Part shown: piece after piece, positions 1 to 64,000 of the stretch
How the letters are laid out: the number at the start of each line of letters is the position of its first letter
How positions within the stretch are numbered: the stretch's first letter is position 1
NCBI GenBank assembly: GCA_000999025.1
Contig: LCFM01000003.1
Location: 12,253-76,252, forward strand
Direction: 5' to 3'
DNA: 64,000 bases
Origin: Parcubacteria group bacterium GW2011_GWA2_43_13
Lineage (GTDB): Bacteria > Patescibacteriota > Patescibacteriia > UBA9629 > GWA2-43-13
The notes under the pieces: model-generated
Databases searched by the model: none
Seen by the model: the letters and a program-made list of their open reading frames with translations, nothing else
What the model was told of the DNA's origin: nothing
Translations under genes and position numbers: made by a program

Positions 1-1
1 A

Positions 2-355
2 AAAGAGCCCATCATGACTGATGAAAAATGCGAAAAATGCGGCAAACCAATGGTGAAAAAAGACGGGCGGTTCGGCCCATTTCTGGCGTGCTCTGATTAT
101 CCAACCTGCAAAAGCACAAAAAATATCGAACAATCAACCGGTATTACCTGCCCGGCATGCAAAAAAGGCGAGATTATTGCAAAACGCTCACGCAGAGGCA
201 AACCGTTTTGGGCATGCAACCAATACCCTGACTGCGAAAACGCGTACTGGGGAAAACCAACTGGCGAAACCTGCCCTGTGTGCACATCACTGATCGTTCA
301 ATCAACAAAAGACACGACTGCGTGTAGTGACAAAAAATGCAGTTATAAAACGTAG
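2..355 (+). CDS. topA: DNA topoisomerase I, C-terminal zinc-ribbon region (3' partial)
   Basis: The reading frame is open from the window edge. It contains repeated CxxC...CxxC zinc-ribbon modules (CEKCGKPM, CPACKKG, CPVCTS) typical of the Topo I C-terminal domain. The stop TAG lies inside the family A hairpin. Confidence 0.5.
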   Translation, partial: KEPIMTDEKCEKCGKPMVKKDGRFGPFLACSDYPTCKSTKNIEQSTGITCPACKKGEIIAKRSRRGKPFWACNQYPDCENAYWGKPTGETCPVCTSLIVQSTKDTTACSDKKCSYKT

Positions 356-423
356 AGACGCCCCGCTGGGGCGTCTCAAAACGATATGTACTGAATCGAG
401 ACGTGCCAGCGGCGCGTCTCTAC
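352..423. repeat. Family A composite palindromic element (unit X GAGACGCCCCGCTGGGGCGTCTC plus unit Y GAGACGTGCCAGCGGCGCGTCTC inside outer GTAGAGACG/CGTCTCTAC)
   Basis: Read directly: GTAGAGACGCCCCGCTGGGGCGTCTC ... GAGACGTGCCAGCGGCGCGTCTCTAC. The same modules recur at 5406, 12691 and 39574. Confidence 0.8.
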
Positions 424-425
424 AG

Positions 426-878
426 TTACGACCGAATCTTTTTCGCGATCTCGGCAAGAACCGCGTCATCTGCTCGCGCGCTGTCATGCGAAGAAATATA
501 TCCTTCGTAATAATCAAAATATTTTTCAACATGCGATTTACGCTCTCGCCATGCGTCTGTTTTTGTTCCATGCATTGGGAATAATTTTACATGAAGATGA
601 TCCACGCCAAATCCTTCAAAAATCATTCCCGTCCTTCCCACATCGTCTAACTTTTCATCAATGAGTTTGCCAACCTTTTTTGCGACGAGCACTAATCCTG
701 ACAATACATCATCTGGCATATCAAATGCATAACTTGGATAATGGTCTTTCGTAATGACAACCGTAAACCCTTCCGTGTTCGGAAAAATACTTAAAAAGGC
801 CAGATATTTTTCATCTTCCCATACTGTATGGCATGGCGTTGTGCCTGCCACTATGTTGCAAAAAATACAGTCAGTCAT
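426..878 (-). CDS. HIT-family (histidine triad) nucleotide hydrolase
   Basis: MTDCIFCNIVAG N-terminus and an HVHLHV-type histidine triad (DHLHVKLFP). The start was chosen at the internal Met of ORF 426..1034. Confidence 0.75.
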   Translation of the reverse strand: MTDCIFCNIVAGTTPCHTVWEDEKYLAFLSIFPNTEGFTVVITKDHYPSYAFDMPDDVLSGLVLVAKKVGKLIDEKLDDVGRTGMIFEGFGVDHLHVKLFPMHGTKTDAWRERKSHVEKYFDYYEGYISSHDSARADDAVLAEIAKKIRS

Positions 879-1057
879 AGATAGAATAATACGCCCCCTT
901 TTGTCAACACTATCAAAATTTTTATATTTTGTATATACTCTCCTCAACAGGCGAACAACTGACAACGCACACAGGGGGGGGTACATATTGTCGCGACCAG
1001 CGCGATAAGTGTATCCCTCTTTTTTTTTTGACAAAAATATGCTTTAGTAAGAGTACT

Positions 1058-2539
1058 ATGTCTGATGTTTCCATAGAATCGCTGATAGAAATCATCAAAC
1101 TCAATAAACTCAATATTGACACTCAAAAAGTGAAGCAGGCGTTTGAATTTGCCCAAAAGGCGCATGAAGGTCAAACCCGCAAAACAGGAGAGCCCTATAT
1201 TACTCATCCGCTTGCCGTTGCCATGACTTTGGCTGACCTGCGACTGGACGAGGCAACCATTGTCGCAGGCCTTTTGCATGACGTTCCTGAAGATACAAAA
1301 AAAACGCTCATTGATGTACGCAAAGATTTTGGATCTGATGTCGCAATGTTAGTTGAAGGCATTACAAAATTAGGAAAAGTAAAATATCGCGGCATAGAGC
1401 GGTATGTTGAGAATTTACGCAAAATGTTTATTGCCATGGCCGCTGATATCCGCACCATTTTTATTAAATTTGCAGACCGCATCCATAATTTACAAACCAT
1501 TGAAGCACTGGATGCAAAAAAAGCAGAACGCATTGCAAAAGAAACTCTCACAATTTACGCTCCCATTGCAAACCGGCTCGGTATCAATGTATTAAAAGAT
1601 GTGCTTGAAGACCTCGCGTTTCAGCATGCCTATCCAAAAGAATATAAAAATGTTACTGCTCTTTTAGATGGAGGCCAAAAACAACGCGACCGATGTTATC
1701 TTTCTGTGCATACGGCGGTCTTAGACGCGCTAAACAAAGAAAACATTCAGGTTGTTTCATTTTATGGAAGAACAAAACAGCCATACAGTTTGTACCGCAA
1801 ACTCCAGCAACACAGCAATGATCCAAATAAAATATTCGATCTCCTTGCCATGCGATTGATAGTGCCGACAATTCAAGATTGTTATGCAGTGCTCGGCATT
1901 ATCAACGCCCTCTATCGGCCATTGCCCGGCAGAATCAAAGATTATATCGCCCAACCAAAACCGAATGGGTATCAATCATTGCACACCACGGTTTTGTGCG
2001 ATCGCTCTATTATTGAATTCCAAATACGAACACCTGAAATGCACGAACAAGCAGAATACGGTATCGCCTCTCACTGGCATTATGATGAAGAAGGGGCGCG
2101 CATTTCTGATAAAGATATCACGTGGGTACAGGAACTCGCGCGCTGGCAGGAAGAAATCAAAGATGAAAAAAAATATCTTGAATCACTCAAGATTGATGTA
2201 TTCCAAAATCGTATTTTTGTCTTTACCCCCAAAGGAGATGTCATTGATTTACCCGAGGATTCAACCCCTGTTGATTTTGCCTATCATATCCACTCTGACA
2301 TCGGCAATAAATGCGCTTCCGCAAAAATCAATGGTCAAATAGCAAAATTAGATGAAAAACTCAAAAGCGGCGATGTGATTGAAATTATTATTGATAAAAA
2401 CCGCAAAGGGCCGAACACCAACTGGCTTAAATTTGTCAAAACACAACAAGCGCGCGCAAAAATCCGGCAACACGCGCCCAAGCCGGTGTGGGAACAAGTC
2501 ATTTCCGGCGTCACGGAAAAATTCGGGAAAAAGAAATAA
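1058..2539 (+). CDS. rel: bifunctional (p)ppGpp synthetase/hydrolase (RelA/SpoT family, short form)
   Basis: HD hydrolase motif (HDVPEDT), RelA/SpoT synthetase core (YRPLPGRIKDYIAQPKPNGYQSLHTTV) and a TGS-like region. The start was set at MSDVSIESL. Confidence 0.85.
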   Translation: MSDVSIESLIEIIKLNKLNIDTQKVKQAFEFAQKAHEGQTRKTGEPYITHPLAVAMTLADLRLDEATIVAGLLHDVPEDTKKTLIDVRKDFGSDVAMLVEGITKLGKVKYRGIERYVENLRKMFIAMAADIRTIFIKFADRIHNLQTIEALDAKKAERIAKETLTIYAPIANRLGINVLKDVLEDLAFQHAYPKEYKNVTALLDGGQKQRDRCYLSVHTAVLDALNKENIQVVSFYGRTKQPYSLYRKLQQHSNDPNKIFDLLAMRLIVPTIQDCYAVLGIINALYRPLPGRIKDYIAQPKPNGYQSLHTTVLCDRSIIEFQIRTPEMHEQAEYGIASHWHYDEEGARISDKDITWVQELARWQEEIKDEKKYLESLKIDVFQNRIFVFTPKGDVIDLPEDSTPVDFAYHIHSDIGNKCASAKINGQIAKLDEKLKSGDVIEIIIDKNRKGPNTNWLKFVKTQQARAKIRQHAPKPVWEQVISGVTEKFGKKK

Positions 2540-2617
2540 ACATAAAAAAGAGGGGTGTGGATAAATAAGGAGATGAATAATTGAGGCGCATGGTGAGATG
2601 ATCTATACTTACGCTAT

Positions 2618-3034
2618 ATGAAACAATTTTTACAATACGTTATTACATTTGGAGTGCCTGTTTTAGTGCTTGCGTTGATGCTTGCACCTTTTTTTATTTT
2701 TAGAAAAGCGCGCGGTTGGCTGGGCTCTTGGCCCGGCGCGATTTTGCGGTGGGGAGTGGGGGTTGGGATTTGGTATTTAACAACAGATGTTTTTTTTAAT
2801 AAATTTTATTACTCTACATTACCTGGAATAGACAGTGCGAATATCGTCCTTATTTTAGGGTTATTTATATTTTTCCTTCTTTGGCCGTTCTTTGGATTTA
2901 ATCTTGCGCAAGGTAATAAACTAACCAAATCTATTATTTTTCAACTGATAGTAGGTCTGATAAATGTAGCAGTTGGTATTTTTATATTGATTATGGCTAT
3001 TCCATGGGGATTGGCCGGATTGGGAGGACTGTAA
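2618..3034 (+). CDS. hypothetical integral membrane protein
   Basis: 138 aa with several hydrophobic segments. No recognisable family. Confidence 0.45.
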   Translation: MKQFLQYVITFGVPVLVLALMLAPFFIFRKARGWLGSWPGAILRWGVGVGIWYLTTDVFFNKFYYSTLPGIDSANIVLILGLFIFFLLWPFFGFNLAQGNKLTKSIIFQLIVGLINVAVGIFILIMAIPWGLAGLGGL

Positions 3035-3082
3035 CCTCACCCCTACCCTCTCCTTATTAAGGAGAGGGAGACGACGGCACTC
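3035..3082 (+). repeat. Family B palindromic element (CCTCACCCCTACCCTCTCCTT-ATTA-AGGAGAGGGAGACGACGG)
   Basis: Perfect 10-bp stem CCCTCTCCTT/AAGGAGAGGG in the intergenic gap between 2618..3034 and 3089..5395. The right arm is a Shine-Dalgarno-like AAGGAGAGGG. Confidence 0.8.
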
Positions 3083-3088
3083 GTAATT

Positions 3089-5395
3089 ATGCGCAAAAAA
3101 ATTATTATCATCAACGTTATTTTATTATTAGGAGGAGGCATCTTGCTTCCGTTCCATTTTTTATCAGCCATAGATCAGCTGACTCCCATTATTATTGTAC
3201 CTGGTGTCGGCGCTTCGCTTAACTGGCAAACATTCACTGACCATGGGAATAATAGTTGGGATTTTGCACCAAGTGTAAATGACTATAAAACATTAATTCA
3301 AACACTTGAAGCACGTGGATATGTTTTAAACCAAAACCTCTTTATTGCGCATTATGATTGGCGGCAAAGTAATCTTTTATCAGCAACACAATATCTTAAA
3401 CCAGTGATTGATAAAGCAATACTAATCAATCGTACGAATGATGTCTATGTTATTGCTCACAGTATGGGCGGATTAGTAACACGATCATATGTGGAATATA
3501 ATAATGATACAAGAATTGCAAGCTTTATTATGCTTGGAACACCGAATTATGGATCCGGAGATACGTATACACTATGGGAAAATGGAACATTACCAGTAGG
3601 ATATACTGGAAAACGCGCATATGCCATCTTATTTTATCTCTGGTATCTTACAGCTTCTCAAAAATTATTTGGCGATAACTTTACTGCCGTACAACAAAAT
3701 GTCCAATCCGCAAAAGAGTTACTGCCGACATACGATTATCTCAAAAACGCAGAAACAGATGAAATAATTCCTTATGCAACGCATAAACGCAAAGCAAACA
3801 CCTTAAGCCGCAATTCGTTTTTAGAAAGTCTCAATGATCCATGGAGCATGCAAAAAATGATTGATCGTATTTTTAACACACACATTATCGCAGGCACTGG
3901 CGAGCAAACGCTAAAGTATATCCCTGTCGCGCCGGATAATGATACTAACAATGCGCAATGGACTGACGGTGTGCCATTACCTAATCCGCCACTAAAGGAT
4001 ACAGATGAGGGCGACGGGACAGTATTACTCGAAAGCGCGTTGATTAAAAATTTGGATATTCATAAACGGATTGTTTTGGTGCAGTCGTGGTGGAGGAAAG
4101 CGTTATCTTTATTCATACCTCACCCCTCCCTCTCCTTCTTAAGGAGAGGGAACGACGACGCCTCCGGACATCACCCCAACCCTCTTCCCAATCCGCCAGC
4201 TGGCGGATTGGGACAAGCTCTTGTAAAGGAGAGAGGGATTGACGTTGCCTACGCGCAAGAAGATGATGAAGGATATACGCATGAAGAATACATCCAAAAT
4301 TGCATTAATCGCGGAAAAACGCGGGAAGAATGCGAGCAACAACTTGAAAACTATTTTTTATCCAGCAGTTATCCAATTAAACTGCACACCATTGCCTCAA
4401 CCCATGGCGATTTGCCAACAACCGCGATCCCTAAAATCTTTGAAATACTTGGACTTGGCGCAGTGCCTGAAATACCGGCCCAACCATCCCCTATCCAACG
4501 ACTGCTCCAAGTATGGATTGGATCTCCTGTTGCAGTAGACATCACAGCCCCTGATGGAACCCCAATGAATGAAATAGAAAATATCGAAATCGCGACATCA
4601 GGTGGGGATGATCCGATTCAAATCATTTCCATCCCAGAACCGGAACAAGGGGAATATACTGTCACGCTTACTGGCACCGGAACAGGAGAATACCATCTTG
4701 CCGCCTCACTCATAAGCGATACTGAACAAACATTAACAACAAAAAATGGCACGACTGCGCCATCATTGCAAACAACATATACAGTAACAATCCCTGAACA
4801 ACCAGCAGAACCCACACAAAATCAAAACCTCTTTGAGCAAGAACCAACCACGGACTACACCCTTTCACTCTCGCAAGGATGGAATCTTATTTCTATCCCC
4901 TCTTTTATTTCCGACTCGTCTCCGGAATCATTCTTTGAAGAGAATATACAATCCATTGATTCTATTTGGTCGTATGACGCTTTGCAAGAAAATCCATGGC
5001 ACACATATTATCCGAACCGGCCGGAGCTCAACTCACTTACAACTCTCTCCCCCGGGTACGGCTATTGGATCAAATGGACATTGCAAGAGCCACTTACACT
5101 CACAAAACAAATAGCTCCGCTTGAGCAAGGGCCAATGACTCCGCCTTCACGCACACTCACAAATGGATGGAATTTAATCGGGCCATATCATCTCTTTAAT
5201 ACGCGATCAGGTGCTTTTGAAACAGCGTTTCAAACACTCACGCTGAATAATACCCCTTTATGGAAGTCCATACTTGGATATAATAATGACAGAAAAATAT
5301 TTCAACGATTTTCGGATGATGATTTTGACGATGCAGGCAATGGCTACTGGCTGTTTGTGCAAAATAAAAAAGGATCCTCTGTGTTTGCTCCGTAA
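3089..5395 (+). CDS. secreted alpha/beta-hydrolase (lipase/esterase, PGAP1/LCAT-like) with a large C-terminal domain
   Basis: N-terminal signal peptide and a nucleophile elbow GxSxG (VIAHSMGGLV). Residues encoded by about 4118-4212 come from family B and E repeat sequences in frame. Confidence 0.55.
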   Translation: MRKKIIIINVILLLGGGILLPFHFLSAIDQLTPIIIVPGVGASLNWQTFTDHGNNSWDFAPSVNDYKTLIQTLEARGYVLNQNLFIAHYDWRQSNLLSATQYLKPVIDKAILINRTNDVYVIAHSMGGLVTRSYVEYNNDTRIASFIMLGTPNYGSGDTYTLWENGTLPVGYTGKRAYAILFYLWYLTASQKLFGDNFTAVQQNVQSAKELLPTYDYLKNAETDEIIPYATHKRKANTLSRNSFLESLNDPWSMQKMIDRIFNTHIIAGTGEQTLKYIPVAPDNDTNNAQWTDGVPLPNPPLKDTDEGDGTVLLESALIKNLDIHKRIVLVQSWWRKALSLFIPHPSLSFLRRGNDDASGHHPNPLPNPPAGGLGQALVKERGIDVAYAQEDDEGYTHEEYIQNCINRGKTREECEQQLENYFLSSSYPIKLHTIASTHGDLPTTAIPKIFEILGLGAVPEIPAQPSPIQRLLQVWIGSPVAVDITAPDGTPMNEIENIEIATSGGDDPIQIISIPEPEQGEYTVTLTGTGTGEYHLAASLISDTEQTLTTKNGTTAPSLQTTYTVTIPEQPAEPTQNQNLFEQEPTTDYTLSLSQGWNLISIPSFISDSSPESFFEENIQSIDSIWSYDALQENPWHTYYPNRPELNSLTTLSPGYGYWIKWTLQEPLTLTKQIAPLEQGPMTPPSRTLTNGWNLIGPYHLFNTRSGAFETAFQTLTLNNTPLWKSILGYNNDRKIFQRFSDDDFDDAGNGYWLFVQNKKGSSVFAP
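4118..4212 (+). repeat. Family B element plus 26-bp perfect palindrome CCCAATCCGCCAGCTGGCGGATTGGG, inserted in frame within the hydrolase gene
   Basis: CCTCACCCCTCCCTCTCCTTCTTAAGGAGAGGGAACGACGACGCCTCC is nearly identical to the copy at 3035. It is translated as LSLFIPHPSLSFLRRGNDDASGHHPNPLPNPPAGGLGQ. Confidence 0.75.
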
Positions 5396-5405
5396 TGAGG
5401 GAGAT

Positions 5406-5469
5406 GTAGAGACGGGGTTAACCCCGTCTCTACGATTATTAAAAAGACACCCCGCTGGGGCGTCTCTAC
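5406..5469. repeat. Family A composite element (GTAGAGACGGGGTTAACCCCGTCTCTAC plus AGACACCCCGCTGGGGCGTCTCTAC)
   Basis: Lies between the convergent hydrolase gene and parB. Probably acts as a bidirectional terminator. Confidence 0.8.
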
Positions 5470-5499
5470 ACTACTCAAGATATGAGCCAAGCACGTGTA

Positions 5500-6399
5500 T
5501 TATTTTCCTACCAATTTCGCGACAATCGCCCCTAAATCCTCCTCACTATAAAACTCAATATCCACAGAGCCGCGCTCACCGCGCTTATGAATATGCACGC
5601 GCGTGCCAAGCGCTTCTTCAAGAGCGCTCTCCTGCGCGACGGTATCCGAACTTTTCCGCAAGGACCTATCATGAGTGCGTACTTTTATTTTTTGCACTTC
5701 CGCAAGCGCACGCGTGCCGGTCATCTCTCCTTTTTTCATCTTTTCCCATAATGCATTTCTCTCCTCGTCTGTTTTTAAACTCAACAAATTCCGCGCCTGA
5801 TACTCATTGATTTCACCGACTGCGAGCGAATGCTGAATAGCATCAGGCAGTGTTAATAACCTCAGCGTGTTTGCAATAACCGGACGACTTTTGCCCATTC
5901 GTTTTGCTATTTCTTCTTGCGTCAATCCAAACTCATCAGACAATCGGGCGTATGCTTCTGCAAGTTCAATAAAATTCAAATCAGCACGTTGAATATTTTC
6001 AATCATCGCAAGTTCGAGTTTTTCCATTTCATCGGTTTCCCGAATCACCGCGGGAATTGTTTTCAATCCGATTCGTTTTGCGGCCTGCAAACGCCTCTGT
6101 CCGGCAACCAAAATATATCCGCCAACAGGATCAATGCTTACAACCAAGGGCTGTAAAATACCATGCTGTTTAATTGATTCAGCAAGATCATTCAGCGCCA
6201 CGGAATTCATATCTTTGCGCGGCTGATATGGATTTTCTTTAATATCGCCAACGTCAATATGTAAAATCCTGTCTGATCGCACGTCATCATCGCTCTGACG
6301 TGGAGAAATATCATCGGTATCCCCTCTGTGATGCGCAGAAGATTGCGCCATTGGAATCAACGACGACAATCCTCGGCCTAATATTTGTTTTTTTGACAT
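5500..6399 (-). CDS. parB: chromosome partitioning protein ParB/Spo0J
   Basis: ParB N-terminal nuclease-like box (ILQPLVV ... GQRRLQAAKRIGL) followed by an HTH. Adjacent to parA. Confidence 0.85.
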   Translation of the reverse strand: MSKKQILGRGLSSLIPMAQSSAHHRGDTDDISPRQSDDDVRSDRILHIDVGDIKENPYQPRKDMNSVALNDLAESIKQHGILQPLVVSIDPVGGYILVAGQRRLQAAKRIGLKTIPAVIRETDEMEKLELAMIENIQRADLNFIELAEAYARLSDEFGLTQEEIAKRMGKSRPVIANTLRLLTLPDAIQHSLAVGEINEYQARNLLSLKTDEERNALWEKMKKGEMTGTRALAEVQKIKVRTHDRSLRKSSDTVAQESALEEALGTRVHIHKRGERGSVDIEFYSEEDLGAIVAKLVGK

Positions 6400-6489
6400 A
6401 CTGTTAAAAAATTCGAGCCCACCAGCTGGCGGAAAAATTCGAAACTATTTTTAATGTTATATTTTGAATGTCCTACTTTGTGCTTTTTC

Positions 6490-7272
6490 CTATGCCCTCA
6501 AGGTATCTAAAATCTCGCGCGTTAATTTTTCATACGCTTTAGCTCCTCGTGATTTGTCGTCATAATTGATAATCGGCAATCCATGAGAAGGCGCTTCAGC
6601 AAGACGGACATTGCGAGGGATAACGGACCGAAAAATCTTTTTAGGAAAATACTGATACAATTCTTTTAACACTGCCTCGGAGAGCCCGACTCTCTTGTCA
6701 TACATTGTAATCACCGCACCTAAAATATTCAACTCCGCGTGTAAATTTTGTTGCACAAGATTGATCGTATTTAATAACTGCCCCAATCCTTCAAGCGCAT
6801 AATATTCCGCCTGAACAGGAATCAACACATGCGTCGCTCCAACCAAACCATTGATGGTCAAAAGCCCTAAACTCGGCGGGCAATCTATCACAATAAAATC
6901 GTAATCATGAGAAAAGGATTTCAGCGCGTCGTGCAAACGATATTCACGACGCGGAAGATTAACAAGTTCCACTGTTGCACCGGCTAATTGAATCGTTGCC
7001 GGAGCCATATGCAGTCGCTCATCTGCTTTGCCTAAAATAACATGAGGAAACGGATGTACCCCGACCATTGCCTCATACACGCCCTTATCAAGCTCGCTAT
7101 GCCGAATCCCCATGCCACTGGTTGCGTTTGCCTGGGGATCAAGGTCAACCAAAAGAACTTTTTTTCCAAAGTATGCTAAAAACGTCGCAACATTGACCGC
7201 AGTCGTTGTTTTGCCAACACCTCCTTTTTGATTTACAACAGCAATACTATGAGCCATATTTACCTGTATCAT
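6490..7272 (-). CDS. parA: chromosome partitioning ATPase ParA/Soj
   Basis: Deviant Walker A (KGGVGKTTTAVN). The start was chosen at MIQVN; the ORF continues to 7302. Confidence 0.85.
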   Translation of the reverse strand: MIQVNMAHSIAVVNQKGGVGKTTTAVNVATFLAYFGKKVLLVDLDPQANATSGMGIRHSELDKGVYEAMVGVHPFPHVILGKADERLHMAPATIQLAGATVELVNLPRREYRLHDALKSFSHDYDFIVIDCPPSLGLLTINGLVGATHVLIPVQAEYYALEGLGQLLNTINLVQQNLHAELNILGAVITMYDKRVGLSEAVLKELYQYFPKKIFRSVIPRNVRLAEAPSHGLPIINYDDKSRGAKAYEKLTREILDTLRA

Positions 7273-7531
7273 ATCATACGGTTTCTCTTTAGGAAATGGC
7301 AATCAGTAGACAATCTGCAAAAATTCTATTAAAGTATGGATGGTAAGTATAGGCATCACTCTCCAGAATTGAACTTAGAACGCAGGGGAAATTGTGTCTG
7401 GCGTAGTTTTGGAACGAGGGGGATTTGAGCCGTATCCAATGATACGGCGAAAATTTCCTGACGTGAAAAACAAGCCAGGCGCAATCTTAACAAGTTATGG
7501 AGTGCTATTTTGGGGAGTGATGCCTATGTAT

Positions 7532-7615
7532 GCCGCCGTGGTGGAATTGGTAGACACGCAGGTCTCAAAAACCTGTGAGGGCAACTTCATGTCGGTTCGA
7601 CTCCGACCGGCGGCA
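7532..7615 (+). tRNA. tRNA-Leu (anticodon CAA), long variable arm
   Basis: Folded by hand. Acceptor GCCGCCG/CGGCGGC, D-arm with GGTAGAC, anticodon stem CAGGT/ACCTG with loop CTCAAAA, and T-arm GTCGG-TTCGACT-CCGAC. Confidence 0.8.
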
Positions 7616-7623
7616 ATTTTTCT

Positions 7624-7697
7624 ACCAGGGTAGCTCAGTTGGTTAGAGCGAGGGAATCATAACCCCTAGGTCGTGAGTTCGATCCTCACCCCTGGTA
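7624..7697 (+). tRNA. elongator tRNA with anticodon CAT (Met, or Ile2 if lysidinylated)
   Basis: Acceptor ACCAGGG/CCCTGGT, D-loop AGTTGGTTA, anticodon loop ATCATAA, and T-arm GTGAG-TTCGATC-CTCAC. There is an A31-C39 mismatch in the anticodon stem. Confidence 0.7.
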
Positions 7698-7867
7698 CTC
7701 ATTACACACTATGGTTGCTTGCATTAAAATATCATGAATGATATAGTCCCGTACAAAGTATTCGCCATAAAATGCTTTAGTATTTTATGGCGAGAGGAGG
7801 GGCAAGCGTAGGCTGAAGTGTGGCACTTTAGTGACACACGTAAGCCAAAGCTTTGACCCGACGACGA

Positions 7868-7939
7868 CGCGGGGTAGAGAAATGGCATCTCGCCTGGCTC
7901 ATAACCAGGAGACTGCGGGTTCGAATCCCGCCTCCGCCA
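7868..7939 (+). tRNA. initiator tRNA-fMet (anticodon CAT)
   Basis: Unpaired 1:72 (C/C) and A11:U24 are both hallmarks of the bacterial initiator. Anticodon stem CCTGG/CCAGG with loop CTCATAA; T-arm GCGGG-TTCGAAT-CCCGC. Confidence 0.7.
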
Positions 7940-7942
7940 ATC

Positions 7943-7976
7943 AAAAAACCGCCTCTCTCCATGTGCGGTTTTTTGA
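7943..7976 (+). terminator. rho-independent terminator after the tRNA cluster
   Basis: AACCGC-ctctctccatgt-GCGGTT followed by TTTTTT. Confidence 0.6.
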
Positions 7977-7990
7977 TATTCAAAAATAAT

Positions 7991-8371
7991 TTATCTGCGA
8001 TACCCTGACCGATATTCAGAACGATGGGTGTTAAACACAAGCGTAAACAATGAAAGAAGTATGCTAAACACCAATGCCCAACCGAAATTGGCAACTTCAA
8101 ACCCCGTAACAACCGCACTTGCCAACAAAATCAACATCGCATTGATAACAAAGGTTAACAGCCCGAGCGTTAAAATATTAATCGGCAACGTAAAAATAAT
8201 AAGAATAGGTTTAAGCACCGCATTGATAATACCAATCACAATCGCCGCAACAAACGCAGCCCAAAATCCTGCTACATCAACTCCAGGCAAAAGGTACGCT
8301 CCTGCCATAACCGCGACAGTATTCAAAAAAAGATTGATAATAATATGCATAGTTCTTATAGTATACCACAC
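7991..8371 (-). CDS. small 4-TMS membrane protein (phage-holin-4 / DUF360 / YvlD-like)
   Basis: Hydrophobic 126-aa protein. AGAYLLPGVDVAGFWAAFVAAIVIGIINAVLKPIL resembles family pfam04020. Confidence 0.5.
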   Translation of the reverse strand: MWYTIRTMHIIINLFLNTVAVMAGAYLLPGVDVAGFWAAFVAAIVIGIINAVLKPILIIFTLPINILTLGLLTFVINAMLILLASAVVTGFEVANFGWALVFSILLSLFTLVFNTHRSEYRSGYRR

Positions 8372-9441
8372 TATACAATTTCACACCACCCAAGATAATC
8401 TTCTTTTTCGCCATACTGAATGGCTGTCATATCATAATAAAACATCTCCGTCATCGGCCCTATCTTATTATTGTTGATATTCATCTCATTTCCATCATGG
8501 TGAATGAGCCCGATTGGAGCAATAACTGCCGCTGTTCCTGTCCCAAATGCCTCTTGTAACTTCCCTATGTGACCCGCGTCAAACACCTCCTGTATGGTAA
8601 TCGCTCGTTCCTCAACTATCATTCCCTTCTCTCGCGCAAGAGCAAGAACACTATCGCGAGTAATACCCGGTAAAATACTCCCTGATAACGCAGGAGTGAT
8701 CAGTACACTGTTAATAACAAAAAAAACATTCATCACGCCTGCTTCTTCAATAGTTGCATTATCATGGGCATTGAGCCACAAAATCTGGGAAAACCCTTGC
8801 TCATGCGCTTCTTTAAATGGAAGCATACTTGCGGCATAATTGCCTGCTGTTTTCACGTCACCAACGCCTCCGCGTACCGCCCGCACATACTCGCCTGATG
8901 TCATAAGCTTTACCGGCTTCATCCCTTCTGGATAATAATAGCCCATAGGAGATGTTAAAATCGCAAAACGGTACGAAAGCGATGGCTTCAATCCAAGAGA
9001 ATAATCAATAGCAAACACAACCGGCCGAATATACAACGACTTACCGCGTTCCTTCGGTATCCATGTTCTATCCAATTCCATGAGTGTGCGAATTGCTGAA
9101 ATAAAATGATCATAGTCAAACTGCGGAATGCACATGCGTTCGCATGAACGCATCAGACGTTTGTAATGATCACGTGGCCGGAATACGCGCACCTTACCGT
9201 CAGCGCCCCAAAATGCTTTCATTCCCTCAAACACCGATTGACCATAGTGAAGCGCGCTTAACGATAACGCCATGCCCACTTCACCATACGGAAGAATATG
9301 CGAATCGCCCCATACTCCGTCGCGAAAATCCATTGCGAACATGTGATCAGACATCTCTTTCCCAAAAACAAGGTTGTCAAAATCAACATTCTCTCTTCGA
9401 CTCTGTTGTGCTTTTTGTATGGTCATAAATATTTTTCCCAC
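8371..9441 (-). CDS. ilvE: branched-chain amino acid aminotransferase (PLP fold type IV)
   Basis: 356 aa; typical IlvE N-terminus and core. Confirmed by length and motifs. Confidence 0.85.
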   Translation of the reverse strand: MGKIFMTIQKAQQSRRENVDFDNLVFGKEMSDHMFAMDFRDGVWGDSHILPYGEVGMALSLSALHYGQSVFEGMKAFWGADGKVRVFRPRDHYKRLMRSCERMCIPQFDYDHFISAIRTLMELDRTWIPKERGKSLYIRPVVFAIDYSLGLKPSLSYRFAILTSPMGYYYPEGMKPVKLMTSGEYVRAVRGGVGDVKTAGNYAASMLPFKEAHEQGFSQILWLNAHDNATIEEAGVMNVFFVINSVLITPALSGSILPGITRDSVLALAREKGMIVEERAITIQEVFDAGHIGKLQEAFGTGTAAVIAPIGLIHHDGNEMNINNNKIGPMTEMFYYDMTAIQYGEKEDYLGWCEIV

Positions 9442-10190
9442 AGTTCTTCAAATATCCATTTTTGCGTGATAGCAAAATCACTTGAATGAACGATAAATCC
9501 TATAATATCATGCTTAAAACTTACCATTGCCACGCGATCGCCATACATATATACTTCGCTTGAAAAAGGATTTTCTTGGTGTGGTATCACCCGCGTTTCG
9601 CGGAAACATTTTTTATCTTCTTTCATCAATGCGTATGCCTCGGGCGTATCAGACGCGAGAACACGAATTTTAATTTTTTTTAGTATCCGCTCTCGAATAA
9701 AGCGCCTATGCTCAAGAGGAGAAAATACCCTACGCTCTTCTTTTTGATTCGAAAGCAACAGAACTTCGTTGCGCGCATGTTCCAAAACATCATCTGTAAT
9801 CTCTTTCAATCCATGTTTGCCTGAAAAAAACCGCAATACCGGTTTTGCGTCATGTTCAGAATATTCAGCCAACAATGCAGGCAAAATGGAATCAATCTCA
9901 TCAAATCGTTTTCGCAATGTTCTCATCTTTGAACGCAAATGCGAAGCAATCGCTTGAGGCGGACGAGCCCACACCTTTTTAATCGGTTGAGCAACATCTT
10001 CCTCTATCAATCCGTGATCCTTCAGCCGCCCAAAAGCAAGGTACGCAGATGAACGATCCATCCTTAACAGTTGAGCAATATCCCCAATACTCGACTTTCC
10101 CACACGATAACTGGTAAGATAGCATTGGATTTCATTCTTGCTTAATCCCAATTCAGCAAGCGCGCTTTTTAAACTATCAAGTGTATCCAT
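9423..10190 (-). CDS. TrmB-like HTH transcriptional regulator
   Basis: N-terminal winged HTH (LSKNEIQCYLTSYRVGKSSIGDIAQLLRMDRSSAYLAFGRLKDHGLIEE) with a C-terminal sensor-like domain. Confidence 0.55.
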   Translation of the reverse strand: MDTLDSLKSALAELGLSKNEIQCYLTSYRVGKSSIGDIAQLLRMDRSSAYLAFGRLKDHGLIEEDVAQPIKKVWARPPQAIASHLRSKMRTLRKRFDEIDSILPALLAEYSEHDAKPVLRFFSGKHGLKEITDDVLEHARNEVLLLSNQKEERRVFSPLEHRRFIRERILKKIKIRVLASDTPEAYALMKEDKKCFRETRVIPHQENPFSSEVYMYGDRVAMVSFKHDIIGFIVHSSDFAITQKWIFEELWEKYL

Positions 10191-10290
10191 AACTATAGCG
10201 TATTCCCCTCCTTTTGAATAATTATATTCATCAATACAAAAGCATAGTATTATAATATACCTTATATTAGATAAAAAACAACACTCAAAA

Positions 10291-10785
10291 GTGTTGAGGA
10301 TAATTCTACATTTTTATACATTATCCACACCTATGTACGTTACGATCCATTCGGTAATAGGGGCAGGTATTGGAAAATTCATTCCCAACCCATTCATTGC
10401 GTTCACGATAGCGGTTTTACTGCATTTTTTATGCGATGCCATTCCGCACGGTGATTCAAAAAACGGACTTGCGGATAATGAAAAAAAGAAACACATGATG
10501 ATTGCGTTTACTATTGATTCGCTTGCATGGATCGCAGTGATAGGAATTATTTTTCTCTTTGCGCCAATGACGCATCCGATCAGTATGGCATCAGGCGCTT
10601 TGGGAGGACTGTTCCCTGATCTCTTGCGCGTCCCGTATCTTCTTTTTCAATGGAAATTTTTTAAAAAATACTGCGTTTTCCATGATGCCATTCACAGGGT
10701 AGTACGTTACAATATTCCGATGCTTGCGGGAATCGTTGAGCAATCAATCGTTTTGGCCATCTTTTTTGCAATCATCTTCACATAA
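10291..10785 (+). CDS. hypothetical membrane protein
   Basis: Hydrophobic 164-aa ORF with no recognisable family. Confidence 0.4.
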   Translation: MLRIILHFYTLSTPMYVTIHSVIGAGIGKFIPNPFIAFTIAVLLHFLCDAIPHGDSKNGLADNEKKKHMMIAFTIDSLAWIAVIGIIFLFAPMTHPISMASGALGGLFPDLLRVPYLLFQWKFFKKYCVFHDAIHRVVRYNIPMLAGIVEQSIVLAIFFAIIFT

Positions 10786-10794
10786 CCCAAGCCA

Positions 10795-12306
10795 TTACAG
10801 CTCTTTCAAAAACCGCAACAACGTCCTAACGCCAAAACCGGTTGCGCCTTTTTCAGTATATTCTCTTTGTTCGATAGCCCAGGCAGGACCTGCAATATCA
10901 ATATGCGCCCATGGTGTCTCGCCGATAAAATTCTTAATAAACAGCGCGCCGGTAATCGCTCCGCCTCCCACAGCTCGTATCGCGGAAATATTCCGGAAAT
11001 CAGCAATATCGCTTTTCATCAACTTTTCATAACTTTGTTCAAGTGGCAATTGCCACATTTTTTCACCGGCATCATCTGCCGCTGTTTTTATTTTACCCAA
11101 AAGAGATTGATCAGTACCAAATAATCCTGCGATATCCGGTCCCAAGGCAACGATGCAAGCGCCGGTCAAAGTAGCAAGATCAATAATCATATCTGCCTTG
11201 TGATCAACTGCGTACGCGCACGCATCGGCAAGCACGAGCCGGCCTTCAGCATCAGTATTCAAAACCTCGACTGTCTTTTTATTGTACGCGGTCAAAACAT
11301 CACCCGGTTTGATAGCAGTTCCTGATGGCATATTCTCACATGCGGCAATAATGCCATGCACTTCAATTTTAGGAGAAAGCGTCGCAATCTGCGAAAAAAC
11401 GCCTAACACAGCCGCTCCGCCAGCCATATCCATTTTCATATTTTCCATGGAATCAGCCGGCTTGATTGAAATGCCTCCGCTGTCAAATGTGATGCCTTTG
11501 CCTACCAAAAATACCTTTTTCTTTGATGGCATTTTCGGAGTATAACTCAAGTGAATAAGATACGGCGGCTCATCTGATCCGCGCGCAACTCCAAGAATGC
11601 ACCCAAATCCCTTTTTCTTCAGTTCTTTCTCATCCAACACAGAGCACGAGATCTGTTTATGCCTCAAAGATATTTCTTGAGCATGACTCACCAATACCTC
11701 AGGGGTAATATGAGACGATGGCTCGTTCACCAAATCAGAGGCCTGCATTGCGCCTTGAACATACATTTCACCAAGCTCGACGGCGCGTTCTAATCCTAAG
11801 ACCTCACGCTTGTTTTCGTGACATAACACAGCGCGCTGTAAAGAGACGACGTTATTCTCGTTTTCTGATTTATATTTTTTAAATGAATACTGAGAAAGCA
11901 GTATTCCTTCAACAATATCAGGCACGACATCTTTTGCTGTTTCATTGTTTGGAAGATACGCCGCCACACGGAAAGCCAGAGTCCCAACCCCTGCTTTTGA
12001 CGCCGCTCGCGTGGCAAGCCCTGCCGCTTTTCTCAATGTCTCATCAGTGATATCTTTTTGAGGACCAATGCCAACAAGGATAATCCTGCGGCCGGGTTTG
12101 CTCATCCATAATGGAAATGAAAAAAGTTCACCTAATTTGCCTTGAAATTTTTCATGCTTTATTTCTGACACAAGCGTCGCTAATTCATCTTTATGTAAAA
12201 AAGAAAGTGATTTGCTAATTTCCTTTTCATCTTGAGGCACAAATACAGCATAGCCGTCTGTGTGTAATTGATTATTCCATGTTGGATTAATGGTTATCTT
12301 TGTCAT
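10795..12306 (-). CDS. pepA: leucyl aminopeptidase (M17 family)
   Basis: NTDAEGRLVLADA signature. 503 aa. Confidence 0.9.
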   Translation of the reverse strand: MTKITINPTWNNQLHTDGYAVFVPQDEKEISKSLSFLHKDELATLVSEIKHEKFQGKLGELFSFPLWMSKPGRRIILVGIGPQKDITDETLRKAAGLATRAASKAGVGTLAFRVAAYLPNNETAKDVVPDIVEGILLSQYSFKKYKSENENNVVSLQRAVLCHENKREVLGLERAVELGEMYVQGAMQASDLVNEPSSHITPEVLVSHAQEISLRHKQISCSVLDEKELKKKGFGCILGVARGSDEPPYLIHLSYTPKMPSKKKVFLVGKGITFDSGGISIKPADSMENMKMDMAGGAAVLGVFSQIATLSPKIEVHGIIAACENMPSGTAIKPGDVLTAYNKKTVEVLNTDAEGRLVLADACAYAVDHKADMIIDLATLTGACIVALGPDIAGLFGTDQSLLGKIKTAADDAGEKMWQLPLEQSYEKLMKSDIADFRNISAIRAVGGGAITGALFIKNFIGETPWAHIDIAGPAWAIEQREYTEKGATGFGVRTLLRFLKEL

Positions 12307-12341
12307 ATAATGCGAAATCTTTAGTCCCAGATAATACTCTA

Positions 12342-12614
12342 TTATTCCACATTCTCATTCTCGTAATTCTCTGTCAAATACTCCACCGCCTTTTCATCAT
12401 CATCCGCGATCACTGTATCTGTATTCGGATCAACCAACACAGGAACATATCGCTGTCCTGATACTTTTTCAAGTTCATCACGCTCTTCAAGATTACGAGG
12501 AACGTTATGAATAATATACGTCATCCCCAAATCAGTGAGCGCTGTTCGCACTTTCTTGCAATATGGGCATTCCTCAAACTGATACAATTCAAGCATTTTT
12601 TTTGACTGTTCCAT
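12342..12614 (-). CDS. glutaredoxin-like protein
   Basis: CPYC active site (FEECPYCKKVRTAL), 90 aa. Confidence 0.8.
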   Translation of the reverse strand: MEQSKKMLELYQFEECPYCKKVRTALTDLGMTYIIHNVPRNLEERDELEKVSGQRYVPVLVDPNTDTVIADDDEKAVEYLTENYENENVE

Positions 12615-12690
12615 AGTACTTTATTTTAATACGGGCTAAAAACATCTGCTATCATAACGAAAAAATCCCTTTATTGCAAGGGGGGTCGGT

Positions 12691-12754
12691 GTAGAGACGC
12701 GGCGGTGCCACGTCTTATAGATACAAGAGACGCCCCAACGGGGCGCGTCTCTAC
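12691..12754. repeat. Family A composite element (unit Y-like GTAGAGACGCGGCGGTGCCACGTCTTATAG plus unit X GAGACGCCCCAACGGGGCGCGTCTCTAC)
   Basis: Read directly. Sits in the intergenic gap between two minus-strand genes. Confidence 0.8.
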
Positions 12755-12757
12755 ACT

Positions 12758-13306
12758 CTAATATAATGTTTTTTTATTCAAAAAGATGACTCTAAAAAAT
12801 TTATGTCGCCGAAAAAAATACTTATCACATGACACTGCCTTCGATCCGCTTGCAAATAGCAAAACAACTCCTATCACAATCATCAAGAGATTCAGTGTCC
12901 ATCCGGCCGCGCTCATCCAGCCGGAGAGAATAAAAAACATGGCATTCAATTTTATACTGCCGATCGCCGCGATATTCACCAAAAAACCAAGAATCAACAA
13001 AACACCAATAGTAACCTCTGCCCATTGCAAGAGTGTGCCTGCGGTGTGTGCGTTGGGAAGAATATAGTTGTGAAACAATGATGAAAACCACACAGGGACA
13101 TCTCCTGAAAGCATCTTATTGAGCGTCTGTTCGATGCCATTAACAAAATCAGGACTTTTCACTTTTTCATACCCGGCATGCAACCACACCGCACCCATCA
13201 TAATGCGGATCACTGAAAGCCAAAATGAACTGTATTTATCCGGCGCATTTCCTACTGATATGGACATAGTCATTAAACCACAAAAAACAAGAAACAAATA
13301 ACACAA
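12758..13306 (-). CDS. DoxX-family membrane protein
   Basis: Multi-TM 180-aa protein with a DoxX-like hydrophobic profile (MMGAVWLHAGYEKV). Confidence 0.5.
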   Translation of the reverse strand: MCYLFLVFCGLMTMSISVGNAPDKYSSFWLSVIRIMMGAVWLHAGYEKVKSPDFVNGIEQTLNKMLSGDVPVWFSSLFHNYILPNAHTAGTLLQWAEVTIGVLLILGFLVNIAAIGSIKLNAMFFILSGWMSAAGWTLNLLMIVIGVVLLFASGSKAVSCDKYFFRRHKFFRVIFLNKKTLY

Positions 13307-13348
13307 AACTTAAAAATTGTTTACTGTTTTTTGTTTATTGTCGCTCGG

Positions 13349-13588
13349 TTATACTGCTACCACTTCTATTACTTCTGGTACAATTTCTTTGAGTTGTTTT
13401 TCAATGCCGAATTTTAAAGTGAGATTCGAAATCGGGCAGTGTTCGCACGCACCCTGCAACGCCACAGTTACAACTCCATTTGTATAACTCACAAACGACA
13501 CATCCCCGCCATCTTGCTGAATCAATGGGCGAATTCCTTGAATCACTTTTTCAATTTTTTCTAATTCTGACATAGATATAGTATACAC
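13349..13588 (-). CDS. nfu: NifU-like C-terminal domain protein (Nfu-type Fe-S carrier)
   Basis: ALQGACEHCPIS motif (CxxC), 79 aa. Sits at the end of the suf operon. Confidence 0.75.
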   Translation of the reverse strand: MYTISMSELEKIEKVIQGIRPLIQQDGGDVSFVSYTNGVVTVALQGACEHCPISNLTLKFGIEKQLKEIVPEVIEVVAV

Positions 13589-13592
13589 ATTT

Positions 13593-13982
13593 TCACATTA
13601 TTACACCACGACTCAACGCTTCTCTTAAAGCGTCACGAACCAAAAGTGCACACTTGAGGCGCACTGGGGTAAGGGAAATGCCTAATAAATCTGTTACTGT
13701 TTCCGACGTCATTTGCTCTACTTCTTGGATTTCCTTCTCTTTTGCCCATTCAGTCAATAGAGAAGCGCTGGCAATGCATATCGCGCATCCATGGCCATCA
13801 AACCCAATAGCGACAATATTTGACAATTGACAATTGACAATTGACATTTGGACCCACACTTCAACCTCATCCCCACACAACGGATTAGAAACCTTACCAG
13901 AATAATGCGTAAAATCATCCAACCTCCCTCGGTTTCGCGGGTTTTTGTAATGATCTAAAATCTGCTCACGGTACATTGACAT
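13593..13982 (-). CDS. sufU: Fe-S cluster scaffold SufU/IscU-like, carrying an in-frame repeat insertion
   Basis: HYKNPRNRG ... CGDEV ... GCAICIASAS conserved scaffold motifs. The loop between them is expanded by MSIVNCQLSNIV, which is encoded by the family C repeat. Confidence 0.75.
   Translation of the reverse strand: MSMYREQILDHYKNPRNRGRLDDFTHYSGKVSNPLCGDEVEVWVQMSIVNCQLSNIVAIGFDGHGCAICIASASLLTEWAKEKEIQEVEQMTSETVTDLLGISLTPVRLKCALLVRDALREALSRGVIM
13816..13852. repeat. Family C tandem repeat (TTGACAA x4) inside sufU
   Basis: atatttgacaattgacaattgacaattgacatttgga, in frame. Confidence 0.8.
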
Positions 13983-14034
13983 AAAATCATATTTATGGTA
14001 AGAGGTACCTTACCTCAACATAGAAAGGCGCAAC

Positions 14035-14442
14035 ATGTTGTCACGAAAGATCCGGCGCACGCCTCATAGCCCAGTGCCACAAATAACAGTGAGTTACAAT
14101 ATAGTACCACAGGCGAACCTCCGCTCTGCGGACCTCCGCGAGGCGGACCTCCGCTCTGCGAACCTCCGCGAGGCGGACCTCCGCTCTGCGAACCTCAGCT
14201 GGGCGTTCCTCAACTGGGCGGACCTCCGCTCTGCGGACCTCCGCAAGGCGAACCTCCGCTCTGCGGACCTCCGCGAGGCGGACCTCCGCAAGGCGAACCT
14301 CCGCGGGGCGTTCCTCAACTGGGCGGACCTCCGCTCTGCGGACCTCCGCGAGGCGTTCCTCAGCGGAGCGAAATACAATGCACAAACCATGTTCCCCGAA
14401 GGATTTGATCCGAAAACCGCAGGAATGATCAAACAGGAATGA
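14035..14442 (+). CDS. pentapeptide-repeat protein
   Basis: ANLRSADLREADLRSANL repeats (A[DN]LxxA[DN]L). The underlying DNA is a 30-nt-period tandem repeat, so the antisense frames are also open. Confidence 0.55.
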   Translation: MLSRKIRRTPHSPVPQITVSYNIVPQANLRSADLREADLRSANLREADLRSANLSWAFLNWADLRSADLRKANLRSADLREADLRKANLRGAFLNWADLRSADLREAFLSGAKYNAQTMFPEGFDPKTAGMIKQE

Positions 14443-14508
14443 TCAAATCCGAGAACTAACTCCCCCCTGCCGACGCGAAGCTGTATCTACAGTTCCGCGT
14501 TTTTTTTA

Positions 14509-15780
14509 TTACAACCGCTTCTGTACACTTTTTATACCAACCACCAACCTCTCAACATCCTCTTCGGTATTATATACCCATACGCTTGCCCGACACGATG
14601 CGACAAGTCCTAAGTATTCATGCAAAGGCATAGCGCAGTGATGACCAGCGCGGATGGCAATATTTTGTTCATCCAATAATTGGGCTACATCATGAGCGTG
14701 GATGTTAGGGAAGTTAAACGAAATCAAACCAGAGCGTTTTTCAATCTCGCGAGGACCAAGAATCCAGTTTTCAGTTTTCATCTGCCAGCTGGCGGATCGG
14801 TTTTCAAATTTGACATTTGATAACTGACAACTGATATTTGAAAGTATTGCCTCCTCGTGCTTCCGTATATCATTCCAGCCCAAACTCTTTAACCAATTCA
14901 CTGCCGCGGCAAGCCCAATCGCGCCTGCGATATGTGGAGTGCCTGCTTCAAATTTATGCGGAACATCATTCCAAACCGAATAATCGCGATGCACTTCGCG
15001 GATCATATCCCCACCAGTTATAAACGGCTCCATCTCTTGCAGGCGTGATGACTTTGCGTATAACACGCCAATGCCGGTTGGGCCACCTAATTTATGCCCG
15101 GAAAACACCAGAAAATCACAATCTAAATCTCCCACATCCACTTTCATGTGAGGAACTGATTGCGAAGCATCAATCAATACTGGCACATGATGTTCATGCG
15201 CTTGTTTGATGATTTCTTTTATTGGATTGACCGTGCCAAGCACATTGGAGACATGGGTAAGCGCGAGGAAATTGATTGACTCAAAATAATGGTCAGGAAT
15301 AATCAATTCTCCATTTGCATCAACTTCCAAGTACCGTAACGTACTACCTTTGACATTTGACAACTGACATTTGACAACCGACTGCCACGGCACAATATTG
15401 CTGTGATGCTCGGCAATGGATAACCCAATAACCGCACCGTCACCCCCTCCTTTTAAAGGAAAGGGGAGGGGGTGGTTTCGCAACCACGCGTACGCGACTA
15501 AATTGATCGCCTCGGTCGCGTTGCGCGTAAAAATAATCTCGGAAGGATGCGCGCCAATAAAGCTGGCAACATCCTCCCGCGCCTGCTCATACGCCGCGGT
15601 GGCGCGATTAGAAAGCGCATAAATCCCCCTATGAACATTCGCGCTGTATTCGGTGTAATACTTGTTCATCGCGTCAATCACGCACTGCGGTTTTAGTGCT
15701 GTCGCCGCGCTATCTAAATACACCAAATCTGGATGATGGTTAAATATCGGAAATTCTTTTTTAATACTTTGATCAAACAT
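14509..15780 (-). CDS. sufS: cysteine desulfurase SufS (PLP-dependent), with three in-frame repeat insertions
   Basis: RAGHHCA active-site motif and the PLP lysine region (SGHKLGGPTG). The start was set at MFDQSIK to avoid overlap with the upstream gene. Confidence 0.85.
   Translation of the reverse strand: MFDQSIKKEFPIFNHHPDLVYLDSAATALKPQCVIDAMNKYYTEYSANVHRGIYALSNRATAAYEQAREDVASFIGAHPSEIIFTRNATEAINLVAYAWLRNHPLPFPLKGGGDGAVIGLSIAEHHSNIVPWQSVVKCQLSNVKGSTLRYLEVDANGELIIPDHYFESINFLALTHVSNVLGTVNPIKEIIKQAHEHHVPVLIDASQSVPHMKVDVGDLDCDFLVFSGHKLGGPTGIGVLYAKSSRLQEMEPFITGGDMIREVHRDYSVWNDVPHKFEAGTPHIAGAIGLAAAVNWLKSLGWNDIRKHEEAILSNISCQLSNVKFENRSASWQMKTENWILGPREIEKRSGLISFNFPNIHAHDVAQLLDEQNIAIRAGHHCAMPLHEYLGLVASCRASVWVYNTEEDVERLVVGIKSVQKRL
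14771..14844. repeat. Family C/E repeat in sufS (GCCAGCTGGCGGAT plus TTGACA-type heptamers)
   Basis: ctgccagctggcggatcggttttcaaatttgacatttgataactgacaactgatatttg is translated as NISCQLSNVKFENRSASWQMKTENW. Confidence 0.75.
15348..15384. repeat. Family C tandem repeat in sufS
   Basis: ctttgacatttgacaactgacatttgacaaccgactg is translated as KCQLSNVKGST. Confidence 0.8.
15441..15474. repeat. Family B-like palindrome in sufS (CACCCCCTCCTTTTAAAGGAAAGGGGAGGGGGTG)
   Basis: Imperfect hairpin translated as PLPFPLKGGGDG. Confidence 0.65.
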
Positions 15781-15802
15781 AAAATTGTCATGACACTTTA
15801 TT

Positions 15803-16192
15803 TTAATGACCATTCTTGCCACATCCGCACTGCCCCCCGCAACAACCATCCTGTGCCCCACTACCTCCGCAACACTCGTCATCCTCAATCATCACCACAA
15901 CCTCATCTCCCTCCACCAAAACCTTATACGTTTTCAATGGATGCGTCGCAGGCAATGCAAGCACTTTGCCGGTTTTGATATCAAACCGCGCGCCATGGCG
16001 AGGGCACTCAATAATATGATCGTCAATAATCACGCCCTGCACCAAAGACGCTCCTTTATGCGTGCACTCATCATCAAGGGCAAACCACCCATCTTGAAGA
16101 TGATACACAGTAATCTTTTTTCCACTAATCTCAAACCTCTTTTTTTTACCAATAGAAATATCACCTATTGGAATATTTAACTGTTTTGACAT
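15803..16192 (-). CDS. Rieske [2Fe-2S] domain protein with a cysteine-rich C-terminal tail
   Basis: CTHKGASL and CPRHGARF Rieske boxes. The tail is ECCGGSGAQDGCCGGQCGCGKNGH. Confidence 0.75.
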   Translation of the reverse strand: MSKQLNIPIGDISIGKKKRFEISGKKITVYHLQDGWFALDDECTHKGASLVQGVIIDDHIIECPRHGARFDIKTGKVLALPATHPLKTYKVLVEGDEVVVMIEDDECCGGSGAQDGCCGGQCGCGKNGH

Positions 16193-16197
16193 AGATA

Positions 16198-16845
16198 CTA
16201 TGATTGAGGTATTAATTTCATCACTTCGAATAAAAATCCTTTGATGATCATTTCTTGCGCTAATGCCTTTTCTATACCACGACTTTGGAGATAAAACAAC
16301 TGCCTATCATCAATCCTACCAGTCGTTGCGGCATGGCTTGCTTTGACATCATTGGCTTCTATTTCCAACTCCGGCTTGCTTTCTGATTTTGCATGTTTTG
16401 ATAGCAACAACACCCGATTTTCTAAAAACGCGTTTGATTGCTGGGCTGGTTTATCAATTTTGATCATGCCGTTGAACACTTGTTTACTCGCATCTTTCCC
16501 CACGCCTTTGAATAATGTTTTTGATTGCGAGCGCGGACCAAGATGATGAACAGTAAGATTGAATTGATAATGACTATCGTGTTCAGCAAGAACTGCGCCA
16601 CAGATTTCTGCCCGTGCGTCTGCGTGGAGTTCAACGCGCAGAGTACGGCGCGTCATCGTACCCTCTCCTAATGTAGGAGAGGGTACGATGACACTCGTCG
16701 GTACAAAAAAATACCGCACAACTCCAAACGGCTCTACCGTAATCACCGCCTCTCCCGAAACTCCCCCATCATCAACCACCACCAACTCATCGTTGGGATT
16801 AACACAAATATTATTCATCATATCAGACCAATGCAATAACTTCAT
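16198..16845 (-). CDS. sufD: SufD-like Fe-S assembly protein (short)
   Basis: C-terminal SufB/D core ([27 protein letters not shown]). The ORF contains family B element 16651-16692, which also offers an internal SD+ATG (start MTRRTLRVEL at 16656). Confidence 0.65.
   Translation of the reverse strand: MKLLHWSDMMNNICVNPNDELVVVDDGGVSGEAVITVEPFGVVRYFFVPTSVIVPSPTLGEGTMTRRTLRVELHADARAEICGAVLAEHDSHYQFNLTVHHLGPRSQSKTLFKGVGKDASKQVFNGMIKIDKPAQQSNAFLENRVLLLSKHAKSESKPELEIEANDVKASHAATTGRIDDRQLFYLQSRGIEKALAQEMIIKGFLFEVMKLIPQS
16651..16692. repeat. Family B element (CGTCATCGTACCCTCTCCTA-ATG-TAGGAGAGGGTACGATGAC)
   Basis: 19-bp near-perfect inverted repeat. Both orientations read AGGAGAGGG-N4-ATG. Confidence 0.8.
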
Positions 16846-16881
16846 AGTCGTTCATTCAAACACCTCCCCCTACGGTTGGCA

Positions 16882-18276
16882 TCAGCCAACCGATCCCTCC
16901 ATCTCCAACTCAATCAACCGATTCATCTCCACCGCGTACTCCAAAGGCAATTCTTTTACAATCGGCTCTATAAACCCATTCACCATCATTAAACTTGCTT
17001 CTTGCGGCGACAAACCACGGGATTGTAAATAAAACAACTGCTCTGTCCCTATTTTAGAAACCGTTGCTTCATGGCCAATAGAAACATCATCATTGTCAAT
17101 TTCCATCACCGGATAGGTGTCCGAACGCGACGCCTCATCCAAAATCAATGCATCGCACTGTACATTGGATTTTACGCCATACGCCTCCGGATGAATTTTT
17201 AATAACCCGCGATACGAAGTTCTGCCGCCATGATGACTGATGGATTTAGAAACAATATGCGAGGTAGTAAGCGGAGCCACATGCACCACTTTACCGCCCG
17301 CGTCTTGATGCTGACCTTCGCCTGCCATTGCCAAAGATAAAATATCAGCGCGCGCGCCTTTGCCCATTAAATACACAGATGGATATTTCATGGTAACTCG
17401 GCTCCCAAAATTACCATCCACCCATTCCATAGTCGCATCCTCATACGCGACTGCGCGTTTCGTCACGAGGTTGTACACATTTTTTGACCAATTCTGCACC
17501 GTGGTATACCGCACACGCGCGCCACGCAATACAATAATCTCCACCACCGCGCTGTGCAAAGATGCTGATTGATAGATAGGCGCGGTACAACCTTCCACAT
17601 AATGCACAAAACTGCCTTCATCCGCGATAATCAAGGTCCGTTCAAACTGCCCCATATTCTGCGCGTTGATGCGAAAATACGCTTGCAATGGCGTGTTGAC
17701 TTGCACTCCTGGAGGAACATACACAAAACTTCCGCCGCTCCACACCGCGCTATTTAAAGCGGCAAACTTGTTATCCCCAGAAGGAATCACGGTGCCAAAA
17801 TATTGTTTTACCAAATCAGGATGCTCTCGCATCGCGGTTTCAACATCAGAAAACACCACCCCTAAATCAACAAGCTCTTTACGCATATTATGATACACCA
17901 CTTCACTATCATACTGCGCGCCGACTCCCGCTAAAAAATCCTGCTCCATTTGCGGGATGCCTAAACGATCAAATGTTTTTTTAATATCTTTAGGCAAATC
18001 AGACCATTCTTGCGTACTTCGCTCTGTTGGTTTGAGATAATAATACATCTCATCAAAATTGATGCCTGACAAATCCGCGCCCCAATGTGGCATCTTTTTT
18101 TTACAAAACACATCATACGCATGCAGGCGATACTCCAGCATCCATTGCGGTTCATTTTTATAACGCGAAATCATTTCCACAATCGCACGAGACAACCCCT
18201 TGGGGGTTTTAAAAATATGAGCTTCAGTATCCTTAAATCCGTATTGATAATCCGGTTGTATTTGAATAAATGACAT
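16882..18276 (-). CDS. sufB: Fe-S cluster assembly protein SufB
   Basis: 464 aa with a conserved SufB C-terminus ([20 protein letters not shown]). Confidence 0.9.
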
Positions 18277-18290
18277 AATGGATATAAAAT

Positions 18291-18343
18291 ATCAATTTTC
18301 AAATGTCAAATTTGAAAACTGAAAACTGAAATTTGACATTTGG
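18291..18343. repeat. Family C tandem repeat (CTGAAAA/TTGACA heptamers), intergenic between sufC and sufB
   Basis: atcaattttcaaatgtcaaatttgaaaactgaaaactgaaatttgacatttgg. Confidence 0.8.
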
Positions 18344-19075
18344 TTACTGACTTTCTCTATACCCCATTGCTTCAACTTGTTCTGCCAACTCCTTTCCTCC
18401 ACTCTCCATAATCCTCCCCTGTTTCATAATATGCACATGCGTTGGAGTAAGATATTTCAAGATACGATTATAATGAGTAATAATCAACACGGACTTTTCA
18501 GGCGACATCCACTCATTGATGGATTGCGCAACCGCTTGCAGTGCATCAATATCCAAACCGGAATCAATCTCATCTATCACCGCAAACTTAGGATCAAGCA
18601 TTTTTAATTGCAAAATCTCTGCTTTCTTTTTTTCACCGCCTGAAAATCCTTCATTCACATTTCGATCGCTAAACTCTTCGGCAATCCCTAACGGTTGCAT
18701 CGCAGATGTAATCTCTTTTTGAAATTCAGCAACCGAACCGACTTCGGCGTGCGTGCGCTGATACGCAGTGCGCAAAAAACTGGAAAGCGATACCCCCGGA
18801 ATCTCGACAGGATACTGAAAAGCTAAAAAGACGCCCTTGCGAGCTCGCTCTTCTGGTGAAAAAGTCACAATACTTTTGCCTTCAAAAAGAATCTCCCCAT
18901 GAGTAACCTCAAACCCGGGGTTACCTGCAATCACCTGCGCAAGCGTTGATTTTCCGCTCCCATTCGGCCCCATAATCGCATGAATCTCGCCTGCGCGTAT
19001 CTCCAAAGATAGATTATGAATAATCACTTTTTGTTCCACACAAACATCCAAACCACGAACAAATACCATTGACAT
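18344..19075 (-). CDS. sufC: Fe-S cluster assembly ATPase SufC
   Basis: Walker A GPNGSGKST, ABC signature LSGGEKK, Walker B ILDEIDSGLD. Confidence 0.9.
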   Translation of the reverse strand: MSMVFVRGLDVCVEQKVIIHNLSLEIRAGEIHAIMGPNGSGKSTLAQVIAGNPGFEVTHGEILFEGKSIVTFSPEERARKGVFLAFQYPVEIPGVSLSSFLRTAYQRTHAEVGSVAEFQKEITSAMQPLGIAEEFSDRNVNEGFSGGEKKKAEILQLKMLDPKFAVIDEIDSGLDIDALQAVAQSINEWMSPEKSVLIITHYNRILKYLTPTHVHIMKQGRIMESGGKELAEQVEAMGYRESQ

Positions 19076-19213
19076 ACTGCGTATTGTACTAAATAATAAC
19101 CATACTATGTTACTCTCTCGGGCAGGGAGAGTGCTTTCTCACACAAAGGACCACAACGGGCCTATGCGAGAAAGCGTTTTTTTATTTATGATGTATTCAT
19201 CCTCATTCATCTG

Positions 19214-20383
19214 TTATCCATGTTTTCGTTTTATCCCTTCCAAACACTTTTGTACAATCTTGACTGTTTTTTTAATTTCTTTTTCTGTTGTGTATTTTGA
19301 CAATGAAAATCGAATAAATGTTTGGGCATCGTCTTCATCATATCCCAAGGTCTGAATCACATGCGATGACGTATGCGCCCCAGACGCGCATGCGGAACCA
19401 GAAGATACTGCAAGCCCTTCTGCGTCAAAACGCGTTACAAGAACATCATGGTCAATTCCTGGAAACAACATACCTAAAATATGAGGAGCGCTATCATCAG
19501 GATTGATCACTTTCACAACTCCTTTGCATTTTTTTTCAAGTTTATGTTTGAGCAATAACCGCAAATCATCAACTCGATCTGTATATTCCGCGCCCTCATC
19601 GCTCACCACCATTGCCGCGGCACCAAGCCCGACAATCCCTGAAACATTTTCTGTACCAGGACGCATTCCGTATTCCTGACTTCCTCCATATAATATGGGA
19701 TGAAACGGAATTCCTTCTTTTAAATACAGTGCGCCAACTCCTTTGGGGCCATGGATTTTATGGCCACTGATAGTTGCGCAATCAACACCCAATGTTTCAA
19801 CCCTGCAATCCATATACCCAAACGCTTGCACAATATCTGAATGAACTATTGCGGCGGCGTTTTTCTTTTTTACAATCCGCACAATATCACCAATAGGCTG
19901 AACGCTCCCGATTTCATTATTCACCATCATAACAGAAACAAGCGTTGTCTCGCGTATTACCTCGGCTGAGAGTTGTTCAAGGTCAATCATGCCAGCTTTA
20001 TCAACAGGTATCACTGATACTGCCCAGCCCTCGCGTTCAAGATATTCAGCTGACTCCAAAATAGAATGATGTTCAATAGCAGAGATAACAATATGCCTGC
20101 CTTCTGATTGCCGCGCGCGCGCAATCCCTATAATGGCCATTACATTCGCCTCTGTCGCGCCACTGGTAAAAATAACTTCCCGAGGAGCGCACCCAAACAA
20201 CAACGCAACACGCGACCGCGCCTTATCAACAGCTGATCGCGCCTCCCTGCCAATACTATGAGAAGAAGACGGATTGCCAACCATACCCTCGCAATAGGGC
20301 TTCATGGCAACGGCTACCTGTTCATCAATCATTGTTGTGGCGGCATTGTCTAAATAAATCATAGGTCTTTGGTCACAACTCAC
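19214..20383 (-). CDS. cysteine desulfurase (NifS/IscS-like class V aminotransferase)
   Basis: PLP lysine region SGHKIHGPKGVGALY and SSGSACAS active-site loop. Confidence 0.85.
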   Translation of the reverse strand: MSCDQRPMIYLDNAATTMIDEQVAVAMKPYCEGMVGNPSSSHSIGREARSAVDKARSRVALLFGCAPREVIFTSGATEANVMAIIGIARARQSEGRHIVISAIEHHSILESAEYLEREGWAVSVIPVDKAGMIDLEQLSAEVIRETTLVSVMMVNNEIGSVQPIGDIVRIVKKKNAAAIVHSDIVQAFGYMDCRVETLGVDCATISGHKIHGPKGVGALYLKEGIPFHPILYGGSQEYGMRPGTENVSGIVGLGAAAMVVSDEGAEYTDRVDDLRLLLKHKLEKKCKGVVKVINPDDSAPHILGMLFPGIDHDVLVTRFDAEGLAVSSGSACASGAHTSSHVIQTLGYDEDDAQTFIRFSLSKYTTEKEIKKTVKIVQKCLEGIKRKHG

Positions 20384-20775
20384 TACATCATCTGCTGAAG
20401 AGTTACCTTATCAAGCGCATCCCAAACCCTGCGTTCAACATGAGCCCATATATCTTTCTTCGCGCACTTCTTTTGCGAACAATCACACCCTAATCGTTTT
20501 GTGCAGTTGCGCAATGACGGCTTTACCCGCTCAACTGTTTTTACAATATCGGCAAGCGAAACAGATTCTGCCTGTTTTTTTAGATAATATCCGCCGCGCG
20601 CGCCACGCACAGAGGAGACAATTTTTTTCTTTTTCAAATCCTGAGCGATTTTTTCGCAATACTCAAACGGCAACCCGCTTTCAGCCGCAACAACCCTCAA
20701 AGAAACAGGATGGTCTTCTTTGGCAAGAGCAACAAGAAGCACAACAGCATAATGGGCTTTAGTCGAAAAAAACAT
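20383..20775 (-). CDS. Rrf2-family transcriptional regulator (IscR-like)
   Basis: Rrf2 HTH N-terminus. ATGA overlap with the downstream desulfurase gene. First gene of the suf operon. Confidence 0.75.
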   Translation of the reverse strand: MFFSTKAHYAVVLLVALAKEDHPVSLRVVAAESGLPFEYCEKIAQDLKKKKIVSSVRGARGGYYLKKQAESVSLADIVKTVERVKPSLRNCTKRLGCDCSQKKCAKKDIWAHVERRVWDALDKVTLQQMM

Positions 20776-20831
20776 ATCGGAGTACTTTAGTGTGAATTAT
20801 AATGAGTATACGTCCCTCGCCGTGCGTTGTC

Positions 20832-20864
20832 AAAAAAAAGCCCTCTCAAGAGAGAGGGCTTTTG
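20832..20864. terminator. bidirectional rho-independent terminator (AAAAAAAAGCCCTCTC-AAGA-GAGAGGGCTTTT)
   Basis: Perfect 8-bp GC-rich stem flanked by an A-run and a T-run. The core CCCTCTC/GAGAGGG is related to family B. Confidence 0.7.
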
Positions 20865-20885
20865 ACAACATACGCCAGAGCGATA

Positions 20886-20987
20886 CTATGCTGCCATATC
20901 GCCGCCGACTTCTTCATCCGTATCATCATCCATGGTACAGGTACATGGATCGCTCCCGCAATTGGGACACATGTCTTCGTTCTCCAT
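20886..20987 (-). CDS. candidate 33-aa CPxCG zinc-ribbon-like peptide (MENEDMCPNCGSDPCTCTMDDDTDEEVGGDMAA)
   Basis: Small ORF between the response-regulator stop and the terminator hairpin. Translated by hand. Below the 60-aa cutoff of the ORF track. No clear SD. Confidence 0.2.
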   Translation of the reverse strand: MENEDMCPNCGSDPCTCTMDDDTDEEVGGDMAA

Positions 20988-21049
20988 ATCATGCGTGCGC
21001 CTGATGATGCTTTAAAATAAAGCACAATCAACGCATTATGAATAAAATA

Positions 21050-21427
21050 CTACAATAATTCTCCGGACAGAAACGCAATAATATCCCGCATTTCATGTTC
21101 GCCTTTGACAAAATACCCTTGCGCTCCAAGAGAGCGCGCTTCCTCATGGGTCACCAAGCCAGAAGTGCCTGAAAAGAAAACAACCGGAATCGTGCGCGAT
21201 TTCTCCCATTCCCTTAATTCAGCCAAAACGGTAAACCCATGTTTATCAGGTAAAATGACATCTAACAGAATACAATCAATCGCAATTTCTTTCAAGGTCT
21301 CCCGAAGATGAGACCATGAATACGCCTCATGCGCAACAAAACCCGCGCGCTCAAGTTCACAAGCAACATACGAAGCAAACAACTCATCATCGTCAACAAT
21401 TAAAATAACTTTTTTACTCTCCTCCAT
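21050..21427 (-). CDS. single-domain response regulator (CheY-like receiver)
   Basis: ILIVDDDELF, phospho-acceptor D in IDCILLDVILPD, 125 aa. No output domain. Confidence 0.8.
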   Translation of the reverse strand: MEESKKVILIVDDDELFASYVACELERAGFVAHEAYSWSHLRETLKEIAIDCILLDVILPDKHGFTVLAELREWEKSRTIPVVFFSGTSGLVTHEEARSLGAQGYFVKGEHEMRDIIAFLSGELL

Positions 21428-21429
21428 AC

Positions 21430-22257
21430 TTAGGGGGCTAACAAAGCTCGTATATATTCTACCACACGTTTTGACCTCTTTAGAAACAATACCACAACGC
21501 ACACAATAACCACACTAATACTCACAAAAAGAGGAAGCCGTATCCCGATGACCAAAGGCACTGCATCAATGCGTAACAGCTCCATCACGGCCCGAATCAT
21601 TCCAGTAACTAAAAAATAATACACAATCACATCACTCGCAGGCATGGCATCTTTCAAACGCACAACTCTTTTCAATAACACATATCCTAATATCAACAAT
21701 AAAAGCGATTCATAAAAAAAAACAGGATGATAATAGGCACTATGTTCAAACCCTTGCATGCGATGCGCGGAATCAATAAAAATCGCCCACGGAAGCTGGC
21801 TCGGCTGGCCGTATAATTCTTGATTGAAATAATTTCCCCACCTTCCGATTGCCTGACCTATCGCGAGCCATGGAACAAGCGAAGCAAAAACGAATGATAC
21901 GGCAAGGTTGTTTTTTTTACACACAATCACCCCAGCGATCAATCCTCCGATCAAGGCGCCATGGATAGCCAATCCTCCATGCCATATCGCAACGATTTCA
22001 AATAGTCGCGTACTATACCATGAATACTCATTCACCACATGATACAGCCGCGCGCCAATCATACCTCCAATCACTATCCAAAAACACAATGAATCAAAAC
22101 GCAATACATTCTTGCCTAACTTCATCATCGTCTTTTTCCAACCAAAATAGACAACACAAAACGCAACGGCAATAAAAAAACCATACCAATAGATATGGAA
22201 AAATCCTATTGAAAATAAAAGCGGTGATGGAGCAAAGGCATGCCAAAAAGCCAGCAT
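21430..22257 (-). CDS. lgt: prolipoprotein diacylglyceryl transferase
   Basis: Lgt signature (YYHPVFFYESL) and a multi-TM profile. Confidence 0.85.
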   Translation of the reverse strand: MLAFWHAFAPSPLLFSIGFFHIYWYGFFIAVAFCVVYFGWKKTMMKLGKNVLRFDSLCFWIVIGGMIGARLYHVVNEYSWYSTRLFEIVAIWHGGLAIHGALIGGLIAGVIVCKKNNLAVSFVFASLVPWLAIGQAIGRWGNYFNQELYGQPSQLPWAIFIDSAHRMQGFEHSAYYHPVFFYESLLLLILGYVLLKRVVRLKDAMPASDVIVYYFLVTGMIRAVMELLRIDAVPLVIGIRLPLFVSISVVIVCVVVLFLKRSKRVVEYIRALLAP

Positions 22258-22259
22258 AG

Positions 22260-23177
22260 TTACGCTTTGTCAGCTGAACCCAATAAACGTATTTTTCTCA
22301 TAACCTCGTGCTTCATAACATCTCGAGCAACGCCGATATACCCTCGCATATCAATTTCTTCAGGATGCAGAGCAAGCGCTTTGCGAATAGCAGACGTTGC
22401 GGCAAGACGCAAATCAGTATCTGTATTCACCTTACAAATCCCCAATAAAACAGCTCGCTTGATTGCTTGATCAGAGACACCTTGAGCATGCGGAACCGCG
22501 CCGCCATACTGTTCAATCGTGCGAATGATGGCGGATCGCACCGATGATGCTCCATGCAATACCAAAGGGACGGCAACAACTGCGCGAATACGCTTCAAAA
22601 GGGCGTAATCCAAACAAACTTTTGTGCGAGATTTTACCGGACCGTGCGCAGTGCCAATAGAAACAGCCAATGCCGCGCATCCTGTTTTTTGTACAAACTC
22701 ACGCGCTGATTCAGGATCTGTGTACAATAATTCTCTTCTCTTGACTGTAACCAAATCCTCTTTCCCTGGAATTCTGCCTAACTCCGCTTCCACTGAACTA
22801 CCATACTGCCGCGCCCATTGAACAACCTGCCGAGTGCGATGCACATTATCTTCAAATGAAAGGTGGGAACCATCATACATCACAGAGGTATACCCGGATC
22901 GAAGCGCGTGCCGAATAATATCAAGGTTTTTCCCATGGTCAAGATGCAAAACAACAGGAATGGAAGATTTTGCCGCAATACGAATAATCGCACTTAAATA
23001 ATCCATGCCAGCATATTCAATCGCGCCTTCACTGGTTTGCATAATCACTGGAGCAGACACTTCACATGCCGCCTGAATAATGGCCTGCGCCGTTTCAAGA
23101 TTATTCACATTAAAAGCGCCCACAGCATACCCATGGGCTTGCGCTTTTTTTAAGACTGAGGCAAGCGTTACCAGCAT
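22260..23177 (-). CDS. fba: class II fructose-bisphosphate aldolase
   Basis: GYAVGAFNVNNLE N-terminus and zinc ligands (HLDHG). Confidence 0.9.
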   Translation of the reverse strand: MLVTLASVLKKAQAHGYAVGAFNVNNLETAQAIIQAACEVSAPVIMQTSEGAIEYAGMDYLSAIIRIAAKSSIPVVLHLDHGKNLDIIRHALRSGYTSVMYDGSHLSFEDNVHRTRQVVQWARQYGSSVEAELGRIPGKEDLVTVKRRELLYTDPESAREFVQKTGCAALAVSIGTAHGPVKSRTKVCLDYALLKRIRAVVAVPLVLHGASSVRSAIIRTIEQYGGAVPHAQGVSDQAIKRAVLLGICKVNTDTDLRLAATSAIRKALALHPEEIDMRGYIGVARDVMKHEVMRKIRLLGSADKA

Positions 23178-23199
23178 AAATAGTCAACCATTCGCCATG

Positions 23200-23937
23200 T
23201 TACTCACTTTTAGCTCCTTTTTTCTTTTTCTGAATAATTTCACTATTCCGTATCCCCTTATACACAGGGATCATTGCAGCGCCAAATACAATGGCATACA
23301 CATATTCCTCCAGAGGGATAGTAAACACATACCCCAAACTCGTTCCTTGCGTCAATTGTAAATGCGTGCTTACAAATTCAGGAAACAGCCAATCAACAAA
23401 CAACAGTGTCATCAAGTACAGAGCTCCAAACAGCGAAGCGCCGTACAGCACTTCTCTTAAAATTTTTCGTTCGTTCCATACCACATACCAGAGAATAACA
23501 AGCCCCATAATAAGCGCGCCACGCACAACAGACAGTTGCGTAAAATAACTAATACTACTTGCGACAATCCCAGAAATTAACAGCAATACATAAATCACAA
23601 TAGCATTTGTTTTTTGCTGACGCGAAAGAAGTTCTGGTTTTTTAAACCTTAATTTAAAGACCTCTTCAAATAATACCGCAATAATACCGCCTAAAAAGAA
23701 AATCCACAAAAATCCTCCAATGTCAGTAAATGTTTCAAATTGTTCCCGCACGCTTGCATGCCAATACCCCGGCACAAAATACGGCTGTGTGAGGCCGAAT
23801 GGCAATAAAATCAAACTCATAAACAGCATGCGCTTTATAAAATTTCTCCGCGGCATATACGCGATTAACCACAGCACTGCCAAAATCAATGTCCAAAGCG
23901 TGTATGAATCAAAAATACCAGCGAATGAAATACTCAT
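23200..23937 (-). CDS. hypothetical polytopic membrane protein
   Basis: 245 aa with about 7 hydrophobic helices. Family not recognised. Confidence 0.4.
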   Translation of the reverse strand: MSISFAGIFDSYTLWTLILAVLWLIAYMPRRNFIKRMLFMSLILLPFGLTQPYFVPGYWHASVREQFETFTDIGGFLWIFFLGGIIAVLFEEVFKLRFKKPELLSRQQKTNAIVIYVLLLISGIVASSISYFTQLSVVRGALIMGLVILWYVVWNERKILREVLYGASLFGALYLMTLLFVDWLFPEFVSTHLQLTQGTSLGYVFTIPLEEYVYAIVFGAAMIPVYKGIRNSEIIQKKKKGAKSE

Positions 23938-23966
23938 AGATAGAATCCATCATCTTCCCATGGGAT

Positions 23967-24956
23967 TTACATCGAAAGAGAATGAGGATAAATTGTTTTA
24001 TATTTTTTCATCCATTGAAAAAGGACGCGCTGTGTCAACAGTCCATTGTGAGGTCCAATCTGCGACACTACTGATCCTGAATTAAGGATACCCCACTTCA
24101 GCGCGTCACGCCAGTGATTCCCCAAAACTAAAGAAGATACAAATCCGCTTGCAAAACTATCCCCAGCGCCAGTGCTATCAACCGCCTTAAACGGAAGAGC
24201 GTCAATCTGATATGCGTGCTCTCCATCATATCCGCACGCGCCTTCCCGTGAATTGGTCATCACAATAATTCCGCACCCAAGCGCGTGAAATTTTTTCAGC
24301 AACCCCACATCTGATGAAAGAGAGGTTGACAGCAATGTCTGCGCTTCATGCTTATTTACGATAACAACATCAGCGGCGCGAAGAGCCCACTGCCACGCGG
24401 ATAATCCGTCTTCCATTTGATGACTTCCGGGATTTATCGCAATACGATACCCGTATTTCTTTTTTCCTTCAACAACAGACCGCCATATCTTTTCATACCC
24501 CGACGCCATTGAGGTAAGATACACCCATTGAGTAGGAAAAAACGGCTTTGCCGTATACTGACGATCCGCATGATACGAAAGAATGGTTCTCTCTCCGCGA
24601 TACAGCAATATGGTGGAATAATTCGTTTTACTCTTTGCCTGAAGCGTTGTCAGTGACACATCAATCCCTTTTCGATCCAAGTCGTCGCGGATAAAAATAC
24701 CAAAATCATCATCTCCGAGTACGCCCCAGTACGCGGTTTTCAATCCAAAAGAAACGCACCCGCAAGCGACATTCGCGCCGTTTCCTCCAACCATGCGCAG
24801 TGGCTCGGCAATAGGAATCTTTTCTCCGAACGGGAGACAAATATTCGTGTGATTGCCTTTCGATTTTTGCACGCACGCATCATCAAGCATCACATACACA
24901 TCCTGCGTCGCATCGCCTATGACAATCACATCACAGTGTTTTTTTTGAAATAGCAT
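23967..24956 (-). CDS. PfkB-family carbohydrate kinase (ribokinase-like)
   Basis: GG dipeptide (VGGNGANVA) and the DSTGAGDSFASG anion-hole motif. Confidence 0.8.
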   Translation of the reverse strand: MLFQKKHCDVIVIGDATQDVYVMLDDACVQKSKGNHTNICLPFGEKIPIAEPLRMVGGNGANVACGCVSFGLKTAYWGVLGDDDFGIFIRDDLDRKGIDVSLTTLQAKSKTNYSTILLYRGERTILSYHADRQYTAKPFFPTQWVYLTSMASGYEKIWRSVVEGKKKYGYRIAINPGSHQMEDGLSAWQWALRAADVVIVNKHEAQTLLSTSLSSDVGLLKKFHALGCGIIVMTNSREGACGYDGEHAYQIDALPFKAVDSTGAGDSFASGFVSSLVLGNHWRDALKWGILNSGSVVSQIGPHNGLLTQRVLFQWMKKYKTIYPHSLSM

Positions 24957-24963
24957 ACTGACT

Positions 24964-25929
24964 CTATTTTTTTAATACGCGATTCAGAGCGTCCATAATA
25001 GCGGAAGAATCCAAATGATATTTTTCAATCAGCGCGTCAGCCGGCCCTGATTCCCCAAACGTGTCATCAATTCCGACCATTTCAATGGGAATGGGATACT
25101 CCTGCGCCATGTACTCTGCAATCGCGCTTCCAAGTCCGCCACTCTTTTGATGATCTTCAACTGTAACAAAGGCGCGCGTTTTTCTCGCGACAGTGCGCAA
25201 TGCCTCGGTATCAAGTGGCTTGATTGTTGCCATATTCATAACTTGAATATGAATGCCATATTCCTTTTCCATGTCCCGCGCGGCGCACAACGCCTGATGC
25301 ACAAGAGGCCCTGCGCCAATAATCGTCACATCACTTCCTTGTTTTATAATAGATGCCGCGCCTATCTCAAACGAACTTTTTAAAGATGTGATACAAGGAG
25401 TTTTCTCTCGTGTTAAACGGATATACACAGGACCCGGATAATGTGCCGCGGCGATTGTTGCTTTATATGCTTCGTGTTCATCGCATGGAACAATCACCGT
25501 CATATTGGGAAGCACTCGCATCAGCGCGATATCTTCAAGCGCCTGGTGCGTCGCTCCGTCCGCGCCGACTGTTAATCCGGCATGGCATCCGATAATCTTT
25601 ACATTCAGTTTACTATAACACACTGAAACGCGCACCTGATCCCATGTGCGGCCCGGAGAAAAAACAGCATATGCTGTTGCGAAAGGCACTTTCCCTTCCA
25701 TCGCAAGCCCTGCCGCAACGCCGATCATATTTTGTTCAGAAACGCCCATTTCAATAAATCTGTCTGGATATTTTTGAGCAAACCAATGCGTGCGCGTTGA
25801 TTCAGCGACATCTGCGCACAACACCACAACATCGTGATTCTTTTTCCCCAACTCAACCAATGCTCTGCCAAATCCGTCACGAGTTGATCCTTCTTTTAAT
25901 TTTTGTGATAACAGTCGCTCTTTATTCAT
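24964..25929 (-). CDS. tktB: transketolase, C-terminal (pyrimidine-binding) subunit
   Basis: Split-type transketolase subunit B, 321 aa. Confidence 0.85.
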   Translation of the reverse strand: MNKERLLSQKLKEGSTRDGFGRALVELGKKNHDVVVLCADVAESTRTHWFAQKYPDRFIEMGVSEQNMIGVAAGLAMEGKVPFATAYAVFSPGRTWDQVRVSVCYSKLNVKIIGCHAGLTVGADGATHQALEDIALMRVLPNMTVIVPCDEHEAYKATIAAAHYPGPVYIRLTREKTPCITSLKSSFEIGAASIIKQGSDVTIIGAGPLVHQALCAARDMEKEYGIHIQVMNMATIKPLDTEALRTVARKTRAFVTVEDHQKSGGLGSAIAEYMAQEYPIPIEMVGIDDTFGESGPADALIEKYHLDSSAIMDALNRVLKK

Positions 25930-26039
25930 ATTCTACTTTCCCTCTCAACTGACGCAACTCCTTAAGGGGGCTGTCGCCAAATGCTCTTTTGAGGAGAAAA
26001 TCTTAAATTACGCTTCGCGAACTTCGTGCGAGGAAATTT

Positions 26040-26840
26040 TTACGAAAAATTTTGAGGTAATTTTGGCGCTTTGCCATGCCATTGATACTGGCCTTCCATA
26101 AAATCAACGCCTTTCCCCGGAATCGTATGCGCGATAATCGCACACGATGTTTCTAACATCGCCTGCGCAGTATGACATGCGTCAATGATATGATTAAAAT
26201 TATGGCCATCAATTTCAATCACATGAAATCCAAAACTTTCTAATTTCTCTCGCAACGGCTCAAGTGGCATTACATCTTCTGTAACGCCGTCAATTTGAAT
26301 ATTATTTCTATCAATAATAACCGTCAAATTTGAAAGCCGATATTTTGCAATAAATAAAAACGCCTCCCATGATTGACCTTCGTCAAGTTCGCCATCACTC
26401 ATTAATACATACACCCTGTATGTCGCATGTCTCATTTTTCCGGCATACGCCACCCCTGCGGCAATGGAAATCCCTTGCCCCAACGGGCCTGCTGTATTTT
26501 CAATTCCCGGGGCTGACCGATAATGCGGATGGCCTTGAAGCCGTGAATCAATATCCCGCAGTGTTTTCAGTTCCTCGCGTTTAAAATATCCCGCATGCGC
26601 AAGCGTCACATACCATATAGGGCAAATATGGCCATTTGAAAGAATCACCCTATCGCGCTCGCGCCACCACGGTTTTTGCGGATTTTTTTTCAGAATATCA
26701 AAATAGAGCGCAGTAAAAATATCAGCCATGCCTAAACTGCCAGCGGCATGTCCGCTTCCAGCGGATGTTAATGTTATGATGCTGTCCGCCCGAATTTCTT
26801 GTGCCTTTTTTTCAAGAGTGTGTATTTTTTTTTGAATCAC
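26040..26840 (-). CDS. tktA: transketolase, N-terminal (TPP-binding) subunit
   Basis: GSGHAAGSLGMADI and a GDG-type TPP motif (MSDGELDEGQSWEA). Confidence 0.85.
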   Translation of the reverse strand: MIQKKIHTLEKKAQEIRADSIITLTSAGSGHAAGSLGMADIFTALYFDILKKNPQKPWWRERDRVILSNGHICPIWYVTLAHAGYFKREELKTLRDIDSRLQGHPHYRSAPGIENTAGPLGQGISIAAGVAYAGKMRHATYRVYVLMSDGELDEGQSWEAFLFIAKYRLSNLTVIIDRNNIQIDGVTEDVMPLEPLREKLESFGFHVIEIDGHNFNHIIDACHTAQAMLETSCAIIAHTIPGKGVDFMEGQYQWHGKAPKLPQNFS

Positions 26841-27466
26841 ATGGCATTTATTTTTTGTATGATTTCCTCAATAGTATCATGGTCAAATAATCCGCTTCCC
26901 ATCACCAACTGGTCTGCCCCGCTTTCAATAATCTGTTGAGCATTTTCATATTTCACTCCCCCATCAACCGCAATCGTTATGGTTGCGTACCGCGCCCGAG
27001 CCATACGAATACGATCATATGTTTGCTCTAAAAACTCCTGCCCTCCATATCCTGGATGCACACCCATAATCAAACAACCATCCACTTTTTCTCGATATGC
27101 ATCAATCATCGTCAGCGGTGTTTCCGGATTCAGGGCAAGAAATACCTGCTTGCCCGCATCGCGCACTTTTGCAATACAGGTCTCCATATCTTGCGTCGCT
27201 TCAATGTGCAGTGTAACCCGAGCGACAATCGGCGCAAGCCATCTGTCAATGATAATTTCAGGCAATTCTATCATTAAGTGAAGATCTATCTTCGCCTCTG
27301 TTGTAATCAAATCTAAAACTCCCGGATCATTCATTATTTCATCAGGAATAAAAACACCGTCTCCAATATCAAGGTGGATACAATCAGCAAGACCGGCAAT
27401 GCGATCGAGCTTTTCCTGAATATCGCCAACGCTCTGCTCTAATATCGCCGGAATAACCCGATTCAT
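26837..27466 (-). CDS. rpe: ribulose-phosphate 3-epimerase
   Basis: Rpe TIM-barrel motifs (HLDIGDG, MGVHPGYGGQ). The start was chosen at MNRVIPAIL. Confidence 0.85.
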   Translation of the reverse strand: MNRVIPAILEQSVGDIQEKLDRIAGLADCIHLDIGDGVFIPDEIMNDPGVLDLITTEAKIDLHLMIELPEIIIDRWLAPIVARVTLHIEATQDMETCIAKVRDAGKQVFLALNPETPLTMIDAYREKVDGCLIMGVHPGYGGQEFLEQTYDRIRMARARYATITIAVDGGVKYENAQQIIESGADQLVMGSGLFDHDTIEEIIQKINAM

Positions 27467-27476
27467 AAAATATACA

Positions 27477-27917
27477 TTAGCGTTCGAATAAAGAAATTTT
27501 TTGAATACGGCGAAGATGCCTTTCTTCATCCGATGGTTCAGTGGTTAAAAATGCTTCAACAATACGATTCATTTCTTCATCTTGAGCCCCCGCACCGGCA
27601 AGCGCAAGAATATTCGCATGATCATGCGAACGGGCTAACCGAGCGGACTCCTCATCCCATGCCTGCACAGCCCTGATGCCTGTCATTTTATTTGCCGCAA
27701 TAACCATACCTCCCCCACTCCCACAGAGTAAAATTCCCAACGACTCGGGAGTCCTTACCACCTCTTGCGCTACGTTTTGAGCAATATCAGGATAATCATC
27801 ATCTGGAATATATTCATATGCACCACAATCATTCAATTCATATCCATGATCAATAAGCAACGCTTTCAGCGCTTCTTTTGCTTTAAATCCGGCATGGTCA
27901 GCTCCAATGTAAATCAT
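27477..27917 (-). CDS. rpiB: ribose-5-phosphate isomerase B
   Basis: MIYIGADHAGF N-terminus and the catalytic CGSGGGM motif. Confidence 0.85.
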   Translation of the reverse strand: MIYIGADHAGFKAKEALKALLIDHGYELNDCGAYEYIPDDDYPDIAQNVAQEVVRTPESLGILLCGSGGGMVIAANKMTGIRAVQAWDEESARLARSHDHANILALAGAGAQDEEMNRIVEAFLTTEPSDEERHLRRIQKISLFER

Positions 27918-27942
27918 AGGTGATACGGATAGTATACCATTA

Positions 27943-28326
27943 TTACTGTTTTGTTTGAAAATACAGCCGAGCGACACGGCAGTCATTTTCAATCGCGTCA
28001 ATCAACAATCTGATTGAATCAAACATTTTAATGGGACGAATATAAGAAACAACTTCAACTTCAACATCCTTACCTACGACATTTTGATCAAAATCAAACA
28101 CATGCACCTCGCATGTTACTGTATCCGGCTCAAACATCAGCACTGGGCCAAAATGCATAACAGCGCCCCTCCACACATCATCAATGCATATACGACACAC
28201 ATAAATGCCATGCTGAATATTCGGGATATCCTGATACTGAATATTCATCGTCGGAATCCCCAAGTGCTTGCCTCTGCCTGCCCCTCGTACCACTTCACCT
28301 TTAATTTTCGCCAATACTTTGTACAT
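27943..28326 (-). CDS. riboflavin kinase (monofunctional, RibF C-terminal-domain type)
   Basis: GRGKHLGIPTMNI flavokinase motif, 127 aa. Confidence 0.75.
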   Translation of the reverse strand: MYKVLAKIKGEVVRGAGRGKHLGIPTMNIQYQDIPNIQHGIYVCRICIDDVWRGAVMHFGPVLMFEPDTVTCEVHVFDFDQNVVGKDVEVEVVSYIRPIKMFDSIRLLIDAIENDCRVARLYFQTKQ

Positions 28327-28329
28327 ACA

Positions 28330-29745
28330 TTATTCTTTTGTGATTTTCACCTGCGTTCCAATATCAGCCCAATTCCACAGCGCCTCGGCCGCGCCCACAG
28401 GCAAACGGATACACCCGCCTGAAACACGTTTCCCTAAATGATCAGCCCCTTCTTTTGCGCCATTCGGCCATTCAGGTAATTCATGAAACCCCCATGCCGG
28501 AATTTTATATGCCATCCAATAGGGCATATATAATTTCGCAAGACGGGAATACGGTCTACGATATTTATTTTCGATTTTAAACTCACCGATCGGCGTCGGT
28601 GTTGAGGGCTTGCCAGTTGAAACCATAACTGAAGCAATTTGAAACCCGTCATCATAATAACGCAAACGCTGATCGGTAATAGAAACCTCCATTAACTGTC
28701 CCTGCTTGCCAGTCACTGGTTTGGGAACTGCGGAATCATACACAATCAATTCCGGAAACACCACCCCTTTTAATGAAGTATAGATAAAATCCTGCGCCAT
28801 ATCGCTTGTGATGCCAGCCAACTGATATGCCTGCTGAAGTTCGCCAAATCCATTCAGAATCTTCATACGCTGATCCTTTTCTCCTGTTATCAATACAAGC
28901 ATCTCTTCTTTTTCATCACCCACAACATCTTCAGTTCCAATTGAAACAATACCTGACTCACTACTGACGAATACGGAAAATGAAGCAACCTCTGTTCCAT
29001 CTCCTCTGACAAGATGAACCATCCCTTTTTCATCAACGCGATTGGCAATAATAAGCTCTGATGTTCCATCGCCCCCAAGATCAATAGGCGCAACTAGCAA
29101 CCCTGATACATTCAATAAAGAAAAGTCAACCTTCATGGATATGCGTTTCCCTTTCGCATCAAACACGGCGATTGCAGGCATAAATCCTCTACCTGTGGAA
29201 ACAATAATCTCCGGTTTTGCGTCGCCTTGTATATTTGCAACAGCAATTGCGTATTCACCGAATTGCTGTTTGTCAAATGCGTAAAACGAACGCACTTCTT
29301 TCCCAAAACTATTAAATATTTTCACCTGCGGATGACCATCTGAAGCAGGAATAGTCACTATTTCAGGTTTTGTATCGCCATCAAAATCTGCAACCGCAAC
29401 CTTTACCCCTCCGCGCATTGTTGTGGGATACGCCTCAAAACTATTCAGCACAGACCCGTCATTCCGTAACAACCATACGCGAGGATCATTCCCTGCATAC
29501 GCGCCAATAATCAATTCTTTCAGCCCATCTTTTCCTAAATCCACAACAGCAACACTTGCAGGGCGCACACCTTCTAATGACATCGCACGACTTGAAGTAA
29601 AGGACTCTCCGTCAAACAACAGCAACTCATTGCGACTTTGCGCAAAAACAACATCAGATAAAGACAATACTCCACCATAGAATAATCCGCCTATGGCGGA
29701 AAAAAACAAAATATAAAACGCTGTTGCGCTCAAAAATTTCTTCAT
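28330..29745 (-). CDS. secreted L,D-transpeptidase (YkuD domain) with N-terminal FG-GAP/VCBS-like repeats
   Basis: C-terminal catalytic HLGKRVSGGCIRLP, with DFDGDTKPEIV and DLGGDGTSELI repeats. N-terminal signal/TM segment. Confidence 0.75.
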   Translation of the reverse strand: MKKFLSATAFYILFFSAIGGLFYGGVLSLSDVVFAQSRNELLLFDGESFTSSRAMSLEGVRPASVAVVDLGKDGLKELIIGAYAGNDPRVWLLRNDGSVLNSFEAYPTTMRGGVKVAVADFDGDTKPEIVTIPASDGHPQVKIFNSFGKEVRSFYAFDKQQFGEYAIAVANIQGDAKPEIIVSTGRGFMPAIAVFDAKGKRISMKVDFSLLNVSGLLVAPIDLGGDGTSELIIANRVDEKGMVHLVRGDGTEVASFSVFVSSESGIVSIGTEDVVGDEKEEMLVLITGEKDQRMKILNGFGELQQAYQLAGITSDMAQDFIYTSLKGVVFPELIVYDSAVPKPVTGKQGQLMEVSITDQRLRYYDDGFQIASVMVSTGKPSTPTPIGEFKIENKYRRPYSRLAKLYMPYWMAYKIPAWGFHELPEWPNGAKEGADHLGKRVSGGCIRLPVGAAEALWNWADIGTQVKITKE

Positions 29746-29784
29746 GCAATTAGTATATCACAAAAAATCAGCTGGGTGTGGTTC

Positions 29785-30240
29785 CTACACACCCAGCATC
29801 AAAACATCGGAGATGCCAATCGAAGGCAAGAAGTGGTCACCTGCAACAGTAACCGTAAACTGCACCACTCCATGCCGATGCACGTCCTCTAACTCGCGCC
29901 ACTGTTGCTCATACACCACATCCCATTCTTCTGGCTTTGCGGCTTTAAATCCCTTTCGGTATGCAATCTGACCATCAAAGATTCTCCGCGCCTCTTGAGA
30001 ATCTTCCGCATACCCTACATGCATACCAAAATGATGGGGATCAGAGTATATCTCTGGAATGGTCGCTTCGCACATTCCTATATACTCTGTGATAATGTAC
30101 ACACCTTGTGGAAGGCAGGAAAAGAGCATAATGGCGCACACGTTCCCTGTCCTGCGATCCCATAGAATCCGAGCGTCAATTAACTCCGGCCACGGATTCC
30201 CCCACATCGAAAGCCCCCTTCCCAAAAAGAAAAACCGCAC
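29785..30240 (-). CDS. hypothetical protein
   Basis: 151-aa ORF with no recognisable motif. Confidence 0.35.
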   Translation of the reverse strand: MRFFFLGRGLSMWGNPWPELIDARILWDRRTGNVCAIMLFSCLPQGVYIITEYIGMCEATIPEIYSDPHHFGMHVGYAEDSQEARRIFDGQIAYRKGFKAAKPEEWDVVYEQQWRELEDVHRHGVVQFTVTVAGDHFLPSIGISDVLMLGV

Positions 30241-30291
30241 TCAAAAAGTGCGCCTCCCATTCTTGTTAACCTGATTGATACGATTGAAGTG

Positions 30292-30735
30292 TCATAGCAG
30301 GTTATCAAGCTCTTTTAGCACGGCATCTGCATGGCCATCCACCGTTACTGCCAGAAAAAGCTTTTTCACAATGCCGTGAGTATCAATAACACATGTCGTG
30401 CGTTCCGCCATGCCGCTTTCTTTTAACACGCCGTATAATTTCGCAATCTCGCCTTTCTCATCCGCAATCAATATAAGATCAAGATGATGGTCGGTACAAA
30501 ATGTTTTATGAGAGAGTACCCCTTGCGTTGATATGCCGATTACAACAGTATTTCTTTTTTCAAATTCTGCTTTTTTTTGAGAAAAATCAATCGCCTCCCG
30601 CGTGCACCCGGGAGTATTGTCTTTAGGATAAAAATACAGCACCACGTTTTTATTCTCAAAATCAGACAATGAAACATGTGTGCCGTCCTGATCTTCTCCA
30701 CTCCACAATGGTGCTCGTTCCTCTGCTCGAACCAT
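30292..30735 (-). CDS. bcp: peroxiredoxin (Bcp/AhpC-TSA family)
   Basis: FYPKDNTPGCTRE peroxidatic cysteine motif. Confidence 0.85.
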   Translation of the reverse strand: MVRAEERAPLWSGEDQDGTHVSLSDFENKNVVLYFYPKDNTPGCTREAIDFSQKKAEFEKRNTVVIGISTQGVLSHKTFCTDHHLDLILIADEKGEIAKLYGVLKESGMAERTTCVIDTHGIVKKLFLAVTVDGHADAVLKELDNLL

Positions 30736-30778
30736 AGGGTGAATAGTAATGTGATATCTGATAACTGACATTTAGAAT

Positions 30779-31003
30779 TTACTTCTGTGGCCAGATTTGC
30801 ATGCCACTCTCATCTTCCACAATAATCGCGTCAACAGGGCATGACTTTGCCGATTCAAGCAACTCCGCATCACTGGTTTGCGAAACCGTGTCTTTTACAA
30901 TCGCCTTGCCCTCTGAATCGAGTTCAAAGGCCAAAGGAGCAAGCGCAACGCAAGATGCGGCGCCGATGCATAAATCACGGACTACACGAACTTTGTATGA
31001 CAT
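30779..31003 (-). CDS. small single-cluster ferredoxin
   Basis: CIGAASC ... SCP ligand pattern, about 74 aa. Confidence 0.7.
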   Translation of the reverse strand: MSYKVRVVRDLCIGAASCVALAPLAFELDSEGKAIVKDTVSQTSDAELLESAKSCPVDAIIVEDESGMQIWPQK

Positions 31004-31088
31004 AGAAGGTAAAGACAAAAAACTACTACACCCCCCCTTATAAAAAACAGAATACACCCTATTTTTTATATTTACAACTGTCTATAAA

Positions 31089-31118
31089 CACTCTTCCCGT
31101 AGAGACGTATAGAGCCAT
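31089..31118. repeat. Family A single hairpin (GTAGAGACGTAT-AGAGCC-ATACGTCTCTAC)
   Basis: 12-bp perfect stem. Confidence 0.8.
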
Positions 31119-31803
31119 ACGTCTCTACGAACACAAAACAACAACTCCCGCCTTGTTCAGGCGGGAGGAAAGAAGATGATTAACATCTGTCATGAATGAC
31201 AGTATTTATTTCTTCTTTTTTCCGCCTTTCTTCTTTTTAGCTGCCATAATACCAGTGTGATCGTTGCAGATGCGCTAACACAGGGTGCTCCCGAAGAAGC
31301 GTCAACGTGGTCGCATCATTAACAATCAATAATGCACGCAAGAATGATTACTCACTCTTGCTCTACACAAAGCACGCGTGTGCTTTTCAATTAATAGTAT
31401 ACATGAAAAATAAAAAAAATTCATCAATGTGGATAACTTTTTTTGACAGTGCTCGCGTAAAAATCCTTTACAGTAAAAAAATAAGGTGCTTTGCGCAAGC
31501 ACCCCCACCATAGAACGCCGTTGTTCTCGTCGTTCTATAGCATGATCATAGCCGAATGGCCATCCACGCCATCCCAAGTATGCCGCTATCAGACACACTA
31601 TAATGAACACAATGATACCAACGATCCACCCGCGTCTTTCGATAGAAGGAAGAATGATTTCGATCCTCGTATTGGCATCAGCATCTGATTCCTGTTTCAT
31701 GAAAAGTGCTCCCCTCTATGTATTTTGTTGTACTCCTTATACAAAAAAAATCAAATACAAAACTCCCCCGTTATACGCGAGGGAGTTCTTTGTCAGATTA
31801 AAT

Positions 31804-32154
31804 TTATCTGTCACGGTTACTGCGAAAACAATCGCGGCAATAAATATCTCGTGACGGATCTGGGTCAAACGGCAATTGGGTAATTGCAGTTCCGCACCCG
31901 GCGCATTTGATGTTCAAATGAGAAACATCTTTCAGCGGCCGAGGCATGTGCTGAGCACCGCCGCCTTGATATCTGCTTCCGCCACTTCCACCACCTGAGC
32001 GGAATGACTGCTGATTGCGATGGCAATCACGGCAGTAAACATCTTGGCCTGGGCGCGGCTGGAATGGCAATTGAGTAATTGCCGTATTGCAGGATGCGCA
32101 TGTCAGCCCCTGATCTGTTACGTCCACCATGGGACGGCTTGATTGAAAATCCAT
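31804..32154 (-). CDS. hypothetical tandem zinc-ribbon protein
   Basis: Two copies of CxxCxTAITQLPFxPxPxxDxYCRDC, separated by a Gly-rich linker. Confidence 0.5.
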   Translation of the reverse strand: MDFQSSRPMVDVTDQGLTCASCNTAITQLPFQPRPGQDVYCRDCHRNQQSFRSGGGSGGSRYQGGGAQHMPRPLKDVSHLNIKCAGCGTAITQLPFDPDPSRDIYCRDCFRSNRDR

Positions 32155-32332
32155 ACGTATTTCACCGATAGATTAGCTTATAAATTCGTTTCCGGTGAAA
32201 TACGCTTGATAATCGACTTACTATTGCCTTAATCAAGCATAATGCTTATTTAAGGACTTATCTCACAAATATTCCCCGATGAAACACTATTATTATACAC
32301 TACTTGAAATAAAAAGTAAAGCACCTGTACCT

Positions 32333-33607
32333 TCAAAACCGATATAACGAGGCCCGTGAGCCCAATTCTTCTTCTATGCGCATCAATTGGTTGTACTTGC
32401 ACAATCTGTCTGTCCGTGACATTGATCCTGTCTTTATTTGTCCAGTTCCCAGCCCTACAACCAAATCAGCAATCGTCGTATCTTCTGTTTCACCGGAACG
32501 ATGCGAGATAATCGCGCGCCAGCCGGCCTCATGCGCCATCTGAACCGTTTGCACCGTCTCGGTTACCGTGCCGATCTGATTTAATTTTACGAGCACCGCA
32601 TTTGCCCATTTTTCATCAATTGCTTGACGTAAAATCTTTGGATTGGTCACAATCAAATCATCGCCAACAATCTGGATTGTTTTCCCCAATCGCTCACTCA
32701 ATCGCACCCAATGCGCGCTATCATGCTCATTCAACCCATCCTCAATAGACCTCATTGGATATTTTGAGACCCATTGCTCATATAACCCAATCAATCCGTC
32801 TGAATCCAATGTGAGATTATCTTTTGATAACACATATGTGCCGTCTTTTGAAAATTGATCAGATGCCGCGTCTATTGCCAACACCACATCTTTCCCTGCC
32901 TCATATCCTGCCTGCGCAATGGCTTCCAAAATCACCTTAAATGCATCTTCATTCGAATCAAGCGTAGGCGCAAACCCGCCCTCATCTCCGACATTGGTAT
33001 TAAGCCCTCGTTTTTTTAACACTGATTTTAATGCATGAAATGTTTCTCCTGCCATTTGAACTGCCTGCCGTATTGATTGCGCGCCAATGGGCATAATCAT
33101 AAATTCTTGAATATCTGATGAATTATCAGCATGCGCTCCGCCATTTAAAATATTCACCATCGGCACTGGCAGTACATACGCGCCATCCGGGTTATATGTA
33201 TCGTGAATATACTCATACAACGGTTTTTCACTATCAAGCGCGCCGGCTTTCAGCACTGCCGATGAAACACCTAATATTGCATTTGCGCCAAGATGAGATT
33301 TATTTTCCGTGCCATCAAGCTCTATCATGCGCGTGTCTATTTTTTCTTGCTCTGTCGGATCCATGCCGGCGAGATCAGGAGCAATAAGCGTATGGATATT
33401 TTCAATTGCCTTCAGCACTCCTTTCCCGGCGAATCGTTTTGCATCCTCATCGCGCAATTCAATTGCCTCTTTTTCACCAGTTGATGCTCCGCTTGGCACA
33501 CTTGCCCGACTCCGTTGTCCGGAATCAAGAACAACATCAACTTCAACCGTCGGATTCCCGCGGGAGTCCAAAATTTCTCTTGCATGGATTTCTTTAATTT
33601 TTGCCAT
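32333..33607 (-). CDS. eno: enolase
   Basis: [23 protein letters not shown] and full-length conservation (424 aa). Confidence 0.95.
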
Positions 33608-33641
33608 AGAATAAAAATAGAATAAGAAAAGTTAATTCACT

Positions 33642-34184
33642 GTGATTATACCGCCTCTTATCCAAAAGTCCAGAAAAAGTATATACTATACAGATATGGT
33701 TCAAGAAAAGAAAAAACTGCGCATAGGGTGGTTTACATTCAGCTGTTGCGAGGATAGCACGGTTTTGATGACTGAAATTTTAAATGACCACTGGCAGGAA
33801 TGGGCGCCATTGTTGGATATCCGCCATGCGCGGGTATTGCAAAAAGAAAATATTTTAGATTCTATGGATGTCGCGTTTGTGGAAGGCGCGCTGGCAAGCG
33901 AAGAGCATATCGAAAAACTCAAAGAAATTCGCACCCTCGCGACCAAGGTGGTTGCCGTTGGCGCGTGCGCCTGCATTGGTATGCCTTCTGGAAACAGAAA
34001 TCAGTTTGATGATCACACTCAAGAAGAAATATCATTTTTAACCGCGAGATTTAGTCATTTGCCCAAAGTGTTAAAATTAGAAGATGTCGTAGCAGTTGAT
34101 GCAAAACTCCCCGGCTGTCCCATGAATGAACAGCAATTTATTCATTTGATGAAAGCGATGTTGCAGACATTTCGTATCACCTAA
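33642..34184 (+). CDS. [NiFe]-hydrogenase small subunit (group 3-like, minimal)
   Basis: Proximal-cluster motifs FSCCEDS and VAVGACACIG; VEGALASEE matches the HoxY/MvhG/HydD-type block. An alternative start at M19 (33696) is possible. Confidence 0.65.
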   Translation: MIIPPLIQKSRKSIYYTDMVQEKKKLRIGWFTFSCCEDSTVLMTEILNDHWQEWAPLLDIRHARVLQKENILDSMDVAFVEGALASEEHIEKLKEIRTLATKVVAVGACACIGMPSGNRNQFDDHTQEEISFLTARFSHLPKVLKLEDVVAVDAKLPGCPMNEQQFIHLMKAMLQTFRIT

Positions 34185-34200
34185 ATATTGCTGTATTCCA

Positions 34201-34267
34201 AATATCAAATGTCAGTTATCAGTTTTCAAATTTGACAACTGAAAATTGACAACTGAAAACTGCCAGT
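34201..34267. repeat. Family C tandem repeat between the hydrogenase subunit genes
   Basis: aatatcaaatgtcagttatcagttttcaaatttgacaactgaaaattgacaactgaaaactgccag. Confidence 0.8.
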
Positions 34268-35599
34268 ATGCACTTAATAGACCTCGACCTCACCATTGAC
34301 GAAATGACCAAAGTAGAAGGCGCGGCATCTGTTGATGTCAAAATTCGCAGTGGCGTGGTTGAATCAGTCAAGTTCGGCATCACAGAATACAAACGATTTT
34401 ATACCCAAGCCATGCGCGGAAAATCCATCACTGCCCTGCCCCAACTATTAGCCCGAATTTGTGGCACCTGCAGTAACGCGCATTTACTGTGCAGTATTGA
34501 AGCATGCGAACACGCGCTTGGCATCACCCCATCCCCTCAAACCCAAATTCTAAAACGACTTACCATGTATGGATTAAACATCCGAGATCACGCATTACAT
34601 TTGTATCTTTTTGTTGCTCCTGACTTGCGTAATAAAGACAATTTTTTAAGTTTTGACGAGCATGATCCTATAGAACACGATATGCTCCACGATGCATTTG
34701 CCATCAAAGCCGCTGGCAATCATCTCGCCCAAATCGTCGCAGGCAGAAGCGTGCATGGCATGTATCCTGCTATTGGAGGATTTACCAAAACCCCTACGCA
34801 ACAAGAAACGCAGTCAATTATTAAGCAACTTCAAGAGGTACGGCCACGCGTATTGCGACTCATTAAAACATTTGAACAATGCGATTGGAAATTTGATCGC
34901 ACAACCAAGTATATGGGTATGTCGGCTGATCATTATTCTTTTTTAGAAGGAGTTATCATCAGCGATACTGGCCAACGGATAGAAGAACAGGACTACCACA
35001 ATCATTTGGAACATGTCGTCATCCCCTATTCTCAAGCATCTGGATACAAACACGATAATGAATGTTATATGGTTGGTGCTCTCGCGCGTGTTAATTTATC
35101 AAAGGAAAAACTGCATCCGAATACAAAAAAAGACGCAAATTCTGCTATTGCGCTCTTTCCATCAACCAATATCTATCACAATAATCTTGCACAGGCGATT
35201 GAAATTTTGCATTGCATTGATGACGCGATTGACCTGCTTAATAATACCCAATTTAAACAAGAACCCCTCCCAAAACCGGTGTTTCGCGAAGCAATGGGCA
35301 TTGGAGTTGTAGAAGCGCCGCGCGGGATGCTGTATCATCGCGTGCATATTGATGATAACGGCATTGTGATGGAAGGCGATATTGTGGTACCGACCGGACA
35401 AAATCAAATCAATATTGAACAAGATTTAAAAACCCTTATTCAGCGATTGATTGATAATGATGTTGAAAATAAACATGAAATCCAGCACGAGATGGAAAAA
35501 CTCATCCGCGCCTACGACCCCTGCATGTCCTGCGCCAGTCATTTTTTAAAAATCAATTGGATAGAAAAAAATAACATCCTTACATTCTCAAGTTTATAA
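34268..35599 (+). CDS. [NiFe]-hydrogenase large subunit (group 3-like)
   Basis: N-terminal TKVEGAAS (RIEGH-like) and RICGTCSNAH (L1), with C-terminal DPCMSCASHF (L2, DPCxxCxxH). Confidence 0.8.
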   Translation: MHLIDLDLTIDEMTKVEGAASVDVKIRSGVVESVKFGITEYKRFYTQAMRGKSITALPQLLARICGTCSNAHLLCSIEACEHALGITPSPQTQILKRLTMYGLNIRDHALHLYLFVAPDLRNKDNFLSFDEHDPIEHDMLHDAFAIKAAGNHLAQIVAGRSVHGMYPAIGGFTKTPTQQETQSIIKQLQEVRPRVLRLIKTFEQCDWKFDRTTKYMGMSADHYSFLEGVIISDTGQRIEEQDYHNHLEHVVIPYSQASGYKHDNECYMVGALARVNLSKEKLHPNTKKDANSAIALFPSTNIYHNNLAQAIEILHCIDDAIDLLNNTQFKQEPLPKPVFREAMGIGVVEAPRGMLYHRVHIDDNGIVMEGDIVVPTGQNQINIEQDLKTLIQRLIDNDVENKHEIQHEMEKLIRAYDPCMSCASHFLKINWIEKNNILTFSSL

Positions 35600-35963
35600 G
35601 GATATTATTAATAGATTCTGCTATATCATTGACATCCATTCCTCCCGTCGGTACACCAATAATGGTGATTTTTTTTATTGTACCAAGTTTTTTCAGCCAT
35701 TTCAGATTTGCGACGACATCAAAATCATGCAAAGAAACAAGTGGCGTTTGTTCTATTTTTTCAAGATCATTAAATACCATCACCCCATCAATGCCTTGTA
35801 CCGTATCAATCATCACAAAATGTTCTGGAATCTCGCCCCATTCTTCATTAGGATCAAGATGAACAAAGTCGAAATTGGGAACTTGTTTTTTGAGTTGCGG
35901 CATGAGCTTGACAGGCAACGAATCTTCCTCAATATCTGGATTACCAAAGATGAATATTTTCAT
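35580..35963 (-). CDS. hydrogenase maturation endopeptidase (HycI/HoxW family)
   Basis: MKIFIFGNPDIEEDSLP N-terminus and a conserved D/H pattern. The 3' ends overlap convergently by about 20 nt with the large-subunit gene. Confidence 0.7.
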   Translation of the reverse strand: MKIFIFGNPDIEEDSLPVKLMPQLKKQVPNFDFVHLDPNEEWGEIPEHFVMIDTVQGIDGVMVFNDLEKIEQTPLVSLHDFDVVANLKWLKKLGTIKKITIIGVPTGGMDVNDIAESINNILINLRM

Positions 35964-35992
35964 ACATATCCAATAATGAGATTGTTTATACT

Positions 35993-37672
35993 TCACACTG
36001 TCCGGTTCGCCAGCGCCAAATGCATGTTAGTAAAGCGCGCTAAATTTGCGACTTGCCGCGCATGCAACCTCTCGCATGGCAAATCCCAGTGCATGGAAAT
36101 CCAATCACCTATAGCCGCATCATCCATTGACCCATCATCAGCCAAATGACGCCTGATAACGCGTTGCTCAACCGTAGCAAGATACAACTTCGCGCCATCA
36201 AACCGAATCGGCTGGCGCTCAACTGTAATTACTGGTCCGTCAATCGCAATCACTTTCCCCCAGCTAATCCTACAAGAATCAATACTCTCCACAGTATGCG
36301 GCTCCTCTTTATGCCCCATCCTCTGCCAGATGTTCATCACCTGAAACGAATGGTGCATTTTTGCCCCGCCAGATATTTTATCCTCAATATATCCAAAATA
36401 CTTACTACCAAACCGATCTTTTACTTTGAGTGTATCTTTCAAGTGGATATACATATCCTGCTTGGATGGTGTATCCAAAAGCTCATTTCCAACCCAATAC
36501 GCTTCAACCACTTTTTCATGCAAAGGGTCGGAAAGATGATTGGCGTCAGCAATGGCTTTTAAATAGGGATACATCACTTCAAACTGTGACAACAAATACC
36601 GCAGACCATAGTCCGCGGTGTTTTCGCCAAGATACGCCAACATCTCGCCCGATTTATCTGGTCCGCAAAAGTGCAATCTGTTCGGTGAAAACGCGTATCG
36701 CGCGCAACGAATAATCCCCTGCTCTTGAGATAGTAATTGAGGTGAGACCATAGAAACCATCGTCTCCCTCTCCTTTATTAAGGAGAGGGCTGGGGTGAGA
36801 TTTTTTTGTCGTGATGACATCACAAATACACCTGCTCCAGCCACAAGCAATATCATCGGAACAATCAATGCGCTTGGCCATTGTCCTGTTGTGATGTTTT
36901 GCAGTACAACCGTAATCGGAAACGCCAACACTAACACTGTTGATACAAACGAAGCGGATAATTTTTTTAATCCCGTATACCAACACGCAACATACCCACA
37001 CAACACCATACCTGTCACCAATGCCCAACCCACCTGCTCCCATGTTTGAGGAATCAACGCTTGTCCGCTCCCTTGAGCAATACTGTAAACAATCAAAAGC
37101 ACCGCACCAAACGCCATCCGTGCCCAAGCTCCAACCAGAGCCGGAATATTCTGCAATATTTTTTTTGCAATGATCGTCTCAATTGCCCATAAAATCGTAG
37201 CCCCCAATGCAAGAAAAAATCCTATTCCCCAGTCCCATCCCTTTAGGCCGCCTAACATCACCACGCCTATCATCATCACCACTATCCCAAGCCATTGCAA
37301 TCTACTCACCTTTTCTTTCAAGTAAACGGCAGACATAACAGCAACCCACACAAATAGGGTTTTATGAATAAACGCGGCTTGCGTTGCCGGCACCAACGTC
37401 AAACTCTTGAAAAATAAGACAAATGGCACAGAACCGCCAATCACACCGATTACAACAAGGTTGATCCATTGCTTCTTATTTAACAATTTCAATACTCGCC
37501 ATTGGGCAACCGCGCCCACCAACCCTGCCAGCAAACATGCGGCAATGATATTTTTTGTTGTTGTATACGCTACCGCATCAGACCAACTTCCCACACCAAA
37601 TTTATTGATAAACACCGCCACGCCACTGATAAGCGCTGTAATAAAGGGTAAAATAAATACATTATTTTTCAT
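35993..37672 (-). CDS. continuous ORF: N-terminal DMT/EamA-type transporter (about 37672-36800) joined in frame, through family B element 36758-36818, to a 255-aa unknown soluble domain (internal SD+ATG at 36760)
   Basis: Ten hydrophobic helices typical of EamA. The element reads AAGGAGAGGGAGACG-ATGGTTTCT on the coding strand. These are likely two genes, or a fusion created by the element. Confidence 0.5.
   Translation of the reverse strand: MKNNVFILPFITALISGVAVFINKFGVGSWSDAVAYTTTKNIIAACLLAGLVGAVAQWRVLKLLNKKQWINLVVIGVIGGSVPFVLFFKSLTLVPATQAAFIHKTLFVWVAVMSAVYLKEKVSRLQWLGIVVMMIGVVMLGGLKGWDWGIGFFLALGATILWAIETIIAKKILQNIPALVGAWARMAFGAVLLIVYSIAQGSGQALIPQTWEQVGWALVTGMVLCGYVACWYTGLKKLSASFVSTVLVLAFPITVVLQNITTGQWPSALIVPMILLVAGAGVFVMSSRQKNLTPALSLIKERETMVSMVSPQLLSQEQGIIRCARYAFSPNRLHFCGPDKSGEMLAYLGENTADYGLRYLLSQFEVMYPYLKAIADANHLSDPLHEKVVEAYWVGNELLDTPSKQDMYIHLKDTLKVKDRFGSKYFGYIEDKISGGAKMHHSFQVMNIWQRMGHKEEPHTVESIDSCRISWGKVIAIDGPVITVERQPIRFDGAKLYLATVEQRVIRRHLADDGSMDDAAIGDWISMHWDLPCERLHARQVANLARFTNMHLALANRTV
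36758..36818 (-). repeat. Family B element (reverse orientation relative to the 3035 copy)
   Basis: The reverse complement reads CTCACCCCAGCCCTCTCCTTAATAAAGGAGAGGGAGACGATGG. Confidence 0.8.
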
Positions 37673-37798
37673 AGAGAATATGCGTTATTGCATGCAATAT
37701 ACCATAAAAATTGCGCAAAAAAAAGCTAATGCTATACTATTTACAAAACAAAACAATCCCTCTATGATAGACACCAACCTCGTATCAAGGAGAAACAC

Positions 37799-38320
37799 AT
37801 GACCTCCCATAAGCGATGTGCGTTGTTTACGGTCATTGCGTTGTTAACGGTCGTAAGCTGTGGGACTCTCCCAGTCCCGGCAACCAGCGTCAATGTGCTT
37901 ATCATTGATGAAATCGGGATCACGCGGCCAGAGGCGATTTCTCTGGCAAAACAAACTACCCAATCGTACCGGTTTGATGCGATCATCTTCATTTCCGACC
38001 CCTCCGCCTTCCCGCCCCCTGAAGATGGGTTCATCCCGCAATTTCATGGAGCAATCATCCATGCGTTTACCGAGCAGGACACGATTAAAGAGGCCATTCA
38101 TAGGGCTACTGATTTCATCAACGAACGCGCACTCCCCAAAAGGAACAAAGGGGTGATCGTGCTCTATACAACATCCACAGTACGGGAAAATAATATCGAT
38201 ACCCTTGTAACTGCACAGGAACAGGGGATTGATATCTTCATTCTCAACCCTGAACCCAAACCTCGCCTCAACGCCCGTAGCGCACCGTCCACGCGCTACG
38301 GGCCTCATTTTATGTATTGA
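37799..38320 (+). CDS. hypothetical lipoprotein
   Basis: Signal peptide with a lipobox-like LTVVSCG. 173 aa. Confidence 0.45.
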   Translation: MTSHKRCALFTVIALLTVVSCGTLPVPATSVNVLIIDEIGITRPEAISLAKQTTQSYRFDAIIFISDPSAFPPPEDGFIPQFHGAIIHAFTEQDTIKEAIHRATDFINERALPKRNKGVIVLYTTSTVRENNIDTLVTAQEQGIDIFILNPEPKPRLNARSAPSTRYGPHFMY

Positions 38321-38353
38321 ATATACCTCAAATATCGCCTATACTACCAAGAT

Positions 38354-39577
38354 ATGCAAAACTACGATTACATCATTATCGGTGGTGGAGTGGCAGGTAC
38401 GGTTGCCGCAGAAACCATTCGGCAGAATGATACAAACGGGACAATCGCCATTATCTCGGATGAACCATACCCGTTTTACTCCCGCATCATGCTATCAAAG
38501 CCAAACTTTTTTTTAGGCAAAATGTCGTTTGAGTCAATTTTCCGGCATGATAAGCAATGGTATATTCAAAACAATATAGATTTAAAAAATAGTATCAGGG
38601 CAACTACTCTCAATACTGATACAAAAAAGGTTACACTCAATACTAACGAATCCCTTACATACAACAAACTCCTCCTTGCCCTTGGCGTCTGCGCCCGAAC
38701 ATTAGGACTCCCAAACGAAACGATAAGCGGTGTCTATTGCGTTCGCACGCTTGATGATGCAAAAGGCATCATGAAAACCATAAAAACGGCAAAAAAAGCC
38801 GTTGTTGTTGGCGCTGGATTTATTGGGTTTGAAATGTGCGATATTCTCAAACTCGCTGGCCTTGATGTTACCCTCATTATCCGCGAGCCATTCTTTTGGG
38901 GACACCTCTTACATAACAAGGCCGGAAGTATTATAGAAAAAGCAATAACTGAAAAAGGAGTAACTATCATAAAAGAAGATGAAGTCGCAACTATTGAAGG
39001 CGCGGAAATAGTAACTGGTATCACAACAAAAAAGCAGGTCCATCTTAATGCAGATCTCCTTGCGATTGGTGTTGGATCCGTATGTCCTAAAGATATCCTT
39101 TTACAAAAAACAATGGAAACAAGAAATGGCATTATTGTGAACGAATATCTTGAAACCAATATGCCTGATATATGGGCCGCTGGTGATTGCGCTGAATATT
39201 TTGATACTATTTTGGATGAATATATCCAAATGGGAAACTGGGCAAATGCGCAATTGCAAGGAAAAATTGCCGGCCTCAATATGACTGGCACAAAAACTGC
39301 TTTTAGCGCCGTAACTAATTATACGTGTAGCGGATTTGGGCTTTCAATCGCTTTTGTAGGAGATGTAAAAAGCGGAGAAGGTAAAGAGTTAATAGAACGT
39401 ATGCCAGACGACACACATTCGTATGGCCACTTTATTCTTAAAGATAACCGCATTATTGGCGCGGCGCTCATTAACAGAACATCAGAACTGAATACCATTA
39501 CTACATTGATACAAAACAAAATTGATATTTCAAATAAAAAAGAACTCCTTGTATCAGGAGATATTGCAATATCGTAG
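38354..39577 (+). CDS. FAD-dependent pyridine nucleotide-disulfide oxidoreductase (NADH oxidase / rubredoxin reductase-like)
   Basis: Two Rossmann motifs (IIGGGVAGTVAAE and VVVGAGFIGFEM). The stop TAG is part of the family A hairpin. Confidence 0.75.
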   Translation: MQNYDYIIIGGGVAGTVAAETIRQNDTNGTIAIISDEPYPFYSRIMLSKPNFFLGKMSFESIFRHDKQWYIQNNIDLKNSIRATTLNTDTKKVTLNTNESLTYNKLLLALGVCARTLGLPNETISGVYCVRTLDDAKGIMKTIKTAKKAVVVGAGFIGFEMCDILKLAGLDVTLIIREPFFWGHLLHNKAGSIIEKAITEKGVTIIKEDEVATIEGAEIVTGITTKKQVHLNADLLAIGVGSVCPKDILLQKTMETRNGIIVNEYLETNMPDIWAAGDCAEYFDTILDEYIQMGNWANAQLQGKIAGLNMTGTKTAFSAVTNYTCSGFGLSIAFVGDVKSGEGKELIERMPDDTHSYGHFILKDNRIIGAALINRTSELNTITTLIQNKIDISNKKELLVSGDIAIS

Positions 39578-39656
39578 AGACGCCCCACTGGGGCGTCTTC
39601 AGGAAAATGCGACAATAGTGCATCTCTCATAAAGACGTGCCATCGGCACGTCTCTA
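39574..39656. repeat. Family A composite element (unit X GTAGAGACGCCCCACTGGGGCGTCTTC plus unit Y AAAGACGTGCCATCGGCACGTCTCTAC)
   Basis: Same architecture as 352-423. Lies between convergent genes. Confidence 0.8.
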
Positions 39657-39662
39657 CAAACA

Positions 39663-40943
39663 TTAACGAACTTTCAACACAACCAAGTGTTCAATATGCG
39701 GAGTATGCGGAAAAAAGTTATACCCGCGTGAACATACCACAGAATAAGTATCAGCAAGCAATGCGATATCTCTTGCTTGAGTAGAAAGGTTGCATGACAA
39801 ATACATCATAGTACGCGGACGCGCTTTTTTTAATTGTTCAATGATTCTATGATGTAACCCCGCGCGGGGAGGATCAACAATCACAGTTGAATCACTATCA
39901 ATCGCGGTTTCATAATCCTCTGCCCTGCCTTCAATAATCTGCGCATGATCATAGCCATTCATCTTGCTATTCTTTTTTGCAGACGCGCAGGCAAAAGTAT
40001 CATTCTCAATCAACACCAATTCTGACGCCTGACGCGCGATAGACAATCCGATTGATCCAACCCCACTATACACATCAACTACGCGACCACTCTCAACCCA
40101 TTGCGCAATATCTTTTAATGCCAAAACGTACACTGGCACATTTACCTGAAAAAAACTTAATGGAGAATACGAAAATACACATTCACCAATATCATCAATC
40201 AAATCATCACTCCCATACCGTGCCAGTACTTTTGTCGGCACAGACGCAGGGCTTTTGTGCGTTGAATAATATACTGTAAACGATTCAAGTGGTTTTTCTA
40301 TAACAAATTCAGGAAGCGAGATATCGTCTTTTTTAATAAACAATGCCGCGTGCACCATTCCTTTTTGTGTTGCTCGTACAATCAATGATTTAACATGCCA
40401 GCCACGAATTCCTGCTATTGCTAACTGATCCCGAATATCTTGCGCTACCTGATTGATTTCATTTTTTGCCAAACAACACCCTAAAATAGGAATTTTCCGT
40501 TTTCCGCCACGGCTAAAAAAAGCAAGCGAAAGATCGTTCTCTGTCTCTGACCAAAAACTAAACTCCATTTTATTGCGATACCCGTACTCAACCCCATCTG
40601 TCACAATGGCATCAGGAGAGAGATCAACATTTTCGCGTGCAAACGCCTCCTGTATAATTCTTTCTTTCCATTTATTTTCTTTGCTAAAATCCAAAATTTG
40701 CCACGGACTGCATGAAAGAAAATGATTTTCACGCGCATCGCGCCGCTGTGGAGATGAGGTAATAATGTGTTCAGTAACTGCCTCTCCGTAATCAGGCTTA
40801 TTTTTGGTAACACGCGCTTCAACAGTTTCTCCAGGCAGAGCATTCCACACAAAAAATTTCTTACCGTCAACTTCTCCCATTCCTTGCCCGCCAAACACTA
40901 ATCTATCAATCTTAATCTTAATAGTACTCATATAATATGCCAC
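39663..40943 (-). CDS. TRAM-domain RNA (uracil-5-)-methyltransferase (RlmD/TrmA family)
   Basis: N-terminal TRAM domain with a SAM-methyltransferase C-terminus (VVDPPRAGL, catalytic Cys region). Confidence 0.8.
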   Translation of the reverse strand: MAYYMSTIKIKIDRLVFGGQGMGEVDGKKFFVWNALPGETVEARVTKNKPDYGEAVTEHIITSSPQRRDARENHFLSCSPWQILDFSKENKWKERIIQEAFARENVDLSPDAIVTDGVEYGYRNKMEFSFWSETENDLSLAFFSRGGKRKIPILGCCLAKNEINQVAQDIRDQLAIAGIRGWHVKSLIVRATQKGMVHAALFIKKDDISLPEFVIEKPLESFTVYYSTHKSPASVPTKVLARYGSDDLIDDIGECVFSYSPLSFFQVNVPVYVLALKDIAQWVESGRVVDVYSGVGSIGLSIARQASELVLIENDTFACASAKKNSKMNGYDHAQIIEGRAEDYETAIDSDSTVIVDPPRAGLHHRIIEQLKKARPRTMMYLSCNLSTQARDIALLADTYSVVCSRGYNFFPHTPHIEHLVVLKVR

Positions 40944-41836
40944 TTTCCTTTATGGAAAACCATACATCCTTCCCGAGTGAGCGCGTCTAAAATATCCCCT
41001 AACTCATGGGCGTATTTCTCCAAATACGGATTACCTGCACATGATTTCAAAATCTCTTGTGATGATGCTTTTTTATGTTCCAAAAGATACCGCACAATAT
41101 GTGCGCGCACATACCGTTTTGATCCTTCAAATTTTGACTGCTTTATATAGTGTTTACTTTTTCTGTTAGGATTGAGAATTCCCTCCATTGCCAATGCCCC
41201 ATAATCCATCAGTGCTGAATACCACATCCGCGGGTCTTTTTTATACAGATATTTTTCTATCAAAGGCATTAATTCTGCGTCTGACACTATTCTGTCATCG
41301 CGAGGATTCTCCCGAAGGGGAAAGACGTGGCGATCTCGAGATTGCTTCGTCGCCTGCGGGCTCCTCGCAATGACAGAAGAAGTAAAAAAGAAATAAATAA
41401 ACACCCTCCTCACATTCGTCTCAATCAGCACCTCTGGATTATTAAACGCAAATACGCTCACTGCCCGAGCAGTATACGGCCCCACACCTGGTAGTTTCTC
41501 CAATTCTTGCGCAGTACGAGGAAACCTGGCGCCATACTCCTTTTGCACCACCTGACACGCGCGCTGTAAATACAACGCTCTACGATTATACCCTAACCCC
41601 TGCCACGCTTTCAAAACATCAGCAACTTTTGCCTGTGCCAAAGCCCGCGCGGTTGGGAAGTTCTTAAGAAACGCGCTATATTTTGGAATTACGCGATCCA
41701 CCTGCGTCTGTTGCAACATTAATTCAGACACCAAAATCCGATACGCTGACTGGTTCACCTTCCTTCGCCATGGCAACGTATGCCTCCCGTTTTTCTTATA
41801 CCAACTTAAAATCTCTTTTTGAAATTCAGCAGACAT
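40928..41836 (-). CDS. HhH-GPD DNA glycosylase (MutY/Nth-like, no Fe-S loop) carrying an in-frame MITE-like insertion
   Basis: QTQVDRVIPKY ... LPGVGPYTARAV helix-hairpin-helix GPD core. An inserted segment at 41291-41377 is translated. Confidence 0.7.
   Translation of the reverse strand: MSAEFQKEILSWYKKNGRHTLPWRRKVNQSAYRILVSELMLQQTQVDRVIPKYSAFLKNFPTARALAQAKVADVLKAWQGLGYNRRALYLQRACQVVQKEYGARFPRTAQELEKLPGVGPYTARAVSVFAFNNPEVLIETNVRRVFIYFFFTSSVIARSPQATKQSRDRHVFPLRENPRDDRIVSDAELMPLIEKYLYKKDPRMWYSALMDYGALAMEGILNPNRKSKHYIKQSKFEGSKRYVRAHIVRYLLEHKKASSQEILKSCAGNPYLEKYAHELGDILDALTREGCMVFHKGKWHII
41291..41377. mobile_element. Family D MITE-like element with 16-bp terminal inverted repeats (TCTGTCATCGCGAGGA ... 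TCCTCGCAATGACAGA)
   Basis: The TIRs match at 15 of 16 positions. Internal hairpin TCCCGAAGGGGA. In frame within the glycosylase gene. Confidence 0.65.
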
Positions 41837-41845
41837 AATCTATTT

Positions 41846-42493
41846 TTACCGAAGCGCTAAAATCACAGGATCATCTGTTAGGTGTACTTTTCGCGCTGGA
41901 GAATATTTCCTTCCGTATTCGATCATGAGATAGGTGAATTCAAACCACTGTTTTTTCGGAACAATCTGCATAAGATCTTGTTCGATTTTTTTAGGATCAT
42001 TGTTATCAGTCAAACCGAATTTTTGAGATAACCGGCGCACATGCGTGTCAACCGCAATTCCTTCAACAACACCATATGCGTTCCCCAACACCACATTTGC
42101 TGTTTTTCTGCCAACGCCAGGGATTGTCATCAATGTATCCATAGTGCGAGGGATAACACCGCTATATTTTTCTTTCACCATTTTCGCGGCTTGTAAAATA
42201 TGTTTTGCTTTATTTTTATAAAATCCTGTTTTAAAAATATCCCGCTCAAATTCCGCGCGATCTGCGTTCACATAATCATCTAATGTTGTATATTTTTGAA
42301 ATAATTTTTCTGTCACGTGGTTGACCATCACATCAGTGCACTGCGCAGAAAGAATGACAGCAACAAGCAATTCCCATGAATTGGAAAATTTCAAAACTAT
42401 TCCCGCTACAGGGAATAGTTTTTTTAATTCTCGAATAACCAATCGCACTCGTTTTTTTCTTTGTGCCAATACGGCTGAGGGCATATATGTCAT
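41846..42493 (-). CDS. nth: endonuclease III-like HhH-GPD glycosylase
   Basis: LVAVILSAQCTD and IPGVGRKTANVVL motifs. No C-terminal 4Cys cluster visible. Confidence 0.8.
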   Translation of the reverse strand: MTYMPSAVLAQRKKRVRLVIRELKKLFPVAGIVLKFSNSWELLVAVILSAQCTDVMVNHVTEKLFQKYTTLDDYVNADRAEFERDIFKTGFYKNKAKHILQAAKMVKEKYSGVIPRTMDTLMTIPGVGRKTANVVLGNAYGVVEGIAVDTHVRRLSQKFGLTDNNDPKKIEQDLMQIVPKKQWFEFTYLMIEYGRKYSPARKVHLTDDPVILALR

Positions 42494-42498
42494 CCTGT

Positions 42499-43101
42499 TT
42501 ACACACTCAACCCAACTTGCGACAATTCCTGCTTTAGTTGATCCGCATTTCGAAAATAAATAGCATGAATACCTAAACTTGTGGCAAGTTTTGCAGAATC
42601 CTCATCATCATCAATAAACACAGTTTCATCCGGTTGAACGCCAAAATGTTCAAGCACCATTTTATAGGATCGTTCCGTTGCTTTGGTAAATCCGTTTTCG
42701 CATGAAAAATACATAAAATCAAACAACTGCATTGATGGGAATGTTTTTTTAATCCAATCAGCCCGCTCAAAAAAATTATCAGACATCACGGCAACTTTTT
42801 CAACTTGGGATTTTACTTTTTTCACCAACTCAAAATGTTCCATCACTTCATGCGTACCCTCTGTTTTAAACCATAAATCAAAAAACTCCTGCTCATTCAC
42901 ATGCAAACCCCATACAGAAAGATACGGCTCCCATGCGGGAAACGAAGGCGTGTTGATATCGCATTTTGGCGGCATTACTCTGCCACGCAAAATACCTAAA
43001 AATTCCGGCTTGGAAACATGATATTCTTTTTCCAAAAAATCGCTAAATCGCGATCCTTGGAGCAAAAATCCGTCAAGATCAAATATCGCAAGTTTGATCA
43101 T
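42499..43101 (-). CDS. HAD-superfamily hydrolase
   Basis: DxD motif I (IFDLDGF) and motif IV DD (FIDDDEDS). Confidence 0.8.
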   Translation of the reverse strand: MIKLAIFDLDGFLLQGSRFSDFLEKEYHVSKPEFLGILRGRVMPPKCDINTPSFPAWEPYLSVWGLHVNEQEFFDLWFKTEGTHEVMEHFELVKKVKSQVEKVAVMSDNFFERADWIKKTFPSMQLFDFMYFSCENGFTKATERSYKMVLEHFGVQPDETVFIDDDEDSAKLATSLGIHAIYFRNADQLKQELSQVGLSV

Positions 43102-43102
43102 A

Positions 43103-43195
43103 CCCTCGTTCCCCTCCCCTATAATCGGGGAGGGCAGGGTGGGGTATATGACCTCCCTCTACCCCCTCCTTCACAAGGAGAGGAAGATATTATCG
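43103..43195. repeat. two Family B-like hairpins (CCCCTCCCC-TATAATC-GGGGAGGG and CCCCCTCCTT-CACA-AGGAGAGG)
   Basis: Intergenic between the HAD gene and pgk. Confidence 0.7.
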
Positions 43196-44389
43196 CTATC
43201 CGTTATTCAACGCTTCAAACCCAGGCAATGTGCCTTGTTCAATAAACTCAAGCATTGCCCCTCCACCAGTTGATATGTGAGTAATTTTTTCCAAATATTC
43301 TTTTTTAGATACAGCGGCTAATGTTTCACCCCCACCGATCACGGAAACAGCATCCTTATTCTGCGTGATTGCATAATAAATAAAATCAGTGCCACGGCCA
43401 AATGCGGGATTCTCAAACAAACCAACCGGTCCATTCCATATAATGGTTTTTGCTTTTGCAATAATTGCCCCAAACCGCGCCTGCGTTTCTGGGCCGATAT
43501 CTAAAATATACCCGTCTTGTGGCACTTCATCAACTTTTTTAATTTCTCCGCCTTCTTTTGAATTATCCGGCTCGCCGATCACAACATCAGATGGCAACAC
43601 CACTGCAGTGTTTTTTTGCGCGGCCATATACAAAATCCTGCGCGCATTTTCAATTTCTTCATACTCAACCAAGCTCTTGCCAATTTCAAATCCCTGCGCC
43701 GCGATAAAATTATTCGCCAATCCGCCACCGACAAGCAAATAATCGGCAAGTTCAAGCAACCTGCCTATGAATTTAATTTTCCCTGAAATTTTTGCGCCAC
43801 CGATAATGGCAACCAACGGCTTTTGCGGTTTGGCGATAACGGATGAAATCATTTCAATTTCTTTTTTCAACAGCAACCCGCCATATGATGGAATCAATGC
43901 CGCAACACCGACAACCGAAGTGTCAGTCCGATGACACACCCCAAACGCGTCGTTTACATACACATCTGCAAGTTCTGCTAATTTTTTTGCAAATTCAGGA
44001 TCATTCTTTTTTTCTTCGGCATAAAATCGGATATTTTCAAGTACCAATATCTCATTCTCTTTTTGTGCGGAAAATGTTTCCTTGGGTTCAATCAAAAAAT
44101 CATCAACTAATTTTACAGTAAAACCATCAAGATATTCTTGTAAACGAGCAACAACAGGTTTTAACGAAAGTTTAGGATCGCGTTTTTCAGGCCTATCGAG
44201 ATGAGACACCAATATCAATTTATTGCCTTTTTCAAGTAAATATTTAATCGTAGGCAGACCCTGTTGAATACGGGCATCGTCCGCGATAGTAAGATTGTCA
44301 TGCAACGATACATTAAAATCAACCCGCAATAATACCCGTTTATGCAAAATATCATGCTCATCAATAAAATGAATGTTAAAATCCGTCAT
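43196..44389 (-). CDS. pgk: phosphoglycerate kinase
   Basis: Full-length Pgk with conserved N- and C-lobe motifs (RVDFNVS, GGGA). Confidence 0.9.
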   Translation of the reverse strand: MTDFNIHFIDEHDILHKRVLLRVDFNVSLHDNLTIADDARIQQGLPTIKYLLEKGNKLILVSHLDRPEKRDPKLSLKPVVARLQEYLDGFTVKLVDDFLIEPKETFSAQKENEILVLENIRFYAEEKKNDPEFAKKLAELADVYVNDAFGVCHRTDTSVVGVAALIPSYGGLLLKKEIEMISSVIAKPQKPLVAIIGGAKISGKIKFIGRLLELADYLLVGGGLANNFIAAQGFEIGKSLVEYEEIENARRILYMAAQKNTAVVLPSDVVIGEPDNSKEGGEIKKVDEVPQDGYILDIGPETQARFGAIIAKAKTIIWNGPVGLFENPAFGRGTDFIYYAITQNKDAVSVIGGGETLAAVSKKEYLEKITHISTGGGAMLEFIEQGTLPGFEALNNG

Positions 44390-44416
44390 AGAATATCATG
44401 TATCAACAAAACCAAT

Positions 44417-44444
44417 GTAGAGACGGGGTGAACCCCGTCTCTAC
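44417..44444. repeat. Family A single hairpin (GTAGAGACGGGGTGAACCCCGTCTCTAC)
   Basis: Read directly. Confidence 0.8.
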
Positions 44445-44455
44445 ACAGTATACCT

Positions 44456-45562
44456 CTAATCGTGCTTCAACTCAAACGTGCTATCAAGACGATTCAATCG
44501 TTCCACAATGCCGCCGTATTCCAATTCTTCGCGCGGAAGCATAGATGGCTCGGTAAAGCCCTGTTCACGCATGGCAATAGATTTCTCCGCGGCTTTTTGA
44601 CGAACATAATCCCAGAATGGATCAACAAACACATCTACCCACTCTGTCATCTTTCCATTACGCATTGAAAACGTTATGCCTTGAACAATTGGAATGCAAT
44701 AATGCACAGATGCGGGCGAATTTATCGGCACCGGCATCAACGGCTGTTGGTGTGATCCGCGACAGTCGCCACCAACATAATGCGCATTGCGAAAGCACGC
44801 TCCCATTTCTTCTGTTGCCGGAAACATCTTTTGCACGCGCACCAATGCCACAGGATCATCCTTGCCAACGTATTTCCCTGCAATATGTTTTAACCGCGTT
44901 GTGGCTACAGAAACCACATGCTGATCTGGATACTTGCGAGAATAAATCGAGCGAACCACATATCGCCGTGTTTCCCGCAACAGCGCCGCGATATCATATA
45001 AATCCTCTGGCGCGTTTAATCGAATAACTTTGTCTGCTTCCAAATATTCTGTATCAATAATTTCAAAGGTAAAGCCCTTGTTCATTTCAGGCGCCACCAA
45101 CAGACCTGGAGACCACATTGGATCTGCGAACGCAAGATACATGGGCAAGTTAAACGCGCCCGGCTCGGTTTTATCCATAGTAAACACCATCACGGATTCA
45201 TTCGGCCGCTCTTCAAATTCAATTTCCGCAACCCCAGGCCCCATCCCTTGAATATTGCCGGTAAACGCGTCTTTTAATAAATCCTGCCCAGCGCCGTACA
45301 GACCTTGTGACTTTGCAACTTCAGTGCCTGCCACAAACGCGTCCCATACTAATTGATGAATCTTTTCATGCTTTGGGCCGTTGGTATGAGTCATCAGCAC
45401 TGCAATATCATCGCCAGTATAAAACACGCGGTGATCAGTTAAAAGATACTGGCCTTTTGCTTCAATAAAAGCGCGAACTGTTTCCAAAACTTTTTCTGAC
45501 GGTTTTGTATGCCCGCCAACCCCTCCGATATCTGCTTTAATGAGTGATAGTGTTATTTTCAT
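44456..45562 (-). CDS. fbp: bifunctional fructose-1,6-bisphosphate aldolase/phosphatase (archaeal-type, FBPase class V)
   Basis: MKITLSLIKADIGGVGGHTKP N-terminus, diagnostic of the FBP aldolase/phosphatase family. Confidence 0.8.
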   Translation of the reverse strand: MKITLSLIKADIGGVGGHTKPSEKVLETVRAFIEAKGQYLLTDHRVFYTGDDIAVLMTHTNGPKHEKIHQLVWDAFVAGTEVAKSQGLYGAGQDLLKDAFTGNIQGMGPGVAEIEFEERPNESVMVFTMDKTEPGAFNLPMYLAFADPMWSPGLLVAPEMNKGFTFEIIDTEYLEADKVIRLNAPEDLYDIAALLRETRRYVVRSIYSRKYPDQHVVSVATTRLKHIAGKYVGKDDPVALVRVQKMFPATEEMGACFRNAHYVGGDCRGSHQQPLMPVPINSPASVHYCIPIVQGITFSMRNGKMTEWVDVFVDPFWDYVRQKAAEKSIAMREQGFTEPSMLPREELEYGGIVERLNRLDSTFELKHD

Positions 45563-45624
45563 AGCCCCAATACAATACACTTTTGACTTATTTTTGTCAA
45601 AAAAATGCGTGAAGAAAAAAATCC

Positions 45625-46305
45625 TCACGCACGCCTTTGATACTCCTGCCGCAAGGCATCTACGGCCTGTTCAAGTGCCTTTGTCAGCGCTTCCTGCGTT
45701 CCATACAAATGAGAATCAATCGCCTGTCCCAATCTCACTTGTATGCGTGCGCGAAATAGCATTGATAAAGAAAAAAGCCGGCTCTTTTTCGACCACACGA
45801 GATGCGTCCCGAAGATAAAAATCGGGACTACTTGCAAAGGAACAAGCTCGGCCTTGCGAACGATGACTGATACCCCATCCTTAAAAGGCATGCCACGCAA
45901 AGGATCTGACTGCCGTCCCCCTTCTGGATACATAATAAGCGCATGCCCCTGATGAAGCACGGTGTTAATCAGGGTCAAATCCTTTCCAAGTTGATACCCG
46001 CGCGCGTTGCTTCTTTCAATAAGAAGCACATGAAAGCACTCGCACATAAACGCTCGAATCCGACCTTTTATGCCCCAATAGTCGCGCGCTCCGACAACAT
46101 AGAGCTCAACCCCTTGCAGTTTTGCCCACTGTGTAAGCAAGGAAACAAGCAAGGGAGTGTCAAAGTGGCTCGCGTGGTTCGACACAAACACCACTGGCGC
46201 TGTTTTCGGAAGATTCTCCCATCCGCAAACCTCAACGCGGTATAAATACCGCGCAATGTTTTGAAGGAGAGGAAACATCACCCTTTGTTTCAACCACTGT
46301 TTCAT
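45625..46305 (-). CDS. plsC: 1-acyl-sn-glycerol-3-phosphate acyltransferase
   Basis: HxxxxD catalytic motif (NHASHFD) and a PEGG-like block (YPEGG). Confidence 0.8.
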   Translation of the reverse strand: MKQWLKQRVMFPLLQNIARYLYRVEVCGWENLPKTAPVVFVSNHASHFDTPLLVSLLTQWAKLQGVELYVVGARDYWGIKGRIRAFMCECFHVLLIERSNARGYQLGKDLTLINTVLHQGHALIMYPEGGRQSDPLRGMPFKDGVSVIVRKAELVPLQVVPIFIFGTHLVWSKKSRLFSLSMLFRARIQVRLGQAIDSHLYGTQEALTKALEQAVDALRQEYQRRA

Positions 46306-46326
46306 CTCTCCGCCTCCTTCGCGTAA

Positions 46327-46740
46327 CTAAATCGCCACAACAAGAATTGATTCAAACTGGCCTTTGTTGTTTTGTGAAACCTCCCGCTCATGCCGTTCCA
46401 CCTTTGGCATCAGTTCTATCTCTTCCTCCAAAGGAAAGCCCTCAAGTTCTGCCTCCAGATACGTCTCTGAAAAATCACTAATAATAATATTAGTGTACAC
46501 TTCATTATACGAGCGTGAAAGCCCTAATAATTCGTTTACAAAAGATACAAGCAAATCGGTCTCATCATCCGCCTCGAGCGCGAGTGTCCGCGTAATGGTC
46601 GGCTCCTCCACAGGAGCATCCAAAGCAAGTAAATTCATCGCGCCTTCGAATGCTGAATAAAAAATATCTTCTAACTCTTTGCCATGAAGGTGTAAGTGTA
46701 ACCCTTCTTCATGGTCTTCTATTGAATACGGCATATTCAA
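46327..46740 (-). CDS. archease-family protein
   Basis: 137 aa with a MPYSIEDHEEG archease-like N-terminus. Acidic. Confidence 0.6.
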   Translation of the reverse strand: MNMPYSIEDHEEGLHLHLHGKELEDIFYSAFEGAMNLLALDAPVEEPTITRTLALEADDETDLLVSFVNELLGLSRSYNEVYTNIIISDFSETYLEAELEGFPLEEEIELMPKVERHEREVSQNNKGQFESILVVAI

Positions 46741-46936
46741 AAAAAATAATTAACTAAACCTCCGCGCGTTATCATTGCGATCCCCCACACAGGGATAAGC
46801 AATCTCGGAGAAAATAACGAACAAAAAAACAACCGCTCTTATTGTTAGATGATCTGTCAAAATTGTCAAGGAAAACAATATTGAAATAAAAAAAATCGAG
46901 TGGTTTCTCGTTCTTACGATTGAGAAACCACCTATA

Positions 46937-49900
46937 CTATGATGATCGTCGTGATAATACCTTATCAACTTCAGCAAGCACCTTCTGTGGATCAATATCG
47001 GATGCTCCTATTCGCCTACCATTTTCTTCAACAAAATGAGAACTTTTATATTCATCAGCCCATGCCTTATTGTAGGTACTCCCCCCTTGTTTGTAAATTC
47101 CCCGCGCTACAGGATGCAAAACTCTTCTCGTCGCAGGACCAGACCATGTGATGGGGTTTCCAAGAATCATCATAATATTTGGTGTGCCATACATTGAAGA
47201 AATATGGCCAATACCAGTATCCGGGGTAATAGTCATATCAGCAATATGAACAAGTACGCCGATACTCCCAAGGTCTTCTTTCGCCCGAGTAATATGATAA
47301 CCCTTATCACGAATCAGGCGATCCACCAGTCCTTCACTATACATACTCACCCGTTCTGGCCGAGTATCGTCGAGAAATACAATATGTGCATCAGGATACT
47401 TAGTGCAAATCCCGTCAAAAACCTTTTCCCATTGATCAGGATGATATTCCTTAGGCATAACAGACGAACCTGCAGAAACCACAATCACACGCTCTCCTGA
47501 TTGGATATTATACTTATCTCTTAACGCTTGTTCTCGTTGCGGGAAGTCATGACCTGGTTCCCAATAACGCTCTATTTTATTGATATTGTCAAATAACTTT
47601 TGTCCAAACATCACTTCAAAATTTCTCAAAATACGAGCAGGAAGCATATCATATCGAGTAATTCCTTTAGACACTGCTTTCTCATATACCGTATCTCTCC
47701 TCCTGCGAGGAGCTTCTTCAAGCCGCCAACTCGCATAGTCAATAGACATAACCCGAGAAGAATCAGTAATATCATTTTCACTCAACCCTAATATGTCATA
47801 GCTCTCAAAATTCTTATCAGCGTTTATGAGAAATCGCTCTTTACGCCCCTCCCACACAAAAAATTGTTTCATGCCACCAACTCCATATACTGAAACACCA
47901 GGAAACTGATTTTCCAATGGCTTCATTAAAGAAACCTGATTATTAGCAACAAAGACACGAATTGGCTTTCCTGAAATATTATTCCGTTTCATATATTCAT
48001 GCAACGCCATAATCATAGGCGTTGTAAGTACTGCGTCGCCAATAGGATGATCTAATATAACAACAATTTCTTCAGCGCGCTCAATGCCAGCAATAAGAGG
48101 GCTACGATCATAATATTCCTGTTCAAATGGACGCAATCCGATCCGTGTTTCTTCTAAATAAATATTTTCTATTTGATAATGGATTCGCCGTAACTCTTGT
48201 TGCACGAATGCATCCAAAGAATTATTTTTACCATATTGCTTGTTATATTTCTCAAGTTCTTTTTCATATTTCTGCCGCTGTACTGCCGAAATCGTTGAAA
48301 TCTGTTGCAACTCATGATATCTCTTTATTAAATAATCATATCTCCCCTTCAAACGAGAATCTGCAGCAAACCGCTCAAAGAACTTCTCACTTTCTGTGAG
48401 TGAATGACGGTACACTGCCATATCTGTATAATGTTTTTTCACTTCTCCACGATAATAATCAGGGGTCCGTTCAGGTCCATCTGGAGTTGGTTGCCGAGGT
48501 GGCATAGATGGCCCTCCACGCAACGGTGCGGCTTTGAGTTGGTTGCGTTTCCAGAATGGGAGCGCCCATGGCGACTCAACTGGCCCGCCCGGTGCAGGGG
48601 GCATGATGAGCGGGTTATGTATTGTCGCTTCTATCAACTGCTTTGTCATGTCATTGCCGATTGTAGTAGCTAATGCATGCCCATCTAACCGAATCTCCAT
48701 AAATTTCACCGGATGATGAAGATAATGCAAACTCTGCTCTGTGGTAAACAGTTTTGCGATTTCAGGCGGAAGTGTCAAACGGCCGTCAGGACTTGCGCCG
48801 TCAACTAAAATACTTAACCCCTTTTTATTTAATTCATCTGTCGGAAAAATCGCAAGTTGTAAGTGTTTTAATAATGACCCTTCACTATTCCACTGCCGCA
48901 ACTGATCCCGCAAATGTTCTAATTTGGAATCAAAACTTCCGTCCGGATTTCTGCCAAATTTGTCAAACGCATTTTCCGCGTTTTTCATCAAATTATTGGC
49001 AATGCCTCGAATGTCAAAATAGACCTTTCCATCTGCGGATTTATGCACATACCCCATTTGCTGTTTGCCTTCAAATTCAATCAAGCGATTAAAGAAATTA
49101 CTAAACCGCTTGCCGGGCTCATCATGCCAATCAGCGCGCGCATGTTTATCCAGCATGTCTTTCACATAGTCCATCGGATCAACCACCTTGCTTTCTTTTG
49201 TAATAACATCTTCCATGTTAAATCCATGCTCTTTGAGTTGCGAGATAGTATCTTCGGTCAAACTTCCATCCGGGTTGAAATGCAAATTTTCAAAAATCAC
49301 TTTGCCTTTTTCATTTACCAAATCAAATCCATCTCCTTTGCTATCGGGAATAATATTCATCCCGTCCGGTATTTTTACATTCACATCCTCTGCCCCGGGC
49401 AAATCAACATGCACATCATGAAACCCGGGACGGGGCGCTAACTCTTTAGCATGCTCTGCCACCTCGCCTGCGGCGCCTCCGGCGCCTTGCGCAACCTCAT
49501 GCGCCACGCCAGCGCCTCTTTCACCACTGCCGGTCATGTGATGCCACAACGCCTCAATATAACTGTCAGTTTTCGGCGCATGGCCAACTGCCTCTAATCC
49601 CTTAAACCATGCAAACTGCCCAACCGTTCCGGCTAACCCGCCTACTGCCACGCCAGCCAGCCCTGCGATAACTGCCTGGCCTCTTTTATACCTATCAAAT
49701 GCTTTATCATTCTCTTGGATATTTGAAACCAATGCATTCTTGCGATTATTAAAACGATTCAGAATTTCTACTGGGAGGTTATCATCATCTTCGAATCCAA
49801 ATTTTTTACGTACATCGCGCAATCGAATTTTTACATCAGTCATTGCAATTTCTTTTGTTTTATGCGGAAGGCCATACTGCACACCAATTAAATCAACTGA

Positions 49901-52453
49901 TTTTTTTTGCTCAACCTGAATCCGCGCCATAATATCTGCGACATAATCACGATCAGCATCAGCTAAACTACTTTGCGCATAAATCGCATCAAGTCGAGGA
50001 ATAACTGTTTCCGCTTTAATATGATCGTAATGAAACCGCTCAAGCGCTTTACGCTGGCGATCATTGGCCACTGTTTCCGCTCCAAGCGTTGATTGCCTTA
50101 TCGCAAGCCCGCGATCATATTTCAAATCCCTCATCCTGCGCATTGCCACAAACGCTCCACCGACTGCCATACTTGCAAGCAAAGGTGCCCAGGCAGGAGC
50201 CGTACTTGCAACGGTTGCAATAAATCCAGCAGTCGCAACTGCTTTTGCGCCGCGTCGAAACAAAGCATTGCCGACAAATCCACCTAATACGCCATATGCA
50301 ACTGGATTCGCAAGCACTTTACCGGCATGCTTCCCTAATACAGGAATATTTTCAACAAAATCAACATATTTTTCAAACCGAGTCAGAACCTCTTTAGGCT
50401 TATTATCATACAAATCACGCTGTTTTAATCCGAGCTGAATATCTAATGCCATTTCACGACGCAGATGAGTGAGAACCTTTTCCTCTTCTCCAGGATATTG
50501 TTCTGTAAGCTCTTGAATCCGTGCGCGGTATTCTTGCGCCAATTCCCAAAAATTATTTGCAAACAACAGCCCCCTTGCCTCGCGCTCGCGCGTTGCATCA
50601 TCTGAATAATTCTTTCCATGCAACAATGGTAATAATTGATGTTCAAGTTCCTCATCAAACGCTTGTCGCGTCATGGGATGCATGGCATGACGATAAAATA
50701 AATCAGCCGACACACTATTAATAGTTGCATTATCAGAAACGACCGCGCCTTTTTCATTTTGTTGGTTGATTTCTTCTGCAAATTGACGAATGACTGCGTC
50801 CAACACCTGATACGAAATATCTTGGCTTCCCGCATCAATCTGAATATTACTGTCGCCGCGAACTTTTGCTTCGATTTGTGTAAGTAAATTCTTATTACTT
50901 TGAATTGCGCTTAACGCCTCTTGATAGAATTTAATCAAATACCCTTTCTCGCTTGACCGTACCCACCAGCGTTTCACCATATTAGAATTATCAAGTAAGA
51001 CACGAAGTTTTTCTTCTGCCTCGCGCCATGCGTAGGCCTTTGCGATTTCTGACACATCAATAAGATACGCTTTCTTTTTGCCCAACGGCTGTGGTTGACG
51101 ACGTTCCGGAGTTGGCGTTGGAGTTTGCTCGGTTGGAGGTGTTGGAGTAGGTGCTGGGGTCGGGGACTGAGTTGGTACTGGCGCGGGCGATGTCGCAACT
51201 CTCGGCCGCGGAGTTGCGAGTAAATATTTCCAATGTTTGTGAGGTGTAATGGCTAAAAGGTTGAATGTTTTAGGATCCAACTGCACATGCCCAGCGGCGT
51301 CAACTGTCCCCAGCTGTTTTAGCGTATCAAGCATGACTTGTATATTATGCACATGACTTTGCCATACGCTGTCAACTAATGTTTGTATTTCCGGGGATGA
51401 CCGGGCCATGGTGCGCAAACTTGGATGCCCACCAGAAGCTTGAGCCAAGTAATCATAGATACCGTTTTCCTGCGTCAAAAGCGTTAAGAGCTGATCAAGC
51501 GATATATGGTTTGAATAGGTGTATGCTAACACTTCTTCTTTCCCCCACTTGGCAATATGTTCAAATACAATACGACCAACATGCGAGGAAATAACATCAC
51601 GTATTGTCTTATCAGGAAGTGCCTGCCACCAATCTACAATATTCCAATCCTCCGGTACCTGTGCATTCGGATCACCTATTTTTTTACGAATATTTTCAAC
51701 TTCATTTTGAATACCCCAGTGATCAATATGCTCAGGGAACATTGCTGAATTTGCCCGATGCCGCCATTCATGGCTTTGAATAGTAGCACCAGAAAGAGCA
51801 CCTGTTGTTGATCCATCTACAACAATGATACATCCTCGTAAATCAGGAGCATTCTTTGTAATGCGTGGATCACTATAGGAAAGAAATGCAGCGAGCCCGC
51901 CACTCCCAATAATAGTAATGTAATCGCGCTTATCATAAAAGGTAATATTGATGGTCGAAGGCGTAGGGCTTGTAATGTCAACATCGCCATATAATGACGT
52001 TTCAAAAATATCTGATGCCCATTGTTTGGGATCAGACATCATTTTTTGTGTCCGAAGTACAGCTGCGCATTGATCCACCACTAACCGCACTCGTTGTTCA
52101 ACAAGTTTTCGTTGATAAGTGGTTAATTTATCCATCTGTTCAGGAACCAATACCTCTCTCTCAACTTCTTGATACGTAATAGTCCCTGTCGGTCCGCCAC
52201 TGGGATTATTTTGACGAAACCCTTCAATCACCTCTATGGCATGATCAACAATCCCTGCCATAACCTTATATTCCACAACTAACTCATCGCGCGTATTTTT
52301 ATCAACACGATCTCTACGCGACGGCTCTCCCGGCGCAACAGCCACTAATAGTTGATTGCGGTACTCAGCCAAATCATAATTTGGCGTGGTATCTTGTGAG
52401 TGCGATGAGTCATCCGCTCTACTGATACCAATATACTCTCTTGTTTCTCCCAT
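46937..52453 (-). CDS. giant multidomain protein (1838 aa): membrane-anchored, Pro/Thr-rich linker, HExxH-containing N-region, and a C-terminal GT9 (heptosyltransferase-like) glycosyltransferase domain
   Basis: C-terminus VVILDHPIGDAVLTTP ... IADMTITPDTGIGHISSMYGTPNIMMILGNP matches ADP-heptose:LPS heptosyltransferase (GT9) motifs. Also an HEWRH motif, a PTPAPTPTPP linker and two hydrophobic segments. Confidence 0.7.
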   Translation of the reverse strand: MGETREYIGISRADDSSHSQDTTPNYDLAEYRNQLLVAVAPGEPSRRDRVDKNTRDELVVEYKVMAGIVDHAIEVIEGFRQNNPSGGPTGTITYQEVEREVLVPEQMDKLTTYQRKLVEQRVRLVVDQCAAVLRTQKMMSDPKQWASDIFETSLYGDVDITSPTPSTINITFYDKRDYITIIGSGGLAAFLSYSDPRITKNAPDLRGCIIVVDGSTTGALSGATIQSHEWRHRANSAMFPEHIDHWGIQNEVENIRKKIGDPNAQVPEDWNIVDWWQALPDKTIRDVISSHVGRIVFEHIAKWGKEEVLAYTYSNHISLDQLLTLLTQENGIYDYLAQASGGHPSLRTMARSSPEIQTLVDSVWQSHVHNIQVMLDTLKQLGTVDAAGHVQLDPKTFNLLAITPHKHWKYLLATPRPRVATSPAPVPTQSPTPAPTPTPPTEQTPTPTPERRQPQPLGKKKAYLIDVSEIAKAYAWREAEEKLRVLLDNSNMVKRWWVRSSEKGYLIKFYQEALSAIQSNKNLLTQIEAKVRGDSNIQIDAGSQDISYQVLDAVIRQFAEEINQQNEKGAVVSDNATINSVSADLFYRHAMHPMTRQAFDEELEHQLLPLLHGKNYSDDATREREARGLLFANNFWELAQEYRARIQELTEQYPGEEEKVLTHLRREMALDIQLGLKQRDLYDNKPKEVLTRFEKYVDFVENIPVLGKHAGKVLANPVAYGVLGGFVGNALFRRGAKAVATAGFIATVASTAPAWAPLLASMAVGGAFVAMRRMRDLKYDRGLAIRQSTLGAETVANDRQRKALERFHYDHIKAETVIPRLDAIYAQSSLADADRDYVADIMARIQVEQKKSVDLIGVQYGLPHKTKEIAMTDVKIRLRDVRKKFGFEDDDNLPVEILNRFNNRKNALVSNIQENDKAFDRYKRGQAVIAGLAGVAVGGLAGTVGQFAWFKGLEAVGHAPKTDSYIEALWHHMTGSGERGAGVAHEVAQGAGGAAGEVAEHAKELAPRPGFHDVHVDLPGAEDVNVKIPDGMNIIPDSKGDGFDLVNEKGKVIFENLHFNPDGSLTEDTISQLKEHGFNMEDVITKESKVVDPMDYVKDMLDKHARADWHDEPGKRFSNFFNRLIEFEGKQQMGYVHKSADGKVYFDIRGIANNLMKNAENAFDKFGRNPDGSFDSKLEHLRDQLRQWNSEGSLLKHLQLAIFPTDELNKKGLSILVDGASPDGRLTLPPEIAKLFTTEQSLHYLHHPVKFMEIRLDGHALATTIGNDMTKQLIEATIHNPLIMPPAPGGPVESPWALPFWKRNQLKAAPLRGGPSMPPRQPTPDGPERTPDYYRGEVKKHYTDMAVYRHSLTESEKFFERFAADSRLKGRYDYLIKRYHELQQISTISAVQRQKYEKELEKYNKQYGKNNSLDAFVQQELRRIHYQIENIYLEETRIGLRPFEQEYYDRSPLIAGIERAEEIVVILDHPIGDAVLTTPMIMALHEYMKRNNISGKPIRVFVANNQVSLMKPLENQFPGVSVYGVGGMKQFFVWEGRKERFLINADKNFESYDILGLSENDITDSSRVMSIDYASWRLEEAPRRRRDTVYEKAVSKGITRYDMLPARILRNFEVMFGQKLFDNINKIERYWEPGHDFPQREQALRDKYNIQSGERVIVVSAGSSVMPKEYHPDQWEKVFDGICTKYPDAHIVFLDDTRPERVSMYSEGLVDRLIRDKGYHITRAKEDLGSIGVLVHIADMTITPDTGIGHISSMYGTPNIMMILGNPITWSGPATRRVLHPVARGIYKQGGSTYNKAWADEYKSSHFVEENGRRIGASDIDPQKVLAEVDKVLSRRSS

Positions 52454-52457
52454 AGGG

Positions 52458-52769
52458 CTAACTGTTTAAATAAATATCCCGAAACTCCATCATGGTTTTT
52501 GCCATAATTTCATCAATACTCGGAATTCGTTCATGTAAAAATGACTGTACCTCTTGGCTATTGAAATCATGATTCTCTATGAGCTTTTCAAAATCCTTCG
52601 CATCCTGCGATGAGAATTCCTGAAAAATCGCCGTACCGATATACGCGTTCAAGCGTTGAGTAAGACCTGCCATCATATCTTGACGCAAATTATCTGATAC
52701 TCCGCCCTGTTCTGCCTCATCAATCAATTTTTCTAAAAAATCATGAATAAATTGTTCTCCTTGTTCCAT
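52458..52769 (-). CDS. hypothetical acidic protein (first gene of the giant-protein operon)
   Basis: Ends 4 nt upstream of the giant gene start. The start was set at MEQGEQF to exclude the family A hairpin. Confidence 0.45.
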   Translation of the reverse strand: MEQGEQFIHDFLEKLIDEAEQGGVSDNLRQDMMAGLTQRLNAYIGTAIFQEFSSQDAKDFEKLIENHDFNSQEVQSFLHERIPSIDEIMAKTMMEFRDIYLNS

Positions 52770-52779
52770 AGAAGCGTAT

Positions 52780-52807
52780 GTAGAGACCGGGTGAACCCCA
52801 TCTCTAC
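52780..52807. repeat. Family A-like single hairpin (GTAGAGACCGGGTGAACCCCATCTCTAC, degenerate)
   Basis: Two mismatches relative to the 44417 copy. Confidence 0.7.
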
Positions 52808-52828
52808 AGATTATATCAAAAACAAACA

Positions 52829-53086
52829 CTACGTGCCATTATCTCCATTCCCTCGATCGCTTTTTGCGATTCTCATAGAAAAAAATGCAACAATACCAGT
52901 AATAATCAACGCATAGATAATCTTTGCCATAACTGTTCCGCGGTCTAATGGGAAAATCTCTTCAATAAGCGCCACGATGGCATCGTTCCACGCAAGTCCT
53001 GCTACAACTCCAAGGCCTGCCACAATATAACCCAGTGTTTGCCTATGTAGTTCCTTGGTTAATTTGTCTTGTTTGTTTTTTTTCAT
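52829..53086 (-). CDS. small two-TM membrane protein
   Basis: 85 aa with two hydrophobic helices. Confidence 0.45.
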   Translation of the reverse strand: MKKNKQDKLTKELHRQTLGYIVAGLGVVAGLAWNDAIVALIEEIFPLDRGTVMAKIIYALIITGIVAFFSMRIAKSDRGNGDNGT

Positions 53087-53607
53087 AGTTCAGCTAATAC
53101 CTCAATAACTGTCTTCATAAATACTGGTAAATCATCTGGTTTGCGCGAAGTGATCATATTCCCATCCTGCACTACGGCTTGATCTTCCCAATCGCCTCCT
53201 GCGTTTTTCATATCATCTTTAATTGCAAAAAAAGATGTAACCCGCTTTGCGCGAATCACATCCGCAGATACTAACATCCATCCGCCATGGCAAATCGCGG
53301 CAACCACTTTTCCCGTTTGCGCCATCTGGCGCACAAAATCAACCATTTGTTTGTGGCGACGCATGTAATCAGGAGCAAAGCCACCAGGAATAATCACTGC
53401 ATCAAAATGATGTTCAACAAGTTCATCCATTCCCATCTCCGCAATTGCCTCATATCCGTACTTTCCTTTATACATTTCTCCCTTTTTCACGCCAACAAAA
53501 AATACCTGCGCTCCTTCTTCTTTTAAGCGGTAATACGGATACCATGCTTCCATATCCTGATACAGCGTCTCCATTAAAATCGCAACTGTTTTCCCTTGAA
53601 GTAACAT
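53083..53607 (-). CDS. DJ-1/PfpI-family protein
   Basis: Nucleophile elbow AICHGG and the VIIPGG motif. The start was set at MLLQGK, downstream of the hairpin. Confidence 0.8.
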   Translation of the reverse strand: MLLQGKTVAILMETLYQDMEAWYPYYRLKEEGAQVFFVGVKKGEMYKGKYGYEAIAEMGMDELVEHHFDAVIIPGGFAPDYMRRHKQMVDFVRQMAQTGKVVAAICHGGWMLVSADVIRAKRVTSFFAIKDDMKNAGGDWEDQAVVQDGNMITSRKPDDLPVFMKTVIEVLAEL

Positions 53608-53646
53608 AGATTCTTTCTGTATTGTAACAGAAATCTCCCACCAGTT

Positions 53647-53675
53647 GTAGAGACACCCCCCTGAGGCGTCTCTAT
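53647..53675. repeat. Family A-like single hairpin (GTAGAGACACCCCCCTGAGGCGTCTCTA)
   Basis: Read directly. Confidence 0.7.
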
Positions 53676-54226
53676 AATCCCAAATCATCAGCAATGTCTT
53701 TCATGGCCTCAAGCTCAAGCACAACTAATTCTTCAAGCGTCATACCAAGCAGTTCTTGGCATCTGGCAATAAGATCGCGATCTACTCCGCGAGCAAACCC
53801 CGGTGTTTTAAATTTTTTCAATATTGATTCAGAAATAACTGATGCGAGTTTTTTATCCGGCTGTACCAATGCGCACGCTACAATCAACCCGGTCAATTCT
53901 TCTGCACAATACAATGCCTTTTCAAGCATAGTTTGCGGTTCAATCCCATGCAAATGATTATGCACATAAATCGCTCGGACAACGTCATCATCCACTCCTG
54001 CTGTTTTTAAATATCCTTGCGACATAATGGAATGTTGCAAGGGATCATCTGCTGTTTCTTCCCAATCAATATCATGCAACAGTCCTGCAAGCGCCCATTT
54101 TGCTTGATCTTGTTCAAACCTTTTTGCCAGCGCTTTCATAACTGCTTCTGCCGCAACCATGTGTTTGATTAAACTTTCATTTTTTACATGTTCTCGTAAT
54201 AATGCCATTGATTGTTGTTGTGTCAT
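53672..54226 (-). CDS. HD-domain phosphohydrolase
   Basis: HD motif LLHDIDWEE with additional conserved His and Asp residues. 184 aa. Confidence 0.7.
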   Translation of the reverse strand: MTQQQSMALLREHVKNESLIKHMVAAEAVMKALAKRFEQDQAKWALAGLLHDIDWEETADDPLQHSIMSQGYLKTAGVDDDVVRAIYVHNHLHGIEPQTMLEKALYCAEELTGLIVACALVQPDKKLASVISESILKKFKTPGFARGVDRDLIARCQELLGMTLEELVVLELEAMKDIADDLGL

Positions 54227-54242
54227 AGTATTATTTTCATAC

Positions 54243-54350
54243 CACCCCCTCCTTATACAGGATGGGGAAACTGATACATCACCTCTCCTTTACAAAGAGA
54301 GTGCCCATACGTCTCCCTCTCCGTTGCAAGGAGAGGGTAGGGTGAGGTTT
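54243..54350. repeat. cluster of three Family B hairpins (last copy reverse: CCTCACCCTACCCTCTCCTT-GCAAC-GGAGAGGGAGACGTAT)
   Basis: Intergenic between the HD gene and the MazG-like gene. Also encodes the last residues of the MazG-like ORF. Confidence 0.75.
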
Positions 54351-54678
54351 ACCGACCATCCCCGCTCCCACCTAACACACCACGGTCTTTGCGAGAAAAT
54401 AATTTTTCAATATTTGCTTGCGCGATATCATCTAATGATAATCCAAATTCTGTTGCGCATTGTGAAACATACCACAACACATCACCAAGCTCGCTCTTAA
54501 TATCTTCGCGTTTCTCATCAGATACAACACCACTATCATCCCGCATTATTTTTTTCACTTTTCCGGCAACCTCGCCTGCCTCGCTCGCAAGGCCCAATGT
54601 CGGGTAAATAAAATTCTTTCCCACATTGGGATACAGTGCCGTTGTTTTCGATTTTTGCTGATACTCTTCAAAGTTCAT
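54349..54678 (-). CDS. MazG-like nucleotide pyrophosphohydrolase
   Basis: ASEAGEVAGKVKK ... ELGDVLWYV all-alpha NTP-PPase motifs (EExxE...DxxW). Confidence 0.75.
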   Translation of the reverse strand: MNFEEYQQKSKTTALYPNVGKNFIYPTLGLASEAGEVAGKVKKIMRDDSGVVSDEKREDIKSELGDVLWYVSQCATEFGLSLDDIAQANIEKLFSRKDRGVLGGSGDGR

Positions 54679-54760
54679 AGGATAAAAATAATATCATTAT
54701 CAATATTTTAATGCAAAAAAACAGCTGTCCCGTACGACAGCTGGTGAGAGAAGTCAACGA

Positions 54761-55078
54761 TCAGTACAGTAAGAGAACAACACCTTGTGGGAAACTGATA
54801 ACAAGCACCTTGGGGCATACCGCCTGCAACCACAACGATTGATATATGACAATCGCATCTCGCAACCGAGAAAAGAATCGCTGTTTCACAGATCTGCTAA
54901 GTTGTTCCCACAAAAAACCGACACCCTCCAATGCCATACACGCACACTCAAGGGAATAGCATACCTCCATCTCACCCTGCGCTCGGACAACTCCGCGCAA
55001 TTCATAGATGAATTGTTCGAGCACGCCATCAAAAGCAATGGCGAGATCCGACTGGTCCATGAAAGTCCCCTTCATCAC
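54761..55078 (-). CDS. hypothetical protein
   Basis: 105-aa ORF immediately downstream of the OLD-family gene. Confidence 0.35.
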   Translation of the reverse strand: MMKGTFMDQSDLAIAFDGVLEQFIYELRGVVRAQGEMEVCYSLECACMALEGVGFLWEQLSRSVKQRFFSRLRDAIVIYQSLWLQAVCPKVLVISFPQGVVLLLY

Positions 55079-55137
55079 GTTGTGTTATTTTTATGATACT
55101 CTTCTCCGCCACCACTGTCGAGAAATAAAAAAATACA

Positions 55138-56448
55138 TTATAACACGTCTAAAATGCTCTTAATCACCCGCATTTCTTGTGTATCCAAATCCTGCGCCGT
55201 AATGCCGTGCGCGGCGCGCAAGGCATTGATCGGCTTTTTATCATCTCTCCGCTGATACTTACGCGGATAGCTTTTTTCCAAATCGCCATTAAGAATAAAA
55301 ATATTCGCTCGGCGCAACAGCTGTATCTTTTTATTCCGATTGGCGCGTTCATTCCCATACAGTGTCTGCGCAATCACATCAGACCAATGGCTCCGCAAAG
55401 CATCACCATCCAACATAATCAGGTATGGGATTTTAAACGCCTCAAATACTTTTGCGTAAATATCAATATTATCCTTACTATTGGCATACATAACTTTCAC
55501 ATCCAATTCGCCATGATAAAACCGGTCAATCAATCCGCGCATTAAAATTCTGTCAGACACGCCTTCTACCAATAACACTTGATCCGCAAAAAACATTTCA
55601 GAATTATCAGCATCAAGTTCTTGCTCAAGGCGGTTGGTGTTAATGGCAATACCAGAGTCGGTAAGTTGGTATATTTTTGTATTCCTGTTTTCATCGCGCG
55701 CAACCCGCCATAAATGCGCAATCTGCTGGGGCTGAACAAACACAGGGCTATGCGTGGTTAAAAATATCTGATTATTCAATTTTTTATCCTTTAATACCCG
55801 AACAAATTTTTTGATCAGCGTGGGATGAAGATGCGTTTCCGGCTCATCAATCAGCACAATATCATAATCAGGATGATACACATAAAATAACATCACAAAT
55901 AATCGCTTAAATCCTTCACCCATGCGCCCTAATGGACGATCTTTGCGATCTGAAAACACGGTTGCCAAAAACAGGCGATCGCTGATTTCAATATCATTAA
56001 AATATTCTTTGAGCATCGCGCAAAATTGAGCATATACGGCAGGATGCGTGGATGAAAACTGTTTCAACTCTTGCGCTACTTTTAATGTGTCTGTCTTCTC
56101 TACTCCAATCCGTATCACGCGTTTTTGAATATGTAAGATCGTAGATGTATTTTTTTGCACTTTTCCCCCATCTATCAACCATTGTTGAATATTTTTATGC
56201 TGTTTGATGCTAACATATTCTCCGCTTTTCAAACGCAGAGTAAGTTCCAAATCAGCGCGCGAATCATAAAATCGGTCAGGATCAGGAGATGGATTAAAAA
56301 ACTGCTCAATCGCATCTAATACATTGGTTTTGCCGGAATTATTTGGGCCGATCAAAATCTGAAGATGCGAAAAACGATCAAGCACAATCGGCTCTTCAAC
56401 TGTTTTGTAATGATTGATACGCAACGCTTGTATATGCATAGTAATCAA
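55138..56448 (-). CDS. OLD-family ATP-dependent endonuclease (ABC-type ATPase plus Toprim)
   Basis: Walker A LIGPNNSGKTNVLDAI, Walker B with the OLD signature VLIDEPETHLHP, TTHSP block, and C-terminal Toprim LLVEGVSDRIL. Confidence 0.75.
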   Translation of the reverse strand: MITMHIQALRINHYKTVEEPIVLDRFSHLQILIGPNNSGKTNVLDAIEQFFNPSPDPDRFYDSRADLELTLRLKSGEYVSIKQHKNIQQWLIDGGKVQKNTSTILHIQKRVIRIGVEKTDTLKVAQELKQFSSTHPAVYAQFCAMLKEYFNDIEISDRLFLATVFSDRKDRPLGRMGEGFKRLFVMLFYVYHPDYDIVLIDEPETHLHPTLIKKFVRVLKDKKLNNQIFLTTHSPVFVQPQQIAHLWRVARDENRNTKIYQLTDSGIAINTNRLEQELDADNSEMFFADQVLLVEGVSDRILMRGLIDRFYHGELDVKVMYANSKDNIDIYAKVFEAFKIPYLIMLDGDALRSHWSDVIAQTLYGNERANRNKKIQLLRRANIFILNGDLEKSYPRKYQRRDDKKPINALRAAHGITAQDLDTQEMRVIKSILDVL

Positions 56449-56499
56449 AATATCAGATTTCGATTCTCACATATCAAATTCTCTACGATTAACGCGGTC

Positions 56500-56536
56500 G
56501 TCATTTGAAAACTGACATCTGACATTTGATAATTGG
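56500..56536. repeat. Family C tandem repeat
   Basis: gtcatttgaaaactgacatctgacatttgataattgg. Confidence 0.75.
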
Positions 56537-56539
56537 ATA

Positions 56540-57778
56540 TTATTCATACCGCAACGCCTCGATCGGGCTTTTTCCTGCGGCCTTTTTTGCGGGATACAAG
56601 CCAAATACTAATCCGATAAGAGCGGAAACCCCCAGTCCTAACAGAGCCGCGTCAATAGGGAACACAAATGCCCACTGCATGGTTGCAAACCGCGATAACA
56701 GAAACGACGCGCTCCACGAAAGAAAAGCGCCAAACGCAATACCCACTATCCCGCCGATACCAGTAAGCATCACTGCCTCGCATAAAAATTGTATCAAAAT
56801 ATCGCGATCCCTGGCACCCACTGCCTTTCGTAACCCAATTTCGCGCGTCCGTTCCGCAACTGCCACAAGCATAATATTCATAATACCGATACCGCCCACA
56901 ACCAACGATATCGCCGCAACCGCACCCAACAACAATGTCAGTACTCCAGTTATAACTCCAACCCGCTCAATCGCGTCCGCCTGGGTAGTAACATGAAAAT
57001 CATCTTTTGATGGATCAGCAATCCCATGCGTCTCCCGTAATGTAAGCTCCACATCGCGTGCAACCCGCTCAACGCTTTCATCCGTCACCGCTTGCGCAAT
57101 AATGGAATGATAATAATTGATGCCGAGTAAATATTCCTGCGCCGTGGTGTAAGGAATAAAAATAATATCATCAACATTAACCAGCGACACGCGCCCCTTT
57201 TTCCCCATCACACCAATCACGCGTAAAGATTGATTTTTGACTTTAATTTTTTCGCCTATCGCATTTTGGCCATTAAATAATTTATTTTTTATTTCCGCGC
57301 CAAGCACTGCAACTGACGCGCGCTGGCGTACATCTTCATCCGTAAACATGGCACCTTCGGCAGGCCGAATATCCAAAATATCAGTCAACAAATCGGAAGA
57401 TCCCCATACTGTTGTTCGCACTGATTCATTTTTATAATTCACAGACGCGGCAACAGTAACAACCGGCGTCATATCTTTTAAATCCTGTACATTTGCGAGT
57501 TTGCTCAATGCGCGAATATCTTTTTCTGTTAACGAATCAGTATACATTTCAGCAAAATCAGATGGGCCTTGTGGTTCTCTCCCCGGCTCTATCGAGATTG
57601 TACGGCTCCCCCACCCTTGAATTTGGCTCAAAATCAATTCCTGCGCTCCGGCGCCGATTGCCATCACCATCATAATGGCGGTAATGCCGATCACAATCCC
57701 CAGAATAGTCAAAGCAGATCGAGACCGATTCGATTTTAACCCATGTACTGCTTGTATGATTGCGTAACGAAGCTTCAT
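56540..57778 (-). CDS. ABC transporter permease (MacB/FtsX-like)
   Basis: N-terminal TM, large periplasmic domain, and C-terminal FtsX 3-TM block. Confidence 0.85.
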   Translation of the reverse strand: MKLRYAIIQAVHGLKSNRSRSALTILGIVIGITAIMMVMAIGAGAQELILSQIQGWGSRTISIEPGREPQGPSDFAEMYTDSLTEKDIRALSKLANVQDLKDMTPVVTVAASVNYKNESVRTTVWGSSDLLTDILDIRPAEGAMFTDEDVRQRASVAVLGAEIKNKLFNGQNAIGEKIKVKNQSLRVIGVMGKKGRVSLVNVDDIIFIPYTTAQEYLLGINYYHSIIAQAVTDESVERVARDVELTLRETHGIADPSKDDFHVTTQADAIERVGVITGVLTLLLGAVAAISLVVGGIGIMNIMLVAVAERTREIGLRKAVGARDRDILIQFLCEAVMLTGIGGIVGIAFGAFLSWSASFLLSRFATMQWAFVFPIDAALLGLGVSALIGLVFGLYPAKKAAGKSPIEALRYE

Positions 57779-57798
57779 AAGTGTTCATGAACCCACTC

Positions 57799-57893
57799 CG
57801 TCATCCGTAGGGTGGCACCTCTCCTTGTTAAGGAGAGGAGGACGACGGCGTATCCCCCCTCCTTAACAAGGAGGGGGTAGGGGGTGGTCTACC
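57799..57893. repeat. two Family B elements head-to-head (forward copy ...CACCTCTCCTT-GTTA-AGGAGAGGAGGACGACGGCG; reverse copy CCACCCCCTACCCCCTCCTT-GTTA-AGGAGGGGGG)
   Basis: Intergenic between the ABC permease and ATPase genes. Confidence 0.8.
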
Positions 57894-57896
57894 TCC

Positions 57897-58613
57897 TTAT
57901 TTTTTATACTCTCTCTTCTCTCCATCTTTCCCAACACGCCGATCATGCTCAACATGGCCGTCCTTCATGGTGATAACCCGATGCGCGAATGCGGCAGTTA
58001 CTGTTTCGTGGGTAATAAGAATAATCGTTGTGCCTTGTTTTCTATTCACCTCATCCAAAATAGTCATTACTGCTTTCCCAGACACGGAATCAAGATTCCC
58101 GGTCGGCTCGTCTGCAAAAATCACTTCTGGATCCAGCACTAACGCGCGCGCAATGGCAACACGCTGTTTTTCACCACCAGAAAGTTTTGATGTATGAAAT
58201 TGAGAACGATGCGAAAGCCCGACTGCATCAATCGCGTGTTCAACACGATTATGCCATTCTTTTTTAGAAATACGAGAATATAGCAAAGGCAAAGTAACAT
58301 TTTCATACACTGAAACACGCGCAAGGAGATTAAATGCCTGAAAAATAAACCCCATTTTCTCGTTACGCACCAATGCTATTTCATCTGATGAGTACTCATC
58401 CATTGTTTTGTTTTCAAACCGATACACGCCATCAGTATGGCGGTCTAAAAAACCCAATACATGAAGCAGTGTTGACTTACCTGATCCAGACGGCCCCATA
58501 ATCGCGACAAACTCGCCCTTATCAATTGCAAAAGAAACACCGCATAACGCATGTGTTTCAACCCCGTCTGACTCATACACTTTGGTAATATTCTCTATTT
58601 CCATCAGCGCCAT
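57897..58613 (-). CDS. ABC transporter ATP-binding protein (MacB/LolD-type)
   Basis: Walker A GPSGSGKST, signature LSGGEKQRVAIARAL, Walker B IFADEPTGNLD. Confidence 0.9.
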   Translation of the reverse strand: MALMEIENITKVYESDGVETHALCGVSFAIDKGEFVAIMGPSGSGKSTLLHVLGFLDRHTDGVYRFENKTMDEYSSDEIALVRNEKMGFIFQAFNLLARVSVYENVTLPLLYSRISKKEWHNRVEHAIDAVGLSHRSQFHTSKLSGGEKQRVAIARALVLDPEVIFADEPTGNLDSVSGKAVMTILDEVNRKQGTTIILITHETVTAAFAHRVITMKDGHVEHDRRVGKDGEKREYKK

Positions 58614-58622
58614 ACTATCGAA

Positions 58623-60383
58623 TTATTTTTCTTCAATAAATGAAATAATCGTATCCCCTTTGGCAATGCCTTGTGTAATTTCCGTATTGCCGTCAGACCC
58701 TCGCAACCCAATGAGGATATCTCGCTCCTCATAGAGCGGATTTCCTTTTTTATCTTTACCTGTTAACACGCGGGCAAACCATTTTCCATCTTTTTGCACC
58801 AATGCGCGTTGCGGAAGTATAATCACTCCTTCCCGCATATCAGTCAGAATATCAATATTTACTGTCATGCCTGATTTTATGCGATTGTCATCTTTCTCAA
58901 ACTGCACCTTTGTCATATATGTTGACACACCGTCAACCGCGGTTTCAGCAGGGTCAATAGTAACAACATGCCCTTGAAATGTAATGTCAGGCCCATACGC
59001 GTCAAGCGTCATGACAACAGGGTCAGAGATAGAAACAAAAGAAATATCAACTTCTGGAATATTTGCTTCTATTTCGTATTGAGCATCCGATATAACCGTA
59101 ACAACAGGACTACTCGCAGAAACAATTTCTCCGCGCTTCGCGCTCACCTGCGTCACAACGCCTGTGATGGGAGAGCGAATCATCCTTTTTGCAATTTGTG
59201 CCTGAATAGATCCAATATTCGCGTCCGCTTGCTTAATAAGCGCTTGCTGGGATTTGACAGTTGCCTCTGACTGACTAAGTTGCGCGCGCTGAGCTTCAAC
59301 CTGCTCATCTGTCGCGCCTGCTTTTTTCAACGCAAACTCGCTTTGTGCCAATGCCAATGCGTTTGTTGCGTCAGTCACTTGCGCCTGCGCAGATGTAATC
59401 GCTGATTCATTTGTCGCTTTTTGCACGGCAATGGCTTGTTGTTTCGCAGATGCTGTAATAATCTCGGCGTTAATGTTTGCTTTTTCCGTATTCAGATTTG
59501 AAGTATTCGCCACTGACACTCGATTCTCAATAGCAACCGAAGTCAATGCCGACTGAATGGCAAATAACGATGTTTTCATACTGCTGATTGCTTCGTCAAT
59601 ATCCGCATGCGATTGAGAACGTTGGGCTTGGATAACCTTCCCACGCGCACCGTTTTCTATCGAATTCATAAATTCTTTCGCCATTTGCCTGCCATTACTC
59701 TCTCCTAAAAAAAGAAAAATAGCATCCGCCTTTGCCTGGGCTAAGACAAAACTATTGGTATCATTATTTAAAAAATAGGCAAACTGAATATCAGTCAGCG
59801 TGTACAACGCACCTAATCCAATACTCACAGATTGAGACAGCGCGGATAACGCATTTTGATATGCCTCATTGATATCTGCCTCTGCTTTTTTTTGCGTTGA
59901 TATCAGCTCTGATTGAGCATCTTTTACCCCCTGCTCCGCATGGGCAACTTTGATTTGGAAAATAACAAGCTCTTCACTGCGCATGCCCTTAATCACTTCA
60001 TTTAATTTTACTTGCTGGGATTTTACACCAGCTTGATACTGCAATAATAAAGCACGCGCGCTTTCCGCGCTGGCCTGCGCCTGCCGAAGTTGCGCTCCCA
60101 GTTCCTGCGTTTCCAAAGACACTAACAACGCGCCCTGTTGCACATAATCTCCAACTACTGCAGGAAGTACGGCGATTTTCCCACCCACTTCAAACGCCAA
60201 ATCAACCTCTGTTGCAGGTACAACTTTACCGGTCACACTCACTTCATGTGTTACATCTTGAATGCGCGCTTCTGTTGTTTCAAATTGCACCGGCTTCTGC
60301 GACCCTATTACAATAAGTCCAATTCCTCCGGTCGCAATAACAAAAACAATAATCATGATGATGATTTTTTTCATTCTTTTCAT
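58623..60383 (-). CDS. HlyD/MacA-family periplasmic adaptor with extended coiled coil
   Basis: N-terminal TM, long alpha-helical hairpin region, C-terminal beta-barrel/MP domains. Confidence 0.75.
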   Translation of the reverse strand: MKRMKKIIIMIIVFVIATGGIGLIVIGSQKPVQFETTEARIQDVTHEVSVTGKVVPATEVDLAFEVGGKIAVLPAVVGDYVQQGALLVSLETQELGAQLRQAQASAESARALLLQYQAGVKSQQVKLNEVIKGMRSEELVIFQIKVAHAEQGVKDAQSELISTQKKAEADINEAYQNALSALSQSVSIGLGALYTLTDIQFAYFLNNDTNSFVLAQAKADAIFLFLGESNGRQMAKEFMNSIENGARGKVIQAQRSQSHADIDEAISSMKTSLFAIQSALTSVAIENRVSVANTSNLNTEKANINAEIITASAKQQAIAVQKATNESAITSAQAQVTDATNALALAQSEFALKKAGATDEQVEAQRAQLSQSEATVKSQQALIKQADANIGSIQAQIAKRMIRSPITGVVTQVSAKRGEIVSASSPVVTVISDAQYEIEANIPEVDISFVSISDPVVMTLDAYGPDITFQGHVVTIDPAETAVDGVSTYMTKVQFEKDDNRIKSGMTVNIDILTDMREGVIILPQRALVQKDGKWFARVLTGKDKKGNPLYEERDILIGLRGSDGNTEITQGIAKGDTIISFIEEK

Positions 60384-60399
60384 ATACTACTGATGCTGA

Positions 60400-60999
60400 T
60401 TACTTTTCCTCTTTCAACCCTATCAATGCGCGATACAACCACATGGCAAGAACCGCACCGACAATCGGCCCTACAAGATACATCACGTTACGCGCTCCAA
60501 ACACAAGCGCGACAGCAGGGTTCAGAAGCCCCAATGAAACAGTAGAGGCAACGCTGATACCGATAAGAAACGCGCCTCCAATAACAACGCCTGATAATGA
60601 TTGAGAGGCCTTTTTCTCAATCACCGCGCTCACACCAAAAGCCAACACGAACGCGCCGATCAATTCTGCAAGACCGACAATGCTGGTATTTTTAACCAAT
60701 GGATTCATTGGGCTTATGATAAATACCCCTGCCAGCGCCGCCGCAAGCCCGGCGCCTGCTAATTGCGCGATGATATATCCAAGCGCATCCTGAACACCTA
60801 TTTTACGCACAGAAAATACCGCAAGCGTAATAGCGGGATTCAAATGCGCTCCTGATACCATGCCGAGTGTATACACGCAAAAACCGAGCACAAGAGCGGC
60901 AAGCGCCGGTGTGCCGATGCGGGTAATAAGTCCAGTTGAAACAAGCACGCTGAATGCAAGCAAAAACGTGCCGATAAATTCTGCAAGATATTTTTTCAT
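60400..60999 (-). CDS. aquaporin / MIP-family channel
   Basis: Two NPA boxes (AHLNPAITLA and LNPAVALV). Confidence 0.85.
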   Translation of the reverse strand: MKKYLAEFIGTFLLAFSVLVSTGLITRIGTPALAALVLGFCVYTLGMVSGAHLNPAITLAVFSVRKIGVQDALGYIIAQLAGAGLAAALAGVFIISPMNPLVKNTSIVGLAELIGAFVLAFGVSAVIEKKASQSLSGVVIGGAFLIGISVASTVSLGLLNPAVALVFGARNVMYLVGPIVGAVLAMWLYRALIGLKEEK

Positions 61000-61010
61000 A
61001 GTATCGCGAT

Positions 61011-61073
61011 CCCCTCCCCTTGGTAAGGGGATGGCAGGGTGTCACCCTGCGGGTGATCCCCCGAAGGGGGAAG
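61011..61073. repeat. degenerate Family B-like hairpin cluster (CCCCTCCCC...AAGGGGATGG, CAGGGTGTCACCCTG, TCCCCCGAAGGGGGA)
   Basis: Three short GC-rich hairpins. Confidence 0.6.
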
Positions 61074-61106
61074 GTTTAATTTTACAAAATAAAAATTTTT
61101 ATCAAT

Positions 61107-62792
61107 TTAATGCCGTACTCCACCCCACTCAACCACAGTAAACCCTTTCCGAGGAATAGTCCGCAACATAAGTGGCTCAACATCAATCGGCTGATCAAGT
61201 GGGATGAAATCCATTAAGACACGAATAACCGTATCTGGTTGCGGATCCACAGTCAAAGGCGCCAAAGCATCCATGGCTTGATTTCCCATAAAAGTAACAA
61301 AATAATACGGCTTTGCCTGCATTTCAGGAACCCAGTACTCAACAAAATCATCTATTTCCGTATTATTCAATCCGATCAATGACAACTTCTCGCGCAATAA
61401 TCGCTCAACGCCAACGCGTTCAACCACAAACCCTTGTTCTGGAATCTCATAATATCCACCTCGCCCTTCCCAAAACAAGTAAGGATATTCTTTCCTGCTA
61501 TGGGTATCAACCAACCTGCCGTCTGGAAACGCTATCACGTCCCAACCGCCGTTATACGCTGGCTCGGAATAGGTGAATCCGCCTTCTGGTTTTAAATCCA
61601 CAGTAACGCGCTGTTCTTGTTGAGGATACAAATAAATAACCGGTTTTGCGCATTCTGCCACAGGCAAAAATGCTCTGCTTTGGAATTTAATAATCCTACC
61701 AAACGAATCTTTCCAAAAAAATACCGGATGTTTTTTGACAAACTCATCATACGAAAGTTTTTGCGCTCCAGTCCCATCGTAATCAATGACAAAATACTCT
61801 TCATCATATATTTTTTTCAGCAATGGATGGTCTGCTTTTTTGAATTCCCACATCACATCTCCTTGAGTATTCTTTCCTGCTACCACCAAATCATTTTTAG
61901 AGTCAATATCTTTTGCAGTCATCACAGAAGCAACATTTGATGATCCGCATCCTCCGATATCTGTTGAACTATATTCGCCTCTATTGCGCGTGCCATCATT
62001 CCATATCACCTGCGGAACAGCGTCTTCTTCACTCACAAAATCAATCGCCAGTTTATAGGCAATCTCGGTCCCATCAGGGGACTTAAACGAAAACCCATGA
62101 CCTGCATTTTCATACACTGTGCCATAATCAGGATGTATGAATGCAACAGTTTTATCCTTACTATCAAACCAACTCATCCCCGTCCAAAAAGGATTATACC
62201 TATTTAATGTTTGTCTTGATTTTGGACCGTATATGGTATCCGGGAAAATCAATTCTTCTAAAATGATATTCTTTGCAATAAATGTGTGGCTCGTATCGAT
62301 GGTTGTCTCATATACTTGCGCAGTGACCATGTCCGAAGAATGCACCTCAATAATATAATTTGATCCGTTATGAACAATAACATAATAATGCTCACTATCC
62401 ATGCCGTAATCCGCCAAAACCAGAACCAACTCATCTCCTTCGAACGTACCTGATTTTTTAACCTTTCCTATCGTTGAATAAGTAATTGACTCATACCTTG
62501 GAGCTATGAGCAAACCCAATGACGCACGTTCTTGATGTTCAATCCATTCTATATCGCTTTTTTTAAAAGTATCGCTCTCATCAAAGAAAGAAAGCTTTGA
62601 TGCCTCGCTTTCGTCTGTCGTGTCAAAAACGCCAGAATCACTCACTGGTGATTGTTGTTCTGATTGTGGTTGAGATACATTCACAGCATCACGCTGTATC
62701 AATGCATATCCCCAATACCCGACACCAACGCCGATAATCAATAATGCAACCCCCATAAGCGCTAATCGAAACACTGTTATAACAATTTTCAT
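61107..62792 (-). CDS. hypothetical membrane-anchored extracytoplasmic protein
   Basis: N-terminal TM/signal anchor. 561 aa with no recognised domain. Confidence 0.4.
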   Translation of the reverse strand: MKIVITVFRLALMGVALLIIGVGVGYWGYALIQRDAVNVSQPQSEQQSPVSDSGVFDTTDESEASKLSFFDESDTFKKSDIEWIEHQERASLGLLIAPRYESITYSTIGKVKKSGTFEGDELVLVLADYGMDSEHYYVIVHNGSNYIIEVHSSDMVTAQVYETTIDTSHTFIAKNIILEELIFPDTIYGPKSRQTLNRYNPFWTGMSWFDSKDKTVAFIHPDYGTVYENAGHGFSFKSPDGTEIAYKLAIDFVSEEDAVPQVIWNDGTRNRGEYSSTDIGGCGSSNVASVMTAKDIDSKNDLVVAGKNTQGDVMWEFKKADHPLLKKIYDEEYFVIDYDGTGAQKLSYDEFVKKHPVFFWKDSFGRIIKFQSRAFLPVAECAKPVIYLYPQQEQRVTVDLKPEGGFTYSEPAYNGGWDVIAFPDGRLVDTHSRKEYPYLFWEGRGGYYEIPEQGFVVERVGVERLLREKLSLIGLNNTEIDDFVEYWVPEMQAKPYYFVTFMGNQAMDALAPLTVDPQPDTVIRVLMDFIPLDQPIDVEPLMLRTIPRKGFTVVEWGGVRH

Positions 62793-62852
62793 AGATAAAA
62801 AAATAAAATACTTACTTTCTTAAGAATACCACTCAAAAACATAATAATCAAC

Positions 62853-63749
62853 TCACTCTACCACAAACACCCCGGTGATATAACTCGTTGCGTCAGGGAT
62901 GTCTTTGCCAATCAATTTTGCGGAATTAGTGTTTTCAAATAACTCAAAACGGCGCGCTCCATATTCGTCAAGTAATTGCAGTACTACAGCAAGCGCAGGC
63001 CTCGAATCAACAGAAACATCCATAATATGAGCATAATCAAACTCCTGAACAACTTTTTTGCTCACTTTATCTCGCGTTTCGGCAACAGACGATGGGGCAT
63101 TATGCGAAAAATCAAGAGACGCGATAACAATAGCGTCATCAGGGAGCAATGGTGCCACTGCGCGAGCAAACTCCCGCGCCTGATCAATAGAAAGAGTATC
63201 TTTAAAAATAATCGGGATAATACGCGCTTGTGGCAGTTCTTTTTTTATCAACGGAACAATTCCGGACACTCCGTGTTCATGATCAAACGGCACAGGATCA
63301 ATCACCGCCATTCCGGTACGAGCAATGATTGTAATCGTTTCAGCGTCTGCTGACAAAATACCATAGGGTGTTTTCCAATCATAAAAAGTTGTTGTAATCC
63401 GGCCTTTGCCTGCGAAAAAATGATCAGGACTCAACACCACCACAGTCACTGGTTTGTCTGTATGAAATTGATGCAAAATATCTACAATGGTACGCAAAGA
63501 CAGCAGATGATGATTCACTATCCCGCCGCGAGGAACGCCTGCAAATTCCCTGACAGGAATTGCTTTTACATACGCCTGCTCAAAAAATTCCCTTTGACTA
63601 AACAATGAGCGATGCATAACATAAGCATCTTCACCTCTATTCACGCGATGCGTGGAACCATACGCATATATACCAACCCCTATTCCAAGCCCCAGCGCCA
63701 CCAAAGCGCCAACAAACATCAACCCCAAAAAACCTTTTATTTTATTCAT
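62853..63749 (-). CDS. MEMO1/LigB-superfamily protein (AmmeMemoRadiSam protein B-like) with N-terminal membrane anchor
   Basis: His-rich motifs NHHLLS, SPDHF, FDHEHG, DFSH spaced as in the Memo family. N-terminal hydrophobic segment. Confidence 0.45.
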   Translation of the reverse strand: MNKIKGFLGLMFVGALVALGLGIGVGIYAYGSTHRVNRGEDAYVMHRSLFSQREFFEQAYVKAIPVREFAGVPRGGIVNHHLLSLRTIVDILHQFHTDKPVTVVVLSPDHFFAGKGRITTTFYDWKTPYGILSADAETITIIARTGMAVIDPVPFDHEHGVSGIVPLIKKELPQARIIPIIFKDTLSIDQAREFARAVAPLLPDDAIVIASLDFSHNAPSSVAETRDKVSKKVVQEFDYAHIMDVSVDSRPALAVVLQLLDEYGARRFELFENTNSAKLIGKDIPDATSYITGVFVVE

Positions 63750-64000
63750 AAAACATGTGTAGTGTATCTTTTTTCACACTTTGACGCAAAAACGAAATGT
63801 TGACATGAGAAAATCATGAGAGTATAATACCCAACGATGTATGAATTACACCACCCCACATTACTGCACAGACCGATTCCGCATGAGATATCTTTTCTCA
63901 CATTGTTCATAACCCTGCAAGGGTTATTTTTTTATGCTATGAAACATTGTATCTCTATTGCTCAATTTTCACGACAAGACATCGAAACGCTTTTGCAAAA

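Follow-up and report, generated by a model that had tools for sequence, protein, structure and literature searches.

Heptanucleotide arrays dispersed through genes and spacers of a Candidatus Jacksonbacteria genome

The DNA analyzed here (hereafter the window, 64 kb) comes from the genome of a Candidatus Jacksonbacteria member (Patescibacteria/CPR), an ultra-small groundwater bacterium, and was compared with 6–21 kb of each relative. Short tandem arrays of a heptamer lie within sufU (13593-13982, minus strand) and sufS (14509-15780, minus strand), between sufC and sufB, between the genes for the small and large subunits of a NiFe-hydrogenase (all gene calls confirmed), in the spacer between a macB-like permease and an OLD-family ATPase, and at the start of a peroxiredoxin ORF. 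Read in register, the 39 units of the window follow the degenerate consensus WYTGAHA with a YGA core, in arrays of 3–5 units, and comprise TTTGACA (8), ACTGACA and TTTGAAA (5 each), ATTGACA, TTTGATA and ACTGAAA (4 each) and others. The arrays are DNA-level repeats, their period of 7 being no multiple of the codon length. A motif scan found 9 tandem NNTGANA runs of at least three units (0.04 expected from composition-preserving shuffles) and 15 of at least two units (4.0 in shuffles), and Tandem Repeats Finder placed period-7 or period-14 arrays at 13820-13850, 15349-15382, 18287-18342, and 34228-34259. Unit order and copy length vary from locus to locus. At 14765-14843, 18290-18338, 34203-34258, and 56451-56531, half-arrays on the minus and plus strands face each other, which makes these copies imperfect palindromes; fold z-scores run from about -3.4 to -6.7, with weaker values at the second sufS site and at 56451-56531. 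A preliminary description had listed six near-heptameric loci, three in frame within sufS and sufU and three intergenic, including the hydrogenase and sufC-sufB spacers. All six are present, the division is borne out, and the family is indeed dispersed, but the ATTTG/CAAAT motifs taken for flanks turned out to be incomplete units or the point where inverted arms meet.

In the spacers, two inverted half-arrays, able to form imperfect hairpins, occupy nearly the whole of the available sequence. The palindromic double array between sufC and sufB (18290..18338; minus-strand units at 18290-18310, plus-strand units at 18311-18338) fills a 67-nt spacer and leaves 13 nt between its forward arm and the sufB ATG, a distance that shrinks to 6 nt once the degenerate unit TTTTATA is included; its RNA folds at -14.1 kcal/mol (z -3.4). 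The array between the hydrogenase genes (34203..34265; reverse arm 34203-34230, forward arm 34231-34258) lies in an 83-nt spacer and stops 9 nt short of the ATG (2 nt with the degenerate unit ACTGCCA included), with a fold of -20.9 kcal/mol (z -3.45). The palindrome in the permease/ATPase spacer of ~100 nt is split (56451..56531): a 25-nt spacer separates plus-strand units (56504-56531) from minus-strand units (56451-56478), which stop 11 nt before the annotated ATG. This copy is identical in 7 assemblies, and its fold is marginal (z -1.7). The list of six is extended by a seventh locus, 30750-30770, where three plus-strand units (TGTGATA, TCTGATA, ACTGACA), identical in 3 assemblies, encode the first residues, MSVIRYH, of the peroxiredoxin, whose ORF runs on the minus strand.

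The arrays inside ORFs are translated, occupy loop regions of the host proteins, and persist only in stop-free form, either in reverse orientation or with the in-frame TGA mutated to CGA, TGG or CGG; the host ORFs stay intact and gain 5–12 residues. In sufU, the half-array (13816..13852, plus strand; TTTGACA followed by three ATTGACA, with partial units), identical in 6 assemblies, is translated antisense as ..QMSIVNCQLSNIV.. and aligns with a 5-residue gap in solved IscU/SufU structures. At the first sufS site (15348..15384, plus strand; TTTGACA, TTTGACA, ACTGACA, TTTGACA and a partial unit), the translation VVKCQLSNVKG aligns with a 5-residue gap in B. subtilis SufS. The AlphaFold model of SufS has a mean pLDDT of 92.3, dropping to 77 at this insert, and its low-confidence segments (residues 101-120, 141-150, and 321-340) are mainly inserts. 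The second site is a hairpin (-20.3 kcal/mol, z -2.6) whose reverse arm (14809..14843, plus strand) has five units, TTTGACA, TTTGATA, ACTGACA, ACTGATA and TTTGAAA, translated as SNISCQLSNVK. Its forward arm (14765..14808, minus strand; on the coding strand TTTGAAA, ACCGA[..]AAA, ACTGAAA, ACTGG) was defined by comparison with the relative L007, which lacks the nested insert, and carries CGA and TGG at the positions where TGA would be in frame. Throughout, an in-frame YGA of a forward arm is always CGA, TGG or CGG, while an out-of-frame one is still TGA. The nested insert, ATCYGCCAGCTGGCRGAT (14783..14802), is a different dispersed palindrome, sits in frame, and has further copies at 4186-4213 and nested in sufD of L007. 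The two sufS arrays have a 21-nt core in common, with 1 mismatch and in the same frame. Compared with 65 homologs of nearly constant length, the two SufS sites are longer by 5 and 12 residues, the segment at the second site measuring 20 residues in all 65.

The excess length of SufS, the gaps in PDB homologs, and the sufC-sufB and hydrogenase spacers of only 0–12 nt in array-free relatives together show that the arrays are insertions relative to ancestral genes and spacers. L351, a more distant relative, has no sufC-sufB spacer at all, the two genes overlapping, and the hydrogenase spacer of L211 has only 12 nt; 21 kb each of L211, L351, and L199 contained no arrays. The arrays are a repeat family of one Candidatus Jacksonbacteria sub-clade, invariant in the sampled population, whereas across related species the sites are kept but filled with genome-specific units. 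In L009/L010 (one species), all 17 units begin with CC (CCYGAHA), as against none of the 39 in the window, at equal GC content (0.43-0.45), and in sufU the window has (ATTGACA)n where L007 has (TTTGATA)n. Third-codon identity between species is 0.48-0.63, so that synonymous sites are near saturation. Shared sites with genome-specific units point to concerted evolution, an argument that draws chiefly on the 4 arrays of a single divergent species, L009/L010. The orthologous hydrogenase array of L213 has two units more than that of the window, and an array stands upstream of pepA in L007 but not in the window.

At the same codon-level sites in sufD, sufS, and sufU, one species carries heptamer arrays and another unrelated, GC-rich palindromic elements, and inserts are nested at or near hairpin centers both at 14783-14802 and in the L007 sufC-sufB spacer. 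Such replacement and nesting would be expected if the arrays were non-autonomous mobile mini-elements (MITE-, REPIN- or SDR-like) that an enzyme encoded in trans copies into targets able to form hairpins, where they may replace or nest in other small palindromes. The differing presence of arrays between species, the two sufS copies of L009 (44 of 45 nt identical), and the abundance of the same array types in viral and metagenomic contigs fit this as well. We nevertheless judge this origin quite improbable. There are no terminal inverted repeats apart from the units themselves and no recognizable target-site duplications, the copies within the window differ in unit order and length, gene conversion between existing arrays accounts equally well for near-identical copies, and a Pfam scan of 40 ORFs of the window gave no hit to a transposase, RAYT or reverse transcriptase.

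The preliminary description had also suggested that TTGACA, the sigma-70 -35 hexamer, could make the intergenic copies promoter-like or protein-binding arrays, and had raised slippage-driven phase variation as something to test. TTGACA does occur in 12 of the 39 units, and pairs of the form TTGACA-17-GATAWT score 10 of 12 at 14810, 15371, and 56505; these promoter-like matches follow from the 7-nt periodicity of the arrays. Their number in the suf region (15, versus 10.9 ± 3.2 in shuffles) is no significant excess, and most of them, including the best pairs, are antisense to genes. For most arrays the TGA/TTGACA strand is antisense to the adjoining genes, and the orthologous arrays of L007, L009, and L213 contain no TTGACA at all, which leaves promoter function unsupported. 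As for phase variation, the number of units varies between species, but all seven arrays are 100% identical in length and sequence in 3–10 other assemblies per site, these being independent consensus assemblies of one population rather than reads; a 15-nt pentapeptide-repeat array of the same loci does vary in length. Phase variation is therefore unsupported too. Moreover, three copies lie within essential ORFs, where the gain or loss of 7 nt would destroy sufS or sufU, and the host genes serve housekeeping rather than surface or contingency functions. The promoter and switch proposals are thus largely refuted, and we hold them to be highly improbable.

A regulatory role of another kind, as factor-binding sites or structured intercistronic elements that tune downstream translation or mRNA stability, with the in-ORF copies as by-products, would parallel the proposal for the TAACTGA repeats of Beggiatoaceae. 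Wherever an array is intergenic, whether ahead of sufB, the hydrogenase large subunit gene or the OLD-like gene in the window, ahead of pepA in L007 or ahead of the L213 hydrogenase gene, the forward, TGA-sense arm stops 0–13 nt before the start codon, the same position as reported for BOGUAY (PMC4679880). Hairpin z-scores of about -3.4 to -6.5, a unit motif retained although synonymous sites are near saturation, and a coherent genome-wide unit switch, as expected under co-evolution with a binding factor, are consistent with such a role, as is the scarcity of Shine-Dalgarno sites, which are largely missing from the genome. The proximity to start codons is, however, without asymmetry and is unavoidable, because hardly any of each short spacer is left over beside the array. 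The orthologous junctions of L211 and L351 function without arrays, other species hold unrelated GC-rich palindromes at the same sites, half of the copies lie within ORFs, and the lack of Shine-Dalgarno sites is genome-wide and not confined to genes adjoining arrays; arrays searched against Rfam matched no family. On balance, regulation seems to us an unlikely primary explanation.

We lean, with somewhat better than even confidence, toward heptanucleotide arrays of the STRR/TAACTGA type that are likely tolerated as selfish or neutral DNA and kept by slippage and gene conversion. Within an array, replication slippage or unequal exchange may both create and renew the repeats; from one array to another, template switching or short-patch gene conversion could do so. 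Together these processes would keep arrays recognizable and homogenize the unit type of each genome despite near-saturated synonymous sites, and hairpin-forming sites might be hot spots that draw in more small palindromic inserts. The intercistronic copies may in addition affect the mRNA, through a hairpin and stops in all three frames just before the next start codon. The near-identity of the two L009 sufS arrays, the homogeneous unit type within each genome, and similar repeats in the literature (TAACTGA, the Nostoc TTGTCAG repeat, and Nostoc heptamers near start codons) support this interpretation. Yet a trans-acting factor that binds the arrays and co-evolves with them could, through selection, account just as well for their persistence at orthologous sites and for the coherent unit switch across loci, in which case the arrays would have a function; slippage and gene conversion are candidate mechanisms, proposed from a comparison of consensus assemblies.

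Among known systems, Rickettsia palindromic elements (RPEs) are selfish palindromic DNA lying in frame in protein-coding genes, ~100-150 bp long with a conserved family sequence. Like the window arrays, they are palindromic repeats translated in frame within conserved genes of a small-genome bacterium and tolerated at the protein surface, but they are not known to have tandem heptamers, TGA cores or an association with intercistronic spacers. The small dispersed repeats (SDRs) of Nostoc punctiforme are reportedly often embedded in tandem heptameric repeats. SDRs and REPINs resemble the arrays in being very short dispersed repeats that nest in each other or in hairpins and seem to replace one another (REPIN: PMC3116915); unlike the window arrays, which have no fixed ends, they are defined unique sequences of 21–27 nt or REP doublets. 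REPINs are linked to RAYT transposases (PMC3116915), and no RAYT was found in the window.

Cyanobacterial heptamers come closer. The STRR csR1.1, (TTGTCAG)n, has 44 genomic copies in Nostoc PCC 7120 (PMC2408588), and its unit is the reverse complement of the window unit CTGACAA/ACTGACA; Nostoc heptamers (TTTTGAA)n and (GACYAAT)n occur near start codons (bioRxiv 10.1101/2022.06.06.494920). These arrays, too, are tandem and lie in hydrogenase/hyp operon spacers near start codons, and in Nostoc punctiforme (PMC2661322) an intergenic hairpin separates hupS from hupL, just as one separates the small- and large-subunit genes of the window hydrogenase. The phylum differs, however, and the window hydrogenase belongs to another class, being a group 3-type, sulfhydrogenase-like enzyme. 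Cyanobacterial arrays are described in these three sources (PMC2408588, 10.1101/2022.06.06.494920, PMC2661322) only from intergenic regions, with no description of in-frame copies in housekeeping enzymes or of genome-specific unit switching.

The TAACTGA direct repeats of marine Beggiatoaceae, some Cyanobacteria, and Bacteroidetes (MacGregor 2015, PMC4679880) are likewise heptamers with a TGA core; TAACTGA corresponds to the window unit ACTGATA, and AAACTGA and CAACTGA (PMC4679880) to ACTGAAA and ACTGACA. They also occur in sets of 2–6 copies dispersed over many loci, with intergenic sets forward-oriented just before start codons and an occasional indirect (inverted) repeat. Only reverse copies are found in ORFs, as a forward set puts a stop codon in each of the three frames. 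The window units differ in forming a degenerate mixture, with exact ACTGATA in 2 of 39, whereas near-variants rarely repeat in BOGUAY, and the window arrays are usually paired as imperfect palindromes. Their in-ORF copies sit in internal loops of conserved enzymes (SufS and SufU, and in a relative SufD), whereas those of the TAACTGA repeats are at protein termini or in hypothetical proteins, and at orthologous sites the unit type changes from one sister species to another. With a host in the Patescibacteria/CPR, outside the reported phylum distribution of the TAACTGA repeats, a heptamer repeat of the TAACTGA/STRR kind now extends to a new phylum.

The six intervals in which the preliminary description reported tandem heptamers do hold them on inspection, and a seventh array, absent from that description, supplies the opening codons of a peroxiredoxin ORF (30750–30770). 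At these seven loci the heptamers are arranged head-to-tail, with 3–5 units per run, in elements of 21–60 nt built from an in-register unit WYTGAHA, the commonest forms of which are TTTGACA, ACTGACA, TTTGAAA, ATTGACA, TTTGATA, and ACTGAAA. Tandem Repeats Finder called arrays of period 7 or 14 at 13820–13850, 15349–15382, 18287–18342, and 34228–34259. A scan of the window for NNTGANA units repeated in tandem three or more times yielded nine runs on the two strands, compared to 0.04 in composition-preserving shuffles, so that the dispersed repeat family rightly spotted at first reading is genuine. In this 64-kb sample of the genome, the loci lie beside or within suf, hydrogenase, peroxiredoxin, ABC-permease, and OLD-like genes. 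The first reading overlooked facing half-arrays on opposite strands at four loci: at the second insertion site of sufS (site 2; 14765–14808 / 14809–14843) and in the spacers between sufC and sufB (18290–18310 / 18311–18338), the hydrogenase subunit genes (34203–34230 / 34231–34258), and a macB-like and an OLD-like gene (56451–56478 / 56504–56531). Since these half-arrays abut or face each other, the four loci are imperfect palindromes, and the ATTTG/CAAAT sequences said to flank the arrays are merely partial units and the palindrome centre.

The neighbourhood consists of housekeeping genes. The suf side comprises an Rrf2 regulator, a class-V aminotransferase, sufC, sufB, sufD, a Rieske protein, sufS, a pentapeptide-repeat ORF, sufU, and NifU-C; enolase, the small and large NiFe-hydrogenase subunits, PGK, FBPase, and parAB follow among the further genes. 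Exact protein matches assigned the window to Candidatus Jacksonbacteria, for which the label Parcubacteria group bacterium GW2011_GWA2_43_13 is also in use, and identified MHJS01000021 of the Rifle aquifer assembly GCA_001818105.1 as the matching contig; an Rfam scan of the window returned three tRNAs and nothing else. GC skew is negative over the entire window, and the minus strand carries most genes, among them an ORF of 1838 residues (46937–52453) without a Pfam match at E ≤ 1e-4. For comparison, relatives were gathered via SufS and hydrogenase homologs. Arrays were present in the retrieved DNA of L007/L008 (SufS 83% at the amino-acid level), L009/L010 (79%), and L213 (hydrogenase 86%), and were not found in 21 kb of each of three other related genomes, L211, L351, and L199.

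With a period of 7 nt, the arrays cannot be protein repeats and are therefore DNA-level features; within ORFs they are translated, the sufU array (13816–13852) as QMSIVNCQLSNIV and the sufS arrays as VVKCQLSNVKG (site 1; 15348–15384) and SNISCQLSNVKFENRSASWQMKTENW (site 2). In alignments to solved SufS and IscU/SufU structures, the array-encoded segments fall in gaps, and the two SufS sites measure 25 and 32 residues in the window compared to an almost invariant 20 and 20 in 65 more distant SufS proteins. An AlphaFold model of SufS is confident nearly throughout (mean pLDDT 92.3), with dips mainly at residues 101–120, which form another, GC-rich palindromic insert, 141–150 (site 1), and 321–340 (site 2), the inserts being modelled as coil. 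Alignment and model together indicate that the arrays inside ORFs are translated in-frame inserts at permissive structural positions of conserved genes.

Orientation follows from the stop codon in the unit. Copies in sufU, at sufS site 1, and in the peroxiredoxin ORF run in reverse, antisense to the host gene, because a forward array puts a TGA into each of the three frames within 21 nt. Forward arms, with TGA-sense units on the coding strand, do occur inside ORFs at sufS site 2 of the window, L007, and L009, and in sufD of L009; there, units with YGA in frame read CGA, TGG, or CGG, and out-of-frame units retain TGA. As only the in-frame triplets are changed, the arrays are read by the ribosome, and selection only keeps the frame open. 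Such arrays lengthen proteins and spacers, and they can also mislead promoter scans and gene callers, as when an alternative start is called. SufU and SufS length differences within clusters, which we checked for hidden repeat polymorphism, come down to start-codon call differences and one chimeric sequence. In a SufS protein of SRR3989344 (P0125), the N-terminal two thirds agree with the window species and the C-terminal third with the L007 species, so that the sequence is either a chimera of assembly or the product of natural recombination between these two co-occurring Jacksonbacteria.

The three spacer arrays each lie between co-directional operon genes and occupy almost the entire spacer, which measures 67 nt for sufC-sufB, 83 nt between the hydrogenase small and large subunit genes, and about 100 nt between the macB-like and OLD-like genes. 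In mRNA sense, their order in the window is reverse arm, forward arm, 6–13 nt, and ATG; with relatives included, the forward arm ends 0–13 nt 5' of the ATG of sufB, the hydrogenase large subunit gene, the OLD-like gene, L007 pepA, and the L213 hydrogenase gene. Predicted hairpins have z-scores against shuffles of -3.4 (sufC-sufB) and -3.45 (hydrogenase), but only -1.7 at the macB-like/OLD-like spacer. Three of the seven loci are intergenic although coding sequence makes up 89% of the window (P = 0.03). Since the corresponding junctions are tight in array-free relatives (a 12-nt hydrogenase spacer in L211; overlapping sufC and sufB in L351), the spacer arrays are additions to originally tight junctions. 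We consider it unlikely that the arrays are regulatory elements. Spacers this small largely oblige an array to end near a start codon, and we rejected this proximity as independent evidence for function, given that the array fills the whole spacer; the missing Shine-Dalgarno motif beside arrays was likewise set aside, as such motifs are scarce genome-wide. Most window genes have no recognisable Shine-Dalgarno motif, and an ATGTCA start is present in 6 of 52. The gene immediately 3' of one array (55138–56448, minus strand) encodes an OLD-family ATPase with a TOPRIM domain (AAA_15/AAA_21 and OLD-like_TOPRIM), a candidate defence nuclease.

Two functional proposals of the preliminary description, slippage-driven phase variation and a promoter-like role, could be confronted with these data, and neither was supported. 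For the first, we compared the arrays in other assemblies of the same population, obtained from different samples at 99.5–100% identity (six per site at the four suf-region loci, three at peroxiredoxin, ten at hydrogenase, and seven at macB), and found zero differences at the seven sites, an invariance that rests on consensus assemblies, which cannot exclude rare variants. Hydrogenase proteins also differ in length within their cluster; the array at that locus is invariant. A 7-nt change in the sufS or sufU arrays would frameshift an essential Fe-S assembly gene, and the remaining copies lie mostly in operon spacers. With invariant repeat number and essential host genes, the arrays do not look like a phase-variable contingency locus. 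The sole length-polymorphic repeat seen in the window is a different one: the pentapeptide-repeat ORF (14035–14442, plus strand), antisense between sufS and sufU and made of a 15-nt tandem array (repeat 14112–14349), encodes 135, 110, or 100 aa in otherwise near-identical assemblies.

For the second proposal, which took TTGACA for the -35 hexamer of sigma-70 promoters, we found that TTGACA-17-GATAWT pairs are generated by array periodicity itself and that the top-scoring ones are antisense to neighbouring genes. Promoter-like pair counts are not significantly enriched over shuffles (15 vs 10.9 ± 3.2, 3 vs 2.1 ± 1.5, and 4 vs 1.0 ± 1.2), and TTGACA, present in 12 of 39 window units, occurs in none of the units of the orthologous arrays of L007, L009/L010, and L213. 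The conserved array core is YGAHA, not the -35 hexamer.

The comparison with related species shows which features of the arrays persist. L007/L008 keep arrays at sufS site 2, in sufU, and in the sufC-sufB spacer, where a small GC hairpin sits nested in the middle of the array; they carry an additional array 5' of pepA, where the window has none, and unrelated GC-rich palindromic inserts instead of an array at sufS site 1. In L009/L010, each of the two sufS sites holds an array, and sufD contains a palindromic pair (fold -41.9 kcal/mol, z -6.7); L213 has an orthologous hydrogenase-spacer palindrome with two more units and a stronger hairpin (z -6.45). The unit itself differs: the sufU array consists of four TTTGATA units in L007/L008 compared to three ATTGACA units in the window, and CCYGAHA accounts for 17 of 17 units in L009/L010 and 0 of 39 in the window, at equal GC content (0.43–0.45). 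The two sufS arrays of L009 are identical at 44 of 45 nt, and those of the window have TGTCAGTTRTCAAATGTCAAA in common, in the same frame. This genome-specific unit switch at conserved sites is the most interesting residue of the analysis.

Third-codon identity between the species compared is 0.48–0.63, near saturation, so that a neutral array without renewal would have decayed; instead, the arrays are still recognisable, and they are homogeneous internally, with one unit type common to a genome. The pattern is that expected of concerted evolution, though selection by a co-evolving binding factor would fit these data equally well. We rejected the argument that array identity above that of synonymous sites reflects orthologous conservation, since good alignments arise between any members of a family of such low complexity; the higher identity shows just motif maintenance or renewal.

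We put at slightly better than even the chance that the arrays are selfish or neutral DNA that the genome tolerates and that slippage and conversion renew. Slippage or unequal exchange would renew units within an array, and gene conversion or re-copying between arrays would homogenise the unit type. The near-identical copies in L009 would also suit a mobile element of the MITE or REPIN kind, an origin that we nevertheless rate as rather unlikely. Element ends are only partial units, the occupied and empty sites compared have no target-site duplication, window copies vary in unit order, and none of the 40 window ORFs in a Pfam scan matched a transposase, RAYT, or reverse transcriptase. It is also rather improbable, in our estimate, that the heptamer is the target of a lineage-specific trans-acting factor that has co-evolved with it, be this a protein binding RNA or DNA or a machinery for copying or conversion, all arrays of a genome having switched together (WYTGAHA vs CCYGAHA in the sister species) with their sites unchanged. 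If true, the arrays would mark the intercistronic junctions of Shine-Dalgarno-poor CPR genomes as a post-transcriptional regulon or, alternatively, would be a new class of hairpin-targeting mini-elements that overwrite other small elements within essential genes.

In SufD, SufS, and SufU, sites taken up by heptamer arrays in one species are taken up by GC-rich palindromes in another, and small palindromes are nested in arrays or in one another (window 14783–14802; sufC-sufB spacer and sufD of L007). These shared sites suggest either that hairpin-forming DNA draws more inserts or that few loop positions tolerate them.

Several other small repeats were recorded alongside the arrays. A GC-rich palindrome family, CCCTCTCC...GGAGAGGG, occurs at 16652–16692 (sufD, with perfect 19-nt arms), 15440–15480 (sufS), 54282–54336, and 57818–57876, in frame within suf genes, at protein sites that hold heptamer arrays in relatives, and also in spacers. 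Copies of a dispersed palindrome, ATCCGCCAGCTGGCGGAT, lie at 4186–4213, 14783–14802, and ~6425 and in L007 sufD, one nested in frame in a sufS heptamer array and another in the GC-rich palindrome of L007 sufD. Palindromes with perfect 14-nt arms, GTAGAGACGGGGTT/AACCCCGTCTCTAC, at 5406–5433 and 44416–44445 form a further small intergenic family. A second palindromic array of period 7 (13280–13341; fold -18.4 kcal/mol, z -2.8) separates the NifU-C gene from a DoxD-like gene and has the unit WYTGTTT and the left arm ACAAAAA; perhaps it belongs to the WYTGAHA family as a variant with TGT for TGA, and a similar TGTTTTT array lies 5' of pepA in L009 (5596–5625). At 26061/26062, other assemblies have 111 additional bases (2105–2215 of L001, N-gap included) that end the transketolase-N gene and include a MITE-like terminal repeat, TTAAGGGACTGTCGCCGAATGC; the window has them missing through either assembly collapse or insertion polymorphism. 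A full copy of the TTAAGGGACTGTCGCCGAATGC element with both inverted ends is present in the grx-pepA spacer of L007 (~12975–13145).

CPR/Patescibacteria genomes are regarded as streamlined, yet this lineage tolerates several families of tiny repeats in core Fe-S enzymes and at operon junctions. Sister species with the same sites and other unit types or replacement palindromes provide a clean natural test set for repeat maintenance and function. In pattern scans, the matches listed were enough to show that four-unit WYTGAHA arrays on viral contigs and CCYGAHA arrays on metagenome contigs are common in nature, some of the metagenome matches showing the same reverse-arm/forward-arm layout; among these matches, no viral or metagenomic array locus was closely related to the window genome.

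Rickettsia palindromic elements, which have a family-specific sequence of about 100–150 bp and sit in frame in genes, resemble the arrays as translated in-frame inserts at permissive positions, but the window elements are 21–60 nt long and heptamer-built. Closer counterparts are the TAACTGA heptamer direct repeats of marine Beggiatoaceae, Thiocystis, 15 Cyanobacteria, and 5 Bacteroidetes, mostly forward and just 5' of start codons, with reverse copies in a few ORFs, one indirect repeat, and a post-transcriptional role that was proposed, not demonstrated (PMC4679880). TAACTGA equals the window unit ACTGATA, and its variants AAACTGA and CAACTGA equal ACTGAAA and ACTGACA (PMC4679880); head-to-tail sets, dispersed loci, forward spacer sets 5' of ATG, and only stop-free copies in ORFs are common to both. 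Near-variants of TAACTGA are rarely repeated, whereas the window arrays mix single-base variants and have exact ACTGATA in 2 of 39 units, which places them in a broader TGA-core heptamer class rather than in the strict TAACTGA family. In Nostoc PCC 7120, (TTGTCAG)n, whose unit is the reverse complement of CTGACAA, is present in 44 copies that include some in the hup/hyp region (PMC2408588); (TTTTGAA)n and (GACYAAT)n arrays lie close to start codons there and had modest effects on reporters (bioRxiv 10.1101/2022.06.06.494920), and N. punctiforme has a hairpin between hupS and hupL (PMC2661322). The literature searched contained no report of heptamer repeats in CPR/Patescibacteria. The window arrays are a member, in a new phylum and with unusual habits, of a known class of TGA-core heptanucleotide repeats, and their occurrence in CPR widens a patchy distribution earlier read as horizontal exchange among Cyanobacteria, Beggiatoaceae, and Bacteroidetes.

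What the first reader, a model, noticed from the sequence alone, without database searches (positions are those of the whole stretch)
15803..16192. Rieske [2Fe-2S] protein with Cys/Gly-rich C-terminal tail embedded in the suf operon
A 129-aa Rieske-domain gene lies between sufD and sufS. Its tail ECCGGSGAQDGCCGGQCGCGKNGH holds seven cysteines in 20 residues, a metallothionein-like or Fe-S/metal-delivery motif. The operon is long: Rrf2-nifS-sufC-sufB-sufD-Rieske-sufS-sufU-nfu. Rieske proteins are not canonical Suf components. This one could be an electron donor or iron-delivery partner for cluster assembly.
Basis: partly seen in the sequence, partly recalled or inferred. Interest (0 to 1): 0.5.

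Follow-up and report, generated by a model that had tools for sequence, protein, structure and literature searches.

The report
Suf-operon Rieske ferredoxin with cysteine tail
A small iron-sulfur electron-carrier gene sits inside the operon that builds iron-sulfur clusters, as it does in many bacterial phyla, and in this lineage it has gained a rare, conserved cysteine-rich tail resembling the metal-binding tail of the E. coli protein SlyD.

Summary
A 129-aa Rieske [2Fe-2S] ferredoxin gene (15803-16192, minus strand) lies 5 nt after sufD and 22 nt before sufS. The operon reads Rrf2, IscS/NifS-like, SufC, SufB, SufD, Rieske, SufS, SufU, Nfu, in a Patescibacteria (CPR) genome. The tail has six cysteines, not seven.

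The Rieske gene itself is not unusual. Of the 160 closest homologous loci I fetched, from about ten phyla, 144 sit beside suf genes on the same strand. A suf-cluster Rieske ferredoxin has been purified from Streptomyces, and Rieske-SufT fusions are published.

The tail is the rarer part.
- It is not a DNA repeat.
- Its six Cys codons are conserved in relatives of 55-69% identity, with dN/dS similar to that of the domain.
- Cys-rich tails appear in three separate lineages of this family.
- AlphaFold2 predicts it disordered.
- Its cysteine layout (CCGG...CCGG...CGC, then His) matches the Ni/Zn/Co-binding tail of E. coli SlyD.

Most likely this is a low-potential electron donor dedicated to SUF cluster assembly, carrying a flexible thiolate arm that binds a metal ion or a labile cluster. 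Which metal, and what the arm does, remain untested.

Verdict: a new variant of a known kind, of moderate interest.

The parts
15803..16192 (-). Rieske [2Fe-2S] ferredoxin gene, 129 codons plus a TAA stop
   Evidence: ORF. Pfam Rieske E=3.7e-18. Best PDB sequence match is TodB at 1.5e-17. AF2 plus Foldseek give TodB, CarAc and BphA3 with TM 0.8-0.9.
15887..16192 (-). Rieske fold, residues 1-102, including ligand boxes C43-T-H45-K-G-A and C63-P-R-H66-G-A (codons within 15995-16066)
   Evidence: pLDDT is above 90 over residues 1-102. Ligand columns are conserved. There is no second Cys pair in the boxes, so this is the oxygenase-ferredoxin (low-potential) type; that last step is inference from the sequence.
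15806..15886 (-). C-terminal tail, residues 103-129: acidic linker EDDE, then CCGG-x6-CCGG-x-CGC-x4-H
   Evidence: Sequence. pLDDT is below 50 for residues 107-129. No tandem repeat. Six Cys codons are conserved in L001 and L085 with TGT/TGC changes, dN/dS 0.13-0.42. Same Cys layout as the E. coli SlyD tail.
16198..16845 (-). Short SufD (215 aa, core only); its stop is 5 nt before the Rieske ATG
   Evidence: PF01458 E=4.3e-51; TIGR01981 sufD 178 bits, below that model's 222-bit cutoff. Short SufD (211-246 aa) is seen in all CPR-type loci, against 390-500 aa elsewhere.
14509..15780 (-). SufS cysteine desulfurase; its ATG is 22 nt after the Rieske stop
   Evidence: TIGR01979 sufS at 496 bits, above the cutoff. 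Start fixed by alignment to relatives.
16882..18276 (-). SufB scaffold
   Evidence: TIGR01980 at 717.8 bits.
18344..19075 (-). SufC ATPase
   Evidence: TIGR01978 at 322.5 bits.
19214..20383 (-). IscS/NifS-like class I cysteine desulfurase
   Evidence: PF00266. NCBIfam IscS subfamily PRK02948 at 307 bits, above its cutoff of 304.
20383..20775 (-). Rrf2-family regulator, first gene of the operon
   Evidence: PF02082 E=2.3e-30; TIGR00738 above cutoff.
13593..13982 (-). SufU/IscU-like sulfur-transfer or scaffold protein
   Evidence: PF01592 E=4.3e-28. TIGR01994 at 88.8 bits, just under its cutoff of 92.5.
13349..13588 (-). Nfu-type cluster carrier
   Evidence: PF01106 E=1e-26.
12342..13306 (-). 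DoxX/DoxD membrane protein (12758-13306) and CPYC glutaredoxin (12342-12614), conserved downstream neighbours on the same strand
   Evidence: Pfam. Same order in relatives L001-L004 and L085. Whether they belong to the operon is inferred from synteny only.
38354..39577 (+). Possible reductase partner: FAD/NAD(P)H oxidoreductase of the putidaredoxin-reductase/BphA4/TodA family, 22 kb away
   Evidence: Pyr_redox_2 plus Rubredoxin_C. PDB matches: 3lxd 1.7e-35, BphA4 about 1e-27, TodA 1.2e-26. The link to the Rieske protein is inference only.

Best explanation
The gene encodes a soluble Rieske [2Fe-2S] ferredoxin of the low-potential, oxygenase-ferredoxin type. It belongs to a widespread orthologous group that is built into suf operons.

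It is made together with SufD and SufS; the intergenic gaps are 5 and 22 nt. It most likely feeds single electrons into Fe-S cluster assembly on SufBC(D)/SufSU, either reducing persulfide sulfur to sulfide or keeping iron ferrous. That is the job the operon-encoded ferredoxin does in the ISC system and the central domain of NifU does in NIF.

In this Patescibacteria lineage the protein carries an extra 23-residue tail after an acidic linker. The tail is intrinsically disordered and has six cysteines and a terminal histidine. It most likely acts as a flexible thiolate arm that binds a metal ion (Fe2+ by context; Zn2+ or Ni2+ are possible) or a labile Fe-S cluster, and holds it next to the assembly machinery.

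Shown: the fold, the ligands, the operon position, the conservation of the suf linkage, and the conservation and ordered motif of the tail.

Inferred: the electron-donor role, metal binding by the tail, and the identity of the metal.
For: Fold and ligands:
- Rieske fold and ligands are confirmed.
- The ligand boxes read CTHKGA and CPRHGA. They lack the disulfide cysteines of bc1-type Rieske proteins (class assignment from established knowledge).

Genomic linkage:
- The gene is tightly packed between sufD and sufS.
- All four tail-bearing relatives whose flanks could be read have the order SufD-Rieske-SufS. A fifth, P0175, follows a short SufD.
- 74 of 80 genome loci and 70 of 80 metagenome loci of the closest homologues have suf genes within 2.5 kb on the same strand. 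They come from Chloroflexota, Eisenbacteria, Planctomycetota, Eremiobacterota, Melainabacteria, Nitrospinota, Poribacteria and Proteobacteria.

Precedent:
- Planctomycete versions are fused to the Fe-S maturation factor SufT/DUF59 (PMC4982691).
- The Streptomyces suf-cluster Rieske Fdx4 is SufR-regulated, carries a Rieske cluster and transfers electrons (PMC12979805).
- Cluster assembly needs an electron donor. For SUF, only scaffold-bound FADH2 is proposed (PMC13066941).

Tail:
- There is no tandem repeat in the tail DNA.
- Cys codons are conserved with synonymous changes. Tail dN/dS is 0.13-0.42, against 0.12-0.16 for the domain.
- The ordered motif arises in 0.07% of shuffles.
- The tail is predicted disordered.
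- Cys-rich tails occur in three separate lineages of the family.
- The CC...CC...CxC layout is the same as the six-Cys metal-binding tail of E. coli SlyD (PMC10653786).

Possible reductase:
- A BphA4/TodA-type ferredoxin reductase is encoded in the same window.
Against: - No experiment links any suf-operon Rieske protein to cluster assembly.
- The only characterised member (Streptomyces Fdx4) was studied as a P450 partner.
- E. coli and B. subtilis SUF work without such a protein.
- The tail is rare. Only three 50%-identity clusters among the best 150 of 16,440 hits have one, and none of the 160 loci from the genome and metagenome scans does. So it cannot be essential to the family's function.
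- The tail lacks the histidine run that gives SlyD much of its Ni capacity.
- The resemblance to SlyD is a short motif, not homology. phmmer of the tail against PDB found nothing, and a word-index search of the last 40 residues (the tail plus part of the final strand) also found nothing.
- The candidate reductase is 22 kb away, next to a hydrogenase, and may serve another partner.
Confidence: 0.55

Rival explanations
1. The tail is a SlyD-like nickel or zinc store and delivery arm that serves the [NiFe]-hydrogenase of this organism. It rides on an abundant small protein, and its location in the suf operon is incidental to the tail's job.
For: - The cysteine layout is the same as in the E. coli SlyD tail, which binds Ni, Zn and Co and supports hydrogenase maturation (PMC10653786).
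- The window encodes a [NiFe]-hydrogenase large subunit with RICGTCS and DPCMSCASH motifs, plus a small subunit.
- No hyp or slyD gene was seen in the 64 kb window.
Against: - The tail has one histidine, against 13 in SlyD.
- All tail-bearing copies sit in suf operons, not beside hydrogenase genes.
- 64 kb is too little sequence to say that hyp or slyD are absent from the genome.
Confidence: 0.12
2. The tail is a redox-active or sulfur-carrying arm. Its vicinal cysteines would accept persulfide sulfur from SufS/SufU, or cycle between dithiol and disulfide, relaying sulfur or reducing equivalents to SufB rather than binding a metal.
For: - The gene lies directly upstream of sufS.
- The C-terminus is flexible and bears cysteines.
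- A dithiol glutaredoxin and a DoxX protein are conserved just downstream of the operon.
- By analogy with mobile C-terminal Cys-Cys arms such as that of MerA (my own knowledge).
Against: - SufU already fills the sulfur-transfer role in this operon.
- Six clustered thiols preceded by an acidic linker look more like a metal site.
- No known sulfur relay uses this motif.
Confidence: 0.13
3. The tail ligates a second Fe-S cluster of its own, possibly at a dimer interface through the CGC motif as in A-type carriers. The protein would then be a two-cluster ferredoxin or a cluster carrier.
For: - The QCGCG / ECGCG ending resembles the C-terminal CGCG motif of IscA/SufA carriers (my own knowledge).
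- No sufA gene is present in the operon.
- C107, C117 and C122 are invariant across five tail-bearing sequences.
Against: - The operon already has an Nfu carrier.
- Motif spacing varies a lot between lineages.
- There is no A-type carrier fold, and no family matched besides Rieske.
Confidence: 0.12
4. The tail is a functionally neutral low-complexity extension, and the protein is simply the ordinary suf-associated Rieske ferredoxin.
For: - Most family members have no tail.
- C-terminal extensions in this family are very variable. P0100 and P0125 have acidic or Ser-rich tails.
Against: - All six Cys codons are kept at 55-69% protein identity, with saturated synonymous change and low dN/dS.
- The motif order is non-random.
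- Cys-rich tails recur in three lineages.
Confidence: 0.05
5. It is the ferredoxin component of a ring-hydroxylating oxygenase system, as its database name suggests.
For: - The best NCBIfam and PDB matches are HcaC, TodB, BphA3 and CarAc.
- Sources name homologues 'non-heme iron oxygenase ferredoxin subunit'.
Against: - Scores fall below the equivalog cutoffs: 92.6 against 113 for PRK09965, and 92.7 against 150 for HcaC.
- No oxygenase subunit was found among the roughly 55 window ORFs scanned against Pfam; about 20, mostly short, were not scanned.
- 90% of the closest homologues are suf-linked.
Confidence: 0.03

Closest known systems
Rieske-type ferredoxins of aromatic-ring dioxygenase systems (TodB, BphA3/BphF, CarAc)
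   Same: - About 100-residue Rieske fold.
- CxH...CxxH ligands.
- No loop disulfide.
- 29-37% identity, TM 0.8-0.9.
   Different: - No oxygenase partner nearby; it is encoded inside a suf operon.
- Falls below the NCBIfam equivalog cutoffs.
- Carries a Cys-rich tail.
Streptomyces peucetius Fdx4, the Rieske ferredoxin of the suf gene cluster (PMC12979805)
   Same: - A Rieske Cys2His2 [2Fe-2S] ferredoxin encoded within, and co-regulated with, the suf genes.
- A proven electron carrier that is reduced by a ferredoxin reductase.
   Different: - A different regulator (SufR against Rrf2 here).
- No Cys-rich tail is reported.
- Its role in SUF is likewise unstudied.
Rieske-SufT (DUF59) fusion proteins, 'S7 architecture' (PMC4982691)
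   Same: - A suf-linked Rieske ferredoxin with a functional module added at its C-terminus.
- Seen here in Planctomycetota loci (L035, L038, L042, L059, L061, L062).
   Different: The added module is a folded DUF59/SufT domain behind a long Ala/Pro linker, not a short cysteine tail.
C-terminal metal-binding tail of E. coli SlyD (also the H. pylori SlyD and HspA tails)
   Same: - A disordered C-terminal extension.
- Six Cys arranged CCGG...CCGG...CGC, then His.
- Known to bind Ni2+, Zn2+ and Co2+ (PMC10653786).
   Different: - The carrier domain is an FKBP prolyl isomerase.
- 13 His against 1 here.
- About 50 residues against 23.
- This is a motif resemblance, not demonstrable homology.
ISC ferredoxin (Fdx) and the central [2Fe-2S] domain of NifU
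   Same: An operon-encoded [2Fe-2S] electron donor dedicated to Fe-S cluster assembly (PMC13066941). This is the functional analogy proposed here.
   Different: - Cys4 ligation.
- Unrelated folds.
- Belong to different assembly systems.

Membership tests
Rieske [2Fe-2S] domain proteins (PF00355) | Profile match above the curated cutoff | tested here: met
   65.6 bits against a cutoff of 20.3, E=3.7e-18.
Rieske [2Fe-2S] domain proteins (PF00355) | Two ligand boxes, C-x-H and C-x-x-H, about 17-20 residues apart | tested here: met
   C43-T-H45 and C63-P-R-H66. All four are invariant in the 22-sequence alignment. In 119 homologues C43, C63 and H66 are invariant and H45 is at least 90% conserved.
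Rieske [2Fe-2S] domain proteins (PF00355) | Three-sheet Rieske fold | tested here: met
   AF2 pLDDT above 90 for residues 1-102. Foldseek to TodB, CarAc and BphA3 at E about 1e-9, TM 0.8-0.9.
Rieske [2Fe-2S] domain proteins (PF00355) | Actually binds a His2Cys2 [2Fe-2S] cluster | not testable with these tools
   Needs EPR or UV-vis on purified protein.
Low-potential (oxygenase-ferredoxin type) Rieske subclass | Lacks the loop disulfide cysteines and Ser/Tyr H-bond donors of bc1/b6f Rieske proteins (boxes CTHLGC / CPCHGS) | tested here: met
   The boxes read CTHKGA and CPRHGA. The best matches are oxygenase ferredoxins, with bc1/b6f types much weaker. The potential itself was not measured.
Ring-hydroxylating dioxygenase ferredoxin component (HcaC/TodB/AndAb equivalogs) | Score above the NCBIfam equivalog cutoff | tested here: not met
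   92.6 against 113 (PRK09965); 92.7 against 150 (HcaC); 64.8 against 150 (AndAb).
Ring-hydroxylating dioxygenase ferredoxin component (HcaC/TodB/AndAb equivalogs) | Encoded with oxygenase alpha/beta subunits | tested here: not met
   The neighbours are suf genes. No oxygenase was found among the roughly 55 window ORFs scanned against Pfam; about 20, mostly short, were not scanned.
suf-operon-associated Rieske ferredoxins (informal group: Streptomyces Fdx4, Rieske-SufT fusions) | Located inside a suf operon on the same strand, without room for its own promoter | tested here: met
   5 nt after the sufD stop and 22 nt before the sufS start.
suf-operon-associated Rieske ferredoxins (informal group: Streptomyces Fdx4, Rieske-SufT fusions) | Closest homologues in other genomes are also suf-linked | tested here: met
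   144 of 160 loci. The CPR relatives have the same gene order.
suf-operon-associated Rieske ferredoxins (informal group: Streptomyces Fdx4, Rieske-SufT fusions) | Participates in Fe-S cluster assembly | not testable with these tools
   No experiment exists for any member. Needs reconstitution or genetics.
SlyD-type C-terminal metal-binding tail | C-terminal, disordered, Cys/His-rich extension with CCGG and CGC motifs | tested here: met
   The tail CCGG-x6-CCGG-x-CGC-x4-H compared with SlyD CCGG-x13-CCGG-x5-CGC-H. pLDDT is below 50.
SlyD-type C-terminal metal-binding tail | Attached to an FKBP/IF-chaperone domain, and histidine-rich | tested here: not met
   The only domain is Rieske. There is one His in the tail.
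SlyD-type C-terminal metal-binding tail | Binds divalent metal ions | not testable with these tools
   Needs ICP-MS, ITC or native MS.
Metallothioneins | Match to a metallothionein family profile, with Cys making up about 30% of a free-standing small protein | tested here: not met
   No metallothionein Pfam or NCBIfam hit. The Cys-rich part is a 23-residue appendage (6 of 23 residues are Cys).
A-type Fe-S carriers (IscA/SufA) | HesB/IscA fold with C-x(n)-C-G-C ligands | tested here: not met
   Only the short CGCG motif is shared. No Fe-S_biosyn/IscA family hit.

The most novel reading that the evidence does not exclude
The tailed Rieske protein would be a two-in-one donor for the SUF machinery. 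The Rieske cluster supplies the electrons. The acidic linker and six-thiolate arm capture Fe2+ (or a nascent cluster) and hand it to the truncated SufD-SufB scaffold. That would give the SUF pathway a dedicated, operon-encoded iron donor, a component that has never been identified. The three independent gains of such tails would mark lineages that have merged the two functions.
Probability: 0.15. Interest if true: 0.75.

Novelty: new variant of a known kind. Interest (0 to 1): 0.42.

Why it matters
Every Fe-S assembly system needs sulfur, iron and electrons. For SUF, the electron source is only proposed (scaffold-bound FADH2 in E. coli). The iron donor has not been identified (my own knowledge of the field, not checked in the papers read here).

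A ferredoxin gene is kept inside suf operons in 90% of 160 loci, across about ten phyla. That makes it an obvious and barely studied candidate for the missing electron donor.

The tailed CPR version adds a compact natural construct in which a redox centre and a probable metal-binding arm are on one 129-residue protein. It is easy to express and test. Patescibacteria have minimal genomes, so what they keep is informative.

If the tail turns out to be a nickel, zinc or sulfur arm instead, it is still a clean example of convergent recruitment of a SlyD-like thiolate tail onto an unrelated carrier protein.

Tried and rejected
1. I searched for the tail by sequence, to find other protein families carrying it. 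A 40-residue C-terminal query found no candidates in the word-index search, not even the 99%-identical P0001, so that tool is unsuitable for this query.

2. I scanned all six frames of the window for other stretches with at least 5 Cys in 25 residues. Nothing else resembles the CCGG/CGC tail motif, and most of the other hits lie in short unannotated frames.

3. I tested the idea that the tail compensates for the truncated SufD. It fails, because the CPR locus L169 has a short SufD (228 aa) with a Rieske protein whose tail has no cysteines.

4. I tested the tandem-repeat or slippage origin of the tail. TRF finds repeats elsewhere in the operon but none in 15806-15886.

5. I rejected the metallothionein, A-type carrier and dioxygenase-component memberships (see the membership tests).

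6. Literature searches for an explicit description of a Rieske ferredoxin as a SUF component found only the Streptomyces Fdx4 paper and the SufT-fusion note. Several other hits mention Rieske proteins only as bc1 or b6f clients.

They therefore missed the closest Patescibacteria relatives and cannot give the true frequency of tails within CPR.
Full report
**What is there**

The minus-strand ORF 15803-16192 encodes 129 residues. Residues 10-90 match Pfam Rieske at E=3.7e-18, 65.6 bits against a cutoff of 20.3. The ligand boxes C43-T-H45 and C63-P-R-H66 are present. All four ligands are invariant in the 22-sequence alignment. In 119 homologues C43, C63 and H66 are invariant and H45 is at least 90% conserved.

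The closest solved proteins by sequence are the ferredoxins of toluene, biphenyl, naphthalene and carbazole dioxygenases, at E=1.5e-17 to about 1e-12. An AlphaFold2 model built on 119 sequences has pLDDT above 90 for residues 1-102. It superposes on TodB, CarAc and BphA3 with TM 0.8-0.9.

The boxes read CTHKGA and CPRHGA. They lack the extra cysteine pair of bc1/b6f Rieske proteins. From established knowledge of the family, I infer the low-potential ferredoxin class.

**The operon**

All genes lie on the minus strand:

| Gene | Coordinates |
|---|---|
| Rrf2 | 20383-20775 |
| IscS/NifS-like desulfurase | 19214-20383 |
| SufC | 18344-19075 |
| SufB | 16882-18276 |
| short SufD | 16198-16845 |
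| Rieske | 15803-16192 |
| SufS | 14509-15780 |
| SufU | 13593-13982 |
| Nfu | 13349-13588 |

- The Rieske ATG is 5 nt after the sufD stop.
- The sufS ATG is 22 nt after the Rieske stop.
- The longer sufS ORF from TTG 15888 would overlap the tail. It is not supported by alignment to relatives.
- A DoxX/DoxD protein and a CPYC glutaredoxin follow on the same strand, and they are syntenic in relatives.

The organism is a member of the Patescibacteria (CPR). The closest named relative of the protein, P0002 at 69% identity, comes from a 'Patescibacteria group bacterium' MAG.

**Is a Rieske gene in a suf operon unusual?**

No. I fetched the 80 best-matching loci from one-genome-per-species contigs and the 80 best from metagenome contigs. 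I then located suf genes in them by tblastn with the window's own proteins.

- 74 of 80 genome loci and 70 of 80 metagenome loci have SufB, C, D, S or U within 2.5 kb on the same strand.
- Most of the exceptions among the metagenome loci are contigs too short to tell. Three of the six genome-locus exceptions (L037, L051, L077) have a full 8 kb of upstream flank with no adjacent suf gene.
- The loci come from Chloroflexota, Eisenbacteria, Planctomycetota, Eremiobacterota, Melainabacteria, Nitrospinota, Poribacteria and some Proteobacteria.
- Two arrangements dominate: SufD-Rieske-SufS, as here, and SufS-SufU-Rieske.
- In Planctomycetota the Rieske domain is fused through a long Ala/Pro linker to a DUF59/SufT domain. 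That architecture was published in 2016 (PMC4982691).
- In Streptomyces peucetius the suf cluster contains the Rieske ferredoxin Fdx4. It is de-repressed with the suf genes in a sufR mutant. It has been purified with a Rieske-type spectrum and transfers electrons from a ferredoxin reductase to a P450 (PMC12979805).

So the family is a widespread accessory of SUF that has been noticed before but is functionally unexplained. It is misleadingly named 'non-heme iron oxygenase ferredoxin subunit' by annotation pipelines. It misses the equivalog cutoffs of the true dioxygenase components. No oxygenase was found among the roughly 55 window ORFs I scanned against Pfam. About 20 ORFs, mostly short, were not scanned.

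**The tail**

Residues 103-129 are EDDE-CCGGSGAQDGCCGGQCGCGKNGH. That is six cysteines (107, 108, 117, 118, 122, 124) and a terminal histidine.

*It is not a simple DNA repeat.* Tandem Repeats Finder reports repeats elsewhere in the operon but none in the tail.

*It is not strain-specific.*
- P0002 (69% identical) ends DDDCCKDKETPDGCCGGQCGCDL.
- P0003 (69% by BLASTP) ends DDACCKDEETPDDCCGGECGCGK.
- P0004 (56% by BLASTP) ends GDCESDTEEEKGCGCTNCACGKISNLK.
- All three lie between SufD and SufS.

*It is under purifying selection.*
- In a codon alignment of the window, L001 and L085, all six Cys codons are kept with TGT/TGC differences.
- Tail dN/dS is 0.13-0.42, against 0.12-0.16 for the domain. 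Synonymous sites are near saturation and the tail has few sites, so these are rough figures.

*The motif order is not random.* Two CCGG plus one CGC appear in 0.07% of composition-preserving shuffles.

*It is predicted disordered.* AlphaFold2 gives pLDDT below 50 for residues 107-129.

**How common is the tail?**

I searched a profile that included the tail columns against 1.84 billion representative proteins. It gave 16,440 hits. Among the best 150, only three 50%-identity clusters carry Cys-rich tails:

- The window's own cluster.
- P0104, with a 77-residue tail holding 14 Cys.
- P0175, which ends ...GTACACGGKCEHH and is encoded directly after a 211-aa SufD.

None of the 160 loci from the genome and metagenome scans has a Cys-rich tail. 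In an identity matrix and NJ tree of the domains, the three tailed groups are separated by tail-less relatives. P0104 is closest to P0100 and P0125, and P0175 is distant from both other groups. Repeated gain is therefore the simplest reading, but a tree on about 100 residues is weak evidence.

**What the tail resembles**

I translated slyD from E. coli K-12. Its C-terminus is ...DGCCGGHGHDHGHEHGGEGCCGGKGNGGCGCH.

- Its six cysteines have the same layout as here: CCGG, spacer, CCGG, spacer, CGC, then a terminal or near-terminal His.
- That tail binds Ni2+, Zn2+ and Co2+, and it is needed for nickel insertion into [NiFe]-hydrogenase (PMC10653786).
- The window's tail is shorter and has one histidine instead of thirteen.
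- This is a motif-level resemblance, not homology.
- The C-terminal CGCG also recalls the CGC ligands of A-type carriers (my own knowledge), but nothing else of that family is present.

**Context that bears on mechanism**

- The window encodes a [NiFe]-hydrogenase, so this cell handles nickel. The small-subunit-like gene is at 33642-34184. The large subunit is at 34268-35599 and has RICGTCS and DPCMSCASH motifs.
- The window also encodes a 407-aa flavoprotein at 38354-39577 of the putidaredoxin-reductase/BphA4/TodA family. That is the family which reduces Rieske ferredoxins in dioxygenase systems.
- Neither gene is near the suf operon, so both are leads rather than evidence.
- SufD is truncated to its core (211-246 aa) in all CPR-type loci, against 390-500 aa elsewhere. 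This holds for CPR locus L169 too, whose Rieske tail has no cysteines. The tail is therefore not simply compensating for the short SufD.

**Most likely mechanism**

- *Shown:* a Rieske ferredoxin of the oxygenase-ferredoxin type is co-encoded with SufD and SufS. It belongs to an orthologous group that is suf-linked across phyla. In this lineage it bears a conserved, ordered, disordered six-Cys tail.
- *Inferred:* it supplies electrons to cluster assembly. The ISC ferredoxin and the central domain of NifU do this in their systems. For SUF, only scaffold-bound FADH2 has been proposed (PMC13066941).
- *Inferred:* the tail is a mobile thiolate arm that binds a metal ion or a labile cluster close to the machinery.
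- Iron is favoured by the operon context and the acidic linker. Nickel or zinc is favoured by the SlyD precedent. A sulfur-relay or dithiol role and a second-cluster role remain open.
- I put 0.55 on the combined statement. Confidence is much higher for identity and suf linkage, and lower for the metal.

**Novelty and score**

The Rieske-in-suf association is already known in outline. The tail appears undescribed in the literature I could search, and it is rare. I class the finding as a new variant of a known kind, with moderate interest (0.42). The most novel reading not excluded is that the protein is a combined electron and iron donor for SUF. I give that probability about 0.15, and it would be of high interest if true.

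Noticed in passing
window 13820-13850 (in sufU), 14810-14830 and 15349-15382 (in sufS), 34232-34259 (gap between the hydrogenase subunit genes): Heptanucleotide tandem repeats (TTGACAA / TTGACAT / CTGACAA), with 14 matches against 1.3 expected by chance. Inside sufS (twice) and sufU they encode the same peptide, CQLSNV/I. In relative L085 the two sufS sites instead both carry YQVSGIGLKPE. Genome-specific short repeats therefore sit at homologous, variable loop positions of essential genes.
   Followed up: partly
window 14035-14442 (+), between sufS and sufU on the opposite strand: A 135-aa pentapeptide-repeat ORF (Pfam E=9.7e-31) built on a 15-nt tandem array (14112-14349). A similar antisense pentapeptide ORF lies at the same place in relative L085 (2980-3309). 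It is absent from L001-L004, where sufU follows sufS directly.
   Followed up: partly
window 33642-34184 (+) and 34268-35599 (+): A two-gene [NiFe]-hydrogenase. The small-subunit-like protein matches PF01058. The large subunit matches PF00374 and has RICGTCS and DPCMSCASH nickel-site motifs. No hyp maturation genes were seen among the window ORFs scanned.
   Followed up: partly
window 38354-39577 (+): A 407-aa FAD/NAD(P)H oxidoreductase of the putidaredoxin-reductase/BphA4/TodA ferredoxin-reductase family (Pyr_redox_2 plus Rubredoxin_C). It is a candidate reductase for the Rieske ferredoxin, or for the 4Fe-4S ferredoxin at 30779-31057.
   Followed up: partly
window 16198-16845 (-); loci L001-L004, L085-L087, L169: SufD is cut down to its C-terminal core (211-246 aa) in all CPR-type suf operons. 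It is 390-500 aa in the other phyla sampled.
   Followed up: partly
window 46937-52453 (-): A 1838-aa ORF with no Pfam match at E<=0.001. It is followed by small DUF5663 and DUF5654 proteins.
   Followed up: no
window 55138-56448 (-): An OLD-family ATPase plus TOPRIM nuclease (AAA_15/AAA_21 plus OLD-like TOPRIM), a type of protein found in anti-phage defence systems. It lies next to a MacB/FtsX-ABC-HlyD efflux set (56540-60383).
   Followed up: no
locus L085 3942-4357: In one relative, a HicB-like/HicA toxin-antitoxin pair is inserted between sufU and nfu inside the suf operon.
   Followed up: no
window 35993-37672 (-): A 559-aa fusion of an EamA-type transporter with DUF6390, lying convergent with the hydrogenase large-subunit gene.
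   Followed up: no

What the first reader, a model, noticed from the sequence alone, without database searches (positions are those of the whole stretch)
33642..35963. Minimal two-subunit group-3-like [NiFe] hydrogenase with convergently overlapping maturation protease
Only small and large subunit genes are present. The large subunit has L1 RICGTCSNAH, L2 DPCMSCASHF and an N-terminal RIEGH-like TKVEGAAS. The small subunit has an unusual adjacent-Cys proximal motif FSCCEDS, not CxGC. No diaphorase or sulfur-reductase subunits are adjacent. A family C repeat separates the two genes. The HycI-like protease gene overlaps the large-subunit 3' end by about 20 nt on the opposite strand. No electron-transfer partner is encoded nearby. 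The nearest candidates are the FAD oxidoreductase at 38354 and the ferredoxin at 30779.
Basis: partly seen in the sequence, partly recalled or inferred. Interest (0 to 1): 0.5.

Follow-up and report, generated by a model that had tools for sequence, protein, structure and literature searches.

The report
CPR "hyd2" [NiFe] hydrogenase gene module
This is a real but already described kind of small nickel-iron hydrogenase found only in tiny Patescibacteria (CPR) bacteria; comparison with 80 related genomes suggests it works with a neighbouring ferredoxin, a flavin reductase and dedicated maturation genes, not alone.

Summary
The sequence observations hold. There is a 162-aa small subunit (true start probably 33696), a 443-aa large subunit with intact L1/L2 nickel-binding motifs, an 83-nt palindromic repeat between them, and a convergent ORF overlapping the large-subunit 3' end by 20 nt. 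That ORF folds as a HybD/HycI endopeptidase.

The locus comes from a Candidatus Jacksonbacteria genome. It belongs to the CPR-specific "hyd2" clade of group-3b-related hydrogenases, which Jaffe et al. 2020 described with a truncated small subunit, no beta/gamma subunits and uncertain function. The core finding is therefore not new.

The claim that no electron-transfer partner is nearby is not supported. In 43 species-level loci with full flanks, a single-cluster ferredoxin plus an FAD ferredoxin:NAD(P) reductase lies within 10 kb in 24-26. In 18 it sits directly upstream in the same operon. Both genes are in this window (30779-31006, 38354-39577).

The endopeptidase (43/43), DUF6390 (36/43) and an EamA transporter (27/43) are also linked. 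DUF6390 has a HypC-like C-terminal domain.

The small subunit replaces the proximal CxxC with a conserved CCED motif.

Most likely function: a cytoplasmic hydrogenase coupling H2 to NAD(P) through ferredoxin and the reductase. This wiring is inferred, not shown.

The parts
30779..31006 (-). Single-cluster ferredoxin, 74 aa from the ATG at 31006. Cys pattern CIGAASC...CP, three Cys. Candidate electron carrier.
   Evidence: Pfam Fer4_15/Fer4_13. Closest solved relative is Pyrococcus furiosus ferredoxin, E 5e-9, with Ala at the Asp14 position. Homologues lie next to the FAD reductase in 24/43 hyd2 loci.
33696..34184 (+). [NiFe] hydrogenase small subunit, 162 aa. It has the proximal-cluster domain only, with CCED in place of CxxC. 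No Tat signal.
   Evidence: Oxidored_q6. It matches only residues 2-154 of the 261-residue HydD model. Best PDB hit is sulfhydrogenase 1 delta. Conserved C17, C18, D20, C91, C141.
34185..34267 (.). 83-nt spacer made of a dispersed palindromic repeat that can form a hairpin. Relatives have a spacer of about 3-5 nt here.
   Evidence: RNA fold -19.5 kcal/mol and spacer distribution in relatives. The same 83-nt gap is present in three independent assemblies.
34268..35599 (+). [NiFe] hydrogenase large subunit, 443 aa, with L1 and L2 intact. An 18-residue C-terminal extension follows His425.
   Evidence: NiFeSe_Hases. ShyA 243 bits and HydA 219 bits, both below cut-off. PDB ranking 3b > 3c > 3d > 3a. 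Invariant Cys65, 68, 419, 422.
35580..35963 (-). Hydrogenase maturation endopeptidase (HybD/HycI fold), 127 aa. Convergent with the large subunit, with a 20-nt 3' overlap.
   Evidence: AF2 model pLDDT 88. The top 7 PDB fold hits are all hydrogenase maturation endopeptidases or a close structural homologue (3pu6, deposited as uncharacterized), E 1.5e-5 to 9e-4. Invariant D14, D53, H79. Pfam HycI is only sub-threshold. Present in 43/43 loci.
35993..36757 (-). DUF6390 domain, the C-terminal half of the fusion protein. It has a helical N-domain plus a HypC-like OB domain (about 35996-36274). Candidate maturation chaperone.
36773..37672 (-). EamA (DMT) transporter domain, fused here to DUF6390 in one 559-aa ORF (35993-37672).
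   Evidence: PF00892. It is a separate adjacent gene in relatives. The fusion is present in three independent assemblies. Linked in 27/43 loci.
38354..39577 (+). FAD-dependent ferredoxin/rubredoxin:NAD(P)+ reductase, 407 aa. Candidate NAD(P) module.
   Evidence: Pyr_redox_2 + Rubredoxin_C. Best solved relatives are ferredoxin, putidaredoxin and rubredoxin reductases. Within 10 kb in 26/43 loci and directly upstream on the same strand in 18. The gene overlaps the small-subunit start by 8 nt in L006.

Best explanation
The locus encodes a functional, cytoplasmic [NiFe] hydrogenase of the Patescibacteria-specific 'hyd2' clade, which is related to group 3b.

Proposed mechanism. H2 is split or formed at the Ni-Fe site of the large subunit. 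Electrons pass through the single, unusually ligated proximal Fe-S cluster of the 162-aa small subunit. They then go to a small single-cluster ferredoxin, and from there to an FAD-dependent ferredoxin:NAD(P)+ reductase. The enzyme system as a whole would therefore interconvert H2 and NAD(P)H. The ferredoxin-reductase pair would replace the beta/gamma (group 3b) or HoxFU (group 3d) modules.

Maturation. The convergent HybD/HycI-type endopeptidase would trim the large subunit's C-terminal extension. The EamA-DUF6390 protein would take part through its HypC-like domain, which may handle the Fe cofactor or the pre-large subunit. What the transporter carries is unknown.

Shown here: the identity of all parts, their conservation and their linkage.

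Inferred: the electron path, the direction of catalysis and the roles of DUF6390 and EamA.
For: Active site and family. L1 and L2 Cys pairs are invariant. The large subunit is closest to group 3b. There are more than 3500 homologues, and the nearest named ones are Patescibacteria at 59-87% identity. At least 584 matching stretches occur among the GTDB species genomes. The clade is described.

Single-cluster small subunit.

Partner linkage. The Fdx-FdR pair is always adjacent to each other. It is within 10 kb in 24-26 of 43 fully flanked loci and directly upstream on the same strand in 18, with overlapping stop and start in L006. It persists through three different arrangements. One locus has a non-homologous FNR-type reductase plus a Fer4_15 ferredoxin instead. 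The reductase family is ferredoxin/putidaredoxin/rubredoxin reductases. The ferredoxin resembles P. furiosus Fd.

Maturation. The endopeptidase fold and metal-ligand triad are present. DUF6390 has a HypC-like domain with conserved Cys and His. It occurs in hydrogenase clusters of unrelated bacteria.
Against: No experiment exists. Gene linkage is not proof of electron transfer.

In 17 of 43 loci no Fdx or FdR lies within 10 kb. In this window the three units are dispersed and on different strands, so they are not one operon.

NADH to H2 is thermodynamically uphill except at low H2. The ferredoxin's cluster type, and therefore its potential, is only guessed from the motif.

Canonical hypA-F genes are absent from the window. 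They were found next to hyd2 in only 1 of 80 loci. Whether the genome can build the Fe(CN)2CO centre is therefore untested.

One actinobacterial DUF6390 locus has no hydrogenase within 8 kb.
Confidence: 0.6

Rival explanations
1. Ferredoxin-dependent hydrogenase. The small ferredoxin is the only physiological partner, for example disposing of electrons from pyruvate:ferredoxin oxidoreductase as H2. The FAD reductase is then an independent ferredoxin:NAD(P) balancing enzyme rather than part of the hydrogenase chain.
For: The ferredoxin is closest to the P. furiosus ferredoxin, a general low-potential carrier. H2 evolution from reduced ferredoxin is thermodynamically easier than from NAD(P)H (established knowledge). 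Jaffe et al. note pyruvate:ferredoxin oxidoreductase in some CPR.
Against: The ferredoxin is always adjacent to the reductase and on the same strand (24/24). The pair is usually in the hydrogenase operon, with the reductase gene abutting the small-subunit gene. No PFOR gene was seen in the locus.
Confidence: 0.2
2. A truly stand-alone two-subunit enzyme. The partner would be unknown, encoded elsewhere or supplied by the host, and the neighbouring redox genes would be coincidental synteny.
For: 17 of 43 loci show no Fdx or FdR within 10 kb. The genes in this window are dispersed. Jaffe et al. left the partners open.
Against: Linkage persists through at least three gene orders and across many Patescibacteria lineages. 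A single-cluster small subunit needs a docking redox partner, as in HoxY of group 3d (established knowledge).
Confidence: 0.15
3. A non-catalytic relic or H2 sensor, or a sulfhydrogenase like canonical group 3b.
For: No hyp genes in the window. The proximal-cluster motif is atypical. The best HMM hits are named sulfhydrogenase.
Against: Large subunits are 59-87% identical across the phylum, with invariant metal ligands and a dedicated endopeptidase in 43/43 loci. This argues for strong purifying selection on a matured enzyme. The beta/gamma sulfur-reductase subunits are absent. No sensor kinase or regulator is linked.
Confidence: 0.05

Closest known systems
[quoted passage not shown] 2020, BMC Biol 18:69, PMC7304191)
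   Same: Patescibacteria origin. Large subunit related to group 3b. Small subunit truncated to about 164 aa (162 here). No beta/gamma subunits. A PF07992 flavoprotein and an Fe-S protein lie nearby in some genomes.
   Different: Nothing essential; this locus is a member. Not reported in that paper, as far as the passages read show: the operonic Fdx-FdR arrangement, the opposite-strand endopeptidase/DUF6390/EamA trio, and the CCED motif. The paper's context plots counted only same-strand families.
Group 3b sulfhydrogenase SHI/SHII of Pyrococcus and Thermococcus (HydADBG; PDB 9nez, 9e15, 5yxy)
   Same: Best sequence relatives of both subunits. Cytoplasmic. L1/L2 motifs. Processed by a HybD-type protease.
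   Different: SHI is an alpha-beta-gamma-delta tetramer. Its delta subunit is 261 aa and extends about 100 residues beyond the proximal-cluster domain that hyd2 retains. Its beta/gamma subunits are related to AsrAB. Here the small subunit lacks the C-terminal domain, has CCED instead of CYGC, and beta/gamma are absent. NCBIfam equivalog cut-offs are missed by a wide margin (243 vs 700 bits).
Group 3d NAD-reducing hydrogenase HoxFUYH (PDB 5xf9) and Acetomicrobium mobile NiFe-HydABCSL (PDB 7t2r)
   Same: A short small subunit of about 180 aa carrying only the proximal cluster, which hands electrons to an NAD(P)-linked flavoprotein module.
   Different: Those use NuoE/F/G-like FMN diaphorase subunits. 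None is present here. The proposed module here is a free ferredoxin plus a putidaredoxin-reductase-type FAD enzyme.
Complex I subunit NuoB (cluster N2) and group 4 small subunits (HycG)
   Same: Short Oxidored_q6 protein with a single cluster. The tandem Cys-Cys aligns with the NuoB SCC motif.
   Different: The large subunit is not group 4 or NuoD-like. There are no membrane subunits. C18 is Ser in 5 of 78 species while D20 is nearly invariant, so the fourth ligand may be Asp rather than the second Cys.
Ferredoxin + ferredoxin reductase chains of class I P450 and ring-hydroxylating dioxygenase systems (putidaredoxin reductase 1q1r, BphA4 1d7y, ArR 3lxd)
   Same: The same reductase family and a small adjacent ferredoxin gene.
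   Different: The terminal enzyme would be a hydrogenase rather than an oxygenase. The ferredoxin is a Fer4_15 [3Fe/4Fe] type, not a 2Fe-2S type.
HypC/HybG/HupF chaperones and HybD/HycI endopeptidases
   Same: The DUF6390 C-terminal domain superposes on HypC with the Cys and His in register. The 127-aa ORF has the HybD fold and the Asp/Asp/His triad.
   Different: The HypC-like Cys is internal (residue 162 of the domain), not N-terminal, and is preceded by a 150-residue helical domain with no solved relative. The endopeptidase is 20-30 residues shorter than HybD/HycI and fails the Pfam threshold.

Membership tests
[NiFe] hydrogenase large subunit (PF00374) | N-terminal RxCGxCxxxH and C-terminal DPCxxCxxH motifs providing four Cys ligands | tested here: met
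   RICGTCSNAH and DPCMSCASH are present and invariant in 23 relatives. PF00374 scores 101 bits against a cut-off of 25.8.
CPR hyd2 clade (Jaffe 2020) | Small subunit truncated to about 164 aa; no beta/gamma subunits near; CPR host | tested here: met
   162 aa. No beta/gamma subunits. An identical protein is named Candidatus Jacksonbacteria. Clade definition.
CPR hyd2 clade (Jaffe 2020) | Placement inside the hyd2 branch of a large-subunit tree | not tested
   No tree was built with the paper's reference set. The only proxy is 59-87% identity to the nearest homologues, whose named members are Patescibacteria with the same architecture.
Group 3b sulfhydrogenase (HydADBG/ShyABCD) | Heterotetramer with AsrAB-like beta and gamma subunits | tested here: not met
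   No such genes in the window region 28-42 kb. None was detected in the 80 related loci with the queries used.
Group 3b sulfhydrogenase (HydADBG/ShyABCD) | Equivalog-level similarity of alpha and delta subunits | tested here: not met
   ShyA 243 bits vs cut-off 700. HydA 219 vs 880. HydD 55 vs 500.
Group 3b sulfhydrogenase (HydADBG/ShyABCD) | Full-length delta subunit (proximal-cluster domain plus C-terminal Fe-S cluster domain) with a proximal CxxC motif | tested here: not met
   Only the N-terminal domain is present, matching positions 2-154 of the 261-position model. CCED replaces CYGC.
Group 3d (HoxFUYH) | NuoE/F/G-like diaphorase module HoxFU | tested here: not met
   phmmer with E. coli NuoE and NuoF found nothing in the window or the loci.
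Group 4 energy-converting hydrogenases | NuoD/HycE-like large subunit with membrane subunits | tested here: not met
   No group 4 chain is among the PDB hits at E<=1e-5. E. coli HycE gives only marginal hits of 21-26 bits to the related loci's large subunits. No NuoH/L-like genes are nearby.
HybD/HycI hydrogenase maturation endopeptidase (PF01750) | Characteristic alpha/beta fold | tested here: met
   The top 7 Foldseek PDB hits are HybD, HycI and homologues, prob 1.00, TM 0.56-0.70. The next hit has E 0.02.
HybD/HycI hydrogenase maturation endopeptidase (PF01750) | Acidic/Asp/His metal-binding triad (Glu16, Asp62, His93 in E. coli HybD) | tested here: inconclusive
   D14, D53 and H79 are invariant in 49 sequences and lie in the expected motifs GNxxxxD, IDT and HDFD. 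Residue-by-residue structural superposition was not inspected.
HybD/HycI hydrogenase maturation endopeptidase (PF01750) | Pfam gathering score | tested here: not met
   14.3 bits against a cut-off of 23. The profile search against PDB sequences was not significant. Three family members at about 50% identity do carry PF01750.
HypC/HupF chaperone (PF01455), for the DUF6390 C-terminal domain | OB-fold with essential Cys and conserved His | tested here: met
HypC/HupF chaperone (PF01455), for the DUF6390 C-terminal domain | The Cys is the N-terminal residue of the mature protein | tested here: not met
   The Cys is preceded by about 160 residues of DUF6390, and by about 465 in the fusion protein. 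BLASTP against E. coli HypC finds nothing.

The most novel reading that the evidence does not exclude
hyd2 could be a distinct, uncharacterised subgroup of group 3 [NiFe] hydrogenases with its own wiring and its own maturation route.

Wiring: a single Cys3-Asp or tandem-Cys cluster hands electrons to a free ferredoxin and a putidaredoxin-reductase-type flavoprotein.

Maturation: DUF6390 would act as a HypC-like Fe-cofactor chaperone tied to an EamA transporter. In some lineages a bona fide HydG and a HypC-HydE fusion sit beside the [NiFe] genes. Radical-SAM chemistry of the [FeFe] type might therefore supply CO and CN to a [NiFe] site in organisms that lack HypDEF.
Probability: 0.3. Interest if true: 0.75.

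Novelty: already known. Interest (0 to 1): 0.4.

Why it matters
Patescibacteria have tiny genomes and no respiratory chain, and how they balance redox is an open question. A hydrogenase found in several hundred species-level genomes is probably a main outlet or inlet for reducing power.

The clade was described in 2020 with its function called uncertain. The comparative evidence here turns that into a concrete three-component system: HydSL, ferredoxin and FAD reductase. This can be expressed and assayed.

The analysis also assigns a likely hydrogenase-maturation role to DUF6390, a Pfam family of unknown function. That family also occurs in actinobacterial hydrogenase clusters. The window's own locus adds no new kind of system.

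Tried and rejected
1. Sequence-only proof of the protease. The Pfam HycI hit is sub-threshold (E 0.0065-0.14). A 27-sequence profile against all PDB sequences was not significant, with HybD at E 0.75 among noise. Only the predicted fold settled it.

3. Canonical maturation genes. phmmer with E. coli HypA-F, HycI and HycH found no Hyp protein in the window. hypCDE lies beside hyd2 in only 1 of 80 loci. The rest of the genome could not be searched.

4. Diaphorase, polyferredoxin or beta/gamma subunits were not found.

5. Group 4 affiliation was rejected on large-subunit similarity ranking, despite the NuoB-like CC motif.

6. Peroxiredoxin (30292-30771) as part of the module was rejected. No homologue appears in any of the related loci.

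7. The EamA-DUF6390 fusion as a sequencing frameshift was rejected. An identical 559-aa gene occurs in three independent assemblies.

8. My first small-subunit query was one base out of frame. It was corrected.

9. The AFDB fold library was unavailable. HydDB could not be run.

10. A literature search for DUF6390 returned zero papers. Searches for hyd2 follow-up work found only the 2020 paper.
Full report
**What is in the sequence**

Between 33.6 and 36.0 kb the window carries two co-directional ORFs and one convergent ORF.

The first ORF is 33642-34184. Relatives and three independent public gene calls start it at ATG 33696, giving 162 aa. It matches only Oxidored_q6, and only the first 154 of 261 positions of the sulfhydrogenase delta model.

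The second ORF is 34268-35599, 443 aa, and matches NiFeSe_Hases. The four Cys are invariant in 23 aligned relatives.

The third ORF is 35580-35963 from its ATG, on the minus strand. It overlaps the large-subunit 3' end by 20 nt.

The 83-nt spacer between the two subunit genes is a palindromic repeat. It has other copies at 18292-18343 (90% over 52 nt), 56503-56537 and elsewhere. The core 14-mer occurs 10 times against 0.87 expected. It can fold into a hairpin of -19.5 kcal/mol. In relatives the two genes are typically 3-5 nt apart. All sequence-level observations are therefore confirmed.

**What organism and family**

The 127-aa convergent protein is 100% identical to a protein of Candidatus Jacksonbacteria bacterium RIFCSPLOWO2_02_FULL. 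The same 20-kb gene order occurs in three independent assemblies.

The large subunit has more than 3500 homologues. The nearest 120 are 59-87% identical, and those that carry a source name are Patescibacteria. A scan of one genome per GTDB species found at least 584 relatives.

By similarity the large subunit ranks group 3b first. Sulfhydrogenase alpha scores 201 bits, then 3c MvhA at 166, the A. mobile enzyme at 151, 3d HoxH at 120 and 3a at about 105. No group 4 chain appears. Every NCBIfam equivalog cut-off is missed by a wide margin.

This is exactly the 'hyd2' clade that Jaffe et al. (2020, PMC7304191) defined. It is CPR-specific and related to 3b on a long branch. [quoted passage not shown] It has no beta/gamma subunits, some PF07992 proteins and an Fe-S family nearby, and 'its function remains uncertain'. 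No later paper on it was found in the library. The core of the finding is therefore already published.

**The partner question**

I fetched 80 species-representative loci with up to 10 kb of flank and searched their six-frame ORFs with the window's proteins.

Among the 43 loci with at least 5 kb on both sides:
- the endopeptidase-like ORF is present in 43, always on the opposite strand
- DUF6390 is present in 36
- EamA is present in 27
- the Pyr_redox_2 flavoprotein is present in 26
- a small ferredoxin is present in 24, and all 24 lie next to the flavoprotein on the same strand

In 18 loci the order is fdx, reductase, small subunit, large subunit on one strand. In a Sungbacteria genome the reductase gene overlaps the small-subunit start by 8 nt. 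In 5 loci the pair lies beyond EamA on the other strand.

In the Jacksonbacteria lineage, meaning this window and its 79%-identical relative, the pair is split. The ferredoxin is 2.6 kb upstream and the reductase 2.8 kb downstream. One distant locus has a non-homologous FNR-type reductase with the same kind of ferredoxin.

The reductase belongs with ferredoxin, putidaredoxin and rubredoxin reductases. The ferredoxin is closest to the P. furiosus ferredoxin, with CIGAASC...CP. That gives three Cys and an Ala where Pyrococcus has Asp14. From established knowledge of such motifs this suggests a [3Fe-4S] or incompletely Cys-ligated [4Fe-4S] cluster.

No NuoE/F-type diaphorase or polyferredoxin was found anywhere.

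**The small subunit**

Conserved cysteines are C17 (78/78), C18 (73/78, Ser in the other 5), C91 (81/81) and C141 (82/82). C93 is variable.

HMMER aligns FSCCED with the TSCYGC of P. furiosus HydD. In that register C17 is the first canonical ligand, and D20 (77/78 conserved) sits where the second Cys should be. MAFFT places the CC pair on the tandem CC of E. coli NuoB.

Either reading makes the proximal cluster non-canonical. It is Cys3-Asp, or tandem-Cys as in complex I cluster N2. The Ser variants favour Asp as the ligand. This is inference.

Short, single-cluster small subunits are normal in group 3d HoxY and in the A. mobile enzyme, both of which appear among the hits. The truncation itself is therefore a known design for docking onto a separate redox module.

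**The endopeptidase**

Sequence evidence alone is weak. Pfam HycI scores 14 bits against a cut-off of 23. It is the top or only hit in three orthologues, and a profile search of PDB sequences is not significant.

An AlphaFold2 model built from 49 homologues has pLDDT 88. Its top seven PDB matches are E. coli HybD, T. kodakarensis HybD, a thaumarchaeal homologue, E. coli HycI and a Wolinella protein deposited as uncharacterized (3pu6). E-values run from 1.5e-5 to 9e-4, and the next hit is at 0.02.

D14, D53 and H79 are invariant within the motifs GNxDxxxD, IDT and HDFD. This fits the acidic/Asp/His metal site of HybD. Three family members pass PF01750 outright.

The convergent 3' overlap with the large subunit recurs in 40 of 70 loci, at 6-83 nt with a mode of 20-41 nt. 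It covers the poorly conserved C-terminal extension that the protease would remove. I read it as genome compaction. An antisense effect is possible but untested.

**DUF6390 and EamA**

The ORF 35993-37672 fuses an EamA transporter to a DUF6390 domain. In relatives these are two adjacent, overlapping genes. The fusion is real.

DUF6390 appears in no paper in the library. Its model is confident, with pLDDT 92 and pTM 0.91. It consists of a helical N-domain of about 150 residues with no solved relative, followed by an OB-fold.

Outside Patescibacteria, DUF6390 follows HypC in a long-form [NiFe] hydrogenase cluster that also has HycI, HypA and a cobW-family (HypB-like) gene, on a 2.6-Mb contig. 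In another genome the order is HypC-EamA-DUF6390 beside a hyd2-like pair. One actinobacterial locus shows no hydrogenase within 8 kb.

I conclude that DUF6390 is a hydrogenase accessory protein with a HypC-like domain. Its exact role, and the substrate of EamA, are unknown.

**Maturation machinery**

No HypA-F homologue is in the window. Canonical hypCDE abuts hyd2 in one locus, L029.

Unexpectedly, locus L083 has two [FeFe]-type maturase genes right after the hyd2 genes and the endopeptidase. One is a bona fide HydG, scoring 562 bits on TIGR03955 against a cut-off of 312, with the CX2CX22C motif. The other is a HypC-HydE fusion, scoring 287 bits on TIGR03956 (cut-off 254.6) and 49.5 on hypC_hupF (cut-off 48). 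L061 has the same fusion.

In metagenome contigs the HypC-HydE/HydG pair again sits beside [NiFe] genes in three of the contigs that extend far enough. No paper was found describing this. None of this is in the window, but it bears on how these enzymes obtain their CO and CN ligands.

**Verdict**

The object is a member of an already described clade.

The most likely mechanism is an H2/NAD(P)H-interconverting system of HydSL, ferredoxin and FAD reductase (confidence about 0.6). Its main rival is ferredoxin-only coupling.

What is new here, and only as computational inference:
- the operonic Fdx-FdR wiring
- the conserved CCED proximal motif
- the HypC-like nature and hydrogenase linkage of DUF6390
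- the HydG/HypC-HydE neighbours in some relatives

Noticed in passing
L083:11815-14846 (also L093, L061:2-541, L096, L098): A bona fide [FeFe]-type maturase HydG and a HypC-HydE fusion protein lie directly beside hyd2 or other group-3 [NiFe] hydrogenase genes, in two species-level genomes and three metagenome contigs. No [FeFe] hydrogenase was seen on these contigs. No literature was found.
   Followed up: partly
window 13818-13852, 14765-14840, 15355-15378, 18292-18343, 34198-34251, 56503-56537: A dispersed palindromic repeat built of TTGACAA/CTGAAAA-like heptamers. Three copies lie in frame inside the SUF genes sufU and sufS, each encoding a 'CQLSN(V/I)K'-like peptide in what look like variable loops. 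This recalls the in-frame Rickettsia palindromic elements. Other copies sit between sufB and sufC and between the two hydrogenase genes.
   Followed up: partly
L083:11340-11777 and homologues in 9 further loci (e.g. L073, L075, L084): A 145-aa ORF with no Pfam match lies immediately downstream of the large subunit on the same strand. It occurs mostly in loci that lack DUF6390. Its N-terminus (RYAFWP) and C-terminus (GELVFTH) look like a miniature DUF6390.
   Followed up: no
L089:1-8750: DUF6390 follows HypC at the end of a long-form [NiFe] hydrogenase cluster on a 2.6-Mb non-CPR contig. The cluster has a 602-aa large subunit, NifU/Rieske, DUF5947, DUF6084, HycI, HypA and a cobW-family (HypB-like) gene. 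The family is therefore not CPR-specific.
   Followed up: partly
window 1-64000: Nearly all genes are on the minus strand and GC skew is negative throughout, with cumulative skew falling monotonically to -5.5. The hydrogenase pair and the FAD reductase are among the few plus-strand genes. The 34-36 kb segment has the second-lowest GC of the window's 2-kb bins (0.40).
   Followed up: no
window 13593-20775: A complete SUF Fe-S assembly operon with an Rrf2 regulator, a second cysteine desulfurase and a Rieske protein lies 13 kb from the hydrogenase. The genes are sufC, sufB, sufD, Rieske, sufS and sufU.
   Followed up: partly
window 46937-52453: A single 1838-aa ORF on the minus strand. It was not examined.
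   Followed up: no
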